Below, piece by piece: positions 1 through 64,000 of a DNA stretch of 64,000 nt. The translations under genes were made by a program, and so were the position numbers. The notes below the pieces were generated by a model. The model searched no databases. It was not told the origin of the DNA and worked only from the letters and a program-made list of their open reading frames with translations. This DNA is from Escherichia phage Ecwhy_1. Positions within the stretch are counted from its first letter, which is position 1. The number at the start of each line of letters is the position of its first letter. Location of the stretch: sequence record MH791411.1; one strand, 5' to 3'.

Positions 1-495
1 TTCTGAATCTATTTTACTATACAAATCGAACATGTCAAGTAGATATTGATATGTATATGACTCCGATGACACACATGATTCTTGAAATAGACGTTCTTCC
101 ATATCATTTACTACTTCATCATTTGCGTCTCGAATCACACCATCTTTGTATGTGTAGTAAATCTCATCCCATTCATCTGATAAGCGGAATAGTAAAGGTT
201 TACCATTAAACATCTCAAGGTCATATGCATTGACTTCACTCAATAACATATCATCAGGATCAGGTGTGAAATCGAATTGAGCGAGTGAAGAACCATCATA
301 ATCCTTAAGGAATACACCAATAGCATTCAATTTAACTTCGCCATAATTGCCATTCTTGAACTTTACACGAATATTAATATCAATGTTTTGAACAGTATCA
401 TCATCTTGGAATTGATAATCAATTTTATACTTTTCCCAAAGTTTTTTAATATCTTTAAAGTACTTAATTTTACTTTCTATTTCTTTAAAGTTCAT
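1..495 (-). CDS. Fam-A paralog, partial (3' end beyond window)
   Basis: ATG at 495-493 on minus strand, open to position 1; contains EERLFQES core. Confidence 0.5.
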   Translation of the reverse strand, partial: MNFKEIESKIKYFKDIKKLWEKYKIDYQFQDDDTVQNIDINIRVKFKNGNYGEVKLNAIGVFLKDYDGSSLAQFDFTPDPDDMLLSEVNAYDLEMFNGKPLLFRLSDEWDEIYYTYKDGVIRDANDEVVNDMEERLFQESCVSSESYTYQYLLDMFDLYSKIDSE

Positions 496-1087
496 CTGGA
501 ACCGCCATCTCTTGTATGTTCTTGCATTTTATCATTGCACAATTAGTATGTAAAATGATAGCGTACTTGTGTAATGATTTAATTTTATAACACTCATTAA
601 GTACTGAAATGATGCCCCATAACTCTTCTACATCAATAGTGATAGGTTCACTAGTACTAAGTTGCATTAGTGCTGCTTCCACATCATCTTTGTTATTGAT
701 TTTGAACTGCATACCACGTTTCAGTATTTTGGTTTTTGGGTTATACTCTGCCATTACATCACCTTCAGGGTAACCCTCGTGTAATAATAATGTAGTCTCA
801 TAATCTCCACAATTGAAATTAATTTCATCATAGTCAGGAACACAAATCATTCCTTCACCATATTGATTATCTACTGATTCGATTGTTAAAATACGCTGAT
901 GTTCATTACTCAGGATAATAGAATCATGCCAGTACTGCGTAGTGAATTTACTACGTTTCTTTTGACAGCACATACTTGACATGGGACCATACTTTTTATA
1001 TAGGGACTTCTTGAATGCTATCGCATCAGGAGCCACCTTAATAACTTCTCGAATTAGGTCAATAGCTTCTTGATAACTTTTTCTCAT
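485..1087 (-). CDS. hypothetical protein, divergent Fam-A
   Basis: track ORF 485..1123 trimmed to internal ATG overlapping upstream stop (ATGA); C-terminal LMQLSTSEP resembles Fam-A core. Confidence 0.5.
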   Translation of the reverse strand: MRKSYQEAIDLIREVIKVAPDAIAFKKSLYKKYGPMSSMCCQKKRSKFTTQYWHDSIILSNEHQRILTIESVDNQYGEGMICVPDYDEINFNCGDYETTLLLHEGYPEGDVMAEYNPKTKILKRGMQFKINNKDDVEAALMQLSTSEPITIDVEELWGIISVLNECYKIKSLHKYAIILHTNCAMIKCKNIQEMAVPDEL

Positions 1088-1635
1088 TTGTCGTACCCAT
1101 ATAAAATATGATCTAGTGTGCATTGTACTTCTTCATGGAAGAACAGTGGGTAAATTTGTATCAATTTTTCTTTAAGTTCAAGTGAATGGCATAATTCTAA
1201 TGCTTTGATACAATCTTCATATTGAACTAAGCTATGTATTGTACTTAACTGGAAATGTTGTTCTTCAGAGTAAGCTAAATCATATACCAAATTATCATCT
1301 AAAAGGTTTGATTTCTTTGAAGGATCAAGTACTGTGTTGCTATGACCTACCCAGAAAAAAGCATTGGTGTTCATATTATTACAACCCCAACCTGCCCCCA
1401 TTTTCTGGTGAATAGCAAAGACACAACTATCATAGAGATTAATACCAAGACGTTCTTCGTTGACATAAATCGTAACACCATCGATTGTCATGGTTATTTG
1501 GAAACGCATTGAACCTTCACTTCGTGAACGTGCACAGAAGCCAAGATAACGGTTAATAATTGTATTGATTTTATCTGCCCATCCTTCCACATCTTTGGAT
1601 GCACATAATTTAAAAAGATCATGACTTTGATTCAT
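1084..1635 (-). CDS. Fam-A paralog
   Basis: core EEQHFQLSTIH; tightly coupled to neighbours. Confidence 0.6.
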   Translation of the reverse strand: MNQSHDLFKLCASKDVEGWADKINTIINRYLGFCARSRSEGSMRFQITMTIDGVTIYVNEERLGINLYDSCVFAIHQKMGAGWGCNNMNTNAFFWVGHSNTVLDPSKKSNLLDDNLVYDLAYSEEQHFQLSTIHSLVQYEDCIKALELCHSLELKEKLIQIYPLFFHEEVQCTLDHILYGYDK

Positions 1636-1646
1636 GTAGTTCTCCG

Positions 1647-2228
1647 TTAATCAAGCATAAGTGGCATCATCGCCCATATCTTTTTCATAATCATATCTTC
1701 AGTAAAAACAAACGTTTTAGGTGCAGTATATGATATTGACAACCCAAATGGAAGTACGATTGCATCATCAATTATATTATGAATATCAAACCATGTTTTT
1801 ACACAATCATATGGTGGAAGTTCATGTATTGTACTTAACTGAAAGTATTGTTCTTCACCAAATGTACTGCAATCAATATCACAAATTTTAGTGAATTGAT
1901 GATTCCATTTAGATATAATACTGTTTTTATTATTGAACATATTAGTTCTATGCATGAAACCATTTCTGCTAATATGATTTGATATTGCGTTTTCTTCAAT
2001 ATCATTGCTTATTTTAAAATTCATGTCAAAGTTGTAGTGCGAACTCGACGATTCTTTGAATTTTAAATGAAAATAACGATTGTTATTAATTTCCATTTCA
2101 ATACAAAACACATCCGAATCAAAACGATTAAACTTGTAATCGTTGTCTTCAGGTAGAGTCTGTAGTTTTTTCATAACACCAAGCATAGGGTGCACTAAGC
2201 TTCTAATAAAATCATTAGTTATTTTCAT
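1647..2228 (-). CDS. Fam-A paralog
   Basis: core EEQYFQLSTIH. Confidence 0.6.
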   Translation of the reverse strand: MKITNDFIRSLVHPMLGVMKKLQTLPEDNDYKFNRFDSDVFCIEMEINNNRYFHLKFKESSSSHYNFDMNFKISNDIEENAISNHISRNGFMHRTNMFNNKNSIISKWNHQFTKICDIDCSTFGEEQYFQLSTIHELPPYDCVKTWFDIHNIIDDAIVLPFGLSISYTAPKTFVFTEDMIMKKIWAMMPLMLD

Positions 2229-2721
2229 AGTATTCCTTTAGAACTTTAAATGATTCAACAATACAATCTTGTGTGTAATTAGAACTATATACAATTGCAT
2301 TTGATTTGATTGACCACAGATATGACATAAAGGTTATAACACTACTACATGAACTTAATGTATTGTTTTGGAATTCATTTTCTTCAATGTTATCAGTACT
2401 GGTATTGATGAATTGGATAGTATCTTGTTTCTGATTAGACATTGAAACTAAAGTACAATCAGTATAAGGAGTGTACAAAAACGTCTCATTACTAATTGAA
2501 CTATCATTAGTATATGATGGTTTGGTAATATAAATCAAACGCATGATATCACGCTCAATACCCGATTTACGACTTTCCACTAAAGAAATCATATCTATAT
2601 TTTTCATATGATCAACATTGACATGGAACTTTTTGTTTAGAATTACATCTTTTGGGGAATTTTTATATGAAGATAAGATCTCATACATCTCAACTAATTC
2701 TCGTGCATTTAATAAACTCAT
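2215..2721 (-). CDS. hypothetical protein, divergent Fam-A
   Basis: EENEFQNN motif; start uncertain. Confidence 0.45.
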   Translation of the reverse strand: MSLLNARELVEMYEILSSYKNSPKDVILNKKFHVNVDHMKNIDMISLVESRKSGIERDIMRLIYITKPSYTNDSSISNETFLYTPYTDCTLVSMSNQKQDTIQFINTSTDNIEENEFQNNTLSSCSSVITFMSYLWSIKSNAIVYSSNYTQDCIVESFKVLKEYYENN

Positions 2722-3146
2722 GTTTTGTCTCTTAATGAAAGAATATCCTTAGTATAAACTGAAACTGAAATATGATTATATTTCATCATTAATTTATACA
2801 CATAAGAAGCTAGTACTAAATCGTAAATTAATTTAGTATCATACAGTACTCCGTATTGTAAAGCAAGTGAATCAATATCATCTTTACTTTCAATATCCAG
2901 AAATGTGCCGAAATATGTAGTACCGTAGAGATGAAAATTGGAATTAATGCAATCAATGCATTCATTGTCCAACAGAGTAGATGATGATGCCCTCGGTGAA
3001 TCCCAAATAGTCACTGCGTGTATGCCCTCAACGAACAAATCTATCCATATTTTGTGTCGTTGTCTTTTTTTTGTTTTATAATTTTCTGGATTTGAAAGTG
3101 TAGTTTCAATTATATCCCATATGTATAAGCATTCATCTCTTGTCAT
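2718..3146 (-). CDS. hypothetical protein
   Basis: long ORF in co-oriented gene train; no clear family motif. Confidence 0.4.
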   Translation of the reverse strand: MTRDECLYIWDIIETTLSNPENYKTKKRQRHKIWIDLFVEGIHAVTIWDSPRASSSTLLDNECIDCINSNFHLYGTTYFGTFLDIESKDDIDSLALQYGVLYDTKLIYDLVLASYVYKLMMKYNHISVSVYTKDILSLRDKT

Positions 3147-3724
3147 TATAGCACCTTATCCATTGCTGCATTTAATGCTTTTAAACGATCAACATTCAAA
3201 GTATTGAAGATGTACGTTCCTAAAATGTGGAAATCGAACTGGTACTTTTTGTATGTGTGATAAATTAAACTACAAAAAATAACAGTACTAAGAACCTCTT
3301 CAGGTATAACGGTGCTCATCTGAAACAGTTCTTCATCAACTGTACTTGATTCTGGATTGATAGCTTTTAACTCATACTCTTTATCACCGAATAGTACTTT
3401 AATATTATATAAAACACCAACAGTACTAATATGAAATGGATGGTGTGAAAAACTTCCATCATCATTAATTTGGATATCGGATCTAATCTCGCACTCTTCA
3501 TTACTTTTACTATTATTTTTTACAATACAAATATTCCTGGCACCAGAAATAGTAAGAATACCGTGATCGTAATATTCTTTGGACATACATTTAGATGAAA
3601 ATGACACATCACGAATGAGGTAATGTTTGTTAATTTCTTTGGCACTACCAACAATGTGTAGCATCTTTGTACTGATATCATATAGCTGTTGGTGTCGGGC
3701 TGTCATATAACTATAAGCGTTCAT
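3146..3724 (-). CDS. Fam-A paralog
   Basis: core EELFQMSTV. Confidence 0.55.
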   Translation of the reverse strand: MNAYSYMTARHQQLYDISTKMLHIVGSAKEINKHYLIRDVSFSSKCMSKEYYDHGILTISGARNICIVKNNSKSNEECEIRSDIQINDDGSFSHHPFHISTVGVLYNIKVLFGDKEYELKAINPESSTVDEELFQMSTVIPEEVLSTVIFCSLIYHTYKKYQFDFHILGTYIFNTLNVDRLKALNAAMDKVL

Positions 3725-4295
3725 ATGTATCCTTGATGTTTTTGATTGCCGTGTGTAGCTCTTTTAATGTATCGGATTCACAGTTAATGAACTTACTATA
3801 CATTACCAATTCACCAGTGTCAATAGCTTTTGCAGTTTCATAGCAAAGCATCATGTACTCAAACTCCTTGAAGTTGTCAAGTACTGATCTCTGGAAAATG
3901 TATGCTTCACGAATGTCTTCACTTTGATCTAGTTCTGGTGGAATTTCCAAATATGTATCATTCTCTACGTCATCAAAATTAGATTCAACAATTCGATTAA
4001 TATCTTCGTGTAAAGCATTGACAAATATCATGTTTGGAGTAATGGAACCAATTCGCTCACTATGCCTTGATGTACGGATATACATTGCCATAGTATCCCA
4101 TGAACCTTTTTTTGTCGTTCCATAATCGTAAACTTTATAAGACTCCAGTACTACTGAACCAAAACGATATGGTGATTTGCATTCAACTTTAAGACGATAA
4201 TTTCCAATAGGCTCATGTTCAGTAATGTTGTGCTTTTCAGATAGTTCTGCAATGTCATGCATCAATTTCATAATTTGAATGTGTTCAGCTTGCAT
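3711..4295 (-). CDS. Fam-A paralog
   Basis: core EAYIFQRSVL. Confidence 0.55.
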   Translation of the reverse strand: MQAEHIQIMKLMHDIAELSEKHNITEHEPIGNYRLKVECKSPYRFGSVVLESYKVYDYGTTKKGSWDTMAMYIRTSRHSERIGSITPNMIFVNALHEDINRIVESNFDDVENDTYLEIPPELDQSEDIREAYIFQRSVLDNFKEFEYMMLCYETAKAIDTGELVMYSKFINCESDTLKELHTAIKNIKDTYERL

Positions 4296-4858
4296 TATAA
4301 GTCCTCTAATTTAACAGGTACATGTTCATTGATGAACGTCTTAAGAGCCAGTACTAGATCTTCTAATTCTTCTGTACTGAATTTTAATATAGTTTTAAAG
4401 ATTATCAATTCATTTCTTTCTATAATCTTTGGAATTTCATATGCTAACATAAGATTGCGAACAGTACCAGCGTTGTGTATGAGGTTCGCATTGAATAAAA
4501 GTACATCGTACTCGTCTTTTTTAATTTTATAATTGTACTCTTCAATTACTTCATGTGTGTATGTATTCTTATAAGCAATTTTATTTTTATGAAATTTATA
4601 ACCAACAGTAACACTATCATCATAAAATGTAGAACGATAATCTTGTTTTCTATCGCCGGACGAAATGATGTGTAATGCGGTGTATTTGTCCTCAACATCT
4701 AACTCAATGTTTGCATAACTGTTAACAGTTTCATTCTTTAGGACATTAATGTTATATTTCTCATTAACTTTAATGTACTGGCGTGCACCATTATCATCAA
4801 TGAACTTAAAACAATGCTTTATCAACAATGTGATTTCTTTAATTAATTCAGTGCTCAT
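4295..4858 (-). CDS. hypothetical protein, possible divergent Fam-A
   Basis: ORF preceded by TTTACA-N17-TATAAT promoter (4886-4914) and AGGAGA SD. Confidence 0.5.
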   Translation of the reverse strand: MSTELIKEITLLIKHCFKFIDDNGARQYIKVNEKYNINVLKNETVNSYANIELDVEDKYTALHIISSGDRKQDYRSTFYDDSVTVGYKFHKNKIAYKNTYTHEVIEEYNYKIKKDEYDVLLFNANLIHNAGTVRNLMLAYEIPKIIERNELIIFKTILKFSTEELEDLVLALKTFINEHVPVKLEDL

Positions 4859-4945
4859 ATCTTCTCCTGTACTCTGTTAAAAGCGATTATAACACACCTG
4901 AATGCTCATGTAAAGCACTAAACACAAAAAGACCCATAAGGGTCT

Positions 4946-5464
4946 TTATTTTGGTAAAACGCTGTCAATGTACGCTAGAGCCTCATCTCGGAGGTACGTT
5001 CCATCTATTGTTATGTAATAATTCTTAGGGATATCACTCCCAATCTTCTCGTAAATTTTCATACATGATATCACATCTTCATCACAAATGGTACTCAATT
5101 GAAACTGTACTTCATCAGTTAAAGGTACGATATCATGTTTAGATGGGGGGTTGGTATTTTCATTCAAAACAATATCAAACAAATTAGGAGTATTCTTTGA
5201 CGAAATGTAACGATGTTTACTACGAATTACCATTCTCGACAGAGAAATACTGGAACTCCATCTTTGGTCCACATCTTCGTATGTTAACGCAATTAACATT
5301 TCATAATAATCTTGGAATTTCATTGATGCATAATATGTTTTGTCCTCACCGTACATTCCAAATGATTTGAATTCAATGTCACCTACATTGTGTGTATCGC
5401 TATCACTATTCACGAATTTTAAAAGACTGTTGATTAGTCTGATTAGAATATCATCTTTATTCAT
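4946..5464 (-). CDS. Fam-A paralog
   Basis: core EVQFQLSTI; start trimmed to ATG 5464-5462 just after upstream stop; terminator hairpin directly downstream. Confidence 0.55.
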   Translation of the reverse strand: MNKDDILIRLINSLLKFVNSDSDTHNVGDIEFKSFGMYGEDKTYYASMKFQDYYEMLIALTYEDVDQRWSSSISLSRMVIRSKHRYISSKNTPNLFDIVLNENTNPPSKHDIVPLTDEVQFQLSTICDEDVISCMKIYEKIGSDIPKNYYITIDGTYLRDEALAYIDSVLPK

Positions 5465-6023
5465 TATCAGATAACTCCCTGTGCATGTTGTATAAATCTC
5501 TAAAGTCCTGATAGAAATCTTTTTCTTCAAGAATATCTTTTAAACTAGGAATCTCATCCATAATCTCATCGATATCAGTTTCAATAGTAAAACCTGATTT
5601 ATAATTTTGTAAGAGATAACTAAAAGCAACAAGATAAAGAATTTCATTTGGTTTATGAATTAACATGTGTTGGAACATAACTGATTCTAAATCAGATTCA
5701 GTACTAAGGTCAGCATAACATGTATCGTTGGTGTCAATTCGTACTGTACTTGAATTTGGATTCCATGTAAAGCAATGTGTTCCAACTGTTCCCAAACATC
5801 CTACTCTTGTACTATCATTTGTTCCCAAAAAGATATAAAAATACGTTTCATCTGTATAATCGTATTTTTGTACTTTACCTTTTTTAAGGCATAAATCATT
5901 ATCCTTTCGAAAAGTTTTAGATGATAGTGTATCAATGATGCACATTAATGTTTTTGCAAATGCAATACAATGACGTAATTCAAGTCTATGGAAATTATAA
6001 TTAGTAAAATTCATAAAATTCAT
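5457..6023 (-). CDS. hypothetical protein, divergent Fam-A
   Basis: motif ESVMFQHML; ATGA overlap with upstream gene. Confidence 0.5.
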   Translation of the reverse strand: MNFMNFTNYNFHRLELRHCIAFAKTLMCIIDTLSSKTFRKDNDLCLKKGKVQKYDYTDETYFYIFLGTNDSTRVGCLGTVGTHCFTWNPNSSTVRIDTNDTCYADLSTESDLESVMFQHMLIHKPNEILYLVAFSYLLQNYKSGFTIETDIDEIMDEIPSLKDILEEKDFYQDFRDLYNMHRELSDNE

Positions 6024-6562
6024 AATTGTACCTTCAATATTTTATCAGCAATTGATATAACCTTATCACTGAATACATTACCAATCTCAATTCTTATATA
6101 CATCGCAGGTGGAATCTTTCCCTGAAGTGCATAATATGTTTGTATACCTAAGTACTCATTATTTGATAATGAAAATTTGATTCTCTCCATATCTATGTCT
6201 GATGTTGGTAAATCTAGTAGTTCATGGTTGTAGTCAACATTTTCAGTGTATATCTGTTCGACGTAATTTGAATGATCACTACTAATGTAGATACTATCAT
6301 CACGAATAATTACTTTATAATCAGAAGGTTCAAACTTATCTTTAGGAGAAAAGAAGACATCATCTATCTTCTCTTCTCGGACACCGAATAACAATTTACC
6401 ATCGTACTTTACATCAAGCATACTACCTAGAATAGTAATTACACAATGATCATCAATATTATGACGTAAAGAACGAGTCTTGTATTTTGGGTTAATGAAA
6501 ATTTTCATTAATTTTATACAAATGTCGGCAATGCATTTTACATTATCATTTTCTATGTACAT
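6020..6562 (-). CDS. hypothetical protein
   Basis: ORF in coupled gene train; start uncertain. Confidence 0.45.
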   Translation of the reverse strand: MYIENDNVKCIADICIKLMKIFINPKYKTRSLRHNIDDHCVITILGSMLDVKYDGKLLFGVREEKIDDVFFSPKDKFEPSDYKVIIRDDSIYISSDHSNYVEQIYTENVDYNHELLDLPTSDIDMERIKFSLSNNEYLGIQTYYALQGKIPPAMYIRIEIGNVFSDKVISIADKILKVQL

Positions 6563-7040
6563 CGTAAATCCTCTTTAATTCTTTTACATTTTTAATGAAT
6601 ACTTTCATTGCAGAGATCTCAAAAGCTAATGATTTAAATTTGCAGTACTTTTTAAAGTACGACATAATGAATAGCATTTTGAGTTCTTTTTCTGTGTAAA
6701 TTAAACTATTTTGAAAGTAACTTTCTTCTGATAAATCATCAAGAAAAGGATATACAACTCCATTTGGAGTCAAGAACATGACACGTTCACTCCAAGATCT
6801 AAATGAAATGTAATCAGTCTTACCACATTCATATAAGGAGTTTATCATGCCATCAATCATTAAGGAGAACTCAATACTGTATCCTAATCGTTGACACTTG
6901 TATCTCTTATCTTCTTTCTTTGTAATTACAAAGTGACGACCCAATGCGTCTTTGTTATCGAAAATGAAATCAACTGTCTCTAAACACTCCTTAGCGAACT
7001 TCATAGTTTCTCTGTACTTTCGGTTCATTAGTCTCTCCAA
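6546..7040 (-). CDS. Fam-A paralog
   Basis: core EESYFQNSLIY. Confidence 0.6.
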   Translation of the reverse strand: MERLMNRKYRETMKFAKECLETVDFIFDNKDALGRHFVITKKEDKRYKCQRLGYSIEFSLMIDGMINSLYECGKTDYISFRSWSERVMFLTPNGVVYPFLDDLSEESYFQNSLIYTEKELKMLFIMSYFKKYCKFKSLAFEISAMKVFIKNVKELKRIYDVHRK

Positions 7041-7441
7041 ACTTTACCAGGGAAGTGTTTCTCGTAGAACTCATCATCACTTAACATATAATCAGGTGTT
7101 TCTACTTCTATGGGTTTGTAGAATGTTTCTGGAATGTGTGTAATTTTATTGGGTAGTACTTTATGTTCGCGTAAAACCTTCTGTATAGCTCCTAGACGTT
7201 GTAAATCAATACAGCCCGGCAGAACTAAGCTGTACTGAAATAGCTCATCAGGGGTCATTATAGATACATCCTTGGCTTGTTTGATTTTATTGTTGGCATC
7301 AATGAATATATCAAATCCAAGTACTGCATTATAGCTTACATATGTTGTTTTGTTTTTGTCAATAGCTGCACTTAAACTATATCCATATATTCCATGTTGG
7401 TCAACAATGCATCGTTGCATAATTTTAATCATTTCGAACAT
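7028..7441 (-). CDS. Fam-A paralog
   Basis: core DELFQYSLVL. Confidence 0.55.
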   Translation of the reverse strand: MFEMIKIMQRCIVDQHGIYGYSLSAAIDKNKTTYVSYNAVLGFDIFIDANNKIKQAKDVSIMTPDELFQYSLVLPGCIDLQRLGAIQKVLREHKVLPNKITHIPETFYKPIEVETPDYMLSDDEFYEKHFPGKVWRD

Positions 7442-7784
7442 AATTTACCTCGTATGTGTTATAATTCCACGTTTTAACACTATCCATTTGTATATCCTGA
7501 ACTTCATGGAAATATTTAAGTACCTTCTGGTATTCCATTAGTTCGTACACATCTTCAGTATTGACAGTGCTCTCCTGAAACAATTCCTCTTCTGATAAAG
7601 TACTATAATCAGGGATTTTTATTTCAGAATATATCTCATTCATATATGAATCATTTTGGTAAATCTGTAGATAAAACTGATTATATTCAGGGATATAGGT
7701 TACGAAATGGTTCTTGATGAATTCATATCTTGAAGCAAAGCAATCATTGCCATCCGTCATGTACTGAATTGTTGTATTATGCAT
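7425..7784 (-). CDS. Fam-A paralog
   Basis: core EEELFQESTV. Confidence 0.6.
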   Translation of the reverse strand: MHNTTIQYMTDGNDCFASRYEFIKNHFVTYIPEYNQFYLQIYQNDSYMNEIYSEIKIPDYSTLSEEELFQESTVNTEDVYELMEYQKVLKYFHEVQDIQMDSVKTWNYNTYEVNYVRND

Positions 7785-8259
7785 TCAAATAATCCACACA
7801 TTTATAGTATACTGCTAAATCTAAAAAGAATCGTTGTTTGTATTTGTAATGATGAAGTAGTGCACCATAAAGTAATATAGCATTAAGTACTTTTGCATCA
7901 TGAATACAAGACCCTTGGAAGTACATTTCTTCTGTCATGAAAACTAACTCATTGTACGGGATAAGCACTGAATCTCTAAATGTATCAATGTTAATCTTCA
8001 AATCGGACCCTTGGCAATATGAAATATATTCACCTCGGTAATGAAAGTCATTATCGTCAAAGTACTCAGCATATACTTGATTGTCCCTATTATTTTTAAA
8101 GGCAAGTCTTCCTTTGGTTGAACTGAATTGGTCATATTGGAACATTCCACCAAAAGGCATTCCACCGAAAGGTTGGGGACTTCTGAACTCCTTTGCAATG
8201 CGATGAATGTTAGATGCAAATTCTAAAACACCATCGTAATCATATTCTGTTGTAATCAT
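7777..8259 (-). CDS. Fam-A paralog
   Basis: core EEMYFQGSCI. Confidence 0.6.
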   Translation of the reverse strand: MITTEYDYDGVLEFASNIHRIAKEFRSPQPFGGMPFGGMFQYDQFSSTKGRLAFKNNRDNQVYAEYFDDNDFHYRGEYISYCQGSDLKINIDTFRDSVLIPYNELVFMTEEMYFQGSCIHDAKVLNAILLYGALLHHYKYKQRFFLDLAVYYKCVDYLNA

Positions 8260-8738
8260 AGACCATTTTTCTCCATGTACTCAATGATTTCATCTACGAA
8301 GTTTAAATCCATATAGAATCTATCATCTGCGTCATTGAGTTCATCTTTAAGTACTGTAAAAATTGTAGAACTAAACACGATTCTCTCATTGTACAAAGTA
8401 CTGTACTGGAAGAATTCTTCTTCTGATCTAACATTAAATGTGTCATATTCATATTCATCATCATTAAATCTAGGATGATAGTACTTAAAACTATCAGATG
8501 TATGGAAACAATATGAGATAAAATCCCCTGATGGTGCATCGTCAAGTACACGAATACCACAGAAATTCTCATCTGTAGTATGCAACAAATTGCTATTCAT
8601 TGACAAATAATTTTTGTACGCATAAAGTGTGCATCGTGGGAGAATTATATTCTCTTTAACTGTTACAAAGAACTTATGAAGTTTAATGATATTTTGTGCG
8701 ATTTTTTGTGCATTGCTAAATGATAGGTCTTTGGACAT
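8256..8738 (-). CDS. Fam-A paralog
   Basis: core EEEFFQYSTLY; own promoter TTGACA-N18-TGaTATAAT upstream. Confidence 0.6.
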   Translation of the reverse strand: MSKDLSFSNAQKIAQNIIKLHKFFVTVKENIILPRCTLYAYKNYLSMNSNLLHTTDENFCGIRVLDDAPSGDFISYCFHTSDSFKYYHPRFNDDEYEYDTFNVRSEEEFFQYSTLYNERIVFSSTIFTVLKDELNDADDRFYMDLNFVDEIIEYMEKNGL

Positions 8739-8771
8739 TGTGATATAACCCTTTACAATTAATATAAAGAG

Positions 8772-8801
8772 ATTATATCACAAAGATTTGGAGGGTGTCA
8801 A
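8772..8801 (-). promoter_or_regulatory. sigma70-type promoter with extended -10 (TTGACA ... TGaTATAAT)
   Basis: read on minus strand; 10-bp inverted repeat TGTGATATAA/TTATATCACA (8739-8782) spans -10 and leader. Confidence 0.5.
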
Positions 8802-9331
8802 GAGTTCTCACGAAGTTCTACCATTTCTTTCCATACTAAATGGTAATCTTCTAAGTCCAGATAGAAGTCTTCATTTAAGTGCTCATATAAGTACTTGTAC
8901 ATGAATAGTACACCTAAATTGTATTCAGTATTAAGTAATGATTGTTGGAAGTAGTTTTCTTCATTTAGTTCTATATCCATGAACTCAAATCTACCTAGAC
9001 CTTTTAATGTACGTATCTCAACATGTGAAGTATCTGTTTTACTGAAGCACATGAATCCACCTCTAAATTCGGGATCATATTCACATTCATACTGTCCACT
9101 GTTATTATAGAAATCTCTATTACCATCCTTATCTTTTGGCTTAACAACTGATACGTGAAGGTCGTCATCTTTGTACATTGTACGTTCTGGCGTTTTCACA
9201 CATTTTAACTTATTTTCTTTAATGTACTTGATAATATCAATTATATCTTGTGCAGTACTGATTGCTGCCTCGAACGTATCCAACTTAAGATGATTGTATT
9301 GTGTACCCTTGTTCTTTATTTTATCTAACAT
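8798..9331 (-). CDS. Fam-A paralog
   Basis: core EENYFQQSLL; track start is GTG at 9388, trimmed to ATG 9331-9329 with GAGG SD 8 nt after upstream stop. Confidence 0.55.
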   Translation of the reverse strand: MLDKIKNKGTQYNHLKLDTFEAAISTAQDIIDIIKYIKENKLKCVKTPERTMYKDDDLHVSVVKPKDKDGNRDFYNNSGQYECEYDPEFRGGFMCFSKTDTSHVEIRTLKGLGRFEFMDIELNEENYFQQSLLNTEYNLGVLFMYKYLYEHLNEDFYLDLEDYHLVWKEMVELRENS

Positions 9332-9338
9332 ACTAACC

Positions 9339-9677
9339 TCATAATTCATACATCTTTGATTTGAATTGCATTGGTCCACCAACTTCACATGGATAATTTT
9401 CCATAATACGATTCAAAAGTATCTGGTACTGTTGTAGTACTTCAATTTCCAAATGTATACTACTATCCAGTACTAATGACTCCTGGAACAATTCACCTGT
9501 ATCTAAACATGAAAAATCATTTATAGTTAGCATTGGCTTATCATTGGTACGCAATGTAAATGATTCCTCATTTCGGATTAATGTACAGAATTCATTATGT
9601 TTTCTGTTATAATCCATTTTAACCAATAATAACTTAGTGTGAGTTGCGTACATTATTTTTACTAATTCAGTCTTCAT
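9339..9677 (-). CDS. Fam-A paralog
   Basis: core GELFQESLVL. Confidence 0.6.
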   Translation of the reverse strand: MKTELVKIMYATHTKLLLVKMDYNRKHNEFCTLIRNEESFTLRTNDKPMLTINDFSCLDTGELFQESLVLDSSIHLEIEVLQQYQILLNRIMENYPCEVGGPMQFKSKMYEL

Positions 9678-10026
9678 AACGGAATAAAATTCTCCTGTAC
9701 TGCTCCGGCTTAGTACTCAATCTCTTCACCGGATAATTGTCGAAGATCCTTTTCATTTCTTTCTGGATTAAACAAAGAAAATCAAAATCACAATAGTATT
9801 TTTTATCCCATACTAAACTTTCTTGAAATAACTCATCTTCTTGCATTAGCGTAGTATCAATTGTATCTTCACGTGTATTTGAGTACGCTTCATGACATTG
9901 AAAACCATCTTCTGATAATTCTAATGTATATGCCGCCATTTCAAACATATCATCATTTGTCTTTAACGAAAGTAAACAACAAACGTATTTTTTCGTTGTG
10001 TAGTACGTAATACTAATGGTATTCAT
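9667..10026 (-). CDS. Fam-A paralog
   Basis: core EDELFQESLVW. Confidence 0.6.
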   Translation of the reverse strand: MNTISITYYTTKKYVCCLLSLKTNDDMFEMAAYTLELSEDGFQCHEAYSNTREDTIDTTLMQEDELFQESLVWDKKYYCDFDFLCLIQKEMKRIFDNYPVKRLSTKPEQYRRILFRYED

Positions 10027-10031
10027 GGCAT

Positions 10032-10634
10032 TTAAACCTCAGTATAAAGCTTACAATAGCTTTCATCGAAATCAAAAATACTTCTCAAGAACTGACAAAG
10101 GTCAGTAAAAATATTTACATTTGCTATATACACATTATCAAATTCTGTTCTTTCGAAGAATGTATGCATAGAATTTGTAATATATCTCATTGCAGATTCA
10201 CGCTGCATTGTTATATCATTTGTGAACATTGCATCTTCATCAGTACTGACTAATTCAATATCAAATGATTGCATATATGGGATACTCTTCCCTAGTGCAA
10301 AGCTATCACCGTATGATGCTTCAACTGCACCTTTAGAATACACCAATTGATATAAGTCCGAAATAGGGTTATAAAAAGTACGACATATTGATGAACATAA
10401 TTTATTATCTATCCAAAAGAAAACCCTATTTGTATTACCGTCAAATGCTATACGCAATCCATCACCATCTAACGATATATCACCATCGAGATTAAAAGAG
10501 AACTGAACTAATGCTTTTTCTAAGTCCATTCTTTTGTGATAAATGATTTCTTGCATATAGATAATATCATTTACTAATTTCTTAAAATACAAATGAACCT
10601 CAGTACTACAACATTTATTTGCATTTAATAACAT
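10032..10634 (-). CDS. hypothetical protein, degenerate Fam-A
   Basis: ORF in gene train; motif degenerate (DEDAMFTND). Confidence 0.45.
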   Translation of the reverse strand: MLLNANKCCSTEVHLYFKKLVNDIIYMQEIIYHKRMDLEKALVQFSFNLDGDISLDGDGLRIAFDGNTNRVFFWIDNKLCSSICRTFYNPISDLYQLVYSKGAVEASYGDSFALGKSIPYMQSFDIELVSTDEDAMFTNDITMQRESAMRYITNSMHTFFERTEFDNVYIANVNIFTDLCQFLRSIFDFDESYCKLYTEV

Positions 10635-11221
10635 AGTAGATCCTTATACATTGCATGTATTCTTACAATGTCTCTGTAATAACTCATATCTTCACGATTA
10701 TCATTAAAAACAGTAACACTGAATACAGCAGTACTAATTGAACTATCAACAATGTACTCTTTTAATTTATTATAAAGATATATGCACTTAGTAGATGTAT
10801 CATCCCACATAAGACTATTTTGAAAGATGTTTTCTTCTGTGTTAGGATATAAGTACTGCTCAATCTTGTACTCCAATGAACTATCACAGTTTTTATATAC
10901 AGAAATAGATGGGACATTCATATTGCACATAATACTAATAACATTATCATTGTATGTAGAAATTAAACTGGTACTGGATGCTACACTTTCATCATAATTC
11001 AGTACTGAAATTCTTGCATTATCTGTGCAGTACAGATGTTTCATTCCACCTCTCATAGCCATAGTAAGAAATTTATCAGTGAACCATATTCCTTTTGTTT
11101 TCAGTATAGTTTCATGCATAAGATAAGTTTCAATGAAGATTTTTACACGCTCAAATGCCAAGTCAAGTTCATTGTACATAACGGATATCCTTCTGTAAAG
11201 AATCAATATATTCTTTAACAA
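10625..11221 (-). CDS. Fam-A paralog
   Basis: core EENIFQNSLMW. Confidence 0.6.
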   Translation of the reverse strand: MLKNILILYRRISVMYNELDLAFERVKIFIETYLMHETILKTKGIWFTDKFLTMAMRGGMKHLYCTDNARISVLNYDESVASSTSLISTYNDNVISIMCNMNVPSISVYKNCDSSLEYKIEQYLYPNTEENIFQNSLMWDDTSTKCIYLYNKLKEYIVDSSISTAVFSVTVFNDNREDMSYYRDIVRIHAMYKDLLCY

Positions 11222-11360
11222 CTTGTTCCTGATACTGTGTGCCCAAATACATCAGTACTTTTAATTCTTTGAATTCAGTACTATATGAGTCAATTTGCAT
11301 CATTTTAGAAGAATATATATTGAATAGTTTAGCAATATCATCTTGGTCTATTATTTTCAT
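11169..11360 (-). CDS. Fam-B minigene (outlier copy)
   Basis: LGTQYQEQ core. Confidence 0.5.
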   Translation of the reverse strand: MKIIDQDDIAKLFNIYSSKMMQIDSYSTEFKELKVLMYLGTQYQEQVVKEYIDSLQKDIRYVQ

Positions 11361-11556
11361 ATATTCTCTTCTGGATTAGTTCCTGTAAGTGCTGAATATA
11401 ACCCTTCATTGCAACATCCTGTTTGTTAGAGCCAACGAAGAACAATAGCTTAAAGTCATGGTAATCCATTTTTGGTTTAGTAGTGAACCATATGTCCCAC
11501 ACTGCACTCACAGTTCTCATGTATTCAATTCGATTAAATGTTTTTGAATACTTCAT
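11338..11556 (-). CDS. Fam-B minigene (divergent outlier)
   Basis: VGSNKQDV core with conserved C-terminal helix pattern. Confidence 0.45.
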   Translation of the reverse strand: MKYSKTFNRIEYMRTVSAVWDIWFTTKPKMDYHDFKLLFFVGSNKQDVAMKGYIQHLQELIQKRIYENNRPR

Positions 11557-12070
11557 CGATGTTCATCGCCAATAAGTTAATATACAAATTACTGTTAAAT
11601 GCAATCTGCAATTCCATATAGAACTGAATGATAGCATAGTCAGGGTCAGTACACGATAGTTGAAAACACTGTTCGTCAAATGCATTGTAACTGTACTTAG
11701 GGATGTGAATTTCACGCTTCAAATCAGGTTGACCCCACTTCATCGCATACACACCAATGTTATTGTTCTTTTTCCTTTTCTTAAATGTTAATTGTTGAAT
11801 ATTTCCAGCGTTGTCTAGGAAAATAGTATTATTCGACACAGGTGCACCAATAGAAAACAATGATGTATCAATGACGTGTTTCTCACGTATCTCACACTTC
11901 TGGAATGCACCATTCCCTTGTAACAGTTTATGGAAATCGTACTTCTCATTAACAACAGTACTAGGATCAATTAATCCAGTACTGCATTTTTTCAGTACTG
12001 GTACGATAGTGCGAATCTTTTTTGATAAATCTTGTAATGCATCATAATCATTAATGTTAATTTTTCTCAA
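11534..12070 (-). CDS. Fam-A paralog
   Basis: core DEQCFQLSCT. Confidence 0.55.
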   Translation of the reverse strand: MRKININDYDALQDLSKKIRTIVPVLKKCSTGLIDPSTVVNEKYDFHKLLQGNGAFQKCEIREKHVIDTSLFSIGAPVSNNTIFLDNAGNIQQLTFKKRKKNNNIGVYAMKWGQPDLKREIHIPKYSYNAFDEQCFQLSCTDPDYAIIQFYMELQIAFNSNLYINLLAMNIDEVFKNI

Positions 12071-12513
12071 AAGGATGCCTCTTCTATAGTAACGAAATCA
12101 ACTAACCTATCAAGTTTTTCAGTGTCTAGATAAAATATATCCAGTACTGACTTCTGATATAGTACACTAAATGTACATAGATTGTCAAGTGTTCCTTCAT
12201 TATAAACAGTACTTCCCTGGAAGTACCCTTCTTCTGTACTCAGAGATAAAATATCAGAAATTTTAAAAGATTCTTCATTCTCATGACGCTCTATCGTAAC
12301 TTCATCATATTTTCTGTTCAATGAAATATAATCGTATGCTAATTCAATAGTACTACAGTTGTTGTTGCTAGTGTCAAATAAAGAATCAATTGTAATCTTC
12401 GTACCATTAGAAACTTCTCTGCGTTCATCATCTACGTATTCAGGATTTTCTTTGAAGAACTTAACAACTTTTAGAATATCATTTGCTTTCTTGATTGCAC
12501 TTTCATAACTCAT
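12067..12513 (-). CDS. Fam-A paralog (MSxxSA subfamily)
   Basis: core EEGYFQGSTVY. Confidence 0.65.
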   Translation of the reverse strand: MSYESAIKKANDILKVVKFFKENPEYVDDERREVSNGTKITIDSLFDTSNNNCSTIELAYDYISLNRKYDEVTIERHENEESFKISDILSLSTEEGYFQGSTVYNEGTLDNLCTFSVLYQKSVLDIFYLDTEKLDRLVDFVTIEEASF

Positions 12514-12952
12514 TTTTTCTGGACTCCATATATATCACCTGATTTAGTTCATATACATAATCTAAATCAATGAATATAGAATTATTAAAGTTCTCTTTCA
12601 GGAATGCATTAAAAACTACTAAAGCTCTTAACGCCCCATTTGGGTATATAGTACTGTACTGGAAGTAAGCATCTTCTGAATTTAAAAATAGTACTTCTTC
12701 TTCTGTGAATTCAAAATATTTGCCATCTTCCTCTATAGAATAGAAAGTTCCAGAATCCCATACGAAGTACTTGAATTCCAAATCATAATCATGGGACTCG
12801 TACTTATATTCATTACCTAATCCTAGTATATCTGTACCAACACTTATAGTACTAATATATGCCCCTTTATAGTCTAAGTACTTTACATTATTTTGAAAGA
12901 ACTTTACTATATTAACTAATTCTTCAGCGTGCTTAAGATCACTTTCGTACAT
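12503..12952 (-). CDS. Fam-A paralog
   Basis: core EDAYFQYSTIY. Confidence 0.65.
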   Translation of the reverse strand: MYESDLKHAEELVNIVKFFQNNVKYLDYKGAYISTISVGTDILGLGNEYKYESHDYDLEFKYFVWDSGTFYSIEEDGKYFEFTEEEVLFLNSEDAYFQYSTIYPNGALRALVVFNAFLKENFNNSIFIDLDYVYELNQVIYMESRKNEL

Positions 12953-13266
12953 TATATTTCAATCTCTATATATTTTTGGGTAATTAAGTAATCCCAGTAG
13001 TACTTCACTTGTTTTTGTATCTCAAGTAAAGCATAAAAATTAATTCTCTTATCCCATACAAGTGATTCCTGAAAAAGAAATGTTTCATGATCATCTCTGT
13101 AATCACATTCAAGGAAGTCAGGAATATAATCACAATCGTGAAGATATTCAATCATTAAAGATTCATTACATCTTCTAACGGCAAGGTGCTGGAAATTATC
13201 ATGATCGAAGAAATACATTAAACTAATTGTACCTGGAATGTACTGAATACTGTATAATAATTTCAT
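12952..13266 (-). CDS. Fam-A paralog
   Basis: core ETFLFQESLVW. Confidence 0.6.
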   Translation of the reverse strand: MKLLYSIQYIPGTISLMYFFDHDNFQHLAVRRCNESLMIEYLHDCDYIPDFLECDYRDDHETFLFQESLVWDKRINFYALLEIQKQVKYYWDYLITQKYIEIEI

Positions 13267-13706
13267 CGTTTACCCTTATGTGCTGCACGTACATATTCAT
13301 AATCCAAATAAAATCTTGTGCTATCAATACTTTTAAAGTACCACATAATAACTAAAGTATCTAGTACTTCATCATCATACAAAGTACTATTCTGAAAGTA
13401 ATACTCTTCACTATCCCACGGACCTTTCAGTACTTCAAAGTTCAATTTTAAAGGTCTGCTGCGATTATAAAAACGGATTTCACCACCATAAGCATAACTG
13501 ATAAATTCTGCATCTGGATTGTATTGTGAAAAATCTGCGGGACTTTTGGAATTCAGCCCAAGAATAACTGTAGTTGTGGTAAAATCACTATCCTTGTAGT
13601 AGTTACCATTCTCGGCTTTGTATACTTCTTCGAACTTCCCAGCCTTGATATCTTCAATATATACCTGTAGTTCTTTTGCTTTATCCAGAGCACTTTGTAA
13701 TGACAT
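13263..13706 (-). CDS. Fam-A paralog (MSLxSAL subfamily)
   Basis: GPWDSEEYYFQNSTLY ... WYFK; near-identical module in next four genes. Confidence 0.7.
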   Translation of the reverse strand: MSLQSALDKAKELQVYIEDIKAGKFEEVYKAENGNYYKDSDFTTTTVILGLNSKSPADFSQYNPDAEFISYAYGGEIRFYNRSRPLKLNFEVLKGPWDSEEYYFQNSTLYDDEVLDTLVIMWYFKSIDSTRFYLDYEYVRAAHKGKR

Positions 13707-14172
13707 TATCTTCCCCTACAGTATTCTCTACGTATTCATAATCGAAATAGAAACTATCAGAACCAATACTTTTAAAGTACCACATAATTACAATAACATC
13801 TAATTCTTCTTCATTGTACACAGTACTGTTCTGGAAGTAATATTCTTCACTATCCCACGGACCTTCCAGTACTGAATACGGAATGATTGTGTCATAATCA
13901 TCGTAATCAGGACTGTAAATTATAATATCTTCATCTCTACAATAACTAATGTACTGATTGTACATATGATATTCACAGTCATCAGTATCACCCGTATCAG
14001 TGTGTAGTACTAACGTTTCTGCACATATCTCTGACTCATCATAATCGTCGCGGTCTTTTACAAAAAATTCAGTATCAGATGTTTTATACACACCAGGCAC
14101 TGAACCTTCTTGTACCATAATCATGTACTCATGAATCTTCTTTGCTTCTTTCAATGCACTTTCTAATGACAT
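13681..14172 (-). CDS. Fam-A paralog (MSLxSAL subfamily)
   Basis: GPWDSEEYYFQNSTVY ... WYFK. Confidence 0.7.
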   Translation of the reverse strand: MSLESALKEAKKIHEYMIMVQEGSVPGVYKTSDTEFFVKDRDDYDESEICAETLVLHTDTGDTDDCEYHMYNQYISYCRDEDIIIYSPDYDDYDTIIPYSVLEGPWDSEEYYFQNSTVYNEEELDVIVIMWYFKSIGSDSFYFDYEYVENTVGEDNVITKCSG

Positions 14173-14174
14173 TA

Positions 14175-14615
14175 CTAATCCCCTGTACTTAAATATTCAC
14201 ATGCTCCCCAGTCAAGGAAGAAGGGTTCAAAATTCAATTCCTTAAAGTACCACAAAACAACCAAGGAATCAAGCATTTCTTGGTTAAAAATAAGACTCTG
14301 TTGGAAGTAATACTCTTCAGTACCCCACGGCCCATCAAGTACCCCGAAGTCAACAGGTGTATTTGATGTGTCAAAAGTAATCTTAGTACCTGGAATATAT
14401 ACAAAAAAACTAGTATATTGACTACATGAAGAGTACTGTATAGTATTGTCTTTATCATGGCCCATAAGTAAAATATCATCAGAGTATGTCTTTATACCTG
14501 ATAGATAATACTCATTACCAAATGCACTTACTTTATCACCATAGAAACCACTTTTTATGTTATCGTGGAAGTGATGTATTTTGTGTGCCAGTTTAAGTGC
14601 ACTTGCTAAACTCAT
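14175..14615 (-). CDS. Fam-A paralog (MSLxSAL subfamily)
   Basis: GPWGTEEYYFQQSLIF ... WYFK. Confidence 0.7.
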   Translation of the reverse strand: MSLASALKLAHKIHHFHDNIKSGFYGDKVSAFGNEYYLSGIKTYSDDILLMGHDKDNTIQYSSCSQYTSFFVYIPGTKITFDTSNTPVDFGVLDGPWGTEEYYFQQSLIFNQEMLDSLVVLWYFKELNFEPFFLDWGACEYLSTGD

Positions 14616-15082
14616 ATATCCTCTTTAATAACTCGTAGTAGATCCAAGTCCAAATAGAAGCTAGGACAATCTGTATTATTAAAGTACCACAGAATGACAA
14701 GCTTGTCAAGCACATATTCCTCGTAGATAGTATTCTGCTGGAAGTAGAACTCTTCACTTCCCCAGTCATTATCCAGTACTGAATACGGAAGATGTTTCTC
14801 TGCTGCACCAGTTATAATGTCAGTATATTGTATTAAAATATCAGCATCACGACAGAAGTACATGTAATTATCTTCCAGATTAACATCACACCCAGTGAGT
14901 GTTGTTTCAGAAGAATCTAAGTTTTCTTCGTACATGTGAATGTACTCACTACTGTCATCGTATATCATTCGACAATAAGCTTTACCTTCCTTGAATAGAT
15001 ACCCATTGAGTTGATTGAGTACTATTTCCTTTTTACATAAATCAATTAACTTAGCAATTTCTAATGCTCTTTCTAAACTCAT
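14612..15082 (-). CDS. Fam-A paralog (MSLxSAL subfamily)
   Basis: DWGSEEFYFQQNTIY ... WYF. Confidence 0.7.
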   Translation of the reverse strand: MSLERALEIAKLIDLCKKEIVLNQLNGYLFKEGKAYCRMIYDDSSEYIHMYEENLDSSETTLTGCDVNLEDNYMYFCRDADILIQYTDIITGAAEKHLPYSVLDNDWGSEEFYFQQNTIYEEYVLDKLVILWYFNNTDCPSFYLDLDLLRVIKEDI

Positions 15083-15083
15083 T

Positions 15084-15575
15084 TTAACCCCTGTTAATAC
15101 CGTTATCTACAGTTTTCTTTACGTATTTGTAATCGAAATAGAAGTTCCCAGAACCAATACTTTTAAAGTACCACATAATTATAATAACATCAAGTACTTC
15201 ATCATCGTAAACAGTACTTTGTTGGAAGTAATACTCTTCACTATCCCACGGACCTTCCAGTACTTCACTCGGAATTATAATGTCATCGGAATCGCTATCA
15301 GTACTGTAGATGGTATCTGTATCATTAATATAGACCATGTACTCATTATGCATATTAATGAAGCATTCATAATCATTAGGGTCGGTATCCAGTACACACG
15401 TTTCTGTATCCAGTACGCACGTTTCTGTATCTGAGTCGTCATTATTAAGGAGGTTATCCGGTACATAATATTGAGTACTTGTGTCTTTGAAAACACCGTA
15501 AACTGAACCTTCTTTTGCCATATTCATGTACTCATGAATCTTCTTTGCTTTTTCCAATGAACTCTGTAATGTCAT
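15084..15575 (-). CDS. Fam-A paralog (MSLxSAL subfamily)
   Basis: GPWDSEEYYFQQSTVY ... WYFK. Confidence 0.7.
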   Translation of the reverse strand: MTLQSSLEKAKKIHEYMNMAKEGSVYGVFKDTSTQYYVPDNLLNNDDSDTETCVLDTETCVLDTDPNDYECFINMHNEYMVYINDTDTIYSTDSDSDDIIIPSEVLEGPWDSEEYYFQQSTVYDDEVLDVIIIMWYFKSIGSGNFYFDYKYVKKTVDNGINRG

Positions 15576-15584
15576 TTTATAATC

Positions 15585-15944
15585 TCATATATTGAAATAA
15601 TAATTACTTGTTGTTGGTGTAGATGTATCAAAGGTGTTTTCTTTAACATATCTCTTCATTTCATTTTGTATAAAAATCATATCTTCTATTGTACATGAGT
15701 ACTTATTCTTGTCAAACACCAAAGAAGCTTGAAATAGTTCAACATCATCCAGTACTGTATAATCTGTAATACTTTCAGAGTTATAGTCGAAGTCATCATG
15801 CAATACATCAATGAAATTAAAACACAAATCCGAGTACTGAATATATAAACTCAACTCATGTTCCGAGTCACCCTTGACAAGATTACAGCACAAATCCCAC
15901 CCCGTTCTGGACTTGCAAACGTACATCGAATAATCAAATGTCAT
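15585..15944 (-). CDS. Fam-A paralog (DYTVLD-ELFQ subfamily)
   Basis: DYTVLDDVELFQASLVFDK. Confidence 0.65.
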   Translation of the reverse strand: MTFDYSMYVCKSRTGWDLCCNLVKGDSEHELSLYIQYSDLCFNFIDVLHDDFDYNSESITDYTVLDDVELFQASLVFDKNKYSCTIEDMIFIQNEMKRYVKENTFDTSTPTTSNYYFNI

Positions 15945-16300
15945 TCTGGAATTCCTATATTGAATTTGTATTCTTGATTAATACTGACATTGCCTTTATT
16001 CAAAGCAGCATACTCTTTCATTTCATTTTGTATTGCAATAACTTCTTCAAATGTACACAAGTACTTCTTATCAAATACTAATGACTCCTGAAATAGTTCA
16101 GCCTCATCAAGTACTGTATAATCCGGCATATCCTGATGCGGATACTGTAATGAATTGTAATCAATGAATGTAAATTTACCCTGAGTGAAATGAATATACT
16201 CATTTGCACTGTGCATTAAATCACCTTTGTTTAAATTACAAAAGTACTGAAAACTGTTCTTAAAAGAATGTACTGATATTACAAAATCAAATTCCATCAC
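15941..16300 (-). CDS. Fam-A paralog (DYTVLD-ELFQ subfamily)
   Basis: DYTVLDEAELFQESLVFDKKY. Confidence 0.65.
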   Translation of the reverse strand: MMEFDFVISVHSFKNSFQYFCNLNKGDLMHSANEYIHFTQGKFTFIDYNSLQYPHQDMPDYTVLDEAELFQESLVFDKKYLCTFEEVIAIQNEMKEYAALNKGNVSINQEYKFNIGIPE

Positions 16301-16710
16301 TCTTCCCCTAGATTGAAATGATTACAAAAATCAACTTCACCAGTACTGCACCAGATATCTATACATTCCCTGTGAATACATTTAATTCTACGCTGTAATT
16401 CAATCATCTCTTCTAATGTACAGATGTACTTCTTATCAAATACTAATGCCTCCTGAAACAGTGCAGCATCATCAAGTACTGTATAGTCCAACATCTCGGT
16501 TGCTTTACCCCTAAACCCAGTATTAAAATCCATCAAATAAAAGTCAGCATTTTCGTATTTTATAAGCTTGTCCCTTGTGTAGTTTAAATCACCCTTGTAT
16601 AAGTTAGAGTGCGTAACTAACTCACCAGTGTACATCCATGTCCTTGCACAAAATTCATTATATTTTATTTCCATCTTAATCTCTACTATAATTAATAAGG
16701 TAAACTCCAA
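16297..16710 (-). CDS. Fam-A paralog (DYTVLD-ELFQ subfamily)
   Basis: DYTVLDDAALFQEALVFDKKY. Confidence 0.65.
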   Translation of the reverse strand: MEFTLLIIVEIKMEIKYNEFCARTWMYTGELVTHSNLYKGDLNYTRDKLIKYENADFYLMDFNTGFRGKATEMLDYTVLDDAALFQEALVFDKKYICTLEEMIELQRRIKCIHRECIDIWCSTGEVDFCNHFNLGEE

Positions 16711-16868
16711 TATAAGGAGAACGTTCGCGGCGGGGTATTTTTTGTTTCAGGAAACATGAACTGTACTCTGAAAACACATTTTAAAACTTTATATTAAACA
16801 TATACCTTAACATGTTTTTCAGCGAAAATTTTTTTGACCCCCCAGCGGCCTGTGAAAATGAAACGTCT

Positions 16869-17084
16869 CTATTTATTCAGCCTAGAAAGCTTGATTTCTT
16901 CAATCCTTTTCATCGCACAAAGCCTTCGACTCGTCTTCTCGTATATATTCAATACTCGTTGTACTGCATCATCTGCAACTGCAATCTGAACCAAATATGT
17001 ATCCTTCAAAATCGAATCCATCATGTATTCAAAACCTTTCACACTATAACAATATACCACTTCCGGCTCTTCAAACGTAATCAT
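16869..17084 (-). CDS. hypothetical protein
   Basis: co-oriented ORF overlapping next gene start; preferred over plus-strand ORF 16812..17117. Confidence 0.4.
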   Translation of the reverse strand: MITFEEPEVVYCYSVKGFEYMMDSILKDTYLVQIAVADDAVQRVLNIYEKTSRRLCAMKRIEEIKLSRLNK

Positions 17085-17274
17085 AACTCCAATCCCCTAT
17101 TCCATCTAACCTTCTAAGATATCTTGCGTAAATTATTTCGAAATATCTGTGCAACGAAATTACGGATTGCTCATAATCATCATTCCTGTACATTGTGCAT
17201 GTAAGAAAATCATTTAAACCGTAATCTAAACTGCACTTGAACTTCTCCTTTGCAACATCTCTAAAATTATCCAT
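17071..17274 (-). CDS. hypothetical protein
   Basis: co-oriented ORF, ATG start. Confidence 0.4.
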   Translation of the reverse strand: MDNFRDVAKEKFKCSLDYGLNDFLTCTMYRNDDYEQSVISLHRYFEIIYARYLRRLDGIGDWSYDYV

Positions 17275-17428
17275 AATATGTCCTCTGCACAGCGTAGGTG
17301 TACTGTGAACTCAGCACCGTTAATAGGTAATCTATGTTGTAAGCACGATTTCCTCGTTGACTAGCACGACTAGAATAAAGAATATTATCCACATATGTAT
17401 CGAACTGTTCTTCAAATAACTCTTTCAT
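17267..17428 (-). CDS. hypothetical small protein (53 aa)
   Basis: hand-translated ATG..TAA ORF not in track (<60 aa); overlaps downstream start by 8 nt. Confidence 0.3.
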   Translation of the reverse strand: MKELFEEQFDTYVDNILYSSRASQRGNRAYNIDYLLTVLSSQYTYAVQRTYYG

Positions 17429-17437
17429 CAGCACCCT

Positions 17438-18064
17438 TTAGCACCCTTTAACAACTTTTGAAATGTAATCTTCTAATGCACCAATGTTCTTTGTATTCGT
17501 TCGAACTAAAAGATAACTTAAATTCTCGAACTCCTGAACATAATGCTTAACAGCGTACATGCATCGTAATTCAAAATCTGTATGAACCGTTTTGTACTGA
17601 AATAACATCTCTTCTGAAGCCTCTAAAAGCTCTGTAGCTTGTTCTGTACTGAACTTAAAGGGATTCTGTACTCCTGAACTAAAACACTTTTGTTCGTTCG
17701 TCTGGACACCCTGTGATAGATATAATCCTGTACTACCATCTTGTGTTGATATCGAATTGAAACCATTACTTGCAACCATTAAATCTGAACTCAATACAAA
17801 TAATAATTTATCTTCCTTATGAATTAATAAATCTGACTTCAGGGATTTTATTCCTGTACTGGTTATATCACCTATACTAAGATTGTCACTGAACTTCTCA
17901 GCGTTGTTCGCAATGCTCTGGACAAGATTTTTTAATCTCTTAATGGCACTTCTGTCTTTTTCTAATGTATCTAATAAACTCATTGAACTCATTGTACTTT
18001 CCTTACATATTTGTACCGAACAAAACGGAACTTTGAATGCCATTAATCGACACTTCATGTACAT
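17438..18064 (-). CDS. Fam-A paralog
   Basis: core EEMLFQYKTV; start uncertain. Confidence 0.55.
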   Translation of the reverse strand: MYMKCRLMAFKVPFCSVQICKESTMSSMSLLDTLEKDRSAIKRLKNLVQSIANNAEKFSDNLSIGDITSTGIKSLKSDLLIHKEDKLLFVLSSDLMVASNGFNSISTQDGSTGLYLSQGVQTNEQKCFSSGVQNPFKFSTEQATELLEASEEMLFQYKTVHTDFELRCMYAVKHYVQEFENLSYLLVRTNTKNIGALEDYISKVVKGC

Positions 18065-18347
18065 ATATATTTTGTCTGAATACCTGAAGCAATTGAACTA
18101 AACTCTGTTGCATAATAATATGCATCGCTAAATTATCAAAGGCCGTTTCGTGTTGGAATCGTGCAGCTTCATCTTCTATGAAATTCGGAACTTGGACTGG
18201 ATTCTCAAAATTTGTCCTTGTACTGAACTGTACATCATTGTCCTGTACCTTAATACCATATGAATTATCATTGTTATCAACTACATCAAATTCAATTAAA
18301 CTACCATCTTTACTGACGTTTACTATATAAACTGAAAATCTACTCAT
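18003..18347 (-). CDS. hypothetical protein, divergent Fam-A
   Basis: DEAARFQHE motif. Confidence 0.5.
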   Translation of the reverse strand: MSRFSVYIVNVSKDGSLIEFDVVDNNDNSYGIKVQDNDVQFSTRTNFENPVQVPNFIEDEAARFQHETAFDNLAMHIIMQQSLVQLLQVFRQNIYVHEVSINGIQSSVLFGTNM

Positions 18348-18982
18348 AATCCTATTTCCTTTAAATCTTCCAAAAATGTTTCATAATCACTTAAGGAAAA
18401 AAAGATATCCGTATCGATGTTCGCATCTAATACATTATACAAATTCTGCATCTGTAACACATCAGGAGCATCAATCAATGATTGCTGGAAATATGCAGCT
18501 TCATCTTCTAAAATATCCCTGAATGTTCTCTCTCGTACTCTGTGGTGTACTGAATTGAATATTGATTTCTCATCCTTAAGCATTGGTAGGTATCGAATGT
18601 ACATGTGTTCTCTTAGCTCAGGACTGATGGAACCCCTGAACTGTAACACGTATTCGAAGCACATAGCAACATCCTGAAGGTAATTGGCACTGTAATTATT
18701 GCTGTAAACAATCTTATGACTTCTGAACTCATCATCATTTCTGAACCAATTGTCACCTACTTTGGTGTACTTATGACTAAGCAATCCACCCTCTAACGCT
18801 TTGATGATCTTCAAAATGTTGTGTGCAAATGCATATGATGTATTGTACTTGGCCTGATACATGTGTGCCTCAACCTTATCTTGTGTTAAAATATTCACTG
18901 AAATGATTATAACACAAAAGCACCACGATGTTAAGCACTCTGTTGTCAAAATCATCTTGTGATGTAGGATGCAATGACGCAT
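18344..18982 (-). CDS. Fam-A paralog
   Basis: core DEAAYFQQSLI; true start may be internal (about 18862). Confidence 0.55.
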   Translation of the reverse strand: MRHCILHHKMILTTECLTSWCFCVIIISVNILTQDKVEAHMYQAKYNTSYAFAHNILKIIKALEGGLLSHKYTKVGDNWFRNDDEFRSHKIVYSNNYSANYLQDVAMCFEYVLQFRGSISPELREHMYIRYLPMLKDEKSIFNSVHHRVRERTFRDILEDEAAYFQQSLIDAPDVLQMQNLYNVLDANIDTDIFFSLSDYETFLEDLKEIGL

Positions 18983-19070
18983 TGATGTTAAAATTCACTA
19001 TATCATTGTGGAATTGGTATGTGAACAAATCAAACTTCGTATGCCTTTGTTTGATATCATAGGCGGTCAT
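18876..19070 (-). CDS. hypothetical small protein
   Basis: 64-aa ORF between two Fam-A genes; real only if 18344..18982 starts at internal Met. Confidence 0.3.
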   Translation of the reverse strand: MTAYDIKQRHTKFDLFTYQFHNDIVNFNINASLHPTSQDDFDNRVLNIVVLLCYNHFSEYFNTR

Positions 19071-19071
19071 A

Positions 19072-19680
19072 TTATATATTCAACCCTTTAACAATGGAAA
19101 TAAATTCTTTGTAAACATTTTCAGGTAAAGCTCTACTACCATAAAGAACACTAAATTCAGGTAACATATCCGAAATCTCTTTCGCTAAATTTATTTCATC
19201 CCTGAACATTTGCACAGGCATGATATCCTGTACCAATGATAACTGAAAGAAAAATGATTCAATATCTTCATGCACCTCTGAATTTAAATAAATCTCTTCT
19301 GGAAACTGGGCTGTACTGTAATAATAAAATACGTCAATTCTTTTTTCATTATTTTGTACAAGAGGTAAATTTCTTTCGTCTCTCTTATTAATATTTGTTT
19401 TCCATGACTCAATGTTATTCGGAACCCAAAACTCATAAGGTGTCTTCTCTCCTGAAATATTATCCAGCTTCAATCCATAATATTCACTTTCGCCGTACTT
19501 TTGCTTCAAAACAATACCTGTACTACTAATGTTTACAATGTACGTATCAACAATCCCTTCTGTGGTAAAAGGAATATTTAACTCTGAACCTTCAGGGTAC
19601 TTAGCATTGAATGCATCTAATGCTTTACTTAGCACTGGAATTGCACTTGCACTGTACTTCATTAATTGGTCTATGTTCAT
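19072..19680 (-). CDS. Fam-A paralog
   Basis: core ESFFFQLSLV. Confidence 0.55.
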   Translation of the reverse strand: MNIDQLMKYSASAIPVLSKALDAFNAKYPEGSELNIPFTTEGIVDTYIVNISSTGIVLKQKYGESEYYGLKLDNISGEKTPYEFWVPNNIESWKTNINKRDERNLPLVQNNEKRIDVFYYYSTAQFPEEIYLNSEVHEDIESFFFQLSLVQDIMPVQMFRDEINLAKEISDMLPEFSVLYGSRALPENVYKEFISIVKGLNI

Positions 19681-20321
19681 TTTAATTCCCCTGTAATCAC
19701 TGCATTTACTGCACTTGATGCAAATAAACTGATATTTGAACGATACATATCGTACACTGTACTTTCTTTCTTGTGCACAATGAAATCATAAAGATCAACA
19801 AATGCAGGAATAATAATCTTGAATGATTTATTTGGGTACGTCCCAAAATCAACTGTACTCAATTTTGCAACGAGCATAACAACAAAGATTTCTTCTGGAC
19901 TATACACTGTACTGTACTGAAAATAATCCTCTGCACTCATGGCACTCATTGCATTTATATCTTGTGTTTGTAATGTAATATTAAGACAATCAAAAATATA
20001 ATAAAACTCTGATTTGTTTTGTATTTTGTATTTGTCAATTGGGGTATCTCTCATGAACCATAAACGATCTTGTCCATAAAAAGGAATGATTGAATTTGGG
20101 GAAGCCAGAAATACTTCTTCTCTATCAATATCCTTTAACTCAATTTGCATACCGGATGAATTGGCAATAATTAATTCATTAAAAATATAATGAACCTTGT
20201 GTACAATCTCTTGTACTGAATTGAAATCATCTGGTATTTTAAAATTTTCCATAGGTATCTCCTTAAAATGATTACACATTGTACCATGCATTTGTACTCG
20301 TGTCAAACAAAAAAAGCCCAT
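19677..20321 (-). CDS. Fam-A paralog
   Basis: core AEDYFQYSTVY. Confidence 0.6.
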   Translation of the reverse strand: MGFFCLTRVQMHGTMCNHFKEIPMENFKIPDDFNSVQEIVHKVHYIFNELIIANSSGMQIELKDIDREEVFLASPNSIIPFYGQDRLWFMRDTPIDKYKIQNKSEFYYIFDCLNITLQTQDINAMSAMSAEDYFQYSTVYSPEEIFVVMLVAKLSTVDFGTYPNKSFKIIIPAFVDLYDFIVHKKESTVYDMYRSNISLFASSAVNAVITGELK

Positions 20322-20324
20322 ATC

Positions 20325-20822
20325 TTACGATACAGGCATGTTTATTTGAATTTCATTGTACAAATCATCAATATATAGACATGAAAACGATAAACTTTCT
20401 TTAACTATATTGTTGTGATAAAGCATTTTAAATGCAATATAGAAAAATAAATCAATATCATCATGTACTAAATTCTGCTGGAACCACCACTCTTCTGTTA
20501 AATCTTGTGCATTAAAATCATCAGGAACTACAATTGACGACATATCAGCATCTTCTTTGTACTCAAACCACATGTCGTCATTTGGATAACGTTCATGCTT
20601 CTCTGGGTAACAATTGCTGGGATTAAATGCTAAAATATAAAATGCCGTCGCAGAATGTTCTTTATTATAAAATGAATTATTCCACACCTGATACCTTTCA
20701 CCAACATCAAACTCTTTTGATACTGATGTTATTGCACATAATGTACGATATATTGTTTCTATTTTGTGAACAAATTTAAAGGCTGCATCTAAACTGAACT
20801 CTAAATCAGACATGCGGTGCAT
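20325..20822 (-). CDS. Fam-A paralog
   Basis: core EEWWFQQNLV. Confidence 0.55.
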   Translation of the reverse strand: MHRMSDLEFSLDAAFKFVHKIETIYRTLCAITSVSKEFDVGERYQVWNNSFYNKEHSATAFYILAFNPSNCYPEKHERYPNDDMWFEYKEDADMSSIVVPDDFNAQDLTEEWWFQQNLVHDDIDLFFYIAFKMLYHNNIVKESLSFSCLYIDDLYNEIQINMPVS

Positions 20823-21142
20823 AAAATTACCTCAACTAAAATAAGAACGGTATTGAATTCGATGCAACCTTTGATACCTTGATTGTACATGTACTTTGCT
20901 ACTACATATTTCTGTACTAAATTATAATTATTAAATTCCTCAAAATTGTAATTTAGAATGAAATTTGTACTCAAAAATAACTTATGCATCTCTAATGCAC
21001 TCTGATAATATTTGTACAACTCTCTGATATCAATACTTTGTAAATCACTTTGTTCATATCTATGATAAGGAATGGCTTCAATTTCAATACTATAAAACCA
21101 TTCTCTTAACTTCTTAATATCAAATGTATTATTCAGCTTCAT
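20801..21142 (-). CDS. hypothetical protein
   Basis: ORF in gene train, no family motif. Confidence 0.4.
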   Translation of the reverse strand: MKLNNTFDIKKLREWFYSIEIEAIPYHRYEQSDLQSIDIRELYKYYQSALEMHKLFLSTNFILNYNFEEFNNYNLVQKYVVAKYMYNQGIKGCIEFNTVLILVEVILCTACLI

Positions 21143-21698
21143 AACTCAATACCTCCATTAAGCACTCATAAACACCATCAATCGCATAAGCACAAAAACT
21201 GAAATTAATTTTGTTATTCTTGTGTAATGGACTATTGTATACTGTACTCAACATAACACTATAAAACAAAGAACGTTCATGTGTAAATAATGATTCCTGA
21301 AAAAATGCTTCCTCTGATTTAATTTTATTATATTCAATCGATTGATCATTAGAATAAAATGAATCTTGATTTGAATTGTACCATGTGTAATCCAAATCAT
21401 TCTTTGATATAACTGGTGTTGGATTAAACTGTAAAAGACTAATAACACTACGGGCATTTGGGGTATCAGGTGTATTGAATCGTTTGTCAAAATAACTTGT
21501 GCACGCAATATGTGAATCAAAATCAGATGGTTTAAACCCCATGAATGCGTTAATGATTCTTGTATATGGTTTTTTATTATGTGCTGCTTTCTGTACATTA
21601 TATAAGGCTGCAACAATACAAGCTAACTTTTGTCCCATTAGGATTGCATTAGCGTAGGTGTACTGAATTTCATTGCTGGTACGGTACTTCGAGATCAT
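21129..21698 (-). CDS. Fam-A paralog
   Basis: core EEAFFQESLF. Confidence 0.6.
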   Translation of the reverse strand: MISKYRTSNEIQYTYANAILMGQKLACIVAALYNVQKAAHNKKPYTRIINAFMGFKPSDFDSHIACTSYFDKRFNTPDTPNARSVISLLQFNPTPVISKNDLDYTWYNSNQDSFYSNDQSIEYNKIKSEEAFFQESLFTHERSLFYSVMLSTVYNSPLHKNNKINFSFCAYAIDGVYECLMEVLSYEAE

Positions 21699-22020
21699 GG
21701 AACAGCCTCACTTTGCCTAACTCGTCATTGGATATTAATTCGTTAACAGCTTTCTGTATATTCTTTAATAATAGCACATCAAATCCTTTTGTGTCAAGCA
21801 CACATTGCATTTGGAAGAATTCTTCTTCTGATAATGTATTAAAATCCACAAAATTGTCTAATATTACGTCATTATCCAAATGTGCCATGTACCATGTATT
21901 TCTTTCGGAGCGTTTGATAAAATTCCATCCATCTGGATAATCGGGTTCTAATTCTACATATATCCCTGATAATGTATAAAGCATTTTATACTTCATAACT
22001 ATTGTACTCATTGCTTTCAC
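21670..22020 (-). CDS. Fam-A paralog
   Basis: core EEEFFQMQCV; close paralog of next gene. Confidence 0.65.
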   Translation of the reverse strand: MKAMSTIVMKYKMLYTLSGIYVELEPDYPDGWNFIKRSERNTWYMAHLDNDVILDNFVDFNTLSEEEFFQMQCVLDTKGFDVLLLKNIQKAVNELISNDELGKVRLFHDLEVPYQQ

Positions 22021-22328
22021 TGTACGTCGATGTCATAATACGCTCCTACCTCATAATCTTTCTTGCTTTGGAATTCATTAACGGCTTTCTGTATATTTCT
22101 TAATGTTACCATGTCATGTCCGTACATGTCAACCACCAATTGCATTTGGAAAAATTCTTCTTCAGATAATGTATTAAAATCTATAAAATAATCCGTAACA
22201 ACCTGTGCGTCTAAATTTGCCATGTACCATTGATTGGTATCGACCTCTTTAACCAAATTCCATGCATCTGAATCGGATTCTAATTCTACATATATTAATG
22301 TTAATGTATACAGCATTTTATACTTCAT
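22017..22328 (-). CDS. Fam-A paralog
   Basis: core EEEFFQMQLV. Confidence 0.65.
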   Translation of the reverse strand: MKYKMLYTLTLIYVELESDSDAWNLVKEVDTNQWYMANLDAQVVTDYFIDFNTLSEEEFFQMQLVVDMYGHDMVTLRNIQKAVNEFQSKKDYEVGAYYDIDVQ

Positions 22329-22878
22329 AACTATATCCTTGCATTAAAAGATCATAAGCAATATCAACTAATTCTAAACGAATGAAAAATTTTAAATTAT
22401 CTTTCAATGGATTCAAATGCATTGTACTAAACAACATAAGATACTTCATTTGATTTGTATTGTATATTAGGGATGTCTGAAATACTTCTGCTTCATTGTA
22501 AGGATCAATGAATTTTATACCTTCTTCACTATAATCCGTTTTGGAATTCTGATATATAAAATAATCATCACCATAATTGTACCACAAATAACCTTCAAAA
22601 CTGGAATCAAATTCTGAATTTTCATTTCGCATTAAAGGTGATACTGAAATTGGATTTGAACCAACTGTTGCACAAACCTCAATGAAAGCATCTTCATTTC
22701 CCTTAACTTCTTCTTTGATTTTATCATTGTACTGTCCTGCAAAACCAGCTTTTACTTCCAAATATAAACTACTCCCAACTTTATTAATTCTTAAAAGGGA
22801 ACTCTGTACTGTATTCGCATTGTCCAGCACTAACGATATTGTGCAAATCTTATGTACCAATAACTCAATATCATTCAT
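22318..22878 (-). CDS. Fam-A paralog
   Basis: core EAEVFQTSLIY. Confidence 0.55.
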   Translation of the reverse strand: MNDIELLVHKICTISLVLDNANTVQSSLLRINKVGSSLYLEVKAGFAGQYNDKIKEEVKGNEDAFIEVCATVGSNPISVSPLMRNENSEFDSSFEGYLWYNYGDDYFIYQNSKTDYSEEGIKFIDPYNEAEVFQTSLIYNTNQMKYLMLFSTMHLNPLKDNLKFFIRLELVDIAYDLLMQGYSYEV

Positions 22879-22889
22879 ATTGGTATTCC

Positions 22890-23072
22890 TTAATTTGGTG
22901 GATTTGGATGTAATAACTGATCTATATAATTTAAATGTTCTATTGTAACTAATGAAAGATAATAATTGTAATTATCTATACCACCCTTTAAATGTATATT
23001 GTAATACATCTTGATACTTACTAATAAAGAATCATTTAAATCATTTATTGCTTTTGTATTAACGGTTTTCAT
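22890..23072 (-). CDS. hypothetical small protein
   Basis: 60-aa co-oriented ORF. Confidence 0.3.
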   Translation of the reverse strand: MKTVNTKAINDLNDSLLVSIKMYYNIHLKGGIDNYNYYLSLVTIEHLNYIDQLLHPNPPN

Positions 23073-23211
23073 TAATGTTCTTCTCTTAAAAAACGCTTAA
23101 TGGCACAATCTAAATAAAAATCATAATACATCATATCTCTATTCTTAACCCATACACAATAATCTGCATTAATATTTCTTAATAATATATTCATATTATA
23201 ATCTTCACACC

Positions 23212-23622
23212 CTAATCGTGCCATTTAATAGGATACTCCGTTCCATTTATTGTATAAGATATAATCCATCCGTAATGAATAGGATGATTTTTGTCTGAAA
23301 CAGGAATAAAATATAAAGATGTACTGGGGTTATAACTGAATAAATCGTTGTTACCAATTGTAAAATGTGATAACTCAATCTTCCTTGTACCTGTACTTGG
23401 ACGAAGAACATTCTTAACACCGAAGACTGTACCTTGATATTTCTCGGAAAATTCAAACAATGCATCTGCAATTAAATCACGAAACTCCGCATGTATGGTT
23501 TCAAAAAAATCTATATTACACGATGTTTTAATATCCTTGAACTCCTTATATAAAGAGCTTCTTGTATTCAAAAGAAATATTACTTTTTTAAGATCCTGAA
23601 CTATTTCTGGATTCATATTCAT
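23212..23622 (-). CDS. hypothetical protein
   Basis: 136-aa ORF, no family motif. Confidence 0.45.
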   Translation of the reverse strand: MNMNPEIVQDLKKVIFLLNTRSSLYKEFKDIKTSCNIDFFETIHAEFRDLIADALFEFSEKYQGTVFGVKNVLRPSTGTRKIELSHFTIGNNDLFSYNPSTSLYFIPVSDKNHPIHYGWIISYTINGTEYPIKWHD

Positions 23623-23872
23623 TTATCTCATTCTGTAACTTAAGCATCAAAATTTGCATATTAATTTTTTGTACAAGATGATTGAGAAATTTCTGTACTG
23701 TATCTTCTTGTTCTTTTGTACCAAGATAAAATAACATATTAAATTCAGATAATCTCAGAGCGAAATCTTCCTCTCCCCCTCGTAAACAAAAATCCCTGTA
23801 CTTTGAAGCATACAAATAAGCATCTATCTTTTTATACCTTTGGGTCTGCATTGTATCTCCTTTTTCATGCAC
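23588..23872 (-). CDS. Fam-B minigene (outlier)
   Basis: LGTKEQED core. Confidence 0.45.
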   Translation of the reverse strand: MHEKGDTMQTQRYKKIDAYLYASKYRDFCLRGGEEDFALRLSEFNMLFYLGTKEQEDTVQKFLNHLVQKINMQILMLKLQNEINEYESRNSSGS

Positions 23873-24036
23873 CTTATTAGATTATCAACGTATTGATCCT
23901 GTACTATTGTCCCTAGATAAAATGATACTTCGAACTCTGATAATTTTATATTGAAAGGATCTACATATACATCTTTAATAAACTCTTTGTACTTCAACAT
24001 ATATGCATTAGGTATATTCTTATATATCGATTTCAA
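23824..24036 (-). CDS. Fam-B minigene (outlier)
   Basis: LGTIVQDQ core. Confidence 0.45.
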   Translation of the reverse strand: MKSIYKNIPNAYMLKYKEFIKDVYVDPFNIKLSEFEVSFYLGTIVQDQYVDNLIRCMKKEIQCRPKGIKR

Positions 24037-24331
24037 TGATCCTCCCTGACATACCTTGTATTAGCTTATCATACATATCGAGCATCACTTTTTGAATACT
24101 AATTAATACTGGCATCGTGCAAATATCAATGTCGTATATTAAGCTGTACTGGAATAATTCCTCTTCCTGCATGTGTACTAAATTAGGTAAAAGATAATTG
24201 TCTGCCTCTTCATCCTGGTACTTGAAATGCATAACACCATCCTTTTTGTACAAAAGAATGTCAATATCACCTAACTCTTCTGCATAACCAAAAATACATA
24301 TACTCGATGTTTTTGCTATATTAAATTTCAT
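24020..24331 (-). CDS. Fam-A paralog
   Basis: core EEELFQYSLIY. Confidence 0.6.
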   Translation of the reverse strand: MKFNIAKTSSICIFGYAEELGDIDILLYKKDGVMHFKYQDEEADNYLLPNLVHMQEEELFQYSLIYDIDICTMPVLISIQKVMLDMYDKLIQGMSGRIIEIDI

Positions 24332-24340
24332 ATTCTTCTC

Positions 24341-24691
24341 TTATATGTAGAATTCACATACGCGTTGAACAAAATTCTTTGGAAGATGACAATGTGCAAT
24401 CATCTGCTTTTGTACTTCCTTCATGTCTTCGAATGTAAATCCTAAAGAATCATCATGTACTAACAAGTACTGAAACTCTTCTTCTTCAGAGATAGAACAT
24501 AAATTCGGTACTGAAATTGTTTTTGCTTTTCTTGCACCCAATTTCCAATGAAAAGAATTATTGCATTTTCTGTACTCAAATATCTTCAACCCAGAACCTG
24601 TATTAAAATCAGCTACTACAATGTAACATGAATTCTTACGTACAATACAATTGAACTTACGCATTATCTCCACCTCTCTCCGTCTGTACAA
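24341..24691 (-). CDS. Fam-A paralog
   Basis: core EEEEFQYLLV; likely starts at MRKFN (about 24664). Confidence 0.55.
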   Translation of the reverse strand: MYRRREVEIMRKFNCIVRKNSCYIVVADFNTGSGLKIFEYRKCNNSFHWKLGARKAKTISVPNLCSISEEEEFQYLLVHDDSLGFTFEDMKEVQKQMIAHCHLPKNFVQRVCEFYI

Positions 24692-24909
24692 GAGTACTGG
24701 TACGTTGTCGTTAGGGTAGGGACCATGTTGGTAATGGGCATATTATTAACAATAACGGTAACAGGCATAAGTATCGTCTCTACTCTACTCTGTCCTGTCC
24801 TTGTGCAATTCATCTTTTGCATTTCATCGGACTCCATGAAATACAATACAAATGGTGCAATCCCAAGAACAATACACAAGACGATAAGGAAATTTAAAAA
24901 ATTCAACAT
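24664..24909 (-). CDS. small membrane protein (N-terminal TM helix)
   Basis: hydrophobic MLNFLNFLIVLCIVLGIAPFVLYF; TTGACA-N17-TATAGT promoter upstream; stop overlaps downstream ATG. Confidence 0.45.
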   Translation of the reverse strand: MLNFLNFLIVLCIVLGIAPFVLYFMESDEMQKMNCTRTGQSRVETILMPVTVIVNNMPITNMVPTLTTTYQYSCTDGERWR

Positions 24910-24970
24910 AATTTTCTACCCTAATGATTAACGTACAGGTACTATATCAGTAATGAAAAGTACTGTCAAG

Positions 24971-25345
24971 CTAGTATTGCACTGTTCTAATGAAAGTACC
25001 TTTACTCATGGATTTAAGCTTATGAACCTCTTCCTGTATACCCTTGATTAACCCTAAAGGTATAGGTACATCATGTACTAAGCTGTACTGAAAGTATTCT
25101 TCTTCAGATAAAGTACTAACATCTGGAATACCAATTTTAGTTATATAATCTTGATGTGTTGACCAATAAATTATATCTTCAGTACTATTGTACTCCCCAT
25201 ATACTGAACAATATTGATGAATATCTTTCATGTATCCTTGAGCAATAAAGAACTTATCTACTGCATTACCAGCATTAATAGAATTCACTTCGATTGTCAC
25301 AGTACTTGAGCTTGTTTTTCCTTTACTATGCATATTAATCCCCAA
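24971..25345 (-). CDS. Fam-A paralog
   Basis: core EEEYFQYSLV. Confidence 0.6.
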   Translation of the reverse strand: MGINMHSKGKTSSSTVTIEVNSINAGNAVDKFFIAQGYMKDIHQYCSVYGEYNSTEDIIYWSTHQDYITKIGIPDVSTLSEEEYFQYSLVHDVPIPLGLIKGIQEEVHKLKSMSKGTFIRTVQY

Positions 25346-25521
25346 ATTAGATATCGAACACTATCAGCTTGATAGTTAGTTCCTACTGTGTGTTTTAATA
25401 TTAACTCATCTTTCAGTACTGAACATTCTGCATTAGATATAGGAAGAGAATTAATTCTTTGAATTTCTGGTCGCAAAATACCGCGAAGCTTGCGGTAATC
25501 TTCGTATGATAATATTTTCAT
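25297..25521 (-). CDS. Fam-B minigene
   Basis: VGTNYQAD core. Confidence 0.5.
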   Translation of the reverse strand: MKILSYEDYRKLRGILRPEIQRINSLPISNAECSVLKDELILKHTVGTNYQADSVRYLIWGLICIVKEKQAQVL

Positions 25522-25524
25522 TGT

Positions 25525-25866
25525 TTAGTACTCAACGATGTGTTCTTCATAACCATTAAACTCCGGTTTAGTTTCTTTCATTAGGACTACCATTTTATGT
25601 ACTAATGGCATAGGAAATTCTAAATCCCATACTAATGATTCTTGAAAGTATTCTTCTTCAGATAAAGTACTTAAATCTTTAATATCAACGTGCTTGTATA
25701 TTTTATTTTCGTAATTAAGAAATGATATATATAAATCATTAACATCAGAATCATAAGTAATTGTGAATGGCTTACCCTTGTAGTCCATTACATCTTTACA
25801 TAGACTGCATTTGATATATGTATGTTCTTCTGAACTGTATACATTGAGTTGTATATTAGTTTTCAT
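25525..25866 (-). CDS. Fam-A paralog
   Basis: core EEEYFQESLVW. Confidence 0.6.
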   Translation of the reverse strand: MKTNIQLNVYSSEEHTYIKCSLCKDVMDYKGKPFTITYDSDVNDLYISFLNYENKIYKHVDIKDLSTLSEEEYFQESLVWDLEFPMPLVHKMVVLMKETKPEFNGYEEHIVEY

Positions 25867-26140
25867 ATTTCTCTTTATTAGCTTGTTTAGATTGTGTGGT
25901 TTTATAGTGAATTAAATCTATTAATGTAATCAAGTACAACGTCAAATAGTACTCTTGTTGATCTGTACCTAATGATACAAAGAACTTGTGCTCATAGATT
26001 AAAACCTGTTTCTCATAACAAGAACACTTAATCCTATGTATAGGTTTCAGTAAATGTGAGTACTTATTAAATCTCATACCCATTTCTATTTCAGATAGTA
26101 CTTTCATATTAAACATGTACTCCATTAGCTGTAGCATCAC
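25856..26140 (-). CDS. Fam-B minigene
   Basis: array member, LGTDQQEY. Confidence 0.5.
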   Translation of the reverse strand: MMLQLMEYMFNMKVLSEIEMGMRFNKYSHLLKPIHRIKCSCYEKQVLIYEHKFFVSLGTDQQEYYLTLYLITLIDLIHYKTTQSKQANKEKYEN

Positions 26141-26330
26141 GTAAAGCTCTCAAATACTTCTGTACTGCTTGCTCTTGATGATCTGTACCTAAAAGTATAT
26201 ACATCCATAATTCACTGTAATGTACATCTTGTGTATAAGGGTTGTTGTAACTTTTTGATAATATAGCATCAAATTCAGATGCATGAACCCTTGCGAACTT
26301 AAGCATATCTTGTTGTGTTATGATTCTCAT
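26109..26330 (-). CDS. Fam-B minigene
   Basis: array member, LGTDHQEQ. Confidence 0.55.
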   Translation of the reverse strand: MRIITQQDMLKFARVHASEFDAILSKSYNNPYTQDVHYSELWMYILLGTDHQEQAVQKYLRALRDATANGVHV

Positions 26331-26542
26331 ATCTTTTCCTGTACTATCTGCATAAGAATCTCTATGTGTGAATTAACAGTTCTCTCTTGATGCTGTGTTC
26401 CTAAGAGTGTCAGTACTATCATATCTGAACGCAAAAGATTTTTTTCAAGTTCACTTATATCAGTTCTTGAATCAAGTGCCATATATTTGTGATTATTCTT
26501 CCTGAATAGTGCCAAGTACTCTTGATTTGATATTTCCTTCAT
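26327..26542 (-). CDS. Fam-B minigene
   Basis: array member, LGTQHQER. Confidence 0.55.
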   Translation of the reverse strand: MKEISNQEYLALFRKNNHKYMALDSRTDISELEKNLLRSDMIVLTLLGTQHQERTVNSHIEILMQIVQEKI

Positions 26543-26778
26543 AGTTTATCCCTGATGCCATTTAAAAGTGCTCTAATATGCTCCTGTACGAATTTGTACT
26601 GACTGTCTGTTCCTAGAGTGAGTAGTAATCTTAAATCTGAACTTTTGATATGATATTCTAAATCATTATTTGATTCTTGCATCAGTTTCTTAAAGGATGA
26701 GAAGTTTGCAGCCATTAGTTCAATGTATTCTGCTGTTCCTAGGGGTTTGTGTATTGGCTGTTTGTGCTGTCTGTGCAT
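26539..26778 (-). CDS. Fam-B minigene
   Basis: array member, LGTDSQYK. Confidence 0.55.
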   Translation of the reverse strand: MHRQHKQPIHKPLGTAEYIELMAANFSSFKKLMQESNNDLEYHIKSSDLRLLLTLGTDSQYKFVQEHIRALLNGIRDKL

Positions 26779-26990
26779 TTTAATTTTATTACCCTTTTGA
26801 GTGTATTAATGTAATTATACACATTGGCTTCTTGATAGTTTGTTCCTAGAGTAGCTTGAACGTAGATTTCATTTAACTTAATAATTTTATCAGTATCTGG
26901 AAGTTTTGATGTGTTAATGGCAAATAACTTCGAAAACAGTCCATTTATGATTGTTAGGTATTCTTCGTCGGTAATGATTCGCATTTGCAT
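26739..26990 (-). CDS. Fam-B minigene
   Basis: array member, LGTNYQEA; start likely internal. Confidence 0.55.
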   Translation of the reverse strand: MQMRIITDEEYLTIINGLFSKLFAINTSKLPDTDKIIKLNEIYVQATLGTNYQEANVYNYINTLKRVIKLKCTDSTNSQYTNP

Positions 26991-27196
26991 TGGATAAACC
27001 TTTTTAGTTCTTTGATGTAATCATTAATATTACATTCTTGATAGTTAGTCCCTAGGGTAGAATTAACATAGATTTCACTCATTAGAATATTTTTTTCTTC
27101 ATCAGGTAAATCTGTGGTCTTTGCTATATACAATTTTAGAATTAAACTACTTAATAGTTCGTGGTATTCACTTGGTGAAAGGATTTTCATTTGCAT
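26954..27196 (-). CDS. Fam-B minigene
   Basis: array member, LGTNYQEC. Confidence 0.55.
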   Translation of the reverse strand: MQMKILSPSEYHELLSSLILKLYIAKTTDLPDEEKNILMSEIYVNSTLGTNYQECNINDYIKELKRFIQCKCESLPTKNT

Positions 27197-27402
27197 GTTC
27201 TCAGTACAGATTCTTTAAGTTCATCGATGTAGTCCTCAACGAATTGCTCTTGGAAGTTAGTTCCAACATATAAAAGAACTCTTAAATCTGCTCTAAGTAA
27301 CTCTTTTTCATCCTCATCTATATCAGACAATGTTATGTTTAAGAATTTACTTGTATTAAAGATTAACAATTCTGTTTGTTCACTGTGGCTTAAAATTTTC
27401 AT
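27187..27402 (-). CDS. Fam-B minigene
   Basis: array member, VGTNFQEQ. Confidence 0.55.
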   Translation of the reverse strand: MKILSHSEQTELLIFNTSKFLNITLSDIDEDEKELLRADLRVLLYVGTNFQEQFVEDYIDELKESVLRTCK

Positions 27403-27610
27403 AATCTCTTTTTGCTTTCCTCGACAGTAGGTACAAATACGATTCTTCGTATTGTGCTTGGAAGTTTGTGTTTAAGAGTCGAAACAACTTCTGTTCTGCT
27501 AGAACGAGTTGCTTATCTTCATAACAACGGTAGCGTATCAACTTTTTGTATTCGATGTTGATTACATCCATTACTATAAGCCCATGTTCATCATCTGTCA
27601 AGTGCTTCAT
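27380..27610 (-). CDS. Fam-B minigene
   Basis: array member, LNTNFQAQ. Confidence 0.5.
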   Translation of the reverse strand: MKHLTDDEHGLIVMDVINIEYKKLIRYRCYEDKQLVLAEQKLFRLLNTNFQAQYEESYLYLLSRKAKRDYENFKPQ

Positions 27611-27848
27611 GCTTTTTTCTTTTCCTGATGTGTTTAGTTAAAAGGTATATTAGTTTTCTGATGTATTCTTCTTGATAGTTTGTTCCTAGGAGTGCCAGAA
27701 GTTTTGCTTCAACTAAAGCTAATTGACGTTCTTCAAATGTGTGTTCCAGTATGTACTTTGGGTTTGATTTTTTAGATATTGCACTATTAGTTTTCATTAC
27801 AATCTTATGATATTCATTAACTGTTAGGATTTTTAAATTCTTGAGCAT
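27591..27848 (-). CDS. Fam-B minigene
   Basis: array member, LGTNYQEE. Confidence 0.55.
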   Translation of the reverse strand: MLKNLKILTVNEYHKIVMKTNSAISKKSNPKYILEHTFEERQLALVEAKLLALLGTNYQEEYIRKLIYLLTKHIRKRKKHEALDR

Positions 27849-28074
27849 GTACCTTTTCCTTTATAGAGAATTTAAGATATCGAAGCATACTTTCAATGTA
27901 ATACTCTTGTCTGTCAGTGCCAAGAAAGTACATGAGTTGAATGTATAAAACTTCTGCACTCCTTTCGGCATGTGACTTGTTTGTGTCGTTTGGAAGTTGA
28001 TTTGTAAGTTTTCTGGATTTAATTAGTCGTTCTTTTAACTCATCGTCTGTTAAGTATTTCATTTCATTTTGCAT
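27817..28074 (-). CDS. Fam-B minigene
   Basis: array member, LGTDRQEY. Confidence 0.55.
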   Translation of the reverse strand: MQNEMKYLTDDELKERLIKSRKLTNQLPNDTNKSHAERSAEVLYIQLMYFLGTDRQEYYIESMLRYLKFSIKEKVHAQEFKNPNS

Positions 28075-28294
28075 TTACTTTTTCCTTAATACTCATTACA
28101 AGATGTTCAATCATATTTTGAACCATAAATTCTTGTTTATCAGTTCCAAGAACGTATGGTAGCTTCTGAAACAATACATTCGCAGACATTTCATATATTG
28201 ATTGATTTGGAACGAACTTAAGAGTAATGTTATTGGCTTTTAACATCTTCTCTTGAAATTCTTCATTCGTTAAGTATATCATTTCACTTTGCAT
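28064..28294 (-). CDS. Fam-B minigene
   Basis: array member, LGTDKQEF. Confidence 0.55.
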   Translation of the reverse strand: MQSEMIYLTNEEFQEKMLKANNITLKFVPNQSIYEMSANVLFQKLPYVLGTDKQEFMVQNMIEHLVMSIKEKVNAK

Positions 28295-28520
28295 TTACTT
28301 TTTCCATAATAGTAATTTTGAGATATTTAATTATACGTTCAATGTGATACTCTTGCCTATCAGTTCCAAGAATGTATGGTAATCTTTGGAATAAAACTTC
28401 TGCACTCCTTTCCGCTGGGGTTTGGTTTGGGTTGTGTGGAAGATATTTTGTAAGTTTTTTGGATTTATCTAGTCTTTCTGTTAACTCATCATGTGTTAAG
28501 TATATCATTTCATTTTGCAT
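28284..28520 (-). CDS. Fam-B minigene
   Basis: array member, LGTDRQEY. Confidence 0.55.
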   Translation of the reverse strand: MQNEMIYLTHDELTERLDKSKKLTKYLPHNPNQTPAERSAEVLFQRLPYILGTDRQEYHIERIIKYLKITIMEKVNAK

Positions 28521-28756
28521 TTAATGTTCCTTACGTAAATTGTCTGGATTAAACAATCAATCCAAGTTTGAATATATTGGTTTTGATACTGTGTGCCTAA
28601 GAGACTCTGCATTTTAAACTCTGCTTCAAGTTCATATCTCTTTTCTATAGAAAAGCTCAAATGACCATATTCTTTATCGTATCTTCTCAGTGCTTCCCCA
28701 ATTCTATCAAATCTTTCTGCTAATCTGATGTTATTCACAATATTCATCGCATTCAT
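28505..28756 (-). CDS. Fam-B minigene
   Basis: array member, LGTQYQNQ. Confidence 0.55.
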   Translation of the reverse strand: MNAMNIVNNIRLAERFDRIGEALRRYDKEYGHLSFSIEKRYELEAEFKMQSLLGTQYQNQYIQTWIDCLIQTIYVRNIKCKMK

Positions 28757-29031
28757 CGATCAGTACACCTCAGTGGTTGGGTCATTTGATGAAAGTACAG
28801 CTTACCTCTGATTTCCAGTAGTAACTCAGCAATTAAGCGATTTACTTCTGGCTCTTGATAGTTTGTTCCTAAGAATACACCCATCTTTAACTCACGCATC
28901 ATAATCATTTTCTTACTGTGTTGAATTTCTGGGTTGTGATAGATTGTATTACGTTTGTGCGTAATTTTTGTCATACGCTCGGTATATTCATCTTTACTTA
29001 AATTGATCATTTGCATGTTCATCAACCTCAC
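28753..29031 (-). CDS. Fam-B minigene
   Basis: array member, LGTNYQEP. Confidence 0.55.
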   Translation of the reverse strand: MRLMNMQMINLSKDEYTERMTKITHKRNTIYHNPEIQHSKKMIMMRELKMGVFLGTNYQEPEVNRLIAELLLEIRGKLYFHQMTQPLRCTDR

Positions 29032-29242
29032 ATTTATTTTCGATACAAATCATGAGTTCTCTAAGATAGTTTTTTACCTTACCTGCCTGATAGTTCGTCC
29101 CCAGGAAGTTGCATAACTCTGCTTCTATCATTTTGATTCTTCTGTTATCAGGTTTCAATTTTTTGTTATTGAAGATTTGAATCCTTATATCCCTTGATGC
29201 ATTTAAACGTTTTTGATATTCATGGAAAGATAAATTAATCAT
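28994..29242 (-). CDS. Fam-B minigene
   Basis: array member, LGTNYQAG. Confidence 0.55.
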   Translation of the reverse strand: MINLSFHEYQKRLNASRDIRIQIFNNKKLKPDNRRIKMIEAELCNFLGTNYQAGKVKNYLRELMICIENKCEVDEHANDQFK

Positions 29243-29457
29243 TTACTTTGTATCTCTCTCTTGAGGGCATCAATTAACAACAGTACAGCATTCTCTTGAT
29301 AGTTTGTTCCTAAGACTGAAAGCATCTTAATCTCATTTACTACGATCAACTTCTTTGAGCGTTCAATAATGTTACTATTATAAACGGCGTTACGTGCTGG
29401 ATAAGTTTTTGCAAGACGTTCATAATATTCATCTTTACTTAAATTAATCATTTGCAT
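29239..29457 (-). CDS. Fam-B minigene
   Basis: array member, LGTNYQEN. Confidence 0.55.
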   Translation of the reverse strand: MQMINLSKDEYYERLAKTYPARNAVYNSNIIERSKKLIVVNEIKMLSVLGTNYQENAVLLLIDALKREIQSK

Positions 29458-29666
29458 TTACTTTTGACCTCCTTGACTAATGCATCAACCCACATGTCTA
29501 TATACATTTGTTGATAGTTTGTCCCTATGAGTGCCCCTGCATAGAGTTCAGCTATCAATGCATGTTTTAGGTTGGCAGGGATGCTCTTATCAGATTGAAT
29601 CTTTACTCTTCTGTTGGCACATGTTTTCAGGAGTCTGATGTATTCAAAGCCTTGTAATTTTCTCAT
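29448..29666 (-). CDS. Fam-B minigene
   Basis: array member, IGTNYQQM. Confidence 0.55.
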   Translation of the reverse strand: MRKLQGFEYIRLLKTCANRRVKIQSDKSIPANLKHALIAELYAGALIGTNYQQMYIDMWVDALVKEVKSKCK

Positions 29667-29878
29667 TCTTTTGATATCACCTTGTTACGTAAGGCACTTA
29701 ACAATACGTCAGTGTAGATGTTTTGATAGTTTGTTCCTACGAATACACCCAACTTCATTTCAGCTATTATAACACATTTGTCCTCTTGTGCAATAGACTT
29801 GTCTAAAGAAATACTAACAACTTTCCTTCTTATAGCTTGTAACCTCCAATGATACTGAAACTCATTTAGGGTTATCAT
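29663..29878 (-). CDS. Fam-B minigene
   Basis: array member, VGTNYQNI. Confidence 0.55.
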   Translation of the reverse strand: MITLNEFQYHWRLQAIRRKVVSISLDKSIAQEDKCVIIAEMKLGVFVGTNYQNIYTDVLLSALRNKVISKE

Positions 29879-30113
29879 TCTCTCGCCTCCATATCTCGGT
29901 TCTAATGTGTTGACATTGTGCTTCGATGAACATATCTATTGATTTGGCAATTGCTTTTTTATCAGTGCCTGTCATCAGTACAAGCATCTCGGCCTCACAG
30001 TGAAGTAAACGCATGATATCATAGGGTAATATTCCAGATACCGTGTCATAGTGTTTCTGTGCCAGTGTCTGTAATAGTTTACAATACATTTTGTGATTTA
30101 GTCTTTGTCGCAT
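29862..30113 (-). CDS. Fam-B minigene (divergent)
   Basis: array member, TGTDKKAI. Confidence 0.45.
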   Translation of the reverse strand: MRQRLNHKMYCKLLQTLAQKHYDTVSGILPYDIMRLLHCEAEMLVLMTGTDKKAIAKSIDMFIEAQCQHIRTEIWRRENDNPK

Positions 30114-30370
30114 TGTCTATTCCATTCTTTTTTGGCCTTGATGGTTTTATATTGGATTTGGTTTCTTAATGCTGATAAGTATCGTTGAATGAACAGATCT
30201 TGATAGTTTGTTCCAATGAATTTCATAAGATAAAGTTCACCGTTGATAACATCCACTTCAGGTGCACCATATAAGGCATTGTTTTTTCTAAGGGCATGGA
30301 TTAAAGAGAATAGGGCAGTTTGATACTCAACTCCTGATAAAGTCTTCATGTTTTGTGAGCCAATAATCAT
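30098..30370 (-). CDS. Fam-B minigene
   Basis: array member, IGTNYQDL. Confidence 0.55.
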   Translation of the reverse strand: MIIGSQNMKTLSGVEYQTALFSLIHALRKNNALYGAPEVDVINGELYLMKFIGTNYQDLFIQRYLSALRNQIQYKTIKAKKEWNRQCDKD

Positions 30371-30590
30371 CTAGTTTATCCTGTATAACATTCATTAATT
30401 GTTCGACATATTCTGTGCAAAACTTATCTTGATATTGAGTCCCCATAAAGTACAGCAACCATAGCTCATTAACTTTAGCTCGCATTTGGTTCCATGTAAG
30501 GCTGGGGTCATCGTAGACTATCCTTGCTATAGGGGTTAGTTTACGGACTATAGTTTCATATTCATCTAGTGTTAAGTGTTTCATTTGCAT
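30327..30590 (-). CDS. Fam-B minigene
   Basis: array member, MGTQYQDK. Confidence 0.55.
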   Translation of the reverse strand: MQMKHLTLDEYETIVRKLTPIARIVYDDPSLTWNQMRAKVNELWLLYFMGTQYQDKFCTEYVEQLMNVIQDKLDDYWLTKHEDFIRS

Positions 30591-30799
30591 TTGTCCCTTA
30601 TTAAATCAGTGAGGGCAACTATGTGTGCAACAACATACTCTTCCTGAAAGTTCGTCCCCAGTACAGCCATCATGCGTATATCGGTGGTGTTTATTCTGTG
30701 TTCCCTTACACATAAACCTTCTGTGTGAGGAAGTGTAAAATATTTGTTTATTGCAGCAACGATAATTTTATTCTTCTCGTAATTACTTAAATGTTTCAT
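30581..30799 (-). CDS. Fam-B minigene
   Basis: array member, LGTNFQEE. Confidence 0.55.
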   Translation of the reverse strand: MKHLSNYEKNKIIVAAINKYFTLPHTEGLCVREHRINTTDIRMMAVLGTNFQEEYVVAHIVALTDLIRDKCK

Positions 30800-31008
30800 A
30801 GTTTGCTCTTAATGTATTTCTGGAGTGCAATTATATACTCATTCAAGAAGTGCTCCTGATAATCTGTGCCGAGGAATGCACCCAATAGTATATCATTTTC
30901 CAATACTAATGCTAAGTTTAAATCATCAGTCTCTTCATATACTATGAGAATTTCAAGTTGTCTGGCAGCGACGCGTTCGGTATATAGATTTGAGTTAATG
31001 CTATTCAT
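30796..31008 (-). CDS. Fam-B minigene
   Basis: array member, LGTDYQEH; near-duplicate of next gene. Confidence 0.6.
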   Translation of the reverse strand: MNSINSNLYTERVAARQLEILIVYEETDDLNLALVLENDILLGAFLGTDYQEHFLNEYIIALQKYIKSKL

Positions 31009-31217
31009 AGTTTACTCTTAATGTAATTCTGGAGTGCAATTAAGTATTCCCCTACATAATACACCTGAAAGTCTGTATCCAAAAATGCACCCATAAGTAA
31101 ATCTTTTTCTAATACCCTTGATAAGTTAAGGTCTGCATTTGAATTGTATATAATTAAGATTTTATTCTGGACAGAAACAAAACGTATCTTATATTCTTCT
31201 GGTGTTAAAAAAATCAT
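31005..31217 (-). CDS. Fam-B minigene
   Basis: array member, LDTDFQVY. Confidence 0.55.
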   Translation of the reverse strand: MIFLTPEEYKIRFVSVQNKILIIYNSNADLNLSRVLEKDLLMGAFLDTDFQVYYVGEYLIALQNYIKSKL

Positions 31218-31423
31218 AGTTTACTCTTAATATCTTCTATTAAAAAATGAATCCAATCATCAACATACTCTTCCTGATGGTTTGTGTTCAGTACAGCCAA
31301 CATGCGGATCTCTGCTCTTGCAACTTGGATTTCAGTTTTAGAAAGGTCTTTGCTGATATCAAACATTAAGTCCATGTATTTCAAGATAAGACCGAATGAT
31401 TGGGTTCGTGTTATAGTTTTCAT
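31214..31423 (-). CDS. Fam-B minigene
   Basis: array member, LNTNHQEE. Confidence 0.55.
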   Translation of the reverse strand: MKTITRTQSFGLILKYMDLMFDISKDLSKTEIQVARAEIRMLAVLNTNHQEEYVDDWIHFLIEDIKSKL

Positions 31424-31620
31424 TGTTTCCTCGTGGACAATATTTCATTTTTCAATGCATCCATATATTGAATCACCCATCTTCCCTGATAGCTTGTACC
31501 CAATGTAATCAAAAGGTATAACTCAATTCGTTCTAAGTTTGTGTCTGTGTTATAAATCTTTACCATGTTTTTACGTAACAGTTCTTGATAATCTTCTTTA
31601 TTTAAAATACGCATTTTCAT
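31420..31620 (-). CDS. Fam-B minigene
   Basis: array member, LGTSYQGR. Confidence 0.55.
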   Translation of the reverse strand: MKMRILNKEDYQELLRKNMVKIYNTDTNLERIELYLLITLGTSYQGRWVIQYMDALKNEILSTRKQ

Positions 31621-31814
31621 AGTCTACCTTTTATGTCCCTTCGTAATTCTTGTAAGTATAGTTCGATATACTTTTCTTGATAGTTAGTTCCTATGAAAAG
31701 TTTCATAACCAATTCACGCTTATATGCAATACCACGGATATGTGACATATGTAAGATATATGCCATGTTGGATATGAGTGTGTGGTTGTGCTCTTCTTGA
31801 GTTAAAATACGCAT
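31617..31814 (-). CDS. Fam-B minigene (first of array)
   Basis: IGTNYQEK; TTGACT ... TATTAT promoter about 31840-31875 upstream. Confidence 0.55.
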   Translation of the reverse strand: MRILTQEEHNHTLISNMAYILHMSHIRGIAYKRELVMKLFIGTNYQEKYIELYLQELRRDIKGRL

Positions 31815-32063
31815 AGGGACTCCATTAAAAATAATATCAATCCAATAATATACGATTCATATAAAAAGTCAATAACATTTTATAAGTAATACCCCTTTAT
31901 CGAAGTCGCTAAGGTTACCCGCCCTTTAGCCCCCTACGCATTTTGCCATAGTCCAATCCCTTTTTATTCATAAAAGTCAAGGGATTACCTATGCATTTTT
32001 TTAACGCTGAAGTTTAAAAATGCCTTGACTTTTTTATGATTCAGTACTAAATCCTTTTACGCA

Positions 32064-32273
32064 TTAATCCTTCGTTACGCTTACGATTATCTGTGTATCC
32101 CCATAGTCCTGCCATACTTCCACGCCAGCCGTCGCCTTGGTTAGTCGTGCTGTCATCTGCTTAATGGTCTTAGGCTTTAGTGGAACCTGTTGCAGTACTG
32201 TACGCATAGCACTATCGACGTTATCATGTACGCCTGCAATAGTGCCTAGAACGCTATATACTGTATAGATCAT
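32064..32273 (-). CDS. hypothetical small protein
   Basis: 69-aa ORF at start of cassette region. Confidence 0.4.
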   Translation of the reverse strand: MIYTVYSVLGTIAGVHDNVDSAMRTVLQQVPLKPKTIKQMTARLTKATAGVEVWQDYGDTQIIVSVTKD

Positions 32274-32341
32274 GTGTATGTACTCCTGATATAGTTAAGG
32301 CCGCTAGAGAGCGGCCTATGATGTTTGATGATGTGTAACGC

Positions 32342-32743
32342 TTACAGTCCTAAGATAGTGCGTGCTTCGTTACGTTCCGTACACAGCTGCATGATGTGAG
32401 CAAGTAAGTCCTTGCTAATGTATCCGGTGTTCATAGCTTCACGAATAGATACATCATAAGCACCGAACCCAGTGCGAACGATACGCACATCATTCAGGTT
32501 AGTATTATAGATACCGCCGAGATCAACGGCTTCGAATACTACATCAACAGAATATTCATTGTTGCCATCGTGGAAGTTTTCCAGTGCAATAGTATTGGAA
32601 ACCGCCCAACGTTTGCAGTTTCCAATGATGCGGCACTGTTCCGGTTGGATAGTGCCATTACTTACAGCGTACTCCAGTGCATCTTTACCAAAAGTCCGAG
32701 CCAGTACTAAAACGTCAGCGAAGGAAGTGATTGAGAAGGTCAT
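32342..32743 (-). CDS. hypothetical protein
   Basis: track ORF trimmed to ATG after TAAGGAG SD; N-terminal extension MYNVLHREGE is translated promoter/hairpin. Confidence 0.5.
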   Translation of the reverse strand: MTFSITSFADVLVLARTFGKDALEYAVSNGTIQPEQCRIIGNCKRWAVSNTIALENFHDGNNEYSVDVVFEAVDLGGIYNTNLNDVRIVRTGFGAYDVSIREAMNTGYISKDLLAHIMQLCTERNEARTILGL

Positions 32744-32828
32744 GATAAAACTCCTTAATTTAGGAGGGAGAACCATTTCCCCCTCTCTATGTAAAACATT
32801 ATACATGAATCTAAGTACTATGCAAGTA

Positions 32829-33164
32829 CTATTTCATTTTAATACCTGGATTCAGGTAGCGGTGAGATCCATATTCTGGATCGGTTTCGGTCCAGTACTG
32901 TAAATCTATAGTACCTTTAGCGTTAATCTTATCTACCAGCTTATTCATCTTAGCGTATACTACATCAGCATCGATGCGTTTAAAGCCAGTGGCTTTAGTG
33001 AAGTAGTAGTGATTTGCTTCACTATCATTCAGGATGTACCGAGAACCGTCAGCCGTTTGTGCGACAATGAATGAGAATGATACTTTACGATCAAGGCCGT
33101 CGCAGTATACAGATGAATCATTGGTACGGATGAAAGCTTTAACGATAGCGATTGAAGTAGTCAT
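32829..33164 (-). CDS. hypothetical protein
   Basis: 111-aa ORF with promoter cassette upstream. Confidence 0.5.
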   Translation of the reverse strand: MTTSIAIVKAFIRTNDSSVYCDGLDRKVSFSFIVAQTADGSRYILNDSEANHYYFTKATGFKRIDADVVYAKMNKLVDKINAKGTIDLQYWTETDPEYGSHRYLNPGIKMK

Positions 33165-33409
33165 TTTGAATCTCCTAACTTTGTGGGCCGTCGCACCATT
33201 GCCGCCCTACGAGATACATTATTGCAGTACTGATATACTTTGTCAATACTTTTTTATTAATAGTTTTAGTTCCACCAGCAGATAGTTACTCACCGTTATT
33301 AACTATATATTTTGGATACACTTATGCACCCTGTGGGCTAGTTTTTGTCTATGCGTATATAATAGCAAAGGGACTGACCTGAGTCAATCCCTTTTTTTAT
33401 TCTTTTTTG

Positions 33410-33610
33410 TTAGATGATTCTCCAATCATCAACGATCATGGTAAGATACCGAACCAGTGATTCGAGTGATTCGTGTTCTCGATAGTCTGACGCACCGCCA
33501 GCGGTACAAGTACAGCCGATTAAGCCGTTTTGCAATTCCTTAATCTGTACATCGATAAGGTTGGCTTTAGCTTCTTTCAGTACTTCAACCAGGGCGATAG
33601 CGATAGACAT
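33410..33610 (-). CDS. hypothetical small protein
   Basis: 66-aa ORF, cassette upstream. Confidence 0.45.
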   Translation of the reverse strand: MSIAIALVEVLKEAKANLIDVQIKELQNGLIGCTCTAGGASDYREHESLESLVRYLTMIVDDWRII

Positions 33611-33700
33611 AATGTTTTACTCCAAACTATTGGCGGGAGAACTATTCCCCCGCTCTATGTAAAACATTATACATTACTGGTTAGTACTGTCAAATAGTTT

Positions 33701-33958
33701 TTATGAAATATCTTCGATGTAGTCGGCCCATTTCATTTTTTCAGTACTGTCAATGGCTACCGGATTATTTGGATCAAACCATTCACCATTACCGCAATAC
33801 ATACCAACGGCTACGGTTTTATAGCCATCCTGGGCCGTACACCACGACATTGCACGATAGATATGGCCTTTAACTGGTTGTAGTACTGGTAACGTTTTAT
33901 GGTCTTCTACGTAGGCCATCGCTTGATGATTTACCCGATATTGTGTGAACTGTTCCAT
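33701..33958 (-). CDS. hypothetical protein
   Basis: 85-aa ORF, cassette upstream. Confidence 0.45.
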   Translation of the reverse strand: MEQFTQYRVNHQAMAYVEDHKTLPVLQPVKGHIYRAMSWCTAQDGYKTVAVGMYCGNGEWFDPNNPVAIDSTEKMKWADYIEDIS

Positions 33959-34034
33959 TATGTTTCCCCTTGTAGTTAGTAAAGTTATTACATCAGTACT
34001 ATCAAGCTATGTCAATAGTACTGAAATAAAACTT

Positions 34035-34259
34035 TTAGATTAGATTATTGAGGCCGTCAATGGTAGACTCACTTTCTTCTTTCTCCCATTGTCGGTAGTA
34101 CTTCCATGCTTCATGATAGGTGGCGATTAGTTCATCTTTTTGATCCTGGTTACATGCCAGTACTGAATCACGGTGAGCGGTGTTATAGATAGAATCGAAT
34201 GATTTCTTCTCTTCTGCCAGGTTAGCTACTTCCCGCATCAGTTCATCAAAGTTAGCCAT
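34035..34259 (-). CDS. hypothetical small protein
   Basis: 74-aa ORF; AAAGGAG SD 7 nt before ATG; promoter plus hairpin upstream. Confidence 0.5.
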   Translation of the reverse strand: MANFDELMREVANLAEEKKSFDSIYNTAHRDSVLACNQDQKDELIATYHEAWKYYRQWEKEESESTIDGLNNLI

Positions 34260-34326
34260 TTTATTACTCCTTTTAGTGGGGGAGGATATCTCCCCCTATG
34301 CAAAACATTATACTTTGTTTTAGTTA

Positions 34327-34590
34327 TTATGCAAGTACTTTTTTCATATAAACATTAAATTCTACACCGCCGTAACCTTCCACGATGATATGTTTTGCGT
34401 TATCACGTTTGCACATAGTGAAACCATCGTTTACGTGTTTTGCATTTTCCAGGGCGACATCACCGATAGCGGCACATACGGCACTAATAACAGTATTCCG
34501 CAAAGTACTGGTATCATTGGCGGTCATAGTAGTTTGCAGTACTACGTTGTCGTATACGTGTGCATTGATAGTGATTTCGATAGTGTTCAT
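34327..34590 (-). CDS. hypothetical protein
   Basis: trimmed to MNTIEITINAHV; track N-terminus MFYIERGKWF is translated leader. Confidence 0.45.
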   Translation of the reverse strand: MNTIEITINAHVYDNVVLQTTMTANDTSTLRNTVISAVCAAIGDVALENAKHVNDGFTMCKRDNAKHIIVEGYGGVEFNVYMKKVLA

Positions 34591-34677
34591 GGTGTATCTC
34601 CTGGACTTGAGGGGAAACCATTTCCCCCTCTCGATATAAAACATTATACGTTAATCTAACTACAATGCAAGTACTTT

Positions 34678-34869
34678 TTAAATTTTATTTCCGATATAGT
34701 CCGGCATGTTCTTTTCAGTCATACGCTTTGCTAATGTCTGCATATGGCTTATAGCGTTCAAGGTGTCTTCCTCCAGGGATGAATCGAGATAATCAGGATC
34801 ATTCTTCACCTTGCAATGATTATGATAGCGTAGTACTGCCAGTACTTTTTTAACTTCTTCTACTGTCAT
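34678..34869 (-). CDS. hypothetical small protein
   Basis: 63-aa ORF coupled to upstream gene. Confidence 0.4.
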   Translation of the reverse strand: MTVEEVKKVLAVLRYHNHCKVKNDPDYLDSSLEEDTLNAISHMQTLAKRMTEKNMPDYIGNKI

Positions 34870-35138
34870 AATAAGTACCCCACTTCGTTAGCTTTCAGGT
34901 TAGTATCAATCATCAGTGGATTTTTGTAGTTCACAAAACGAGTAGTTTTCTCGATAGCGAATCCCATATAATCCAGCTTACTAACAGTACATTCATTCTT
35001 AAAAACTTCTTTCGCTGCATCGATGGCTGATTGCATGGATAACCGACCATCTAAATTAATGTTTCCAAATGATCCACCAGCAGAAGTAGGATTACCGTTC
35101 ATATCTTTAATGATCATAGTAGCGGAGTAGCTGGACAT
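34866..35138 (-). CDS. hypothetical protein
   Basis: 90-aa ORF, cassette upstream. Confidence 0.45.
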   Translation of the reverse strand: MSSYSATMIIKDMNGNPTSAGGSFGNINLDGRLSMQSAIDAAKEVFKNECTVSKLDYMGFAIEKTTRFVNYKNPLMIDTNLKANEVGYLL

Positions 35139-35227
35139 AATTTTGTTTCCTTTTATTGGTGTGGGGAGAACTATTCTCCCCTTGATGTAAACTATTATAC
35201 AGTACTAAAATACTTTGTCAAATACTT

Positions 35228-35635
35228 TTATTCGCCCATATAGATTAGATTATCATCGCCTACATAGGGATCGCAAACGTTGATTTCTTCACAGTACTTC
35301 GTGAATACATCGCCATAGTGACCTAAACCACGATCCCAAAAACCAGTTCCGTGACCTTCGCGGGTAAGGAACAGATCATGACCAGCTTGCTCATAACCGT
35401 AATCAATAAACATACCGCGAACTACTTCCAGATCATTACCGTGTTTCTCAATGAAGCGAGAACATGCAATCACCGCCGCTTGACGTGCTTCATCAGATAA
35501 CTCATAATCTTCCAGGTAATCGCCGTTATCATTATGTACAGTACTGAATTGCATAGCTTCAATGTAAGCTACAACCATTGCAGCATGATTTTTATCGTTA
35601 GTGATGTTCCGAGCGAGATTAGTAGTAGTAGACAT
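35228..35635 (-). CDS. hypothetical protein
   Basis: 135-aa ORF; promoter (35688-35715), leader hairpin (35657-35675) and AAGGAA SD upstream. Confidence 0.55.
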   Translation of the reverse strand: MSTTTNLARNITNDKNHAAMVVAYIEAMQFSTVHNDNGDYLEDYELSDEARQAAVIACSRFIEKHGNDLEVVRGMFIDYGYEQAGHDLFLTREGHGTGFWDRGLGHYGDVFTKYCEEINVCDPYVGDDNLIYMGE

Positions 35636-35656
35636 GATTTTATTCCTTATTGTATT

Positions 35657-35675
35657 GGGGAGAACTATTCTCCCC
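35657..35675 (-). promoter_or_regulatory. 5' leader stem-loop GGGGAGAAtagTTCTCCCC (representative)
   Basis: perfect GC-rich palindrome between promoter and SD; same design upstream of most cassette genes. Confidence 0.6.
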
Positions 35676-35687
35676 TTGATGTAAACT

Positions 35688-35715
35688 ATTATACAGTACT
35701 GATATACTTTGTCAA
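35688..35715 (-). promoter_or_regulatory. sigma70-type promoter TTGACA-N16-TATAAT with CAGTACTG in spacer (representative)
   Basis: read on minus strand: TTGACAaagtatatcagtactgTATAAT. Confidence 0.65.
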
Positions 35716-35718
35716 TAC

Positions 35719-35940
35719 TTAATTACGTTTAAAATGATATGTGCCTTTATCATCCTGTACGCCCCATACTGATTTACCATCAACACCAGTGAAGCCGGAT
35801 TGTAATTCAATATGGAAACCATTATTATCAACTACAAAAACTTTTTTATTTTCATCCCGATAACATTGATATTCTGAATCAACATTAAAGGCCGCATCAT
35901 TCAGACGATTGGAAGCGTAAATGCAAGTCATTGTAGTCAT
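35719..35940 (-). CDS. hypothetical small protein
   Basis: trimmed to MTTMTCIYAS after leader. Confidence 0.4.
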   Translation of the reverse strand: MTTMTCIYASNRLNDAAFNVDSEYQCYRDENKKVFVVDNNGFHIELQSGFTGVDGKSVWGVQDDKGTYHFKRN

Positions 35941-36164
35941 GATTTTATTCCTTAATATACCAGGGAGAACCATTCCCCCTCTCGATATAAAACATTATAC
36001 TTGATTCTAAGTACAATGCAAGTACTTTTTTAAAAATAGTTTTCAGTACTGAATACTTATATAATAGATACACTTCCGCACCCTATGGGTCAGTGAGTTA
36101 TCTCTCAATGGATATATAATAGCAAAGGGACTGACCGGAGTCAATCCCTTTTTTTAATCTTTTT

Positions 36165-36749
36165 TTATCGTGTTACCTTACTTGCTGCCACATCACGCTT
36201 TTTATAGTACTGATTCCAGATATTGCTGGTTAAACCGTAATCAAGTACTTTAATAAGTCCATTACGATCCTGGCCGATATTCTGTTTTCTGATATCTCTT
36301 ATCGTTAGTGTTGATAATGTATCATCAACGTGTTGTAGTGCATCAGCAAAGCGGTGCTGGCGTTCGATTGCATTACGTTTAATATTGTACTTTAATTCAT
36401 TGCACGCGTTTACGTGCTTCACACTGCCTTTGCTTGCAGTACTCAACCGATCCATAACGATAAACATATTATCAGGATCGCATAAATGCATATGCACCTT
36501 TGCAAAGTACTGTTTCAATTGAGGGCGGTCATAGTCTAAAAAATTCCATACCTTACATTCAGTTTCATTTTGTTCTACACCCGCATCACAATTCGCGACC
36601 TTAATCACTAACCGATCATTTAAAGCGAAAACTATACGGGAAGAACCAGCACCGATGATCTCCAGGCCAGCTAACCGACAAGCTGAAAGGATCTCTTTGT
36701 TGGTTTCCATTTCTGACAGTGTACGGATGAATTTAGTATAATTACGCAT
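36165..36749 (-). CDS. protein-kinase-like protein (putative Ser/Thr kinase)
   Basis: G-loop IGAGSSRIVF, VIKV lysine, catalytic-loop-like IRDIRKQN, DFG-like LDYG; trimmed to ATG after AAGGAG SD. Confidence 0.55.
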   Translation of the reverse strand: MRNYTKFIRTLSEMETNKEILSACRLAGLEIIGAGSSRIVFALNDRLVIKVANCDAGVEQNETECKVWNFLDYDRPQLKQYFAKVHMHLCDPDNMFIVMDRLSTASKGSVKHVNACNELKYNIKRNAIERQHRFADALQHVDDTLSTLTIRDIRKQNIGQDRNGLIKVLDYGLTSNIWNQYYKKRDVAASKVTR

Positions 36750-36780
36750 TGCATGTTCTCCTTGAGTTAATGAAACTATA

Positions 36781-37023
36781 TTACAGTACTTTACTATCAA
36801 TGGCAACTACTTTTTTAACATTAACGGCGTGGATCACTTCCTTCGTGTTTTTAGTACTGAATACTTTCGCCGCTCCTTGTTCGACCGTGATACGATAGCG
36901 ACCATTAACATCAACCATATTAATAAAGTCCGGCGTGCTGAATGGTGTTGTTTTACATTTGAGTACTGTTAACAGTTCCACCAGCGATGTAGTTTCTTTG
37001 ATACGTTTTTCTAAAGTAATCAT
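36781..37023 (-). CDS. hypothetical protein
   Basis: trimmed to MITLEKRIKE; track N-terminus is translated leader. Confidence 0.45.
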   Translation of the reverse strand: MITLEKRIKETTSLVELLTVLKCKTTPFSTPDFINMVDVNGRYRITVEQGAAKVFSTKNTKEVIHAVNVKKVVAIDSKVL

Positions 37024-37080
37024 TTTGTTTCCCCCGTGTTGGTATGTACATATAGTACTAAAACATTTGAGTACTGTCAA

Positions 37081-37299
37081 TTAGATAATATTATATTTCT
37101 TAAAATAAAATGCGTCCTGTGTTGGTTGATACTCGATACCGTTACCGTTATTGACTTCAACTAATAAACCTTTGTCAATTAGTTTTTTAATAGTACGATA
37201 CCCTTGTTGAAAATTGGTAAAATGTGAATCATTACGAAAGGTATAACCGTGCTTAACTGCTTCATCAATAGTTTTCTTTTCGATTTTAGATAATTTCAT
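37081..37299 (-). CDS. hypothetical protein
   Basis: trimmed to MKLSKIEKK; same leader as previous gene. Confidence 0.45.
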   Translation of the reverse strand: MKLSKIEKKTIDEAVKHGYTFRNDSHFTNFQQGYRTIKKLIDKGLLVEVNNGNGIEYQPTQDAFYFKKYNII

Positions 37300-37352
37300 T
37301 TTGTTTCTCCCGTGTTGGTATGTGTACATAGTACTAAAACAATTGAGTACTG

Positions 37353-37607
37353 TCAACGTGATATTAGTTTTATTTTCTTATTGTATTGTTGATGCTCATA
37401 AAGGTTTATCTTTCCTGTGTTCTCGATTACTATCCTGTTGTTAGTGTCCACGTCGATTACACGCAGTTTCCCGTTGCTTAACTTCCTAGGTAATAGGTTA
37501 CCATTAATAAACTCATTAGCAAGCTGTACGGCCTTTGTGATGATTCTCTGAGGTGCTTTATAGTGTACCCGTAAGATGTTATCTTTATATAGTTGAACCT
37601 TAATCAT
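37353..37607 (-). CDS. hypothetical protein
   Basis: 84-aa ORF. Confidence 0.4.
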   Translation of the reverse strand: MIKVQLYKDNILRVHYKAPQRIITKAVQLANEFINGNLLPRKLSNGKLRVIDVDTNNRIVIENTGKINLYEHQQYNKKIKLISR

Positions 37608-37625
37608 TTTGTTTGTCCTATAAAA

Positions 37626-37648
37626 AAGGCGGGAACTGATCCCGCCGT
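37626..37648 (-). terminator. rho-independent terminator
   Basis: minus-strand hairpin GGCGGGAtcagtTCCCGCC followed by T-run. Confidence 0.6.
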
Positions 37649-37668
37649 GTTGTTAGTACTGCAAGTTA

Positions 37669-38073
37669 TTAGATAACCTGGCGGCGTTTACTGTATACTG
37701 TTACACGATTACCCTTACGATCATGTCGGATCTCTTTCTGGTTGCGAATCAGTTCACTTGGACGCTTAAGGTTTGCCAGGTGATCCGCGTGAGTCCATGC
37801 GGTGTGGTTTACCTGTACTTTGATATCAGAATCAGCGATAAACTCATCTTGTGCGTCAAGTATTGCCGCCAGCATATCCGCTCGTTTTAGTTCTGCTGCT
37901 GTCAGTACTGGCTCAGGTGAATTCACAATATCAGAGATTTCTTTGAACTGTACGGCCCAGCGTTGACCTTTCGTTGCATCTTTGCCCATGTCTTTAAATG
38001 CTGCTCCTTCCTCGCGTGCAACAATACGGGCAGCTTCACGGGTAGCGTAGAATTTAGTAATCATGGTATACAT
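37669..38073 (-). CDS. hypothetical protein (paralog of 51079..51342)
   Basis: shared KFYATREAARI ... FKDMG ... RWA ... DRKGNRVTVY; start may be M4. Confidence 0.55.
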   Translation of the reverse strand: MYTMITKFYATREAARIVAREEGAAFKDMGKDATKGQRWAVQFKEISDIVNSPEPVLTAAELKRADMLAAILDAQDEFIADSDIKVQVNHTAWTHADHLANLKRPSELIRNQKEIRHDRKGNRVTVYSKRRQVI

Positions 38074-38159
38074 CCTATTAGTTGAGTTAGTACTACAAGT
38101 TAGAGTCTATTATAAAGTACTATCTGGGCAATGTCAAATAGTACTTTAAATGGATTCTA

Positions 38160-38483
38160 TTACATGTCTTTCTTACGTTTTACATCGTGGTAGCGAACTG
38201 TTATTTCTTTGTTGATCTCTTCCTCGATGCGATGAATAACTTTTTCTTTCGGGTTGAAACCTATAACGGTTTCTTTAATGATCTCCAAGCCCGTGTATTC
38301 GCCTTGTGTACCGTAACCGTATGTAAAGGTTTCGTGTCCCAGGTCTTCCCAGCGGTCGCCAATTAACGCAGACACGTAGCAAGAGTGGTAAGTATTGCCG
38401 TGTGAATCAGTCCACCGATTAACGTTAATGTCAAAGGAGGTTACAATTTTCAATTCTACTTTCTGGGCAAGGATCATAGCCAT
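38160..38483 (-). CDS. hypothetical protein (paralog of 45003..45326)
   Basis: shared RWTDSxGNTYHSC ... FTYGY ... VKRKKD. Confidence 0.55.
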   Translation of the reverse strand: MAMILAQKVELKIVTSFDINVNRWTDSHGNTYHSCYVSALIGDRWEDLGHETFTYGYGTQGEYTGLEIIKETVIGFNPKEKVIHRIEEEINKEITVRYHDVKRKKDM

Positions 38484-38570
38484 TTTTATTTCTCTCTCTT
38501 TGTTAGGAGGGGAACCATTCCCCTCGCTTGATGTAAACTATTATACAGTACTAAGATACTTTGTCAATAC

Positions 38571-38753
38571 TTATTTTTTGGAAAGTTTACGCATTAATTC
38601 TACGCTTTCTTGTGAACGTTTTGCTACCTGGCAAGCTGTATGGGCAGTAAACATTTTTGTATAGTCTGACGCTTTGCCACCGAACCGAGCGGCACGTTCA
38701 CGGGCACTTGGAACTAATACTATTTCTTTATTACAGATAGTGCACTTAGCCAT
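38571..38753 (-). CDS. small Cys-rich protein (possible zinc ribbon)
   Basis: trimmed to MAKCTICNK; CxxC ... HTAC spacing. Confidence 0.4.
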   Translation of the reverse strand: MAKCTICNKEIVLVPSARERAARFGGKASDYTKMFTAHTACQVAKRSQESVELMRKLSKK

Positions 38754-38841
38754 TTTTATTTCTCTCTCTTTGTTAGGAGGGGAACCGTTTCCCCTCACTT
38801 GATGTAAACTATTATACAGTACTAAGATACTTTGTCAATAC

Positions 38842-39117
38842 TTAAGTATTGTAAATGTCGTGAATAGTGATAAAGTTTTTACGACCGTAAACATGTAAAT
38901 CAGTATCAATGTAGTGCTTATCAAGTACATCCTCGACGCTTAAAGACGTGTCGTGAATATCTTCATAAAATTGTGGATCAACAATCGTGCTTAAGTCATC
39001 TGGCGTTAACTTATCGTTAAGGCATTGAACCGCCTGGATATCTGCTTCACGTTTCCATTGTTCCAGATTAGTAGTCAGTACTTGCTCGATTTCGTTAGCT
39101 GTAAGTAAAGTCCGCAT
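38842..39117 (-). CDS. hypothetical protein
   Basis: 91-aa ORF preceded by duplicated tandem-promoter leader. Confidence 0.45.
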   Translation of the reverse strand: MRTLLTANEIEQVLTTNLEQWKREADIQAVQCLNDKLTPDDLSTIVDPQFYEDIHDTSLSVEDVLDKHYIDTDLHVYGRKNFITIHDIYNT

Positions 39118-39578
39118 TTTAATGTTTCCTTATCAGTGGTTGATGTAAGTATTATACTCGTTTACTTTCTATTGTCAAACTATTTTATCAGGGGAGTTTT
39201 TCGTATGTCTTACTCCTGGACTACTTAACGGGGTTACTTATTTCGTTCCCCGTCCTGATGTAAAACATTATACTTGATTCTAAGTACAATGCAAGTACTT
39301 TTTTAAAAATAGTTTTCAGTACTAGCCACCAGCAAACAATAGATACATTTATGCACCCTGTGGGCTAATTTGTTTCTATGCGTATATAATAGCAAAGGGA
39401 CTGACCGGAGTCAATCCCTTTTTCAAATATTTTTAAACTTCTTTCGGGTTGCGATATGTGATAGCGTTCGGGTACATTTGTTTAATGTTATTCCATGCCT
39501 GGTTAACATTATAACCACTTGATCGAATCAGTTGGTTATTACCGACACCTTGAAACACTACTTCAAATAAGAATTCTT

Positions 39579-39752
39579 TCATGCTTTCACCTCTCGATCT
39601 GCTTTGCCTTTACGCCAGGCCGTTGCTAATTGTTCGCGTTGCCATAAGTCGAGTGATACGTAAAGTTTTGCATTATCACCCTTCGGATATTCGCCAGTAG
39701 TACCAATCCGATAAAACAGATCTTTCAGTACTGTTAATTCTACCTGGACCAT
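39579..39752 (-). CDS. hypothetical small protein
   Basis: trimmed to MVQVELTVLK. Confidence 0.4.
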   Translation of the reverse strand: MVQVELTVLKDLFYRIGTTGEYPKGDNAKLYVSLDLWQREQLATAWRKGKADREVKA

Positions 39753-39839
39753 TATACTTTCCTCTTTGTTAGGAGGGGAACTATTCCCCTTCCGATATAA
39801 AACATTATACACTTTATTCAGTACTGTGCAAGTACTTTT

Positions 39840-40052
39840 TTAATCTTTCAGCCAATGATCCTGAATGAATTTTTCACCGGAACCTTGCTGCATTGATTGT
39901 AACAGACGTTCGCGATGAGCGGCGGCGAATTGCTCAGTACTATGCGTTACACCTGGTTGATATCTGGATTCACCATTTGGGGCGATGTATTGTACATCCC
40001 ACGGTTTTTCGTTAGTATCAGACCATTTACGAACGATTAGTTGACCTTGCAT
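39840..40052 (-). CDS. hypothetical small protein
   Basis: 70-aa ORF, cassette upstream. Confidence 0.45.
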   Translation of the reverse strand: MQGQLIVRKWSDTNEKPWDVQYIAPNGESRYQPGVTHSTEQFAAAHRERLLQSMQQGSGEKFIQDHWLKD

Positions 40053-40135
40053 TTTTCTTTCCTCTTAGTGGGGAGAATCATTTCTCCCCTTCATGTAAAC
40101 TATTATACAGTACTGGATTGCATTGTCAATAGTTT

Positions 40136-40459
40136 TTATTCACCTTGTTTGAATATAGTTTTCTCCATTGATTCCATGATTGCAACCAATACAGCATGGA
40201 TCTCACTTAACGCGGCATCACTAAAAGCATTAATGAATAGGCAATCATTCTCGCGAATATTTTTAATGTACTTATCAGCAGTGGTTGCGAATTCATTCAA
40301 CGGCAGATCAAATGCTTTATCCCATAATGGATGGCGTAACTGTAACAGTACTGGATTATCACGATCACCAGGGGAAAACGTACCAGTGATGAAACATACG
40401 CCCGGAATACTTTCGAACTGGCAACGGACTTCCTTTGTGATAGTAGTATGAATGTACAT
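40136..40459 (-). CDS. hypothetical protein
   Basis: 107-aa ORF. Confidence 0.45.
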   Translation of the reverse strand: MYIHTTITKEVRCQFESIPGVCFITGTFSPGDRDNPVLLQLRHPLWDKAFDLPLNEFATTADKYIKNIRENDCLFINAFSDAALSEIHAVLVAIMESMEKTIFKQGE

Positions 40460-40486
40460 TTATTGTTATCCTCTATTAAATTAATA

Positions 40487-40675
40487 TTACAGTTTATGAA
40501 TTAATTCTTTATCTAAGCGATAGCGTACATTATTAATGGTAACAGCATTATTTTTAATGCTACGCTGTACGGGTCCACCAGCAATAACAAACGTTGCTTT
40601 ATTGCCCCGAACAATGATAGCACTTCCAGGATTACCGAAATCATCTTGTACTAAAATACTTGATAAGTTTTCCAT
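40487..40675 (-). CDS. hypothetical small protein
   Basis: 62-aa ORF, cassette upstream. Confidence 0.4.
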   Translation of the reverse strand: MENLSSILVQDDFGNPGSAIIVRGNKATFVIAGGPVQRSIKNNAVTINNVRYRLDKELIHKL

Positions 40676-40753
40676 TTTTATTTCCTCTTAGTAGGGGAAG
40701 ATGTTTCCCCTTGATGCAAGTACTATAACAGTACTGAAAACTAAATGCAAGTA

Positions 40754-41110
40754 CTATGATAAAATCATGATAGGATATTCACTATCTATCAATACCTCGA
40801 ATCCGAAACCTTCGTACCATTCTTTAAGATTAAAGGCGTTATCTTCTCCCGTATCGCATTCTAAGATGATACAATCTGAATCATCGGCGGCATCAATAAA
40901 GGCATTCATTAATTCGTTACCTTCACCATTGCCCCGACTATCAGGATCAACATAAAGAGAATCAATAAACGCTACACGGTCATAATCAAGATCCGGTGCA
41001 ATGATTCCACGTTTAACAAACCAGTACTGCAATTGTGCTACTTTGCCCTGTACTTGATAGCCAGTGATCTCGCCATTGTCAGTAGTACGCGTGATATGTT
41101 GTATTCCCAT
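40754..41110 (-). CDS. GNAT-family N-acetyltransferase-like protein
   Basis: motif-A-like VDPDSRGNGEGNELM and motif-B-like WYEGFGFE; short (118 aa). Confidence 0.45.
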   Translation of the reverse strand: MGIQHITRTTDNGEITGYQVQGKVAQLQYWFVKRGIIAPDLDYDRVAFIDSLYVDPDSRGNGEGNELMNAFIDAADDSDCIILECDTGEDNAFNLKEWYEGFGFEVLIDSEYPIMILS

Positions 41111-41173
41111 GATTACTATCCTCAGTTAAGATATAAAACATTATACACTATCTTTCAGTACTGTCAATACTTT

Positions 41174-41431
41174 TTATCTCATAGATCTATGCCAACAATT
41201 ACGCGGATCTCTTTTAAAAGTACTATCATGATCCTCCTGGCAAGTAATACAATACATGCACCCTATAACGGCCTGGCGTCGATTCTCAGGGATTTTATCG
41301 CCGCAGTCGAGGCAATGTACAAGTGATTCTCTTTGTGCGTTAATTTGCTTTCTAGCGTGGTTAACGGCGGCCTGAATCACTGCATGAATCTCGTCTTGTT
41401 CGGCCCCGTCTTTCGCGTATCCTACTGCCAT
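41174..41431 (-). CDS. TraR/DksA-family C4 zinc-finger protein
   Basis: CLDCGDKIPENRRQAV ... CITCQ matches CxxC ... IP..RR ... CxxC signature. Confidence 0.6.
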   Translation of the reverse strand: MAVGYAKDGAEQDEIHAVIQAAVNHARKQINAQRESLVHCLDCGDKIPENRRQAVIGCMYCITCQEDHDSTFKRDPRNCWHRSMR

Positions 41432-41594
41432 TATTTTAACCTCATTATAAAAATACTATAGTACTGTAATGCTACAATAATACTACTAGTGTTTATCTTA
41501 TTCAAACCATATGATACTACATATCCACCAGCATTACCACGAATAGTAACGCCTTTGTACTGTCTATATAAATTCAACTGCGTATATTGCCTTT

Positions 41595-41665
41595 GATCAA
41601 GAATTGATCAGAATTATACGCCTTATGCTAAATTGATCCAGTACTTTTTTGATCATTTATTGATC
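41595..41665. repeat. cluster of five TTGATC(A) repeats (5 GATC sites in 71 bp)
   Basis: GATC at 41595, 41606, 41635, 41651, 41662; in long leader upstream of TraR-like gene. Confidence 0.5.
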
Positions 41666-41760
41666 GATATTATATAGTTACATTTGTGCACCCTATGGGT
41701 TAGTGACGTTCTCGTCTTGATGTAAGTATTATGCCAGTACTGGAGGATATTGTCAATAGA

Positions 41761-41964
41761 TTATTTTAATTTTTTTCTGTCATTGATTAATGCTTTCAGT
41801 ACTATACTAATAACTTGCAATGATTCATCAATGACAATGAAATTATTCTCTTTCATTAGATGATAGTTACCATTGATTGTATATTCTAACGAGTACTGTT
41901 TACGTTTAATTTTTGATAATGTTTCTATTTGTTTTTGTACTGATTTCATGCTAATCATTGTCAA
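41761..41964 (-). CDS. hypothetical small protein
   Basis: 67-aa ORF. Confidence 0.4.
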   Translation of the reverse strand: MTMISMKSVQKQIETLSKIKRKQYSLEYTINGNYHLMKENNFIVIDESLQVISIVLKALINDRKKLK

Positions 41965-42063
41965 ACGTCCTGTAACGCATTCTAACGAGATAAACGGTTT
42001 AGTACTGGCATTGTATAGGGTAAATGATTAAAGCCCACCAGCGTTAACCAGTGGGCTATAATA

Positions 42064-42207
42064 TTACATCTTGCGGATAATCTTAACAGTATCTTTCACC
42101 GATTTACCGTTTTGCTGACATTGCTCGATCATCGCGTATTGTTCTGCGGTCAGATCCTCGCCAGTTTTTGCCAGTACTGCGTCGATGAATGAATCCAGTG
42201 CGATCAT
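42064..42207 (-). CDS. hypothetical small protein (47 aa)
   Basis: hand-translated ATG..TAA ORF; GCCCAC/GTGGGC terminator hairpin directly downstream. Confidence 0.35.
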   Translation of the reverse strand: MIALDSFIDAVLAKTGEDLTAEQYAMIEQCQQNGKSVKDTVKIIRKM

Positions 42208-42297
42208 TTTATTTCTCTCTTAGGTTAAGTTAACTACTGTTTATAAAACTTATTATACAGTACTATCAATCTATGTCAATAGTACTGGTAATATATT

Positions 42298-42477
42298 TTA
42301 GCGGTAGTCGTCGTATGCTTTATTCACCTGGCGAATATAACTTTCAAAGGCTTCGTCTACCGTTTCATACTCCCGAACATAATCACCATATGAAACTACA
42401 TACATACCTTTTTGATCTTCAAACGTCATGATGATAGAATCCAGACCAACGATTTCAGTTTTTGCGATGATAGCCAT
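42298..42477 (-). CDS. hypothetical small protein (59 aa)
   Basis: hand-translated ATG..TAA ORF in cassette-like spacing. Confidence 0.35.
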   Translation of the reverse strand: MAIIAKTEIVGLDSIIMTFEDQKGMYVVSYGDYVREYETVDEAFESYIRQVNKAYDDYR

Positions 42478-42560
42478 TTTTTAATTCCTTAGTAGTGTAG
42501 TTGATAAAAGTTATTATGTCAGTACTATCAAACTATGTCAATAGTACTGTGATAATATTT

Positions 42561-42773
42561 TTAGTTAATGATAGTCAGTGTAAAATTGTAATCACCGCAG
42601 CGATATAGCACGTTATTCCCAAATGTCCCAACTAATCGCACATCACACAAAACGCCGGTTTTTTCTTTTACTTCCTTGATACTTGTAACTCCTGTAATAT
42701 CTTTATTAAAGTATTCATGATCTGAAAATAAAACTTGTTTTGCATTTTTTAATTTCGACCGGATATTAGCCAT
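42561..42773 (-). CDS. hypothetical small protein
   Basis: 70-aa ORF with hairpin leader. Confidence 0.45.
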   Translation of the reverse strand: MANIRSKLKNAKQVLFSDHEYFNKDITGVTSIKEVKEKTGVLCDVRLVGTFGNNVLYRCGDYNFTLTIIN

Positions 42774-42869
42774 TTTGTTTTCTCTCTCTGTTAGTGGGGA
42801 GAAGTTTTTCTCCCCTTGATGTAAACTATTATACAGTACTATAATCTATTGTCAAACTATTTTTTTATA

Positions 42870-43211
42870 TTATTCGAAATCTTCTGGACCGGACTGATAA
42901 TCATCTTCACCGTATGCACTTTCTAACCGCTCGCCAGTGTGATCATCAGTTAGTGAGTCATCCTCATAGTTCACGTCTACGCCAGTGATGTAAAACTGGC
43001 TATCGTCTGGATCATTGAAATTAATTTTCTGTATGTTTACAATAACTGTATTGATGCCCAGGACACCGCCATCAGCCGTTACAAAGTACTGATAGTTTTC
43101 GCAACCGCCTGAATTGAAACCGTAATTAATTTCGGCCCGACCATCATTTAAACGCAGTGCCTGGGCGATGATTTCGTTTTCAAAGTTAGATTGAGCAATT
43201 GAGATAGTCAT
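42870..43211 (-). CDS. hypothetical acidic protein
   Basis: trimmed to MTISIAQSNF; acidic C-terminus. Confidence 0.45.
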   Translation of the reverse strand: MTISIAQSNFENEIIAQALRLNDGRAEINYGFNSGGCENYQYFVTADGGVLGINTVIVNIQKINFNDPDDSQFYITGVDVNYEDDSLTDDHTGERLESAYGEDDYQSGPEDFE

Positions 43212-43420
43212 GATTTGTTTCCTTATTACCAGGGGAAACCGTTTCCCCCTCTCGATGTAAAACATTATACGCTTATTGAGATAGTTTGCAAGTACTTTCT
43301 ACAAATACTTTTAAAATAGTTTTCAGTACTCAATACTCATATAATAGATACACTTATGCACCCTGTGGGCTAGTGAGCTATCTCTCAATGAATATATAAT
43401 AGCAAAATGGCTGACCGGAG

Positions 43421-43576
43421 TCAACCACTTTTTTCATTTATTTTTAGCTTTTAGAATCGCCGCCTTTCGCGTCATGCCTTGCTTGATGTATTCTTGTACT
43501 TTCGCTTTACGTGCATTCGCTTTATTTGCTTTCGTAAATGCCGAACAACTTTTATAGTTTAAACCTGTTGGATTCA
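43421..43576 (-). CDS. small basic protein (about 51 aa)
   Basis: hand-translated; Lys/Arg-rich; directly follows TM-peptide ORF; coordinates +/-1. Confidence 0.3.
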
Positions 43577-43667
43577 TTTAAATCACCATAAAGAATAGAT
43601 AGGTTACTAACAACGCCGCGATCAATGCACCGACCAGGGCCGAACTATAGTAAGCTAATGTTTTCAT
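43577..43667 (-). CDS. small hydrophobic peptide (about 29 aa, single TM helix)
   Basis: MKTLAYYSSALVGALIAALLVTYLFFMVI; ATGA overlap with upstream stop; coordinates +/-1. Confidence 0.3.
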
Positions 43668-43816
43668 TTTTTAGCCTGAAAGTAATGTTTAATTTGAGCG
43701 GCGGTCAGTGCACAATTACGCAGGAAGTTTTCTGTATAACTGCGGCGAGTACTGAAAGAGAATTGACCTTTGCCGTTACCGATAGTAACATCAAACCGAG
43801 CGTTGTATTGTTTCAT
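43664..43816 (-). CDS. hypothetical small protein
   Basis: trimmed to MKQYNARFDV after hairpin leader. Confidence 0.4.
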   Translation of the reverse strand: MKQYNARFDVTIGNGKGQFSFSTRRSYTENFLRNCALTAAQIKHYFQAKK

Positions 43817-43897
43817 TTTGATTCTCCTGTTATTGGGGAGAATCATTTCTCCCCTTCATGTAAAACATTATACAGTACTAAAAACTAATTGCAAGTA

Positions 43898-44044
43898 CTA
43901 TTTTTTAGATTTACGCAAACTTTCTACCATCTCAGGAGTAAGGCCCGGCGGGTAGGAAACTACTTCATCAACGAAACGTAAAGGGAATACCCCAGCGAAA
44001 GGTGAACGTGCTTTCTTAGTATTACTCTTTTTTGATGCTTTCAT
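43898..44044 (-). CDS. small basic protein (47 aa)
   Basis: hand-translated ATG..TAG ORF with promoter and hairpin upstream. Confidence 0.35.
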   Translation of the reverse strand: MKASKKSNTKKARSPFAGVFPLRFVDEVVSYPPGLTPEMVESLRKSKK

Positions 44045-44113
44045 TTCATATTCCTTAATTAGTGGGGAGAATCATTTCTCCCCTTCATGTAAAACATTAT
44101 ACGCGTTTAAAAA

Positions 44114-44323
44114 CTAATTGCAAGTACTATTTGAAAGTAAATGCTCATACGCTGCATTAACTACGTTTTCAATAACCGACTGTACAGAAAGATCCCCCAC
44201 GTCCTGGCTATAGTAGAAATCGCTTACAGTGGTGTCATCGTATGCAAATACTTTACCAGGTACTGCATCAATCACATACATATTAACCTTTAAGATGTCG
44301 ATCTTATCCTGTACAGTAAGCAT
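44114..44323 (-). CDS. hypothetical small protein
   Basis: 69-aa ORF. Confidence 0.45.
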   Translation of the reverse strand: MLTVQDKIDILKVNMYVIDAVPGKVFAYDDTTVSDFYYSQDVGDLSVQSVIENVVNAAYEHLLSNSTCN

Positions 44324-44328
44324 ATTAA

Positions 44329-44601
44329 TTAACCTTTTAAGTACTGGCTTAAGTAGTCTTGTTGATCTTCGGTGATTGCAGCCATCTTCCCTAGTACTGG
44401 ATTAATGATATAATCCCCTGTAACGTCCTGTAACGCATTCTCAGGCGGTTTAACGGCTGGGGTAGCCATAGCCATCGCCTGGACTTGTTCGACGCTATAA
44501 CGCTCATATAGGCGGCATTCTTCCGGTGTTAACATAGCATCAATGCGTTTCATTGGTTTAATGATGCTTTCAACTTCATTCAGTACTTGATTAACGTTCA
44601 T
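44329..44601 (-). CDS. hypothetical protein
   Basis: 90-aa ORF. Confidence 0.45.
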   Translation of the reverse strand: MNVNQVLNEVESIIKPMKRIDAMLTPEECRLYERYSVEQVQAMAMATPAVKPPENALQDVTGDYIINPVLGKMAAITEDQQDYLSQYLKG

Positions 44602-44652
44602 GGTATAATCCCCAATATAAGCGGCCTGAATCGACCGCTAACGATGTTTTGA

Positions 44653-44922
44653 TTAATAGGTGTATGGTTGACGTTCAAACAATGATTGCACGTTGTACGC
44701 CCCACTAATGGGCTTTGCTGGTAAATCAATTTTATATTGCTCACGCTTAAAGATAATAAAACGGCAATTGTTTTTAACATCAAAATTGATTGAACGTTCC
44801 AGTAGTTTACCATCGTGCACAAATACAAGATAACCGCTCGCTACTTGTTTTGTAGTACTGGTTGCAACCATAGACCGCCGAACATGTGTACCTGCGTCGA
44901 TTAAAGTACTGATATTTTTCAT
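44653..44922 (-). CDS. hypothetical protein
   Basis: 89-aa ORF. Confidence 0.45.
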   Translation of the reverse strand: MKNISTLIDAGTHVRRSMVATSTTKQVASGYLVFVHDGKLLERSINFDVKNNCRFIIFKREQYKIDLPAKPISGAYNVQSLFERQPYTY

Positions 44923-45002
44923 TATACGTTCCTCTTAAGTTAATTTAATTTCTTTCCCCTATGCAGACACTATATCAAAGTATCTGCATAAAGTAAAGCT
45001 AA

Positions 45003-45326
45003 TTAAAGATCTTTTTTGCGTTTAACATTCTGTACAGTACAATGCAACGGGATATTAAGATCATTGCACAAACGAGTAAGGGAGGTTTCATCAGTATTAA
45101 GCCCGTCTACTGATTCCTTTAATAGATCTAACGCCGTTTGTTGATATGCATCTTCATAGCCATAAGTAAATGATTCAACCGCCAGATCATTCAAACCGTT
45201 ATCCAGTTCGACGCTTACATGACAAGAATGATAAGTATTGCCATATGAATCAGTCCAACGTTTACCGTCAACATTGATTGCACGGATTGCAGCCAGGGAA
45301 ACGGTGTTAATGATAGTTTTAGCCAT
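45003..45326 (-). CDS. hypothetical protein (paralog of 38160..38483)
   Basis: shared RWTDSYGNTYHSCHV ... FTYGY ... VKRKKD. Confidence 0.55.
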   Translation of the reverse strand: MAKTIINTVSLAAIRAINVDGKRWTDSYGNTYHSCHVSVELDNGLNDLAVESFTYGYEDAYQQTALDLLKESVDGLNTDETSLTRLCNDLNIPLHCTVQNVKRKKDL

Positions 45327-45415
45327 TTTTGTATTCCTTAAATTAATATGTTGTCTTGATAAAATCTATTATGCCAGTACTATCAAACTATGTCAATAGT
45401 ACTGTGATAATATTT

Positions 45416-45628
45416 TTACTTACTTTCTTTCGCTGCTTTGTGCGTTGCCACTGCCATAACCACATCAGCACGAACAAAGTTTTTAACCGTGTCGCTGTAA
45501 TAATTGATCGCTTCATCAATATCTGCGAACATCCGATACATACCGCACCACGATACTTTATAACCTGCTTTCACTTCTTCCAGCTTAACCAGTGATTTGT
45601 TAACTTTGATTTTAGTAATGATAGCCAT
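45416..45628 (-). CDS. hypothetical small protein
   Basis: 70-aa ORF. Confidence 0.45.
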   Translation of the reverse strand: MAIITKIKVNKSLVKLEEVKAGYKVSWCGMYRMFADIDEAINYYSDTVKNFVRADVVMAVATHKAAKESK

Positions 45629-45707
45629 TTTATTTTCCTCAGTTGTCTTGATAAAATCTATTATGCCAGTACTATCAAACTATGTCAATAGCACTGTGAT
45701 AATATTT

Positions 45708-45851
45708 TTACTTACTTTTTGCTTTCTTGATTGCTTCCACCTGGTCGGCCCATTCTTTACCCCATACTTGTAAATTATAATGGTACTGGCAAAGAGCAAC
45801 GCCCCGCTTTAAACCCGTAATAGATTTCTGACCACATTGACAAGTTTTCAT
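45708..45851 (-). CDS. small Cys/His-containing protein (47 aa)
   Basis: hand-translated ATG..TAA ORF; CQCG ... CQYH spacing; hairpin leader upstream. Confidence 0.35.
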   Translation of the reverse strand: MKTCQCGQKSITGLKRGVALCQYHYNLQVWGKEWADQVEAIKKAKSK

Positions 45852-45937
45852 TTTAGTTTCCTTGTAGTGGGGAGAACCATTTTCTCCCCTTGATGTAATG
45901 TATTATACTTTATTCGATTTACTTTGCAAGTACTTTT

Positions 45938-46165
45938 TTAATTTAATTCATCAAGGCAAAGGATACGCTCAACGCCCAAATCAGTTAAACTAATCGACGG
46001 CACTTGATAGGTTTCAATGTATGCTACACTTGCCCACTGACCGAACTCATTAACGGCCCAGGTATTCATTGCATTTTGCAATTCCGCACCTTCCTTGTTG
46101 GTAATGACTGCAACTACTTGTTCGTTGCCAGTAGTACCAGATACGCGAGTAATGATAATAGCCAT
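45938..46165 (-). CDS. hypothetical small protein
   Basis: trimmed to MAIIITRVSG. Confidence 0.4.
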   Translation of the reverse strand: MAIIITRVSGTTGNEQVVAVITNKEGAELQNAMNTWAVNEFGQWASVAYIETYQVPSISLTDLGVERILCLDELN

Positions 46166-46406
46166 TGTTTTGATTCCTTTGATTTGGAAGGAGAACCGTT
46201 TCCCCCTCTCGATGTAAAACATTATACGCTAATCTCTTAATCGTGCAAGTACTTTTTATTACTTTTTGCAAAATACTTTAAACGCTCTCAATCGCGTTCT
46301 TACAGCCTTAACGCCACCAGCTAGGGCAATGCATCAGATAATCAGTTTAATGCGTTAGAATCGTTTCTAGGCGGTGCTGGTGGCATGGTAAACGATAAAC
46401 ACAAAA

Positions 46407-46430
46407 AAGCCCACCGTTTAAGGTGGGCTA
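46407..46430 (-). terminator. rho-independent terminator
   Basis: GCCCACC ... GGTGGGC hairpin followed by T6 on minus strand. Confidence 0.65.
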
Positions 46431-46450
46431 GTGATTCAGTACTTTAATTG

Positions 46451-46933
46451 TTATGCTTCAACTTTGCGATGAGATTCGATCCATTCCTCGCGAGTCATAC
46501 CGCTGGCGTTAATCGCGTCCAGTACTACCGCAATGCAGTTACCACGCACCGGAATCAGATATTCTTCCCCGTTGTCCAGTACTACCGCTACGCGTTCCTG
46601 AATCCATTTTTTGGCTTTTACTTCTGGCTTGTCTTCCCCATACTTAACCGCCAGGGCTTTTTGTGCCATCTCTGTAACTACTTCCAGATCCAATCCAACT
46701 ACTGCCGCCTGAATACTTTCGATTGTTGCTTGTAGTTCTGCTTCACGGGCCGCCTTTGCCGCTTCAATTTCTGCCGCTTTATTTGCTTGTAGTTCTTTCG
46801 CAGTACTGTACGCGATGTTAAAATTATTGCGTACCGCTTTCATGGTATCGTTATCCAGTTCAGCCAGGATCTCAGCCGCGACGTTAGTTTCATTTGCTAC
46901 CAGTGCTTTGATGAATGATTTTACATTAGCCAT
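46451..46933 (-). CDS. hypothetical protein with Ala/Glu-rich helical segment
   Basis: trimmed to MANVKSFIK; terminator directly downstream. Confidence 0.5.
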   Translation of the reverse strand: MANVKSFIKALVANETNVAAEILAELDNDTMKAVRNNFNIAYSTAKELQANKAAEIEAAKAAREAELQATIESIQAAVVGLDLEVVTEMAQKALAVKYGEDKPEVKAKKWIQERVAVVLDNGEEYLIPVRGNCIAVVLDAINASGMTREEWIESHRKVEA

Positions 46934-47142
46934 TTTATAAATCCTCAATTAAAGTTTAGTTTACGTTTATTAGTGTATCAAAGTTTTCTCGACGTGTCCA
47001 GTTTTTCGTTCGACTTACTGGCGGTCTACTTAGTGCTCCCCGTCTTGATGTAATACATTCTACGCTTTTCTGCGGTAATGTCAACTACTTTCTTAAAACT
47101 ATTTTCAAAGTATCTCAGTACTACGATACTACAAAAACAAAA

Positions 47143-47160
47143 AAGCCCACCAGGTGGGCT
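47143..47160 (-). terminator. rho-independent terminator
   Basis: GCCCACC/GGTGGGC hairpin plus T-run on minus strand. Confidence 0.6.
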
Positions 47161-47166
47161 ATGTAC

Positions 47167-47397
47167 TTAATCAGTGAGTAAAATATTAAACACTTTACCA
47201 TTTAACGTTATTGGTGCACTGCTACCAGGCACAAGATCCGTTAGTATACCTGCAATCGCTTTATCATTGGCTACCTTTCCAGTGTCCAACAGTACTACAG
47301 TACTGATAAGATTAACGCTCGTTTCAATATCATAATGCACGGCGTTAAGTAGTTGTGTAGTACTGCTTTCGTTAAGTAAAACAATTCGCTTAGTCAT
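47167..47397 (-). CDS. hypothetical small protein
   Basis: 76-aa ORF with terminator downstream. Confidence 0.45.
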   Translation of the reverse strand: MTKRIVLLNESSTTQLLNAVHYDIETSVNLISTVVLLDTGKVANDKAIAGILTDLVPGSSAPITLNGKVFNILLTD

Positions 47398-47418
47398 GAT
47401 GTTACCCCGTAGTATCTA

Positions 47419-47718
47419 TCAACGGCAATTAATAACGCCGGTATGAGTTACTTTCTCGGTATCCATTACAGTGACCGAACCGCGTTTAGCACTGGCATCA
47501 TAATAAATTGTCGTGCTACCGTTTTCGTCTTCTTCATGGAACGGGCCGTTTTTAAATGCTTCCGGCTGGATCTCTAAATCCTTTAATACAATCTCGCCAG
47601 TTCTTTCATCGGTCATTGCAACAGTGCACTGAATGAATTTTTCACTACTTACATCTAATGACGCATTAACAGCGAAAGAGGAAACAGATAAAGCCAGGGC
47701 GATGATTGCAATTTTCAT
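47419..47718 (-). CDS. secreted/periplasmic small protein (signal peptide)
   Basis: N-terminus MKIAIIALALSVSSFAVNA: charged-hydrophobic-AxA pattern. Confidence 0.5.
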   Translation of the reverse strand: MKIAIIALALSVSSFAVNASLDVSSEKFIQCTVAMTDERTGEIVLKDLEIQPEAFKNGPFHEEDENGSTTIYYDASAKRGSVTVMDTEKVTHTGVINCR

Positions 47719-47802
47719 TTGATTATCCTTAGTTACCAGGGGAAACCGTTTCCCCTTGCGATGTAAAATATTATACAGTACTAAAAACTAATTGCAAGTA
47801 CT

Positions 47803-48039
47803 TTATGATTTTTTATAAAACATTTCAGCAGTGATATTTTTACCCGTTGGCTGTACTTTATCCAGAATTTTTTGATGCCCTGGTCGTCCAAAGGAATATG
47901 ATCCGTAAACAGTAAACCAGTAGTTACCCTCAGTGTTTACATGTACAGCACAATAAGGAACACCACGCGATTCATCACTAGTAAAGTGTGATACCGTTCC
48001 CGTTACATTCGCAGACGTTGATTTGATTTGTTCGACCAT
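47803..48039 (-). CDS. hypothetical small protein
   Basis: 78-aa ORF, cassette upstream. Confidence 0.45.
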   Translation of the reverse strand: MVEQIKSTSANVTGTVSHFTSDESRGVPYCAVHVNTEGNYWFTVYGSYSFGRPGHQKILDKVQPTGKNITAEMFYKKS

Positions 48040-48147
48040 TTTCTTATTCCTTAGTTACCAGGGGAACCGCTCCCCCTATGCAAAACATTATACGCGTTTA
48101 AAAACTAATTGCAAGTATTTTAATAAAAAGTATTTGAAAAATAGTTG

Positions 48148-48290
48148 TTGACAAGTGCATCCAGTACTGGCATAATTACTACATCAAGACGAAACAGTCA
48201 CTAACCCACCGGGTGCCGAGATCCGTCTATTAAATGATTCAGTACTGAAAAAGTAACGGGGAGTTATTATCTCCCCGTGTTGTTATTTTG
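48148..48290 (+). ncRNA. candidate small RNA / orphan plus-strand transcription unit
   Basis: TTGACA-N17-CATAAT promoter (48148-48176), no ORF, ends at bidirectional terminator hairpin CGGGGAGttattatCTCCCCG plus T-run. Confidence 0.3.
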
Positions 48291-48504
48291 TAAGGTATAA
48301 ACAGAAGTCGCCTTTATTTGCTACGCCGCCAGTGTAACGCGAGGAATAGTTAGAAACGTCCTGGACTTCTGCTATTACCAGGGTATCATCATTCAATTCG
48401 TCGCAGAAGCAAACGGCTGGATCTTGTACGCCGATTTTGTCGGCATGTTCCCGCATAGATTTAACCAGTGCTTCCAGTTGGGAAAGAGTAGTGATATTAG
48501 CCAT
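48283..48504 (-). CDS. hypothetical small protein
   Basis: trimmed to MANITTLSQL. Confidence 0.45.
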   Translation of the reverse strand: MANITTLSQLEALVKSMREHADKIGVQDPAVCFCDELNDDTLVIAEVQDVSNYSSRYTGGVANKGDFCLYLTK

Positions 48505-48588
48505 TTTATTTTCCTCATTACCAGGGAGAACCATTTCTCCCTTTGATGTAAACCATTATACAGTACTGAAAACTAATTGCAAGTACTT

Positions 48589-48777
48589 TTAATTAAATTC
48601 CATAAAATCATTTTCAACGTGCACAACAATCTGATTATTTTTAAAGGACGCAGAAAACTCTATACAATCATAAACCGCTTTTTCTGTTACCAGACTATGA
48701 GCACCAATCGGATTAATTGGGGATTGAATTGTTTCAATCTCGTTACCTTGTTCATTAACGATTAAAATATTAAACAT
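48589..48777 (-). CDS. hypothetical small protein
   Basis: 62-aa ORF, ATG verified. Confidence 0.45.
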   Translation of the reverse strand: MFNILIVNEQGNEIETIQSPINPIGAHSLVTEKAVYDCIEFSASFKNNQIVVHVENDFMEFN

Positions 48778-48816
48778 TGCCGTTACTCCTGGATAGTGTT
48801 AACTCGATATAAAGTA

Positions 48817-48999
48817 TTATACGCCTTTATTGCTTAGTGTCCAGTGATCACGCATCATACGCCCCGCACGATCCCAGCTAGTAGGCATGGGTATGCCTTG
48901 CAATTCGTTAGGGGAGATCTCGACCTCGATCCCTACATCAATAACAGTCATTCCAGCTTTCGCAGCTTGCTCGCGGATAACCTCAGATAATGTTGTCAT
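48817..48999 (-). CDS. hypothetical small protein
   Basis: 60-aa ORF. Confidence 0.4.
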   Translation of the reverse strand: MTTLSEVIREQAAKAGMTVIDVGIEVEISPNELQGIPMPTSWDRAGRMMRDHWTLSNKGV

Positions 49000-49073
49000 G
49001 ATTAAAGCTCCTGGATAGTGTTAACTCGATATAAAGTATTATACAGTACTGAAAACTAATTGCAAGTACTTTT

Positions 49074-49334
49074 TTAATATTGTTTGTCGTCGTCTTCCTC
49101 GATGAATTGACCGACGAAATGATCTACTTTCGCTTTGAGGCTTTTATAATCTTCTTCTACTTCCGTTAAACGTTCCTGGTAGTATTCCAATGCTTCAAGA
49201 TACGCCGCCTCAGCAGTTTTTGCACGCATAGCTAAATTCATTCCACGCGTTTCATCAAATAGCCAATAACCATCGGTGCACTGGCTAATAGATAATGACT
49301 TGCTTAGTACTGTATAGCTAATTACTTTACTCAT
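49074..49334 (-). CDS. hypothetical protein
   Basis: 86-aa ORF with terminator-like hairpin downstream. Confidence 0.45.
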   Translation of the reverse strand: MSKVISYTVLSKSLSISQCTDGYWLFDETRGMNLAMRAKTAEAAYLEALEYYQERLTEVEEDYKSLKAKVDHFVGQFIEEDDDKQY

Positions 49335-49391
49335 TAGATAACCCTCAGTAAAGGCGGGAACTATTACCCGCCATTATCTCAGTACTGAATA

Positions 49392-49631
49392 TTACATTCC
49401 AACCATTGCAGCACGGATCGCAGTAGTGCTATACTTAAAGCCGTCCGGCGTTGTAGTAGTACCGTTGGCTTTTAATCTGCGGTACATACATTCCGCAGCA
49501 ATATCTTTAGTTCTACTTTGTGCGATGCAACTTTGAGCAAGCCGATACAATGACTCACCGTTATTAATCCAAAGGCTTACATTCCAATGAGTTTTGTTTT
49601 TGTGTCCGTTGTAAGTTTTAGTACTAGCCAT
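49392..49631 (-). CDS. hypothetical protein (paralog of 51432..51671)
   Basis: shared GHKNKTHWNVSLWINN ... TPDGFKYSTTAIRAAMVGM. Confidence 0.55.
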   Translation of the reverse strand: MASTKTYNGHKNKTHWNVSLWINNGESLYRLAQSCIAQSRTKDIAAECMYRRLKANGTTTTPDGFKYSTTAIRAAMVGM

Positions 49632-49721
49632 TTTTAAATCCTCGTTTGAGCGGGGAACCACTCCCCGCCTCGATATAAAGTATTATACGCTTTTAAACTT
49701 AGTTTGCAAGTACTTTTTAAA

Positions 49722-50333
49722 TTAATATTCGATTGATTCCACTACGCCATCAATAACATTGAATTGATACTCGTTACCCTCAATCAGTGCCGTAATGTTT
49801 TCAGTAGTGAATTGATCCTCATATGCATTCTCTAAATCACGGTACAACTTGCGGGACAATTCACGAATAGTTTCAGTGAGTAGTTCCTCAAGCTCATTAA
49901 CTAACGTTTCTTGTTTTGCGGTTAAATCAGTGTAAGCCGATTCAATGTACCCGCTTACAGTATTCTCATGCGAGTAGTGGGAGTGCGAACGTTTTACACT
50001 CATCGCCAAATCATCTTCATTCAGCAAGTGACGGATTGAGCGATACTTAGTTAATGCTCTTACCTTGCGTAAAAACTTCACTGCGTCAACGTGGTCAGTA
50101 CTGATTGATGCACCGTCACCCTGGGACCAAAAACCACTGAATTGTATTTCAGCGTCATTAATGCCATATTCCGGTAGTACTGTTTCTTTATAGTATTCAA
50201 TTTCACTTTCAGAAAAATAATTGTCGTTTGAGTTTTTTTCACGTTCCCGAACCAGTTCGATAGCTGACGTTTGTTGTTCTGCGTTCAATTCAGAAAAAGC
50301 CATAACATAAGTAGTAGTAGTGATAGTTTTCAT
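49722..50333 (-). CDS. hypothetical protein
   Basis: 203-aa ORF; FSGFWSQGDGASI motif of unknown affiliation; tandem promoters upstream. Confidence 0.5.
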   Translation of the reverse strand: MKTITTTTYVMAFSELNAEQQTSAIELVREREKNSNDNYFSESEIEYYKETVLPEYGINDAEIQFSGFWSQGDGASISTDHVDAVKFLRKVRALTKYRSIRHLLNEDDLAMSVKRSHSHYSHENTVSGYIESAYTDLTAKQETLVNELEELLTETIRELSRKLYRDLENAYEDQFTTENITALIEGNEYQFNVIDGVVESIEY

Positions 50334-50557
50334 TTTGTAACCCTCATTCAGTAGTTGATGTAAGTATTATACGCTTTTAAAAACATTTGTCAAACTATTT
50401 TATCAGGGGAGTTTTTCGTGTGCCTTACTCCTGGGCTACTTAACGGGAAGTTACTTATTTCGTTCCCCGTCCTGATGTAAAACATTATACGCCTTTAAAC
50501 ATAGTTTGCAAGTACTTTTTAAAAATAGTTTTCAGTACTGAATAGTAAAAAAAAGTA

Positions 50558-50586
50558 TTGACAGCATTATCAAGTACTGGTATAAT
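50558..50586 (+). promoter_or_regulatory. orphan sigma70-type promoter TTGACA-N17-TATAAT
   Basis: plus strand, no ORF downstream; faces minus-strand promoter at 50702-50730. Confidence 0.5.
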
Positions 50587-50701
50587 ATACCCCATGACAA
50601 CAGCTAACCCACCGGGTGCACAATTGTAACTATACTAAACTAATTTTTCTATAGATACACTCCCGCACCCTATGGGCTACGGCTTATCTGCCAATGAATA
50701 C

Positions 50702-50730
50702 ATTATGCCAGTACTGACAAAATAAGTCAA
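50702..50730 (-). promoter_or_regulatory. sigma70-type promoter TTGACT-N17-CATAAT (convergent partner)
   Basis: read on minus strand; leader contains AGCCCATAGGGTGC. Confidence 0.5.
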
Positions 50731-50760
50731 TACCGGCAATTGTAAAGATTTGTAAACTGC

Positions 50761-50997
50761 TTATACTGCAATCGCGTCCAGGCTATAATAATAATAAGTG
50801 CCGTATTGGTGTACTTTATTACCTTTTATTTCAGTACTGAATGAATCCGAACGGTTTGCATATGATGTTAATTTAAAGTACTTTGATTTGCTGATACGTT
50901 GCCATACACCACAGATCCGCTGTAAGTAAGTAGTTTTATTCGTGGTAGTATCTTTTACGGTTTTAACTTCAGTCATATACATATTAGTCATTTTCAT
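50761..50997 (-). CDS. hypothetical small protein
   Basis: 78-aa ORF. Confidence 0.4.
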   Translation of the reverse strand: MKMTNMYMTEVKTVKDTTTNKTTYLQRICGVWQRISKSKYFKLTSYANRSDSFSTEIKGNKVHQYGTYYYYSLDAIAV

Positions 50998-51078
50998 TAC
51001 TCCAGGTTATAGGCGGGAAGAGTTCCCGCTCTCGATGTAAAACATTATACGCCATTAAACATAGTTTGCAAGTACTTT

Positions 51079-51342
51079 TTATTCAAGTACTGCAATCTTT
51101 TTAGTACGGTACACGGTCACGCGGTTGCCCTTTCGGTCGAGCTTTATTTCTACCACTCGACGCGATACACTATCGGGACTTTTTAAGGCCGCTAACCAGT
51201 ACTGTAATGATCTGGCGGTACTACGCTTTACAATGGCCCAACGTTTACCACGTTCCGATTGTACGCCCATATCTTTAAACGTTGCCCCGTCCTGGCGTGC
51301 GGCGATCCGAGCTTGTTCACGCGTCGCAAAATACTTAATTTT
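51079..51342 (-). CDS. hypothetical protein (paralog of 37669..38073)
   Basis: trimmed to MKIKYFATREQ; shared motifs with 37669..38073. Confidence 0.5.
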   Translation of the reverse strand, partial: KIKYFATREQARIAARQDGATFKDMGVQSERGKRWAIVKRSTARSLQYWLAALKSPDSVSRRVVEIKLDRKGNRVTVYRTKKIAVLE

Positions 51343-51431
51343 CATGCTGTTGCCCTTATCGTTGGTGTATGAATAAAACACTATTATAAAGTACTATCGC
51401 AAAAAAATGATAGTACTTTAAATAAATTCTA

Positions 51432-51671
51432 TTACATTCCAACCATCGCCGCACGGATCGCAGTAGTGCTATATTTGAATCCGTCCGGTGTTTTATCTTG
51501 TCCAGTCTGTTCTAAAAATAACATCATATGACGGGCCGCATCATTGCGATTAGTGCTATCGTTAATAAAGTCCTGGGCCAACCGATACAATCCCTCATCG
51601 TTATTAATCCAAAGGCTTACATTCCAATGAGTTTTGTTTTTGTGACCTAAGAACATTTTTGATTTAGCCAT
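51432..51671 (-). CDS. hypothetical protein (paralog of 49392..49631)
   Basis: trimmed to MAKSKMF; C-terminus identical to paralog. Confidence 0.55.
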   Translation of the reverse strand: MAKSKMFLGHKNKTHWNVSLWINNDEGLYRLAQDFINDSTNRNDAARHMMLFLEQTGQDKTPDGFKYSTTAIRAAMVGM

Positions 51672-51764
51672 TTTTTTAATCCTCTTATATAGTGGGGAAC
51701 TATTCCCCACCTGATGTAAAACATTATACGCCATTAAACATAGTTTGCAAGTACTTTATTAAAC

Positions 51765-52127
51765 TTATTTGTAAATTTTGCCACTGTCAGCCCATACCAG
51801 GAAACGAGGCATATTATCCCATGCATCTTGTTTTAAGTTTAAGCCGTGCAATTCCTCAGTTGTTGCCATCCCTGGTACTGGCTTACTACACACCGCGAAA
51901 TTTTCGCCCATATACTGATAAACCATCGTCAAATCATTTGAGATCATTATATGGATCATTGAATCCAGCATCAAAGTAGCGGCGTATTGTTCACGCTTAA
52001 GCGGCAACATTGCAATAAGTTCCCGATAAGCTGCAATGTGAATTTTTACAGTTTCAGCCGGAAGACCTTTCATCTCATCGCGGAAGTTTACCAGGTTAAG
52101 CATGATTTTATTGATTTGAGTCGCCAT
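51765..52127 (-). CDS. hypothetical protein
   Basis: trimmed to MATQINKIML. Confidence 0.45.
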   Translation of the reverse strand: MATQINKIMLNLVNFRDEMKGLPAETVKIHIAAYRELIAMLPLKREQYAATLMLDSMIHIMISNDLTMVYQYMGENFAVCSKPVPGMATTEELHGLNLKQDAWDNMPRFLVWADSGKIYK

Positions 52128-52490
52128 CGTTTTAATCTCTCTTAATGTGTAGCGGGAAGTGTTCCCGCTCTCGATGTAAAACATTATACGCTTTTATCAG
52201 TACGGTGCAAGTACTTTCTACAAATACTTTTAAAATAGTTTTCTTTCTATATAGGAGTACTATTATTCAGTACTGCAATCATCCAGGGGAACTATCTTTC
52301 TATATAGGAGTACTATTATTCAGTACTGAATCAATCCACTAAATCATCCCTATACCCCGTAAAACGTCCTCAGACGCATTCTAACGCATTAATACACATA
52401 AGCTATACATTTGCACCATTCCAATCATTCCAGGGCTTTACAGGCCGTTTAAACGCGTTAAATTATTTTCAATTATTTTGTTTTTAGGTA

Positions 52491-52518
52491 TTGACTTGAT
52501 CCTGAAAAAGCGTATAAT
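52491..52518 (+). promoter_or_regulatory. orphan sigma70-type promoter TTGACT-N16-TATAAT
   Basis: plus strand in ORF-poor region. Confidence 0.45.
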
Positions 52519-52716
52519 TACTACATAGACGCGAGAAAGCGGATACCCCAGGGGGTGGGAAGATCCGTCCAAAATTCAAGATATAAAAAAAGGATACACT
52601 CCCGCACCCTAGCAGGTAAACGCACTTTCTCAGTACTGAAATATAGTACCATAGTCCGGCCCAGGATAGCAAGCAAATTAATTAAAACTTTTTTGCTTCC
52701 AGGGTATTGCTTTATT

Positions 52717-52744
52717 TTTCCAGTACTGTATAATAGTTCCATCA
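52717..52744 (+). promoter_or_regulatory. orphan promoter (TTGCTT ... CAGTACTG-TATAAT)
   Basis: plus strand; leader contains AGCCCACCGGGTGC. Confidence 0.4.
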
Positions 52745-52956
52745 AGTCGAGAAAGACTCAAGCCCACCGGGTGCATAGTTACGCCCAAAATTCAGTACTG
52801 AAAAAATTTTTAAAAATATCCGGCCAGGCCGTTGACATTGCCCCCAGTTTATAAGATAATGATTCCAGATTCAGAAAAATCTAACACCAGATACTGCGGG
52901 GAAACTATCCCCACGCGGTAGGGGAACTATTGGAAAAAACAAAATAAAATTTTGAT

Positions 52957-53100
52957 TTAGCCGTCTATACTTCCAGACGTGTAACCATCTAGCCGTTTAG
53001 CCGTCCAAACGTCTAGCCATCCAGCCATCCAGAAATCTAGCCGTTTAGCCGTCTAGATGGATAGCCATCTTTACTTCCAGACTTCTGGAGGGCTAGACAT
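52957..53100. repeat. 8-bp periodic tandem repeat array (about 18 units, consensus TAGCCGTC)
   Basis: in-register 8-mers tagccgtc/tagccgtt/tagccatc/cagccatc ...; flanked by TACTTCCAGAC repeats and CCAGAcTTCTGG palindrome. Confidence 0.7.
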
Positions 53101-54166
53101 ATCTACGCCCAAAATCCATCCAGGGTAACTACGCCCAAAATCCGTCAGTACTATACCATAGATCTATCTTTTGAAAGGGAGTATTCAGTACTGCCATCAT
53201 AGCCCTCACTATGTTACCCTAGGAGGATGAAGACCATCATGTAGTACTGAATACTGTTAGAGGGAATCCACCAGCTTGTGCTGGTGGCATAATGCTTTAG
53301 ATTAAAATCAGTACTGACACCATTCTGTTAATATCAGTACTGTTATTACGATTTTCATATGAGGTTCAAAAAGATGTACCACCACAGGAGGAACTATCTT
53401 TTCTGTACTGTCTCACGACAGGAGGTAGAGTAAATGAATTGTTCGCAGCAACTCATCACCCTATGTAGAACATTATACAGTACTGAATCATAAAGTCAAT
53501 AACTTTCTTTCATCTTTCAGTACTGATATTCTTGAGAACTACCCGACTACAAACATCATTATATCCCACAAATCATAAACGTCCCAACGTAAATTTCAAC
53601 TTTCGAAGATCCAACTTTTATTTCATAGGTACTCCAAAATTTTTAGGATCGAGATTTAGGATGGAGTACTAACCAACTTTTTGCTGGAGCCTCAAGGGGT
53701 AATGGAATTTTACCCCGAAGGGTAAAGGGGTAATTGAAATTAAGGTGAAAGTAATAATTCAGTACTAATCATTGCGTGATTACTTTTGATTACATTTGAT
53801 GTAATTTGCAAAATGGAAAAGGAGCTTGGAAACTACAAAGTACGGCAGACTTCCTCTGCCTACTTAGTGGGATATCGCCACCTTCAGTACTGAATACTTT
53901 TAGGGCAGTACTGAATCCTTCCCTAGCATTCTTGAGTAATCTTGTCTATAATAATCAGTACTGAATCATATATAATCATTCTGTGATTCTACGGTGCTCA
54001 TATAAATGTTTATATATGATTACTTATGACTACATATGATTACGGGGTTTAGCCTGGGGAGAATCCTAGTGATCGCATTTGTCCAGGCTGAATTTTAACA
54101 ATTCTTCTAATTGTTAAAGCCTGTCCAATGCTTTCCCTGCGGAGCTTCCCCTGTCTATATGTTGAA

Positions 54167-54373
54167 TTACTTCCTATATATAAGCATTAACATATAGTAG
54201 TACTGATTATGCTGTACATTCTCTTTAATATTATAAGGGTCTATAGCAATCTCGGTACATCTGTTAAATGCATATCTATTAAATGCCAGTACTATTATAG
54301 ATCTAATCCATGCTTGGTCAGTCGGTGGTAGTTTACTTATATAGTACTCTTTATAGTTTTTTATGTTCTGCAT
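54167..54373 (-). CDS. Fam-C minigene
   Basis: KEYY N-terminus, LIYRK C-terminus. Confidence 0.5.
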   Translation of the reverse strand: MQNIKNYKEYYISKLPPTDQAWIRSIIVLAFNRYAFNRCTEIAIDPYNIKENVQHNQYYYMLMLIYRK

Positions 54374-54384
54374 AGTATACCTTA

Positions 54385-54576
54385 TTATTTCAAAGTACCA
54401 TATAGTACTCTTAATAGGAAGTAGTACGTATTAGAGATATCATTAGTAGTTAAAACAATCTTTGTACACATATTAAATTCGTATTGAGTCATTGCCAGGG
54501 GGATTAAATTGTTAACCCATGCTTGTTCGTTTTCTTTTAGTTTACTTATATAGAAATCTTTATGTTCTTTATTCAT
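54385..54576 (-). CDS. Fam-C minigene
   Basis: MNKEHKDFY ... LRVLYG. Confidence 0.5.
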   Translation of the reverse strand: MNKEHKDFYISKLKENEQAWVNNLIPLAMTQYEFNMCTKIVLTTNDISNTYYFLLRVLYGTLK

Positions 54577-54778
54577 ATAGGAATAGTATACCTATGATGC
54601 CGGAGTACATATTAGTACTGTTATTATTGTCGTTTGCGTTTAAAGTCATTTGAATACAATTATTGTAGCATACTCTGCCGAAATAAGTATCAGTACTTAA
54701 AGGTGCTGTAGTCCTTAGAAACATTTGTTCTGTGGGGCTGAGGTGTTTGGAGTAGAATTCTTTATGTTCTTTATTCAT
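54569..54778 (-). CDS. Fam-C minigene
   Basis: MNKEHKEFY; near-duplicate of 55152..55358. Confidence 0.55.
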   Translation of the reverse strand: MNKEHKEFYSKHLSPTEQMFLRTTAPLSTDTYFGRVCYNNCIQMTLNANDNNNSTNMYSGIIGILFLYE

Positions 54779-54783
54779 ATTAG

Positions 54784-54969
54784 TTAGTGTCTGTATATAA
54801 GTAATAGTAAGAATACGTACTGCACCTGTTCATCTTTAGTATTGAGTACTGTACGTATTGCGTCATGGAACAAGAATATAGTACTTGGGTCATTAGAATT
54901 TAAGGGGTTTACGGGGACGGCGTGTTTGTAGTTCCCTTTAACAAATTGTGTGTAGTATTCTCTATGCAT
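54784..54969 (-). CDS. Fam-C minigene
   Basis: MHREYY ... LLLIYRH. Confidence 0.5.
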   Translation of the reverse strand: MHREYYTQFVKGNYKHAVPVNPLNSNDPSTIFLFHDAIRTVLNTKDEQVQYVFLLLLIYRH

Positions 54970-54970
54970 A

Positions 54971-55159
54971 TCAGTACCTATATATTAGGGCGAGAATGTA
55001 GTACAGTTTATATGTATTATAATCTGGGTTGATAGCACATAGTGTGTGGTAGTGGAATTGTTTGGTATTTTTCTTATCCTTGATATCTATTGGGTTTAGT
55101 GGTATAAGCATTTGGGAGTTTAGTTCCAGATGGTTTAAGTAGAATTCTTTGTTATTCAT
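54971..55159 (-). CDS. Fam-C minigene
   Basis: MNNKEFY ... LALIYRY. Confidence 0.5.
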   Translation of the reverse strand: MNNKEFYLNHLELNSQMLIPLNPIDIKDKKNTKQFHYHTLCAINPDYNTYKLYYILALIYRY

Positions 55160-55358
55160 AGAAGAATATTAGTCCCATTACGCCTGAGTACTGAATATTT
55201 TTGTTATTGTTTTCTAAAGCTTCTAGAGTAATACGTATACAATTATTAAAGCAATCTCTGGCGTGTGGTGTATCTAAACTTAAAGGTGATACACTCCTTA
55301 GAAACATTTGTTCTGATGCACTGAGGTGTTTGGTGTAAAATTCTTTCTGTTCGTTCAT
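55152..55358 (-). CDS. Fam-C minigene
   Basis: MNEQKEFYTKHLSASEQMFLR. Confidence 0.55.
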   Translation of the reverse strand: MNEQKEFYTKHLSASEQMFLRSVSPLSLDTPHARDCFNNCIRITLEALENNNKNIQYSGVMGLIFFYE

Positions 55359-55368
55359 ATTGGCCTCT

Positions 55369-55557
55369 TTAGTACACGAAAGCTAGGTACAGGGTATGAT
55401 ACAGTACTCGATGATAGCTATCAAAATCTAGTATACATGCTTTAGTGCACATAGTAAAGTACACTTTATCGTTTTGAGCATTGATACCGCGAGGTTTATC
55501 TAATAGATTAGTACTGAGGTACATTGGGAAATATTTTGTGTAGTATTCTTTATGCAT
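55369..55557 (-). CDS. Fam-C minigene
   Basis: trimmed to MHKEYYTKYF. Confidence 0.45.
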   Translation of the reverse strand: MHKEYYTKYFPMYLSTNLLDKPRGINAQNDKVYFTMCTKACILDFDSYHRVLYHTLYLAFVY

Positions 55558-55558
55558 A

Positions 55559-55747
55559 TTAGTACCTGAATATAAGTAGGATAGTGTTATATAATTGGTC
55601 ATAGCTACTACTATTTTCTATACTGCGTTCTATGCAATTATTGAATCCCAGTACTGCCAAATCGTTATCCAGGGGGACTTTATATCTGGCGTAGTGTTCA
55701 AAAATACTGGGGAGAAATTGTGTGTAGTATTCTTTGTGGTTGTTCAT
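55559..55747 (-). CDS. Fam-C minigene
   Basis: MNNHKEYY ... LLIFRY. Confidence 0.5.
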   Translation of the reverse strand: MNNHKEYYTQFLPSIFEHYARYKVPLDNDLAVLGFNNCIERSIENSSSYDQLYNTILLIFRY

Positions 55748-55748
55748 A

Positions 55749-55940
55749 TTAGTACTTATATATTAGTAAAAGGATGTGATACAGTACTCTATTATAGTCC
55801 TCAATATCTATCGAGGATTTAGTGCACTTAATGAAATAGTCTTTTTCGTAGTCTTTTTCTATACTCAATTGTTTTGTTGGTACAAGGTGTTGGAGATACA
55901 TTGGGAGTTTCTCTATGTAGTATTCTTTGTGGTTATTCAT
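55749..55940 (-). CDS. Fam-C minigene
   Basis: MNNHKEYY ... LLLIYKY. Confidence 0.5.
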   Translation of the reverse strand: MNNHKEYYIEKLPMYLQHLVPTKQLSIEKDYEKDYFIKCTKSSIDIEDYNRVLYHILLLIYKY

Positions 55941-55948
55941 ATTATGTG

Positions 55949-56122
55949 TTATTTCGTGAAAACAAGGGTTAGTACTGCATAGTACAAGTCATACGTATCT
56001 TTAGGGTTAATAGCACCTTTAATACATTCTTTCATTACTTCATTATAGATAATTTTAGTACTGAATGTATTGGATGTTACTATATCGGAATTAAGGTACG
56101 AGAGGTAGAATTCTTTATACAT
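55949..56122 (-). CDS. Fam-C minigene
   Basis: trimmed to MYKEFYLSYL. Confidence 0.45.
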   Translation of the reverse strand: MYKEFYLSYLNSDIVTSNTFSTKIIYNEVMKECIKGAINPKDTYDLYYAVLTLVFTK

Positions 56123-56774
56123 AGTTTGTAATATACGTAATGAGGTGATGAAATTTCTTATCAGTACTGATAAGTTCCTGTACATGTTTTGTTAGTTTGT
56201 ACGCGTTTTTATAGAGTCCTGGATTATCGATTACAGTACTGTACATGAATTCTTCTTCCTCGGATAATTCTTTGTGTTCTAGTTCTTTGAGGAATTGCAG
56301 TACTGTATCAGTTTCGTTAGTACGTTGCTTTTGGAAGAAGTGCATGTTATCGTGTATTTTTTCTGAACCCATGCAGTACATATCGCCGATTTGGAATTGT
56401 GCAGTACTGATATCATGGGTGCTATTACAATTCCCGAAGAAGTATACATTCCCGAAAGATAGAATTATAGTGCACGGGATATTATCCATGTGTATATAGA
56501 TAGATGCATTCTTTAGTGCTTTTGTGCTGGTATTAGTACTCAATACTTTTAAATCAGTATTATAGATATTAATAAAAGCAAGAGCTATATTATTTTTCTT
56601 CAAGTACGATTTGAGGTTCTTAGATACGAGAACATTTCTGGATTTTTTCTTTTTATTTCGTTTCTTTAGTACATTTGGGTCGTAAGTATATACTGGTGTA
56701 AAAGATTCTGCTTGAATACTGTTGAGGTATTTAAAGTGCTTAAGGTATTGTTTACTGTGTGCATTAAGTTTCAT
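56115..56774 (-). CDS. Fam-A-like protein (outlying copy)
   Basis: core SEEEEFMYSTV near C-terminus. Confidence 0.5.
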   Translation of the reverse strand: MKLNAHSKQYLKHFKYLNSIQAESFTPVYTYDPNVLKKRNKKKKSRNVLVSKNLKSYLKKNNIALAFINIYNTDLKVLSTNTSTKALKNASIYIHMDNIPCTIILSFGNVYFFGNCNSTHDISTAQFQIGDMYCMGSEKIHDNMHFFQKQRTNETDTVLQFLKELEHKELSEEEEFMYSTVIDNPGLYKNAYKLTKHVQELISTDKKFHHLITYITNYV

Positions 56775-56785
56775 TTGGTTTTCCT

Positions 56786-56965
56786 TTATACAGATGCGAG
56801 AGCGAGGATTTCCCTGAAGGGATTATCTTTTGTTAGTGCGTGATGAATGCAGCTATTGAGATTAATATTTTTAGTACTGTTAGTTGCCAGGTTGTAGTAC
56901 TTCACGAAGGTGTCGTACATGAAACGGTCTTTAATGCTTATGTGTTCTATATAGTATTCTTGCAT
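56786..56965 (-). CDS. Fam-C minigene (59 aa)
   Basis: hand-translated MQEYYIEHI ... ILALASV; below track size cutoff. Confidence 0.4.
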   Translation of the reverse strand: MQEYYIEHISIKDRFMYDTFVKYYNLATNSTKNINLNSCIHHALTKDNPFREILALASV

Positions 56966-56973
56966 ATTATTCC

Positions 56974-57162
56974 TTACATAGAGATGAGTTTCAGTACATC
57001 AATATACATATAACGTTCAGATGACATTACACGGGTAGTGATAATCTCAATCGATATATTTTTAATTCCATGTGCAGATGATTGATGGTGCTGAATAAAT
57101 GAGTTGTGCATACTTTGTTCTATGTGGTTTAGTTTATTGAAGTAGTACTCAAAAGTGTTCAT
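56974..57162 (-). CDS. Fam-C minigene
   Basis: MNTFEYYFNKL ... VLKLISM. Confidence 0.5.
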   Translation of the reverse strand: MNTFEYYFNKLNHIEQSMHNSFIQHHQSSAHGIKNISIEIITTRVMSSERYMYIDVLKLISM

Positions 57163-57168
57163 GTCTAC

Positions 57169-57348
57169 CTTAGATTGAGATTAGTTTAAGTACTTCTCTG
57201 TACGTGTACTTTTCGTTTTGTGCTTCTACTGTACATGATAGTAGGTATCGTTTTTTATCTCTTTTGTTCCCGACTGTGTAGTACCTTTGGAATTTATTAT
57301 AGTTGTATCTATCTTTGTGCTGGAGGTTATAGATATAGAATTCTTGCA
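57169..57348 (-). CDS. Fam-C minigene (59 aa)
   Basis: hand-translated MQEFYIYNL ... YTYREVLKLISI; coordinates approximate. Confidence 0.4.
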
Positions 57349-57357
57349 TAGAGTACC

Positions 57358-57543
57358 TTATATTGCTATCAGTTTGAGTACTTCAATATATGTGCGGTAC
57401 TCTGCTTTAATTAAATTTGTACACACTGTAAGGGAATTTCTTTGTATAAGTTTATTGCCGCTTTTATACGCATTTCTCCACACATAGAGATGAGATCTTT
57501 CAGGCATAGATAGTTTATTTGTATAGTACTCAAATGTATTCAT
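57358..57543 (-). CDS. Fam-C minigene
   Basis: MNTFEYYTNKL ... VLKLIAI. Confidence 0.5.
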   Translation of the reverse strand: MNTFEYYTNKLSMPERSHLYVWRNAYKSGNKLIQRNSLTVCTNLIKAEYRTYIEVLKLIAI

Positions 57544-57551
57544 ATATTACC

Positions 57552-57734
57552 TCAAATAGAGATTAGTTTAAGTACTTCTCTGTATGTGTACTTTTCGTTT
57601 TGTGCATCTCTTGTGCTTGTATATAGGTATCCTCGACGATATTTGTTGCTCCCGTTCTTGTAGTTGAATTCGAACTTATTGTAGATGAATCTATCGCCAG
57701 GCTGTAATTTACTTAAGTACAATTCAATGCTCAT
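57552..57734 (-). CDS. Fam-C minigene
   Basis: trimmed to MSIELYLSKL; C-terminus YTYREVLKLISI. Confidence 0.5.
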   Translation of the reverse strand: MSIELYLSKLQPGDRFIYNKFEFNYKNGSNKYRRGYLYTSTRDAQNEKYTYREVLKLISI

Positions 57735-57744
57735 AGTATTCTCT

Positions 57745-57930
57745 TTACATATCAATAAGTTTCAGTACTGCTCTGTACGTGTACTTAGTTGTTAGTGCTT
57801 CTTTTATAGCAATACAGAAGTAATGTTGTTTGTCTCTTATACTACCGCGTTTGTAGTACCATACATTGGAGTTGTGGGTGTACTTGTCCCTGTCGGATAG
57901 ATTTAGGTAATAGTATAATATATGATTCAT
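57745..57930 (-). CDS. Fam-C minigene
   Basis: MNHILYYYLNL ... VLKLIDM. Confidence 0.5.
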   Translation of the reverse strand: MNHILYYYLNLSDRDKYTHNSNVWYYKRGSIRDKQHYFCIAIKEALTTKYTYRAVLKLIDM

Positions 57931-58139
57931 GGTAATGTAATTAGCCTTATTATGTTAAAGTACTCGGTCCCTGGTACACCTTGTAGAATATTATCAACTA
58001 CATTTTCTTGGTGCAGGATTAATACATTCGGTGCGGTTCTTTTAAGGTTTTTTAAAGTACTGTATTCTTGTTTAAGGATGAACTGTACATCTTTAGGGAG
58101 AATATCTAAGTAGTACTGGTGTATGTTCATAGTTTTCAT
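57927..58139 (-). CDS. Fam-C minigene
   Basis: QYYLDILP ... IIRLITLP. Confidence 0.5.
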   Translation of the reverse strand: MKTMNIHQYYLDILPKDVQFILKQEYSTLKNLKRTAPNVLILHQENVVDNILQGVPGTEYFNIIRLITLP

Positions 58140-58150
58140 ATAGTACTCTT

Positions 58151-58336
58151 TTAGAACTTAAAGATGAGGTTCATGATAGATAAGTACTTAGTTTCAGGAA
58201 ATTGATGTTCTATTGCATAACGTGTCTCCAGTCTGAAGTCAAATTTATAAAAGGGACTATTCATATCCATAGGTTCATTGGGAAATGAATCTCTGTATTG
58301 TTTGTGCAGCTTACTACAGTAGAATTCTTTATACAT
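58151..58336 (-). CDS. Fam-C minigene
   Basis: MYKEFYCSKL ... MNLIFKF. Confidence 0.5.
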   Translation of the reverse strand: MYKEFYCSKLHKQYRDSFPNEPMDMNSPFYKFDFRLETRYAIEHQFPETKYLSIMNLIFKF

Positions 58337-58337
58337 A

Positions 58338-58550
58338 TTAGTGCTCGATTAAAAGGGTTAGGATGTAATAGTATTGCATACTTTCTACCCCTTGTACAGC
58401 ATTTCTTATTTTATTATTCCTGTACGAGTTCAAGAGTTTAGGACAATGTTTGAAGTTTATATAATTATTTTGTGTATACAGTAGGCTTTCTCGTAGACCT
58501 TTTGTTGGTAGTGCATCGATGTAGTACTGTTCAATGTTCATAGTGTTCAT
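58338..58550 (-). CDS. Fam-C minigene
   Basis: EQYYIDALP ... LTLLIEH. Confidence 0.5.
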   Translation of the reverse strand: MNTMNIEQYYIDALPTKGLRESLLYTQNNYINFKHCPKLLNSYRNNKIRNAVQGVESMQYYYILTLLIEH

Positions 58551-58774
58551 AGAGCTACCAGTACTAAGATTTTTGATAATTGTTTGTTTCTATCCCCGCA
58601 GATGTTGTTGTGTAAAATGCTCACTACAAGGGTATCAAGTGCATTGTTCAGCATAAGGTTACATCCAGTACTGTTATATTTTTTTAGCTCAATTAGCCAC
58701 GAACAATCCGCGAGAAATTTCCCGTACTCTAGTTCATTTAGCGTATTAATGTAGTACTTAAGTGTAGTTGTCAT
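58547..58774 (-). CDS. Fam-C-like minigene (first of minus-strand block)
   Basis: LKYYINTL ... ILVLVAL; upstream region is divergent with plus-strand block. Confidence 0.45.
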   Translation of the reverse strand: MTTTLKYYINTLNELEYGKFLADCSWLIELKKYNSTGCNLMLNNALDTLVVSILHNNICGDRNKQLSKILVLVAL

Positions 58775-58845
58775 GTGTAGTTCTCCTTATATTCCTTCTA
58801 TAGTACACCAGTACTGAAAGGATGTCAAGGGTTTTGTTTATGGGG

Positions 58846-58853
58846 TATAAATA
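58846..58853 (+). promoter_or_regulatory. TATAAATA box (T4-late-promoter-like) upstream of first RCC1-like gene
   Basis: TATAAATA about 28 nt before ATG, followed by AAAGGAG SD; no -35 hexamer. Confidence 0.35.
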
Positions 58854-58880
58854 TGATATAATGAATAAAGGAGAAGAAAT

Positions 58881-60029
58881 ATGTTACCTTTTGTTAGAAT
58901 GTTTGATTATGGGAATGAAGCACCTACCAACTCTGGGCGTTTTAAAATATATTCCAGTGATTCTATGTATCTTCATGATACTTATACTGACAAGTTGTAT
59001 GCATCTTCTGCGACGAATTGGGGTACTGGTACAGGTGTAGCATCGAGTAAATTTATTCTTTGTGCGGAGAATGTTAAACGAGTTCTATTGGAAGATAACA
59101 GTAGTGATTGTCAATTGTATGAAGAGAAAGGTACTGGAAAAGTTTTTATCACTGGTAACACGAAGGCATTCACTGGTGTAACTGATAGAAAAACTTTGTG
59201 GACGGACTGTACTACGTGGATAACATCAAGTGGTATTAATGTTTCTGATATAAAATACATGAGTAGTTTTTATGATATGAAGGTGAATTTGATAACAAAC
59301 GATGGTACATTGTATTGTTGTGGAGCTAACAATATATCGAACATATCATCATTTGGTGATGGCACAAACATTAATTCTTTTAACACATTCAAAAGAGTAG
59401 ATACTATAACTTCGGTTAAAAAGGCAGTTGGTAACATTTATTTGCGAGAAGATAATACTTTATGGGGTTGTGGTTTTAACTATTACTACCAGTTGGGCAC
59501 GGGTAATCAAACTTCTATTACTGGGGTGACGATGATTTCTTCGGATGTTATAGATTTTAATGTAAGTTATCAGAGTACATTTTTTATCAAATCGGATAAT
59601 AATTTGTACGCTTGTGGTAAACAGTTCGGTGCACAATATGGGAACGAATTTGGTACAGGTGGTACTTCTACATCTACAGATATACAATATAAAACTCCCA
59701 CATTATTGAGTGCAGGTGTTTATAGTTTATATACTTGTGTTGGTAACATGGCATCACATATAGTTAAAGGTGATGAAGTACTTTATGCATCTGGAAGCAA
59801 CTCGTCTGGTCAATTAGGTGTTGGTAATAATAATAATCAGTACTCCTATACTCCTTCATATACTTCGTTTAATACCTCTTGTAATTTGGTACGCACCCCA
59901 TCTGGTTCACTTATACTTACTGATACTGGAAAATTATATTATTGTGGCCTTGCAATAGTAGTAATGGGTGGTATTTCTGGACAGAACGTTCTTAATTATA
60001 CAGAAGTCGATATGTCATTTTTGCAGTAA
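58881..60029 (+). CDS. RCC1-like repeat (beta-propeller) protein
   Basis: seven or so GxNxxGQLGxG-type repeats; N-terminus MLPFVRMFDYGN shared with downstream paralogs. Confidence 0.7.
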   Translation: MLPFVRMFDYGNEAPTNSGRFKIYSSDSMYLHDTYTDKLYASSATNWGTGTGVASSKFILCAENVKRVLLEDNSSDCQLYEEKGTGKVFITGNTKAFTGVTDRKTLWTDCTTWITSSGINVSDIKYMSSFYDMKVNLITNDGTLYCCGANNISNISSFGDGTNINSFNTFKRVDTITSVKKAVGNIYLREDNTLWGCGFNYYYQLGTGNQTSITGVTMISSDVIDFNVSYQSTFFIKSDNNLYACGKQFGAQYGNEFGTGGTSTSTDIQYKTPTLLSAGVYSLYTCVGNMASHIVKGDEVLYASGSNSSGQLGVGNNNNQYSYTPSYTSFNTSCNLVRTPSGSLILTDTGKLYYCGLAIVVMGGISGQNVLNYTEVDMSFLQ

Positions 60030-60037
60030 ATTAATAT

Positions 60038-60062
60038 GCCAGTACTTGATACTGGCTTTTTT
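60038..60062 (+). terminator. rho-independent terminator
   Basis: GCCAGTActtgaTACTGGC hairpin plus T6. Confidence 0.65.
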
Positions 60063-60096
60063 GATTAAATATAGTATAATGAATAAAGGAGGAAAT

Positions 60097-61206
60097 ATGT
60101 TACCTTTTGTAAGAATGGTTAAGTACGGGAATATTGCACCAGTACCGAAAAAAATAAAGAAAGTTATAGCAGGATATGATAATTTATATGTACTATATGG
60201 TGATGGTTCGCTATATGGTTGTGGAATCAATAACTATCAACAGTTAAATATTGATGGAACTGCTACACAAAATAATTGGGTACTAATTACCAATGGTGTT
60301 AGTAATGCATGGGCTGGTGGATACAATATTTTATATTTGAAAGAAGATAAATTTATAATGCACGGAACTAATGTCTCATTAGGTTTAGGAAATACTACAA
60401 TTCCATTAGGTGGAGTAGATGTAACTTCTTCATTCCCAGATATCTCTAATATTAAAATGATATCCATTGGTTTTGATTCAATGCACTATGTTAGTGCTGA
60501 TGGTACAACTGTATATGGAAGAGGTATGAACACAAATGGTTCTGTTGGTTCAGGTAGTACTTACTCACAGAGTACTTTCACTTCAGTACTGAATAATGGA
60601 ACTAATCAGGTTATTGATATATTTGGTAACGTTAATAATACAGTGCTTCTAACATCGAATGGTGAGCTTCGAGCATGTGGGACAAGTGCTTATGGTTCTA
60701 TAGGAAATGAAACTGGTAAGTGGACATCGTTTGGTTTAAAATTATCTGGCACTAAAATAATGGGTGGTAATGGGTATAGTACGCTTGCATATACAAATTC
60801 GGGAATGTACCACTCAGGGTGGCAGTTAAATGGGGAACTAGGAAATGGTTTAGATACTAACGTACAGGTATATCCATTTCAATTTAACTCTAAAACGATA
60901 GATAGCAAGATAGATAAAATTGCCAAATCATCATCTGGGTCATATGTTAACATGTACTCAACAACAGAAGGAAAGATATATACGACAGGTTCGTTTGGTA
61001 AAAACGGGTCAACTACTGCATTGAATTTGTTCACCAATACATTAACACTTATAAATTACAATCCAGATACCGCCTCGTTGTATACGTGCACAAACTTCAG
61101 TGTTGTGTATGATGGTAATGAAACTATTGCTGTAAGTGGTAGTCCTACATATGTACCAGGGGGCGTTGCCGCTAATAGATGGACTACAATTCCATTACCC
61201 AAGTAA
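60097..61206 (+). CDS. RCC1-like repeat protein
   Basis: track ORF 59968..61206 trimmed to ATG after AAAGGAGG SD; N-terminus MLPFVRMVKYGN. Confidence 0.7.
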   Translation: MLPFVRMVKYGNIAPVPKKIKKVIAGYDNLYVLYGDGSLYGCGINNYQQLNIDGTATQNNWVLITNGVSNAWAGGYNILYLKEDKFIMHGTNVSLGLGNTTIPLGGVDVTSSFPDISNIKMISIGFDSMHYVSADGTTVYGRGMNTNGSVGSGSTYSQSTFTSVLNNGTNQVIDIFGNVNNTVLLTSNGELRACGTSAYGSIGNETGKWTSFGLKLSGTKIMGGNGYSTLAYTNSGMYHSGWQLNGELGNGLDTNVQVYPFQFNSKTIDSKIDKIAKSSSGSYVNMYSTTEGKIYTTGSFGKNGSTTALNLFTNTLTLINYNPDTASLYTCTNFSVVYDGNETIAVSGSPTYVPGGVAANRWTTIPLPK

Positions 61207-61212
61207 TACTAT

Positions 61213-61245
61213 GCCAGTACTTGAGTACTGGCTTTTCTTTTTGAT
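61213..61245 (+). terminator. rho-independent terminator
   Basis: GCCAGTACttgaGTACTGGC hairpin plus T-run. Confidence 0.65.
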
Positions 61246-61277
61246 TAAATATAGTATAATGAATAAAGGAGGGAAAT

Positions 61278-62459
61278 ATGTTACCTTTTGTTAGAATGTT
61301 TGATTATGGGAACGTCGTTGAGCCACCTGTGGGTACACGTTATACCTGTAGTGACTATAGTGCGACTTATAGTTTAATAAAGGATGGTGTGTTATATGTA
61401 TCTGGGATGAATAACTATTATCAGTTAGGTAATAACACTAACGTAACACGTTACAACGAGTGGTTAAAAGTTCCAGAGACTGATAGTGTTAAGTTTTGTA
61501 GTACTGGTTATAGTCAGACAATGTATCTGACTAACAATGGTAGGATAATGATAGCAGGTGAAGATCCTACTTCCAGTGCGACGGCGGTAAGTGTAAAGGT
61601 TTGGACGGATATAACTTCTAGATTTAGTGCAGTTGATACTAAAAAGATTGTTTATATTTCAATAGAACGTTATGGTGTAATGATGATCATGGAAGATGGT
61701 TCAGTATGGGCGTGTGGTGTTGATAATACTGGTTGGAGTGGACAAGGGAGTAAGACTGTTGGTTTCTTTACTTTCAGACAAATATACACCGGAAGTGCAG
61801 GAAGTGCAGTTGCTTGTACTGCTGGTACTGGCACTTCGAGGATTCTATTAGTTGATGGTACAATATTGTCCTCTGGTACTAATACATATCATCAATGTAA
61901 TGCTAGTACTGATCTGGCTGTTCTAACATACACTGAATCATTCCCTGGGGTTGATCCTTCATTGATATATCAAGTCAAGATGTGTAATAACAACTGTATT
62001 ATATTCTTGAGTGATAAGAGATATTATGGTACTGGTTGGGGGAGTTTTGGTGCTTTGGGTGATGGTGATATTTCGGGTTCGAATAATAAATTCTATGCTG
62101 GTACATTGTCAGTTGCTCCTAAAAACATGCGTGCTTATATGTCGTATCTATGTAGTTCTGCTGGGGATTCTAGTATGTACATAGGCGATGATAATTTCAT
62201 ATACACCTGCGGTTATCGTGGGAGGAACTTAATAAATGCCACTACAGATATTGGGACGTTCACGAAATGCATTCAAAGTGCACAAGGATACAAGAATGGA
62301 CTTATATATAGTGGGAATTATTGTGCTGTAGTTTTTGATCCAGATTTGGGTTCAGGAATGACATATGCGGTTTCATCACCAAAAGTGAATGCACCAGCAC
62401 CACAGGCGAGTGTTCCAACATTGGGTATGAGTTCGTTACAAGCTATTATTTTACCATAA
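61278..62459 (+). CDS. RCC1-like repeat protein
   Basis: N-terminus MLPFVRMFDYGN; RCC1-type Gly-rich repeats; AAAGGAGGG SD. Confidence 0.7.
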   Translation: MLPFVRMFDYGNVVEPPVGTRYTCSDYSATYSLIKDGVLYVSGMNNYYQLGNNTNVTRYNEWLKVPETDSVKFCSTGYSQTMYLTNNGRIMIAGEDPTSSATAVSVKVWTDITSRFSAVDTKKIVYISIERYGVMMIMEDGSVWACGVDNTGWSGQGSKTVGFFTFRQIYTGSAGSAVACTAGTGTSRILLVDGTILSSGTNTYHQCNASTDLAVLTYTESFPGVDPSLIYQVKMCNNNCIIFLSDKRYYGTGWGSFGALGDGDISGSNNKFYAGTLSVAPKNMRAYMSYLCSSAGDSSMYIGDDNFIYTCGYRGRNLINATTDIGTFTKCIQSAQGYKNGLIYSGNYCAVVFDPDLGSGMTYAVSSPKVNAPAPQASVPTLGMSSLQAIILP

Positions 62460-62466
62460 CATTATA

Positions 62467-62500
62467 CCAGTACTGAAATACGTACTGGTATTTTTTTTGT
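62467..62500 (+). terminator. rho-independent terminator
   Basis: CCAGTACtgaaatacGTACTGG hairpin plus T8. Confidence 0.6.
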
Positions 62501-62535
62501 AAATACATTATAATTATTATATGGAGATTTTAGTT

Positions 62536-63729
62536 ATGTTACCTTTTGCAAGAATGGTTAAGTACGGGAATAAACTGCCTATTCCTGAACCAGTTGAGTT
62601 CACTGATGTTTTACAGCAACATTATACTAATGCTATGTATCTACATAAGCCCACGAATACACTATACGGTTATGGTGGTAATAACTTGAGCCAATTAGGT
62701 CTAGGGAATCAATCGGCAGTTTCAACTTTTACAGTACTGGCAACGCACTGTGCAGCCTTTTGGTTAGGCGTTCATGGATCATTGATGATTGACTTGGATA
62801 ATAGAATATATTTCACAGGGAATACAGTAGCATTCCCCGATTATGGAGATGCAACTCCAGTTAATGGTTATTTTAGAACATGGACTGATGTTACTGCCGC
62901 ATTTAACAAAATAAATATACACGCTAATTTAATCAAGAGTGTACATATAGGTGAAAGTACTAGAATATTACTACACGATGGAAGAGTCGTTGTTTGTGGT
63001 AAAAATGCAAATGCCGAATGTGGAACAGGTAACCAAAATCCCATTCCAGTACTAACAGTTGTTACTGGTATGGGTGAAGTTTCTCAATTGGCGTGTTCAT
63101 TACAGGGTACGCACTATCTCAAAACAAATAAAGAAGCATGGTTTTGTGGTAAGGATAACTTTGGTGAAAGTGGTGGTGGGACTAGCTCATACGTTTTTAC
63201 TAATAAATTAATACGAACCAACGTCGATTATATAAGTACTACTTATGATGTTACCTGGTGGTTTACTGCCGGTAGGGTGTACTGGAGTGGTAGAAACAAT
63301 TCTGGACAAGCTGGGAATGGTACTACTTCAACTACAAACCAATTAACTACAGTTCAGAATTCACAGGTTATAGTGAATATTAGTGATGGTTTCCTGTGTC
63401 CTAGTAATATGGGTAACTCAACAATTGGTGCACCTATGGCTCAATACCCATCATATGTCAGGAGTGCAGGCATCAATACATATGGTCAAGAAGGGACGGG
63501 AAATACAACAATAATTACTTCGTGGGGGGCGTTTTCTTTAAGTGCGATACAGGGTGGATATGACAATGTTCTTATGGCATCCAAAGACTGGTCCAGAACA
63601 ATAATTATAACTAAAGATTATAAATTATATGCATGTGGGGGCTTTAACGGTTCAGGTAGTAAATTACCGGATGGTACTTACTTAATTAAAACATTAACAT
63701 TAATGCCAACGCAGTTATGGCAACAATAG
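62536..63729 (+). CDS. RCC1-like repeat protein
   Basis: track ORF 62521..63729 trimmed to MLPFARMVKYGN; RCC1-type repeats. Confidence 0.65.
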   Translation: MLPFARMVKYGNKLPIPEPVEFTDVLQQHYTNAMYLHKPTNTLYGYGGNNLSQLGLGNQSAVSTFTVLATHCAAFWLGVHGSLMIDLDNRIYFTGNTVAFPDYGDATPVNGYFRTWTDVTAAFNKINIHANLIKSVHIGESTRILLHDGRVVVCGKNANAECGTGNQNPIPVLTVVTGMGEVSQLACSLQGTHYLKTNKEAWFCGKDNFGESGGGTSSYVFTNKLIRTNVDYISTTYDVTWWFTAGRVYWSGRNNSGQAGNGTTSTTNQLTTVQNSQVIVNISDGFLCPSNMGNSTIGAPMAQYPSYVRSAGINTYGQEGTGNTTIITSWGAFSLSAIQGGYDNVLMASKDWSRTIIITKDYKLYACGGFNGSGSKLPDGTYLIKTLTLMPTQLWQQ

Positions 63730-63737
63730 GAGGAATT

Positions 63738-64000
63738 ATGTTACCTTTTGTAAGACTATTTGATTATGGGAATATTACACCTGGTCCTAAAAATATAATA
63801 AAAGTTGGTGCTTCTACACAAGGTCAATTCGTATTGACTGATTCACATGAATTATATTACATAGGCAGAAATCAAGGTGGTGAATCTGGAAATGGTAATA
63901 AAAACACGGTATCTTCTTGGACATTAGTAAGTGCAGATGTTTCTAATTTTTTCACTGGAGGACGAACACTTGTTATTATTAAAAATGACAATACGATATG
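63738..64000 (+). CDS. RCC1-like repeat protein, partial (continues past window end)
   Basis: AGGAGG SD then ATG; N-terminus MLPFVRLFDYGN; coupled to previous gene. Confidence 0.6.
   Translation, partial: MLPFVRLFDYGNITPGPKNIIKVGASTQGQFVLTDSHELYYIGRNQGGESGNGNKNTVSSWTLVSADVSNFFTGGRTLVIIKNDNTI

What the first reader, a model, noticed from the sequence alone, without database searches (positions are those of the whole stretch)
25297..31814. Head-to-tail array of about 28 Fam-B minigenes (70-90 aa, GT(N/D)YQE core), likely one operon
From 31814 down to 25297 there is an uninterrupted train of about 220-250 bp genes, each encoding a predicted two- or three-helix protein with the pattern L..LGTNYQE..V..YI..L...I..K. 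Neighbours overlap by a few nucleotides and only one clear promoter lies upstream (about 31840-31875). Four more copies sit at 11169..11556 and 23588..24036. Periodicity at the DNA level superficially resembles a repeat array but every unit is an intact diverged ORF.
Basis: seen in the sequence. Interest (0 to 1): 0.75.

Follow-up and report, generated by a model that had tools for sequence, protein, structure and literature searches.

The report
Array of 28 small paralogous phage genes
A giant E. coli phage carries 28 back-to-back, intact but highly diverged copies of one small four-helix protein gene right next to its terminal repeat; the genes are real and conserved, but their function is unknown and is probably host manipulation early in infection.

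Summary
Window 25297..31814 (- strand) holds 28 intact ORFs of 65-94 aa from one family, plus one ORF of a second family. They are packed with overlaps and no intergenic space, behind one sigma-70-like promoter. Four more copies lie at 11169..11556 and 23588..24036.

The window comes from an Asteriusvirus (PBECO4/121Q-like jumbo coliphage, 97-98% identical to WPEC5/fEgEco12). The family is PHROG 4148, of unknown function. It has no Pfam, NCBIfam, PADLOC or PDB match.

AlphaFold gives a very confident four-helix model (pLDDT 97). It has no fold match in PDB or BFVD outside the family.

Paralogs share a median 28% identity and there is no DNA-level repeat. Each copy nevertheless has a positional 1:1 orthologue in five other genomes. 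dN/dS is 0.36-0.42 overall (0.19 in core columns, 0.45 in variable columns).

In relatives with mapped termini the array starts about 98 nt inside the roughly 21-kb direct terminal repeat. That repeat is full of consensus host-type promoters. The proteins were absent from a published virion proteome.

Best reading: an old, stably kept tandem family of small scaffold proteins with diversified surfaces, made early as a polycistron and acting on host or defence targets. The function is inferred, not shown.

The parts
31845..31872 (-). sigma-70-like promoter (TTGACT-16-TATTAT), 31-58 nt upstream of the first start codon
   Evidence: By homology to fEgEco12 and vB_Ec-M-J it lies about 40 nt inside the unique region from the terminal-repeat boundary, which maps to about window 31912.
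31617..31814 (-). Fam-B copy 1 (65 aa)
   Evidence: family HMM E=1.9e-18; phrog_4148 E=8.8e-15
31420..31620 (-). Fam-B copy 2 (66 aa)
   Evidence: HMM E=8e-19; ATGA overlap
31214..31423 (-). Fam-B copy 3 (69 aa)
   Evidence: HMM E=1.8e-22; ATGA overlap
31005..31217 (-). Fam-B copy 4 (70 aa)
   Evidence: HMM E=6.3e-22; ATGA overlap
30796..31008 (-). Fam-B copy 5 (70 aa)
   Evidence: HMM E=1.8e-19; ATGA overlap
30581..30799 (-). Fam-B copy 6 (72 aa)
   Evidence: HMM E=3e-23; phrog_4148 E=7.4e-14
30327..30590 (-). Fam-B copy 7 (87 aa)
   Evidence: HMM E=9.3e-26
30098..30370 (-). Fam-B copy 8 (90 aa)
   Evidence: HMM E=1.9e-21
29862..30113 (-). Fam-B copy 9 (83 aa; most divergent core, TGTDKK)
   Evidence: HMM E=2.5e-18
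29663..29878 (-). Fam-B copy 10 (71 aa)
   Evidence: HMM E=1.5e-21
29448..29666 (-). Fam-B copy 11 (72 aa)
   Evidence: HMM E=2.9e-23
29239..29457 (-). Fam-B copy 12 (72 aa), the copy that was modelled
   Evidence: phrog_4148 E=2.8e-23; AlphaFold2 pLDDT 97.3, four helices
28994..29242 (-). Fam-B copy 13 (82 aa)
   Evidence: HMM E=3.9e-24
28753..29031 (-). Fam-B copy 14 (up to 92 aa; the true start is probably an internal ATG)
   Evidence: HMM E=5e-25
28505..28756 (-). Fam-B copy 15 (83 aa)
   Evidence: HMM E=1.1e-19
28284..28520 (-). Fam-B copy 16 (78 aa)
   Evidence: HMM E=3.2e-21; phrog_4148 E=3.7e-19
28064..28294 (-). Fam-B copy 17 (76 aa)
   Evidence: HMM E=1.3e-21
27817..28074 (-). Fam-B copy 18 (85 aa)
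   Evidence: HMM E=2.6e-23; closest paralog pair, with copy 16, at 64% identity
27591..27848 (-). Fam-B copy 19 (85 aa)
   Evidence: HMM E=5.8e-21
27380..27610 (-). Fam-B copy 20 (76 aa)
   Evidence: HMM E=2.9e-18
27187..27402 (-). Fam-B copy 21 (71 aa)
   Evidence: HMM E=3.1e-23
26954..27196 (-). Fam-B copy 22 (80 aa)
   Evidence: HMM E=1.3e-26; 100% identical in fEgEco12
26739..26990 (-). Fam-B copy 23 (83 aa)
   Evidence: HMM E=1.1e-24
26539..26778 (-). Fam-B copy 24 (79 aa)
   Evidence: HMM E=5.9e-21
26327..26542 (-). Fam-B copy 25 (71 aa)
   Evidence: HMM E=3.8e-22
26109..26330 (-). Fam-B copy 26 (73 aa)
   Evidence: HMM E=4e-21
25856..26140 (-). Fam-B copy 27 (up to 94 aa; the true start is probably an internal ATG)
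   Evidence: HMM E=1.1e-21
25525..25866 (-). Interloper: one gene of the second family (Fam-A, EEYFQxS motif, 113 aa) inside the train
   Evidence: phrog_13866 E=5.8e-9; no Fam-B HMM hit
25297..25521 (-). Fam-B copy 28 (74 aa), last of the train
   Evidence: HMM E=3.8e-20
23824..24036 (-). Outlying Fam-B copy (70 aa) embedded among Fam-A genes
   Evidence: HMM E=1.9e-18
23588..23872 (-). Outlying Fam-B copy (94 aa)
   Evidence: HMM E=7.9e-19
11338..11556 (-). Outlying Fam-B copy (72 aa)
   Evidence: HMM E=1.8e-18
11169..11360 (-). Outlying Fam-B copy (63 aa)
   Evidence: HMM E=3e-19; phrog_4148 E=6e-18

Best explanation
What it is (shown). This is an ancient tandem expansion of one lineage-specific gene (PHROG 4148) in a Rak2-like jumbo phage. 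It has 28 contiguous copies plus 4 scattered ones. Each copy encodes a small, compact four-helix protein of about 70 aa.

Conserved and variable parts (shown; the last step is inferred). The conserved residues are the hydrophobic core, the Gly-Thr-x-x-Gln connection between helices 3 and 4, and the N-terminal L-(S/T)-x-x-E-Y. Almost every other position varies, as does net charge (pI 4.4-9.9). This is read as one scaffold with 32 different surfaces, though exposure was not measured on the model.

Stability (shown). The copies are not recent or redundant duplicates. Each has its own positional orthologue in other Asteriusvirus genomes and is under purifying selection.

How it most likely works (inferred). 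The array is the first unique DNA after the left roughly 21-kb direct terminal repeat, and it points inward. It would be transcribed by host RNA polymerase from the sigma-70-like promoter at 31872..31845, and possibly by read-through from the repeat's strong early promoters. The product would be one long polycistronic early or delayed-early mRNA, translated with coupling through the ATGA and overlapping junctions. The proteins would stay in the infected cell and each would bind a different host protein, host-defence protein or competitor protein through its own surface. On this reading the array is a standing set of small protein binders or inhibitors for host takeover, counter-defence or host range.
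For: Real genes.
- Intact ORFs with no spacers.
- 31 of 32 copies match phrog_4148.
- SD-like motifs precede 18 of 28 starts, against 25% of control ATGs.
- Pooled orthologue dN/dS is 0.36-0.42 against five genomes.

Scaffold plus variable surface.
- AlphaFold2 model with pLDDT 97.3, helices at 8-17, 19-26, 33-47 and 54-71.
- The near-invariant columns are G50, T51, Q54 and L65; hydrophobic core columns are also conserved.
- dN/dS is 0.19 in core columns and 0.45 in variable columns.
- pI ranges from 4.4 to 9.9.

Old and individually retained.
- Median paralog identity is 28%, maximum 64%, and the closest pairs are neighbours.
- Colinear reciprocal-best orthologues occur in vB_Ec-M-J, ph0011, UB, phAPEC6 and Salmonella phage SD-15_S21, with 28-30 copies each.

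Hypervariable alleles.
- Orthologue identity runs from 59% to 100% between adjacent genes of one genome pair.
- dS is 0.21-0.26 in the array, against 0.05-0.14 in the repeat-side flank.

Position and timing.
- The terminal repeat of fEgEco12 is 20,993 bp, confirmed by restriction digests (PMC13070987). Its first Fam-B CDS starts at 21,091.
- In vB_Ec-M-J the repeat is annotated 1..21525 and the array starts at 21624.
- The repeat-equivalent part of the window carries at least 13 perfect TTGACA-16-TATAAT promoters on the same strand.
- The Rak2-like phage CBB paper proposed that the terminal repeat may continue the adjacent region it suspects to be early, on the basis of RpoD-like promoters (PMC5259590).

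Not structural.
- None of phAPEC6 gp467c-gp489c is among the 62 virion proteins found by mass spectrometry (PMC7247149 Table 1; locus map).

Wider distribution.
- The family and its clustered arrangement recur in Klebsiella Alcyoneusvirus KP13-7 and in divergent metagenomic contigs.
Against: - There is no direct evidence of expression time, of translation or of any binding partner.
- No similarity to any protein of known function was found by sequence or fold, so the functional step rests on analogy.
- Copy number and gene order are very stable across E. coli and Salmonella phages. An arms-race 'accordion' would be expected to vary more, and this stability would also fit a phage-internal role.
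- No column class reaches dN/dS > 1 overall, so positive selection is not shown.
- The array promoter matches only 10 of 12 positions, and promoter-like matches in the region are not above shuffled expectation.
- Small proteins are easily missed in virion proteomics.
Confidence: 0.45

Rival explanations
1. Fam-B proteins are partners of the second family. On this reading they act as small regulatory, inhibitory or chaperone subunits for the EEYFQxS proteins (Fam-A, 100-210 aa), and the two families form one functional module.
For: - The two families are co-directional and interleaved or adjacent wherever both were found. This holds in the window (Fam-A at 25525..25866 inside the array; Fam-B pairs at 11.2-11.6 kb and 23.6-24.0 kb inside Fam-A).
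- It also holds in Klebsiella phage KP13-7, with 10 Fam-B and at least 12 Fam-A in 24 kb.
- It also holds in metagenome contigs L002, L003, L012, L013 and L014.
Against: - There is no pairwise arrangement. 28 Fam-B genes sit together with only one Fam-A, and the long Fam-A runs have no Fam-B.
- The profiles are unrelated (hhalign probability 0.3%).
- Co-location may only reflect a shared expression class.
Confidence: 0.2
2. Fam-B proteins have a phage-internal role. Examples would be stage-specific regulators, or assembly or replication accessory factors that the phage itself needs, each paralog serving a different phage component.
For: - Positional orthology is strict and copy number is stable at 28-30 across E. 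coli and Salmonella phages.
- Overall selection is purifying.
- The family is old enough to be shared with Alcyoneusvirus.
Against: - The array sits in the putative early block, next to the terminal repeat and far from the structural genes.
- The proteins are absent from the virion proteome (PMC7247149).
- Surfaces and charges diverge strongly, and allele identity is mosaic at 59-100%. That is unusual for factors that co-evolve with conserved phage machinery.
- Alcyoneusvirus manages with far fewer, scattered copies.
Confidence: 0.15
3. Fam-B proteins are small DNA-binding regulators, i.e. helix-turn-helix-like proteins. This lead came from the resemblance of L-G-T-N-Y-Q-E..V..YI..L to sigma region 4 and LuxR-type recognition helices.
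For: Only a recalled motif resemblance, plus a majority of basic members (18 of 32 have pI > 8).
Against: - Foldseek against PDB finds no HTH or any other fold at E < 1.
- No Pfam HTH family matches any of the 32 members.
- Eleven members are acidic, with pI down to 4.4.
Confidence: 0.05
4. The array is decaying or selfish DNA: pseudogenes, or a repeat array that merely happens to be open.
For: - All copies are annotated as hypothetical proteins.
- A few truncated or partial copies occur in other genomes: UB, phAPEC6, SD-15_S21 and metagenome L003.
Against: - All 32 window copies are full length.
- dN/dS is well below 1, and it is lowest at core positions.
- A confident fold is predicted from the covariation of the paralogs alone.
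- There is no DNA-level repeat.
- The family is conserved across genera.
Confidence: 0.02
5. The proteins are packaged in the virion and ejected with the DNA, like T4 internal proteins.
For: - The proteins are small, and many are basic.
- phAPEC6 has an inner body whose components are not all assigned (PMC7247149).
Against: - None of the array's products is in the phAPEC6 virion mass-spectrometry list (PMC7247149 Table 1).
- No propeptide or cleavage motif was noticed. This was not searched for systematically.
Confidence: 0.03

Closest known systems
Terminal multigene families of large eukaryotic DNA viruses (African swine fever virus MGF110/360/505; poxvirus terminal host-range families; tandem paralog expansions in mimiviruses). 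From established knowledge.
   Same: - Many diverged paralogs of one gene, head to tail.
- Close to a genome terminus or terminal repeat.
- Non-structural.
- A variable region of an otherwise colinear genome.
   Different: - The proteins here are much smaller (about 70 aa) and of an unrelated, unmatched fold.
- Copy number is nearly fixed, with 1:1 positional orthologues, rather than expanding and contracting between strains.
- A role in host range or immune evasion is shown for those viruses but only inferred here.
Early host-takeover modules of small proteins in or next to phage terminal redundancies (Bacillus phage SPO1 host-takeover module; T5 pre-early first-step-transfer genes; Twort-like long-terminal-repeat genes). 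From established knowledge.
   Same: - Small non-structural proteins.
- Same orientation, reading inward from the genome end.
- Host-type promoters.
- Location at the terminal repeat.
   Different: - Those modules consist of unrelated genes, usually each with its own promoter. That description fits the repeat region of this phage (window about 31.9-53.5 kb), not the array.
- The array is one paralogous family, lies just outside the repeat, and has no internal spacers.
PHROG 4148 (and the related phrog_28039)
   Same: 31 of 32 copies match the profile over its full length, with E down to 5e-26. This is the same sequence family.
   Different: The PHROG entry carries no function and says nothing about the tandem organisation.
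Plasticity or hypervariable regions of T4-like phages, filled with small ORFs of unknown function. From established knowledge.
   Same: - Dense small early ORFs.
- High allelic divergence and mosaicism between related phages.
   Different: Those ORFs are mostly unrelated to each other and differ in presence or absence between phages. Here there is a single family with conserved order.

Membership tests
PHROG 4148 (sequence family, unknown function) | Significant full-length match to the family profile | tested here: met
   31 of 32 copies match at E <= 1e-3, best 5.2e-26. Eight copies tested singly gave E from 1.4e-11 to 2.8e-23, covering profile positions 1-70 of 74.
Tandem multigene family of a large DNA virus ('genomic accordion' type) | Many paralogs in head-to-tail tandem near a genome terminus | tested here: met
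   28 contiguous copies. In fEgEco12 and vB_Ec-M-J the array starts 98-99 nt inside the terminal-repeat boundary (PMC13070987).
Tandem multigene family of a large DNA virus ('genomic accordion' type) | Copy number expands and contracts between related strains | tested here: not met
   There are 28-30 copies in each of six genomes, with colinear reciprocal-best orthologues. Only a few single-gene insertions, losses or replacements were seen.
Tandem multigene family of a large DNA virus ('genomic accordion' type) | Role in host range or immune evasion | not testable with these tools
   This needs deletion mutants and host panels.
Phage early host-takeover module | Small non-structural proteins encoded in or next to the terminal redundancy, reading inward | tested here: met
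   The proteins are absent from the phAPEC6 virion proteome (PMC7247149 Table 1, with the locus map).
Phage early host-takeover module | Strong host-type (sigma-70) early promoters driving the genes | tested here: inconclusive
   There is one 10/12 match 31-58 nt upstream. The adjacent repeat region has at least 13 perfect 12/12 promoters. Promoter-like matches in the array region are not above shuffled expectation.
Phage early host-takeover module | Expression in the first minutes of infection, with effects on host macromolecular synthesis | not testable with these tools
   No transcriptome or proteome time course for any Asteriusvirus was found in the searchable literature.
Helix-turn-helix DNA-binding proteins (sigma region 4 / LuxR-like) | HTH fold or HTH profile match | tested here: not met
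   Foldseek against PDB gave no match at E < 1. No Pfam or NCBIfam HTH family matched any of the 32 copies.
Virion internal or ejected proteins | Presence in purified virions | tested here: not met
   This rests on literature only. gp467c-gp489c are not among the 62 phAPEC6 virion proteins (PMC7247149 Table 1). Small proteins can be missed by this method.
DNA repeat array (CRISPR-like or satellite) | Recognisable repeat at the DNA level | tested here: not met
   Tandem Repeats Finder reports only two 9-bp micro-repeats in 25000..32000. No Rfam family matches.
Known anti-phage defence proteins (PADLOC) | Match to a defence-system profile | tested here: not met
   There were only isolated single-member hits at E >= 0.0016, and no shared family. 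No library of anti-defence proteins was available.

The most novel reading that the evidence does not exclude
The array is a hard-wired repertoire of about 30 mini-binders on one unmatched four-helix scaffold. Each would neutralise a different host defence or housekeeping protein. Alternatively, each would use the conserved N-terminus plus G-T-x-x-Q patch to dock onto one common host machine while its variable face recruits a different target, making an adaptor library. The co-travelling EEYFQxS family would be a second arm of the same module. This would be a new class of phage counter-defence or host-takeover proteins, organised unlike any described anti-defence locus.
Probability: 0.2. Interest if true: 0.8.

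Novelty: new variant of a known kind. Interest (0 to 1): 0.55.

Why it matters
Three tandem paralog families together fill roughly 36 kb, about a tenth of a ~350-kb genome. They are Fam-B at about 6.5 kb, Fam-A at 25 kb or more, and Fam-C at about 4.6 kb. None has a known function.

These phages infect E. coli, are being proposed for therapy, and often persist in bacterial isolates (bioRxiv 10.1101/2024.12.31.630880). None of the Asteriusvirus or Rak2-like genome papers I could search describes these families.

If Fam-B proteins are target-specific binders, the array would supply about 30 ready-made small inhibitors of E. coli proteins or defence systems, in a genetically tractable host. Its fixed copy number and 1:1 orthology would also be a case of long-term retention of many diverged paralogs in a phage. 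That contrasts with the expand-and-contract behaviour described for eukaryotic giant viruses.

If the array proves dispensable, it shows how much of a jumbo phage genome is accessory.

Tried and rejected
Function-seeking searches that found nothing
- Pfam, NCBIfam and PADLOC scans of all 32 copies gave only scattered sub-threshold single hits.
- A profile search of PDB sequences gave nothing below E = 0.35.
- Foldseek of the pLDDT-97 model against PDB gave nothing at E < 1. Against BFVD, only Asteriusvirus family members matched.

Ideas tested and dropped
- The helix-turn-helix idea, prompted by the motif's resemblance to sigma region 4 and LuxR, was dropped after the fold and profile searches.
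- Homology of Fam-B to the neighbouring Fam-A or Fam-C families was rejected by hhalign (probability 0.3-0.4%).
- I modelled a Fam-A member to get a functional hint from context. The model is good (pLDDT 90) but has no PDB match.
- DNA-level repeat and RNA readings were rejected. TRF found nothing relevant and Rfam found nothing.

Searches for relatives
- The search for related loci with the family alignment failed because no stretch was conserved enough.
- Degenerate-pattern scans of IMG/VR gave one true locus (L009, three copies) and one chance match (L010).
- tblastn of two divergent metagenomic members against GenBank phages found nothing.

Selection
- Pooled and per-column NG86 estimates show no class of columns above 1. 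A proper site-model test was not run.

Literature
- Searches for any description of these families or of Asteriusvirus transcriptomics found none.

Full report
**Identity of the window**

The stretch 25297..31814 matches 35 GenBank phage records by megablast. All are jumbo phages of Escherichia or Salmonella, 310-386 kb, and those whose taxonomy was checked are Asteriusvirus (the PBECO4/121Q group). The best matches are WPEC5, WPEC3, EC.P1 and fEgEco12 at 97-98% identity. Every gene under the match is annotated 'hypothetical protein'. The window is AT-rich: 0.32-0.34 GC in the array and 0.38-0.41 GC in the 32-54 kb stretch.

**The observation**

The ORF listing shows an unbroken train of - strand ORFs from 31814 down to 25297.
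- 28 of them (65-94 aa) share M-K-x-L-(T/S)-x-x-E-Y near the N-terminus and L-G-T-(N/D)-(Y/F)-Q-E..V..(Y)I..L...I..K in the C-terminal half.
- One 113-aa ORF (25525..25866) instead carries the EEYFQxS motif of the family that fills 485..25345.
- Junctions are overlaps of 4-44 nt, 13 of them ATGA. The only spacer is 3 nt.
- Choosing the family-aligned Met gives ATGA or +/-1-2 nt junctions at about 18 of 28. However, the longest-ORF starts have better Shine-Dalgarno support: 18 of 28 have a match of 4 nt or more, against 25% of the other ATGs in the array.
- An HMM of the family finds exactly 32 members in all six frames of the window, at E <= 3e-18, with the next hit at E = 0.37. The HMM was built from the same sequences, so the independent check is that 31 of 32 match phrog_4148.
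- Unit spacing is 193-254 bp, but Tandem Repeats Finder sees no DNA repeat. No Rfam family matches.

**The proteins**

- Paralogs are very diverged: median pairwise identity is 28%, maximum 64%, and the closest pairs are neighbours.
- Near-invariant residues, numbered on copy 12, are G50, T51, Q54 and L65. Other conserved columns are hydrophobic (L6, Y11, L15, I38, I43, M45, L49, V58, Y61, I62, I69) or are E10, E42, N52, E55 and K72.
- Net charge is not conserved. pI runs from 4.4 to 9.9, with 11 acidic and 18 basic members.
- AlphaFold2, given only the 32 paralogs as its alignment, returns a model with pLDDT 97.3 and pTM 0.83. It has helices at 8-17, 19-26, 33-47 and 54-71, and a one-residue bridge between residue 4 and T51.
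- The G-T-x-x-Q motif therefore sits in the tight connection between helices 3 and 4 and contacts the N-terminal strand. I read it mainly as a fold-determining element. This is an inference, and a shared binding patch is not excluded.
- Foldseek finds no PDB structure at E < 1. In BFVD it finds only uncharacterised proteins of phages UB, slurp01 and 121Q.
- Pfam, NCBIfam, PADLOC and PDB-sequence searches are empty.

**Distribution**

- A profile search of 1.84 billion representative proteins finds only 102 clusters at E <= 1e-3. Nearly all are 50-120 aa; the one long hit (1368 aa) looks like a low-complexity chance match.
- In the 5.8-billion-protein set, where a source names the protein it comes from an Asteriusvirus phage or an E. 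coli assembly, and the complete contigs are 345-385 kb. Many other hits are short metagenomic contigs. This fits the reported persistence of Asteriusvirus in bacterial isolates (bioRxiv 10.1101/2024.12.31.630880).
- tblastn adds one other genus, Klebsiella Alcyoneusvirus KP13-7. There the HMM finds 10 copies in small clusters within 24 kb. Three of them lie in a stretch with no annotated gene.
- Divergent metagenomic contigs carry 13+2 copies (L002), 13 (L012, GC 0.28), 8 (L013) and 10 (L003).
- In nearly all of these, Fam-B genes are co-directional with, and next to or interleaved with, EExxFQxS (Fam-A) genes. The short fragments L009 and L015 show no Fam-A motif.
- The 28-gene block is thus an Asteriusvirus-scale expansion of an older family shared among Rak2-like phages.

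**Evolution**

- Five other Asteriusvirus loci carry 28-30 copies each.
- Reciprocal-best orthologues are colinear with the window's copies. There are only a few single-gene insertions, losses or replacements.
- Pooled NG86 dN/dS for orthologues is 0.36-0.42. The 48 genes of the terminal-repeat region give 0.20 against vB_Ec-M-J, and the small flank samples give 0.23-0.35.
- Split by column, dN/dS is 0.19 in core and motif columns and 0.45 in the remaining columns. A handful of individual columns are near 1, but no class exceeds 1.
- Closest paralog pairs give 0.25-0.39, with dS near or beyond saturation.
- Divergence is mosaic. Within one genome pair, adjacent genes range from 59% to 100% identity.
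- dS in the array is 0.21-0.26, against 0.05-0.14 in the repeat-side flank. This suggests exchange of old alleles by recombination.
- The genes are therefore functional, individually retained and fast-evolving at non-core positions, but they are not a rapidly expanding and contracting array.

**Genomic position and transcription**

- vB_Ec-M-J is annotated with a direct terminal repeat at 1..21525, and its array starts at 21624.
- For fEgEco12, the closest well-studied relative, a 20,993-bp repeat was determined with PhageTerm and confirmed by restriction digests (PMC13070987). Its first Fam-B gene, g057, starts at 21,091.
- Sharanji has a 20,668-bp repeat (PMC11895373).
- In window terms the repeat boundary falls at about 31912, and the repeat spans to roughly 53-54 kb. 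There ORFs stop and the GC skew flips.
- That stretch contains spaced small genes and at least 13 perfect TTGACA-16-TATAAT sites on the - strand. Many are followed by a conserved hairpin leader.
- The array has one TTGACT-16-TATTAT site 31-58 nt before its first ATG. It has no convincing - strand terminator. Two internal promoter-like matches occur at chance frequency.
- The next strong promoter-like site is at 24969..24941, after the two genes that follow the array's main block.
- My reading is one early or delayed-early polycistron of about 6.9 kb, possibly fed also by read-through from the repeat. This is inferred from sequence.
- For the related phage CBB, the authors suspected an adjacent region to be early and suggested the terminal repeat may continue it, on the basis of RpoD-like promoters (PMC5259590).
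- None of the phAPEC6 array genes (gp467c-gp489c) is among the 62 virion proteins detected by mass spectrometry (PMC7247149, Table 1).

**Mechanism**

Shown:
- a tandem family of real genes for a compact four-helix protein;
- a conserved core with variable remaining positions and variable charge;
- stable positional orthology;
- a non-virion location;
- a position immediately inside the terminal repeat.

Inferred:
- early polycistronic, translationally coupled expression;
- action as a set of small binders, each with its own target among host, defence or competitor proteins.

The strict copy-number stability is the main observation that sits uneasily with an arms-race reading. It keeps two rivals alive: a phage-internal role, and partnership with Fam-A. 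Pseudogene, DNA-repeat, HTH-regulator and virion-protein readings were tested and are disfavoured.

**Comparison with known systems**

- The array resembles the terminal multigene families of large eukaryotic DNA viruses in organisation. It fails their characteristic copy-number plasticity.
- It resembles phage host-takeover modules (SPO1, T5) in location and protein size. Those modules are sets of unrelated genes, a description that fits the repeat region here rather than the array.
- At the sequence level it is simply PHROG 4148.
- I found no paper that describes the array or the family.
- The fEgEco12 paper notes only that blocks rich in hypothetical and accessory genes vary most among Asteriusvirus genomes (PMC13070987).

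**Verdict**

The finding is a new variant of a known kind: a tandem multigene family in a large virus. Its protein fold has no match in the libraries available, and its function is unknown. Interest is moderate. The organisation is striking and undescribed, and it occurs in a tractable E. coli phage, but nothing here points to a specific mechanism.

Noticed in passing
window 485..25866, - strand: A second, larger paralog family (Fam-A, 100-215 aa) fills the 25 kb downstream of the array. Members carry a conserved (E/D)(E/D)x(F/Y/L)FQx(S) motif followed by (L/T)(V/I)xD, and F and Q are invariant in a 24-member alignment. At least 26 ORFs carry the strict motif. An AlphaFold2 model of 22017..22328 has pLDDT 90, with a beta-sheet plus two helices, and no PDB fold match. 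PHROG hits are all of unknown function. The family co-occurs with Fam-B in nearly every lineage examined.
   Followed up: partly
window 54167..58774, - strand: A third head-to-tail family (Fam-C) has about 20 ORFs of 59-78 aa. The pattern is M-N-x-x-K-E-(Y/F)-Y...C(T)...Y..(V)L.LI, with one 219-aa Fam-A-like gene (56115..56774) in the middle. It is unrelated to Fam-B by hhalign (probability 0.4%). By position it would lie just before the right copy of the terminal repeat.
   Followed up: partly
window about 31900..53600, - strand: The terminal-repeat-equivalent region has at least 13 perfect TTGACA-16-TATAAT promoters. Most are followed by a conserved leader (AGTTTACATCAAGGGGAGAA..TTCTCCCC hairpin). 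A second promoter class (TTGACT-17-TATTAT) is followed by a conserved ...AGCCCACAGGGTGCATAAGTG element at 33387, 36144, 39414, 43424 and 50730. These look like repeated regulatory cassettes of the immediate-early genes.
   Followed up: no
window about 52900..54150: There is an ORF-poor stretch where the GC skew changes sign. By colinearity with fEgEco12 and vB_Ec-M-J this is probably the physical genome terminus, with the outer end of the terminal repeat collapsed in this assembly.
   Followed up: partly
window 58881..63729, + strand: Four paralogous genes of 382-412 aa all begin MLPFVRM(F/V)(D/K)YGN and have glycine-rich repeats that look RCC1-like. They may correspond to the roughly 41-kDa 'DNA condensation proteins' found in the phAPEC6 virion (PMC7247149). 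Homology was not checked.
   Followed up: no
L008 (Klebsiella phage KP13-7, OP617745.1) 11628..12192 = record about 166,085..166,649: Three Fam-B ORFs (HMM E from 7e-13 to 2e-8) lie in a 660-bp stretch where the GenBank record has no annotated gene. These are likely missed genes.
   Followed up: yes
L003 299..832 (metagenome scaffold LEMO22-1_SAMN17279166_METAG-scaffold_7913), protein P0103: A 154-aa product scores as two Fam-B units in one ORF (117 bits). It is either a natural fusion of two adjacent copies or an assembly or sequencing frameshift.
   Followed up: no
window 24664..24909, - strand, with promoter-like site 24969..24941: An 81-aa ORF with a strongly hydrophobic N-terminal half, which looks like a membrane segment, belongs to neither family. 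It sits behind an 11/12 promoter match with an extended TG, directly after the block that contains the array. This may mark the start of the next transcription unit.
   Followed up: no

What the first reader, a model, noticed from the sequence alone, without database searches (positions are those of the whole stretch)
32000..52200. Modular cassettes: consensus promoter, GC-rich 5' leader hairpin and SD before nearly every gene
Nearly every gene in this 20 kb block is preceded on the minus strand by TTGACA/TTGCA(A/T)-N16-17-TATAAT, then a G/C-rich perfect palindrome at the predicted 5' end of the mRNA (GGGGAGAAnnnTTCTCCCC, GGGGAAACcgGTTTCCCC, GGGGGAGAtatcCTCCCCC), then an AAGGAG-type SD. The hairpins carry compensatory changes, implying selection for structure. 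This resembles the promoter-stem-loop (PeSL) cassettes described in hyperplastic regions of T4-type phages and proposed to mediate modular gene shuffling. The GGAG-containing stem could also be a nuclease target or a 5'-end stabiliser.
Basis: partly seen in the sequence, partly recalled or inferred. Interest (0 to 1): 0.55.

Follow-up and report, generated by a model that had tools for sequence, protein, structure and literature searches.

The report
Early-gene cassettes in jumbo-phage terminal repeat
The block is the ~22 kb terminal repeat of a giant E. coli phage, built from small genes that mostly carry their own host-type promoter, often with a conserved RNA hairpin at the start of the message, and these standard units appear to let genes be swapped between phages.

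Summary
The pattern is real but overstated. The window is an Asteriusvirus (121Q/PBECO4-like jumbo coliphage). The flagged block lies inside its ~22 kb direct terminal repeat (window 53864-31906, minus strand). That repeat holds about 56 small genes. Of these, 24 carry the full cassette: -35 TTGCAA/TTGACA, a 16 bp spacer, TATAAT, 'gttttaCAtc', a 7-9 bp G-rich hairpin, then SD and ATG. Two more are degenerate, about 10 have a promoter without a hairpin, and about 20 have no promoter. The exact promoter pattern occurs 23 times against 0.24 expected. The hairpin keeps its position and pairing through compensatory changes within the genus and in RaK2-, Serratia BF- and Kae01-type phages. Wobble pairs (15 G.T to 1 A.C) and purine-rich 5' arms point to selection on the sense mRNA. 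The hairpin sits in the transcribed leader and has no U-tract. In genuine PeSLs of phage phi1 the stem-loop lies inside the promoter. Gene gains and losses between relatives end in the cassettes, often with 45-103 bp overlaps. An rV5-like phage carries the same modules in another order. I read these as immediate-early expression cassettes whose leader hairpin stabilises or insulates the mRNA, and as a PeSL-like variant rather than a member. Function is inferred; there are no transcript data.

The parts
31906..53864 (-). Direct terminal repeat (DTR) of an Asteriusvirus jumbo phage. It holds about 56 small genes, all on the minus strand, and contains the whole finding.
   Evidence: Collinear with the annotated 'Direct Terminal Repeats' 1..21525 of phage vB_Ec-M-J. 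The WPEC3 record starts at about window 31912. Below 31,906 the genes switch to overlapping arrays without spacers.
52125..52210 (-). Full cassette: -35 TTGCAC, N16, TATAAT, hairpin AGCGGGAAcacTTCCCGCT (52169-52151), SD, ATG at 52127
   Evidence: leader fold
51669..51750 (-). Full cassette: TTGCAA-N16-TATAAT, hairpin GGTGGGGAAtagTTCCCCACT (51711-51691), ATG at 51671
50989..51071 (-). Full cassette: hairpin GCGGGAActcTTCCCGC (51029-51013), ATG at 50991
49629..49709 (-). Full cassette: hairpin GGCGGGGAGtggTTCCCCGCT (49669-49649), ATG at 49631
48502..48582 (-). Full cassette: hairpin AGGGAGAAatggTTCTCCCT (48542-48523), ATG at 48504
48037..48114 (-). Full cassette: hairpin TAGGGGGAgcggTTCCCCTG (48078-48059), ATG at 48039
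47716..47797 (-). Full cassette: hairpin AGGGGAAAcggTTTCCCCT (47756-47738), ATG at 47718
46163..46248 (-). Full cassette: -35 TTGCAC, hairpin GAGGGGGAAacggTTCTCCTTC (46208-46187, with G.U pairs), ATG at 46165
45849..45929 (-). Full cassette: hairpin GGGGAGAAaatggTTCTCCCC (45889-45869), ATG at 45851. The cassette and its gene are also present in rV5-like phage A7_1.
44042..44123 (-). Full cassette: hairpin GGGGAGAAatgaTTCTCCCC (44083-44064), ATG at 44044
43814..43894 (-). Full cassette: hairpin GGGGAGAAatgaTTCTCCCC (43854-43835), ATG at 43816
43209..43291 (-). Full cassette: hairpin AGGGGGAAacggTTTCCCCT (43250-43231), ATG at 43211. It is the junction of a roughly 550 bp extra unit in WPEC3.
42771..42855 (-). 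Full cassette: TTGACA-N16-TATAAT, hairpin GGGGAGAAaaacTTCTCCCC (42815-42796), ATG at 42773
40050..40129 (-). Full cassette: hairpin GGGGAGAAatgaTTCTCCCC (40089-40070), ATG at 40052
39750..39831 (-). Full cassette: -35 TTGCAC, hairpin AGGGGAAtagTTCCCCT (39790-39774), ATG at 39752
38751..38838 (-). Full cassette: hairpin GAGGGGAAacggTTCCCCTC (38796-38777), ATG at 38753
38481..38567 (-). Full cassette: hairpin GAGGGGAAtggTTCCCCTC (38525-38507), ATG at 38483
35938..36021 (-). Full cassette: -35 TTGCAT, hairpin AGGGGGAAtggTTCTCCCT (35980-35962), ATG at 35940
35633..35715 (-). Full cassette: hairpin GGGGAGAAtagTTCTCCCC (35675-35657), ATG at 35635. Its gene (35635-35228) is absent from SP27 and 121Q, and the junction there shows a 99 bp cassette overlap.
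35136..35221 (-). Full cassette: hairpin GGGGAGAAtagTTCTCCCC (35181-35163), ATG at 35138
34588..34670 (-). Full cassette: -35 TTGCAT, hairpin GAGGGGGAAatggTTTCCCCTC (34630-34609), ATG at 34590
34257..34334 (-). Full cassette: -35 TTGCAT, hairpin GGGGGAGatatcCTCCCCC (34296-34278), ATG at 34259
33608..33693 (-). Full cassette: hairpin GCGGGGGAAtagTTCTCCCGC (33653-33633), ATG at 33610
32741..32825 (-). Full cassette: -35 TTGCAT, hairpin GAGGGGGAAatggTTCTCCCTC (32785-32764), ATG at 32743
40673..40757 (-). Degenerate cassette: -10 decayed to TTATAG, hairpin AGGGGAAacatcTTCCCCT kept, ATG at 40675
49332..49391 (-). Hairpin GGCGGGTAatagTTCCCGCC and SD without a consensus promoter, ATG at 49334
50331..50393 (-). 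Promoter-only cassette: TTGACA-N16-TATAAT with a 25 nt leader and no hairpin, ATG at 50333
48997..49065 (-). Promoter-only cassette: TTGCAA-N16-TATAAT, ATG at 48999
48775..48843 (-). Promoter-only cassette: TGGACA-N16-TATAAT, with the -35 lying inside the upstream gene, ATG at 48777
45626..45688 (-). Promoter-only cassette of the second class: TTGACA-N17-tgGCATAAT, ATG at 45628
45324..45396 (-). Promoter-only cassette of the second class: TTGACA-N17-CATAAT, ATG at 45326
42475..42541 (-). Promoter-only cassette of the second class: TTGACA-N17-CATAAT, ATG at 42477
42205..42279 (-). Promoter-only cassette: TTGACA-N16-TATAAT, ATG at 42207
41108..41167 (-). Promoter-only cassette before the GNAT acetyltransferase gene, ATG at 41110
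39115..39178 (-). Promoter-only cassette: TTGACA-N16-TATAAT, ATG at 39117
38062..38137 (-). Promoter-only cassette: TTGACA-N17-TATAAT, ATG at 38064
48256..48278 (-). Canonical intrinsic-terminator-like site (stem followed by a T run). This is a different element from the leader hairpins.
47144..47160 (-). Canonical terminator-like site: AGCCCACCTGGTGGGCT followed by TTTTTTG
46408..46429 (-). Canonical terminator-like site
37628..37646 (-). Canonical terminator-like site: GGCGGGATCAGTTCCCGCC followed by TTTTTT
36124..36151 (-). Terminator-like stem that also embeds the -35 of a small non-coding unit. Similar stems lie at 39394-39421 and 43404-43431.
   Evidence: family D11

Best explanation
The block is the ~22 kb direct terminal repeat of a 121Q/PBECO4-type jumbo coliphage. 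A terminal repeat is expected to include the first DNA to enter the cell. It is built as a tandem array of small accessory genes, presumably for host takeover. About two thirds of the genes are autonomous expression units read by the host sigma-70 RNA polymerase. The full unit runs as follows: an A/T-rich stretch with AGTAC, then -35 TTGCAA or TTGACA, a 16 bp spacer, TATAAT, and 'gttttaCAtc' with the start predicted at the A of CA. A 7-9 bp hairpin with a purine-rich 5' arm follows at about +3/+8 to +25. Then come about 15-20 unstructured A-rich nucleotides holding a strong SD, and the ATG. The hairpin folds in the mRNA, not in the DNA. It is a self-contained 5' module that leaves the SD and AUG open. 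Its most likely job is to protect the 5' end of each short early message from 5'-end-dependent decay. It would also insulate translation initiation from whatever lies upstream, which makes the unit independent of context. In read-through transcripts from upstream promoters it would in addition act as a block to 3' exonucleases. Because the ~80-100 bp unit is repeated before unrelated genes, it offers homology for recombination. Genes are therefore gained, lost, replaced and reordered as 'gene plus cassette' units, within the genus and across to unrelated coliphages. Status of each step: the anatomy, its excess over chance, the DTR location by homology, structural conservation, strand bias and junction placement are shown here. 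Early timing, the transcription start, mRNA stabilisation or insulation, and recombination as the cause of the junctions are inferred.
For: Promoter excess: 23 observed against 0.24 expected, all on one strand. Hairpins follow 24 of 39 promoters against a 2.5% background. All 24 full cassettes have identical geometry. DTR: annotated in vB_Ec-M-J and collinear with window 53864-31906. The DTR of fEgEco12 was confirmed by PhageTerm and restriction digests (PMC13070987). Kae01 has the same layout, a 19.7 kb DTR with 50 spaced genes followed by packed genes. Structure: in 47 distinct Asteriusvirus-type hairpins 97.9% of cells pair. Four of 8 pairs show compensatory change, and 44 cells have changes on both sides against 9.1 in shuffles, 0/500. 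Across genera 6 of 7 pairs show compensatory change, 34 cells against 7.9. RaK2, BF and Kae01 hairpins sit at the same offset with entirely different inner stems. RNA level: internal non-Watson-Crick appositions are 15 G.T/T.G against 1 A.C under a caller that penalises both equally. Arms are asymmetric, G-C 229 against C-G 24 and A-T 143 against T-A 20. The model scores sense sites at 30-44 bits and the same sites on the antisense strand at 14-17 bits. Leaders fold into one 5' hairpin of -11 to -16 kcal/mol (z-scores -1.5 to -3.8), with the SD unpaired at mean probability 0.74. Hairpin-less leaders are simply about 16 nt shorter on average, 29 against 45 nt. The hairpins are not terminators: no T tail, and separate canonical terminators are present. 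Shuffling: 35 of 46 junction endpoints against four relatives lie within -90..+60 of a -10 element, against 29% expected. Eleven of the 23 junctions show a 45-103 bp overlap on one side. The DTR is far more mosaic than a control 10 kb region of the same window. Orthologous genes carry different cassette variants in different phages. The rV5-like phage A7_1 has 8 of the genes, with cassettes, in another order. Cargo includes a DksA/TraR zinc-finger protein and a GNAT acetyltransferase; the rest is of unknown function.
Against: There are no transcript data for any phage of this group, so the start site, early timing and hairpin formation in vivo are predictions. With the predicted start, 3-7 nt (usually 5) remain unpaired 5' of the stem. 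From my memory of the ompA work, protection by a 5' stem-loop is best with no more than 2-4 unpaired nucleotides, so a pure 5'-protection role is not a perfect fit. About a third of the promoters lack the hairpin. The same gene can sit behind a hairpin cassette in one phage and a hairpin-less one in another, so the hairpin is dispensable. Junction enrichment in spacers is partly expected from selection against breaks inside genes. Several junctions are shared by descent, so the 23 junctions are not independent events. The alignments used for pair counts were fitted to, or selected for, the structure. The wobble cases number only about 6-8 independent events.
Confidence: 0.6

Rival explanations
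1. True PeSL function. The stem-loop would be a transcription terminator or attenuator that isolates each gene from transcription coming from upstream, as shown for RB49/phi1 PeSLs.
For: The composition is the same: a near-consensus sigma-70 promoter, a G-run/C-run stem-loop and an SD (PMC2839356). Most genes have no other terminator between them, so read-through RNA polymerase does meet the hairpin.
Against: The hairpin lies downstream of the cassette's own predicted start, so it would attenuate its own gene as well. None of the leader hairpins has the T-rich tail of an intrinsic terminator. The block also has about 8 separate canonical terminators on the same strand. In phi1 the stem-loops lie inside or over the promoter, which is a different position.
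Confidence: 0.12
2. The hairpin is a recognition tag for a phage-encoded RNA-binding protein or endoribonuclease. Examples would be a RegB-like enzyme or a translational repressor. Such a factor would switch off or process all terminal-repeat messages together.
For: GGG...CCC ends and a purine-rich 5' arm are kept across genera, and there is strong strand asymmetry. Each genus has its own dominant stem family: GGGGAGAA here, GGGGATACA or GGGAATGAA in RaK2. This would fit co-evolution with a genus-specific protein.
Against: GGAG is present in only about 11 of 24 stems here and absent from the RaK2 and BF stems. Loop length (3-6 nt) and loop sequence vary freely, and inner stem pairs covary freely. 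That pattern is typical of a structure-only element. Genus-specific families are equally expected from spread of a cassette by duplication. No candidate protein was identified.
Confidence: 0.15
3. The palindrome works in the DNA. It could be an operator for a dimeric phage repressor just downstream of the start, a cruciform, or a target of a recombinase that moves the cassettes.
For: The position at about +5 to +25 is a classical operator location (general knowledge). The PeSL authors speculated that GGGG...CCCC could be a target for a recombination protein (PMC2839356). Junctions do cluster in the cassettes.
Against: G.T is tolerated and A.C is not, 15 to 1. This is expected for RNA on the sense strand and not for duplex or cruciform DNA. 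The distance between half-sites varies from 3 to 6 nt and the half-site sequence changes by compensatory substitution. Both fit poorly with a sequence-specific dimer. Arms of 7-9 bp are too short for stable cruciforms (general knowledge). Junction overlaps span the whole cassette rather than the palindrome alone.
Confidence: 0.08
4. There is no function in the hairpin itself. One ancestral promoter-leader simply spread by duplication, and the palindrome is a passenger.
For: Cassettes form clear direct-repeat families. Many hairpins are identical between copies.
Against: Palindromy is kept through many compensatory changes, within the genus and between genera whose inner stems share no sequence. 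Orthologous spacers keep the pairing even where the sequence differs.
Confidence: 0.04

Closest known systems
PeSL (promoter-early stem-loop) cassettes of T4-type phages RB49/phi1, PST/T4 and nt-1/KVP40 (Arbiol et al. 2010, PMC2839356; Comeau et al. 2014, PMC4122927)
   Same: A conserved unit of roughly 80-100 bp placed between small accessory genes. It has an A/T-rich upstream stretch, a near-consensus sigma-70 promoter, a G-run/C-run stem-loop, a strong SD (even the same AGGAGAATCAAAATG) and the start codon. The units are concentrated in a region of high gene turnover. Indels and replacements between close relatives end in the units.
   Different: The stem-loop position differs. In phi1 it is in the -35/-10 spacer or over the -10, and in PST it is upstream of the promoter (PMC4122927). 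Here it always sits 10-14 nt after the -10, in the transcribed leader. It has no terminator tail. The promoter spacer is 16 bp rather than 17-18 bp. There is no nucleotide similarity to phi1 or RB49 (one search lists none). The host phage is a Rak2-like jumbo phage, and the units fill a direct terminal repeat rather than interspersed hyperplastic regions. Mini-circles were not tested.
Early or pre-early gene blocks in long terminal repeats: the T5 pre-early region in its ~10 kb terminal repeat, and the SPO1 host-takeover module in its terminal redundancy (from my own knowledge, not checked here)
   Same: Many small genes of mostly unknown function sit in a long direct terminal repeat. Each gene or each few genes has a strong host-type promoter and a strong SD. 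All point inward from the genome end.
   Different: No leader hairpin of this kind is known to me in those systems. There is no sequence relationship. Early timing and host takeover are inferred here, not shown.
5'-terminal stem-loop mRNA stabilisers of E. coli (the ompA 5' UTR type) and synthetic 5' hairpin insulators (from my own knowledge)
   Same: A short stable hairpin close to the 5' end of the message, followed by an open ribosome-binding region.
   Different: The predicted 5' single-stranded tail, usually 5 nt, is longer than the optimum reported for protection. Function was not tested.
RpoD-like early promoters predicted in Rak2-like phages CBB and GAP32 (PMC5259590) and PA5oct (PMC7318152)
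   Same: Consensus TTGACA/TATAAT promoters with an UP-like element are concentrated before short hypothetical genes and in the terminal repeat.
   Different: Those papers describe promoters only. They report no leader hairpin, no cassette concept and no link to gene shuffling.

Membership tests
PeSL cassettes (Arbiol 2010) | Near-consensus sigma-70 early promoter with an A/T-rich upstream region | tested here: met
   All 24 full cassettes have TTG(C/A)A(A/C/T)-N16-TATAAT preceded by aaaAGTAC. The spacer is 16 bp, not 17.
PeSL cassettes (Arbiol 2010) | Stem-loop with G-run and C-run arms as part of the unit | tested here: met
   Stems of 7-9 bp such as GGGGAGAA/TTCTCCCC
PeSL cassettes (Arbiol 2010) | Stem-loop placed upstream of, within or over the promoter, or just before the transcription start | tested here: not met
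   In phi1 the stem-loops lie at -19..+11 relative to the start of the -10. Here they lie 10-14 nt after the end of the -10, beyond the predicted start.
PeSL cassettes (Arbiol 2010) | Stem-loop acts as an effective transcription terminator or attenuator | tested here: inconclusive
   No leader hairpin has the T-rich tail required by the terminator scan, while 8 other sites on the same strand do. Actual termination needs an experiment.
PeSL cassettes (Arbiol 2010) | SD and start codon at the 3' end of the unit | tested here: met
PeSL cassettes (Arbiol 2010) | Enriched in hyperplastic regions and adjacent to indels or replacements between close relatives | tested here: met
   Closest genomes cover 41-89% of the DTR in 3-15 pieces, against 100% in 1 piece for a control region. 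35 of 46 junction endpoints lie in cassettes, and 11 junctions have 45-103 bp overlaps.
PeSL cassettes (Arbiol 2010) | Recombination between neighbouring units yields mini-circles detectable by inverse PCR | not testable with these tools
   This needs infected-cell DNA.
Rho-independent (intrinsic) terminator | G+C-rich stem-loop immediately followed by a U/T run | tested here: not met
   The stems are followed by ACTAA, GGTAA or CCTAA. None was reported by the terminator scan.
5'-terminal stabiliser stem-loop (ompA type) | Stable hairpin within a few nucleotides of the mRNA 5' end, with the ribosome-binding site left open | tested here: inconclusive
   Stability is -11 to -16 kcal/mol and the SD and AUG are unpaired. 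The start site is only predicted, and the predicted unpaired 5' tail is 3-7 nt.
Terminal-repeat early gene module (T5 / SPO1 type) | Location inside a long direct terminal repeat | tested here: met
   Met by homology to the annotated or experimentally confirmed DTRs of vB_Ec-M-J and fEgEco12. Not shown for this isolate itself.
Terminal-repeat early gene module (T5 / SPO1 type) | Genes transcribed first after infection by unmodified host RNA polymerase | not testable with these tools
   Only consensus promoters are seen. No transcriptome of this phage group was found.
Rfam RNA families | Match to any curated covariance model | tested here: not met
   There were no hits at gathering score over the whole window and only two chance-level hits at E<=1 in the block.

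The most novel reading that the evidence does not exclude
The promoter/leader-hairpin/SD unit may be a shared 'plug' that works somewhat like an integron cassette without an integrase. It would be a context-independent expression module with conserved flanks. Small genes could then move by homologous recombination between unrelated lytic coliphage lineages during co-infection, including Rak2-like jumbo phages, rV5-like phages and perhaps phi92-like phages. The leader hairpin would in addition be a common RNA tag through which the phage times the fate of the whole immediate-early set of messages.
Probability: 0.2. Interest if true: 0.75.

Novelty: new variant of a known kind. Interest (0 to 1): 0.48.

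Why it matters
Jumbo phages of the Rak2 group carry hundreds of genes of unknown function, and nothing has been published on how their first genes are expressed. This analysis identifies the terminal repeat as an array of about 35 host-promoter units. It also defines a conserved leader hairpin that can be tested with simple reporter constructs. The comparisons suggest how the set of early accessory genes turns over, namely as 'gene plus cassette' units that also move to other phage families. That is relevant to how these phages adapt to hosts and host defences. The cassettes are also ready-made, compact, strong expression parts for E. coli. The idea itself, regulatory cassettes that mediate modular shuffling, has been known from T4-type phages since 2010, so this extends and modifies a known concept and does not open a new one.

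Tried and rejected
(1) A MAFFT alignment of -10-to-SD segments followed by RNAalifold gave no structure. MAFFT put the length differences into the 5' arm. I replaced it with gap-free, loop-anchored alignments and a covariance model.

(2) I considered that the 3' arm (UUCUCCCC) pairs alternatively with the downstream SD (AGGAGAA) as a switch. I rejected this because RaK2 and BF stems have no complementarity to their SDs.

(3) I considered GGAG in the stem as a RegB-type cleavage site. It is not conserved.

(4) I considered a leaderless mini-ORF starting at the predicted +1. Only 3 of the 24 cassettes have ATG there; the others have ATC or ATA.

(5) The hairpins are not terminators, on either strand, by the terminator scan.

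(6) Rfam gave nothing. No tRNAs were found.

(7) A host or prophage origin of the cassette is not supported: there is no match in 5,426 E. coli genomes.

(8) IMG/VR pattern scans returned only 121Q and Serratia BF themselves, so they added no new relatives.

(9) One literature search was wasted on generic terms. Targeted reading of the RaK2, CBB, PA5oct, fEgEco12 and Kae01 papers and of a 2026 jumbo-phage review found no description of the hairpin or of cassettes.

(10) The protein-database, structure-prediction and metagenome tools were not used, because the question concerns non-coding architecture.

Full report
IDENTITY AND CONTEXT. The window is from a jumbo E. coli myophage of the genus Asteriusvirus (the 121Q/PBECO4/slurp01 group). 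The segment 42,000-52,200 matches phages WPEC3, vB_Ec-M-J, SP27, fEgEco12 and others at 92-98% identity, but covers only 41-89% of the query, in 3-15 pieces. The record of vB_Ec-M-J annotates 'Direct Terminal Repeats' at 1..21,525. These contain 53 small, spaced genes on one strand. Directly after the repeat the genes become a tightly overlapping array. BLAST places J position 1 at window 53,864 and J position 21,525-21,532 at window 31,906. The WPEC3 record begins at about window 31,912. The window shows the same switch in gene layout at that point.

For the relative fEgEco12, a 20,993 bp terminal repeat was confirmed by PhageTerm and restriction digests (PMC13070987). The more distant Klebsiella phage fENko-Kae01 has a 19,736 bp repeat with 50 genes and the same layout. 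The finding therefore lies inside the phage's ~22 kb direct terminal repeat (DTR, window 31,906-53,864, genes on the minus strand). For this isolate the assignment rests on homology only.

OBSERVATION. The exact pattern TTGMMA-N16-TATAAT occurs 23 times, all on the minus strand between 33,666 and 51,750. Shuffles give 0.24. With a relaxed pattern there are 39 promoter-like sites in the block. Of these, 24 are followed by a hairpin of at least 7 bp with at least 4 G-C pairs in the next ~30 nt. The same criterion is met by 2.5% of random 30-mers in the block and by 0.065% in window 1-31,800. The 24 full cassettes are very uniform: a 16 bp spacer, a perfect TATAAT, and a stem that starts 10-14 nt after the -10 with 7-9 bp and a 3-5 nt loop.

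The repeat finder independently returns the cassettes as direct-repeat families of 54-119 nt with up to 18 copies. The frequency was overstated. Of about 56 genes, 24 have promoter, hairpin and SD. Two more are degenerate, about 10 have promoter and SD only, and about 20 have no promoter (corrected by reading). The promoter-only group includes a distinct TTGACA-N17-tgGCATAAT class.

ANATOMY. The unit reads as follows. An A/T-rich stretch ends in AGTAC. It is followed by -35 TTGCAA or TTGACA and a 16 bp spacer that often ends in AGTACTG. TATAAT comes next, followed by 'gttttaCAtc', the hairpin, (ac/gg/cc)TAA, an A-rich stretch with AAGGA or AGGAG, and the ATG. The CA lies 7-8 nt after the -10 and is conserved in RaK2, Serratia BF and Yersinia Yen9-03 cassettes. 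By the usual rules of sigma-70 start selection (established knowledge) it is the predicted start.

From that start the leaders are 40-50 nt long. They fold into a single 5' hairpin of -11 to -16 kcal/mol, with z-scores of -1.5 to -3.8 against dinucleotide shuffles. The SD is unpaired at a mean probability of 0.74 and the AUG is open. Leaders of promoter-only cassettes are 22-37 nt long and unstructured, so they look like the same unit without the ~20 nt hairpin.

IS THE HAIRPIN SELECTED, AND AT WHAT LEVEL? I built a covariance model from 17 gap-free hairpins. It finds 79 sites (47 distinct) in the five Asteriusvirus DTRs, in A7_1 and in Kae01. In these, 97.9% of cells pair and 4 of 8 pairs show compensatory change. 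There are 44 cells with changes on both sides against 9.1 in shuffles (0/500), and slid controls drop to 60-87% paired. A loop-anchored alignment across genera (window, WPEC3, 121Q, RaK2, phiKp_21, Serratia BF, Kae01) shows compensatory change in 6 of 7 pairs, with 34 cells against 7.9 in shuffles.

RaK2 uses GGGGATACA/TGTATCCCC, GGGAATGAA/TTCATTCCC and GGGAGAGA/TCTCTCCC. BF and Yen9 use GGGTAAGC/GCTTACCC. All sit at the same offset from the same type of promoter. Both alignments were fitted to, or selected for, the structure, so the percentages paired are inflated. The variety of pair types is not.

Orthologous spacers, found through the downstream gene, keep palindromy. Examples are AGGGGAAAcggTTTCCCCT here against AGGGGGAgcggTTCCCCCT in WPEC3 and J, and GAGGGGGAA..TTTCCCCTC here against GCGGGGGAA..TTCTCCCGC in SP27. 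One decayed copy exists in WPEC3.

Three observations point to the sense RNA as the level of selection. First, with a caller that penalises G.T and A.C equally, internal mismatches are 15 G.T/T.G against 1 A.C. The count is 21 against 6 in the model-based alignment, where several of the A.C cases are register artefacts. Strand-symmetric mutation predicts 1:1. The wobble cases amount to perhaps 6-8 independent events, so this is suggestive and not conclusive. Second, the arms are not interchangeable: G-C 229 against C-G 24, and A-T 143 against T-A 20. Third, the model scores the sense strand at 30-44 bits and the same sites on the antisense strand at 14-17 bits.

PLASTICITY AND SHUFFLING. A control region of 10.2 kb in the same window (4,000-14,200, also small hypothetical genes) is covered 100% in one piece by the eight closest genomes. 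It matches only 35 records. The DTR segment is covered at 80% or more by only 1 of 201 records. In distant relatives the matching DTR parts are more similar than the control region, for example 121Q at 88% against 83% and SP27 at 94% against 87.5%. That fits recent exchange.

Collinear chains of the DTR against WPEC3, J, SP27 and 121Q give 23 junctions. Of the 46 endpoints, 35 lie within -90..+60 nt of a -10 element. That zone makes up 29% of the DTR. Eleven junctions have the signature of a 'gene plus one cassette' indel flanked by direct cassette repeats. One genome has 156-459 extra bp, while the two alignments overlap by 45-103 bp in the other. One example is gene 35,635-35,228, which lies between two near-identical cassettes and is absent from SP27 and 121Q with a 99 bp overlap. 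Another is a ~550 bp unit that is extra in WPEC3 at cassette 43,209-43,291.

Two cautions apply. Selection against breaks inside genes would also enrich spacers. Some junctions are shared by descent, so they are not independent.

The same gene often sits behind a different cassette variant, or behind a hairpin-less promoter, in another phage. The 145 kb rV5-like phage A7_1 (Vequintavirinae) carries at least eight homologues of DTR genes at 68-90% identity, with two hairpin cassettes and the CATAAT-class promoters. Their order is different: window positions 51.6, 49.4, 46.2, 42.8, 45.7, 49.6, 43.1 and 48.0 kb. About 150 records of 130-155 kb coliphages share single DTR genes. The 91 nt cassette itself is found in 70 phage records. 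These are Asteriusvirus, Alcyoneusvirus, Eneladusvirus, Erwinia and Salmonella jumbo phages and three rV5-like phages. It is found in none of 5,426 complete E. coli genomes.

COMPARISON WITH PeSLs. PeSLs are defined by several features. They combine a sigma-70 early promoter with an A/T-rich upstream region, a G-run/C-run stem-loop that terminates transcription, an SD and a start codon. They are concentrated in hyperplastic regions next to indels, and they can form mini-circles (PMC2839356; PMC4122927). I ran the same extraction on the phi1 hyperplastic region (ORF185-212). Its stem-loops (GGGGATCggtGATCCCC and similar) lie at -19..0 or -10..+11 relative to the start of the -10. That places them in the spacer or over the -10. 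The leaders are hairpin-free.

Here the hairpin is always in the transcribed leader. None has a T-rich tail, and the same strand carries eight separate terminator-like sites. Composition and evolutionary behaviour therefore match PeSLs. Stem-loop position does not match, and the terminator role probably does not either. There is no sequence homology to phi1 or RB49. I file this as working like a PeSL in evolution, but not as a member of the PeSL family. It is a new variant.

MECHANISM. The best-supported reading is a set of immediate-early, sigma-70-driven, self-contained expression units in the DNA that is expected to enter first. The leader hairpin would be an RNA element that protects and insulates each short message. 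The repeated unit would be the substrate for homologous recombination that shuffles the cargo. The cargo fits an accessory or host-takeover role only loosely. It includes a DksA/TraR-type zinc-finger protein, a GNAT acetyltransferase and a weak kinase-like hit. The rest belongs to PHROGs of unknown function.

The rivals are a terminator, a protein or nuclease tag, a DNA operator or recombinase site, and a passenger of duplication. They are weighed in the rival section of this report. The main weaknesses of my reading are the absence of transcript data, a predicted 5' tail of about 5 nt, and the dispensability of the hairpin.

NOVELTY. Papers on Rak2-like phages report predicted RpoD-like promoters before short genes and in the terminal repeat (CBB, PMC5259590; PA5oct). 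None of the papers I read mentions a leader hairpin, cassettes or PeSLs. Those papers cover RaK2, fEgEco12 and Kae01 and include a 2026 review of jumbo phages. The library does not include subscription-only papers such as the GAP32 paper, so prior description cannot be excluded.

Noticed in passing
whole window; also L007, L008, L009, L010: The palindrome AGTACT occurs 282 times against about 20 expected, a 13-fold excess. It is 13-20-fold over-represented in every Rak2-like locus fetched (Serratia BF, RaK2, Yen9-03, Kae01). It is absent from T4-like phi1 (0 against 16 expected) and at background level in rV5-like A7_1. Within the window it is missing from about 16.5-24.4 kb and 26.5-32.0 kb. 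Most cassettes carry two copies 21 bp apart, one overlapping the -35 and one abutting the -10. No paper in the library links AGTACT to jumbo phages. The cause of this clade-wide signature is unexplained.
   Followed up: partly
window minus strand about 52645-52585, 50700-50640, 43398-43338, 41732-41672, 39388-39328, 36118-36058, 33378-33318; plus strand 48172-48232, 52514-52574, 52730-52790: There are ten copies of a small promoter-driven non-coding unit. Each has its own TTGACT/TTGACA-N17-TATTAT/CATAAT promoter, sometimes with the -35 embedded in the upstream terminator stem. Downstream lies a conserved core RCCCAYMGGGTGC and a G.U-rich 7 bp hairpin. Some copies face each other on opposite strands. 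Related copies occur in Serratia BF, Yen9-03 and RaK2. There is no Rfam match. These may be small RNAs.
   Followed up: partly
window 50482-50396 and 39265-39181 (minus strand); variant at 47055-46975; L005:3228-3314: A structured unit of about 78 nt is transcribed from a cassette-type promoter and closed by a long-range stem (AUCAGG...CCUGAU). It lies directly upstream of a second promoter that drives the next gene. It is conserved at 89-92% in the rV5-like phage A7_1.
   Followed up: partly
window 52211-53864, especially 52962-53113: The outer 1.65 kb of the terminal repeat has no convincing gene. It holds promoters on both strands, two 44 nt repeats (52242-52338) and a tandem array with an 8 nt period (CGTCTAGC/CATCCAGC-like). 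This could relate to genome ends, packaging or DNA entry.
   Followed up: no
window about 25856-31814 (minus strand): Immediately inside the repeat boundary the layout switches. Here there are arrays of roughly 65-90 aa genes with overlapping start and stop codons (ATGA), no spacers, no consensus promoters, lower G+C (0.32-0.34 against 0.36-0.41 in the repeat) and, between about 26.5 and 32.0 kb, no AGTACT. The same arrays are annotated in J, SP27, 121Q and WPEC3.
   Followed up: no
window 44088-44059, 43859-43830, 40094-40065 (minus strand): In three cassettes the predicted +1 is the A of an ATG. This opens a 9-codon frame running through the hairpin to the conserved TAA (AUGAAGGGGAGAAAUGAUUCUCCCCACUAA). 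That would be a possible leaderless mini-ORF. The other 21 cassettes have ATC or ATA at this position.
   Followed up: partly
window 51671-51432 and 49631-49392; 45326-45003 and 38483-38160; 51345-51079 and 38064-37669: Paralogous gene pairs occur inside the repeat. The 79 aa pair is the most widely shared gene: about 150 records of 130-155 kb rV5-like and phi92-like coliphages match it at 79-96% identity. These include records labelled as Campylobacter phages.
   Followed up: partly
window 54000-64000: GC skew changes sign at about 54 kb, just outside the repeat end at 53,864. Related records annotate a convergent set of plus-strand RCC1-like 'DNA condensation' genes beyond a further block of short minus-strand genes.
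   Followed up: no
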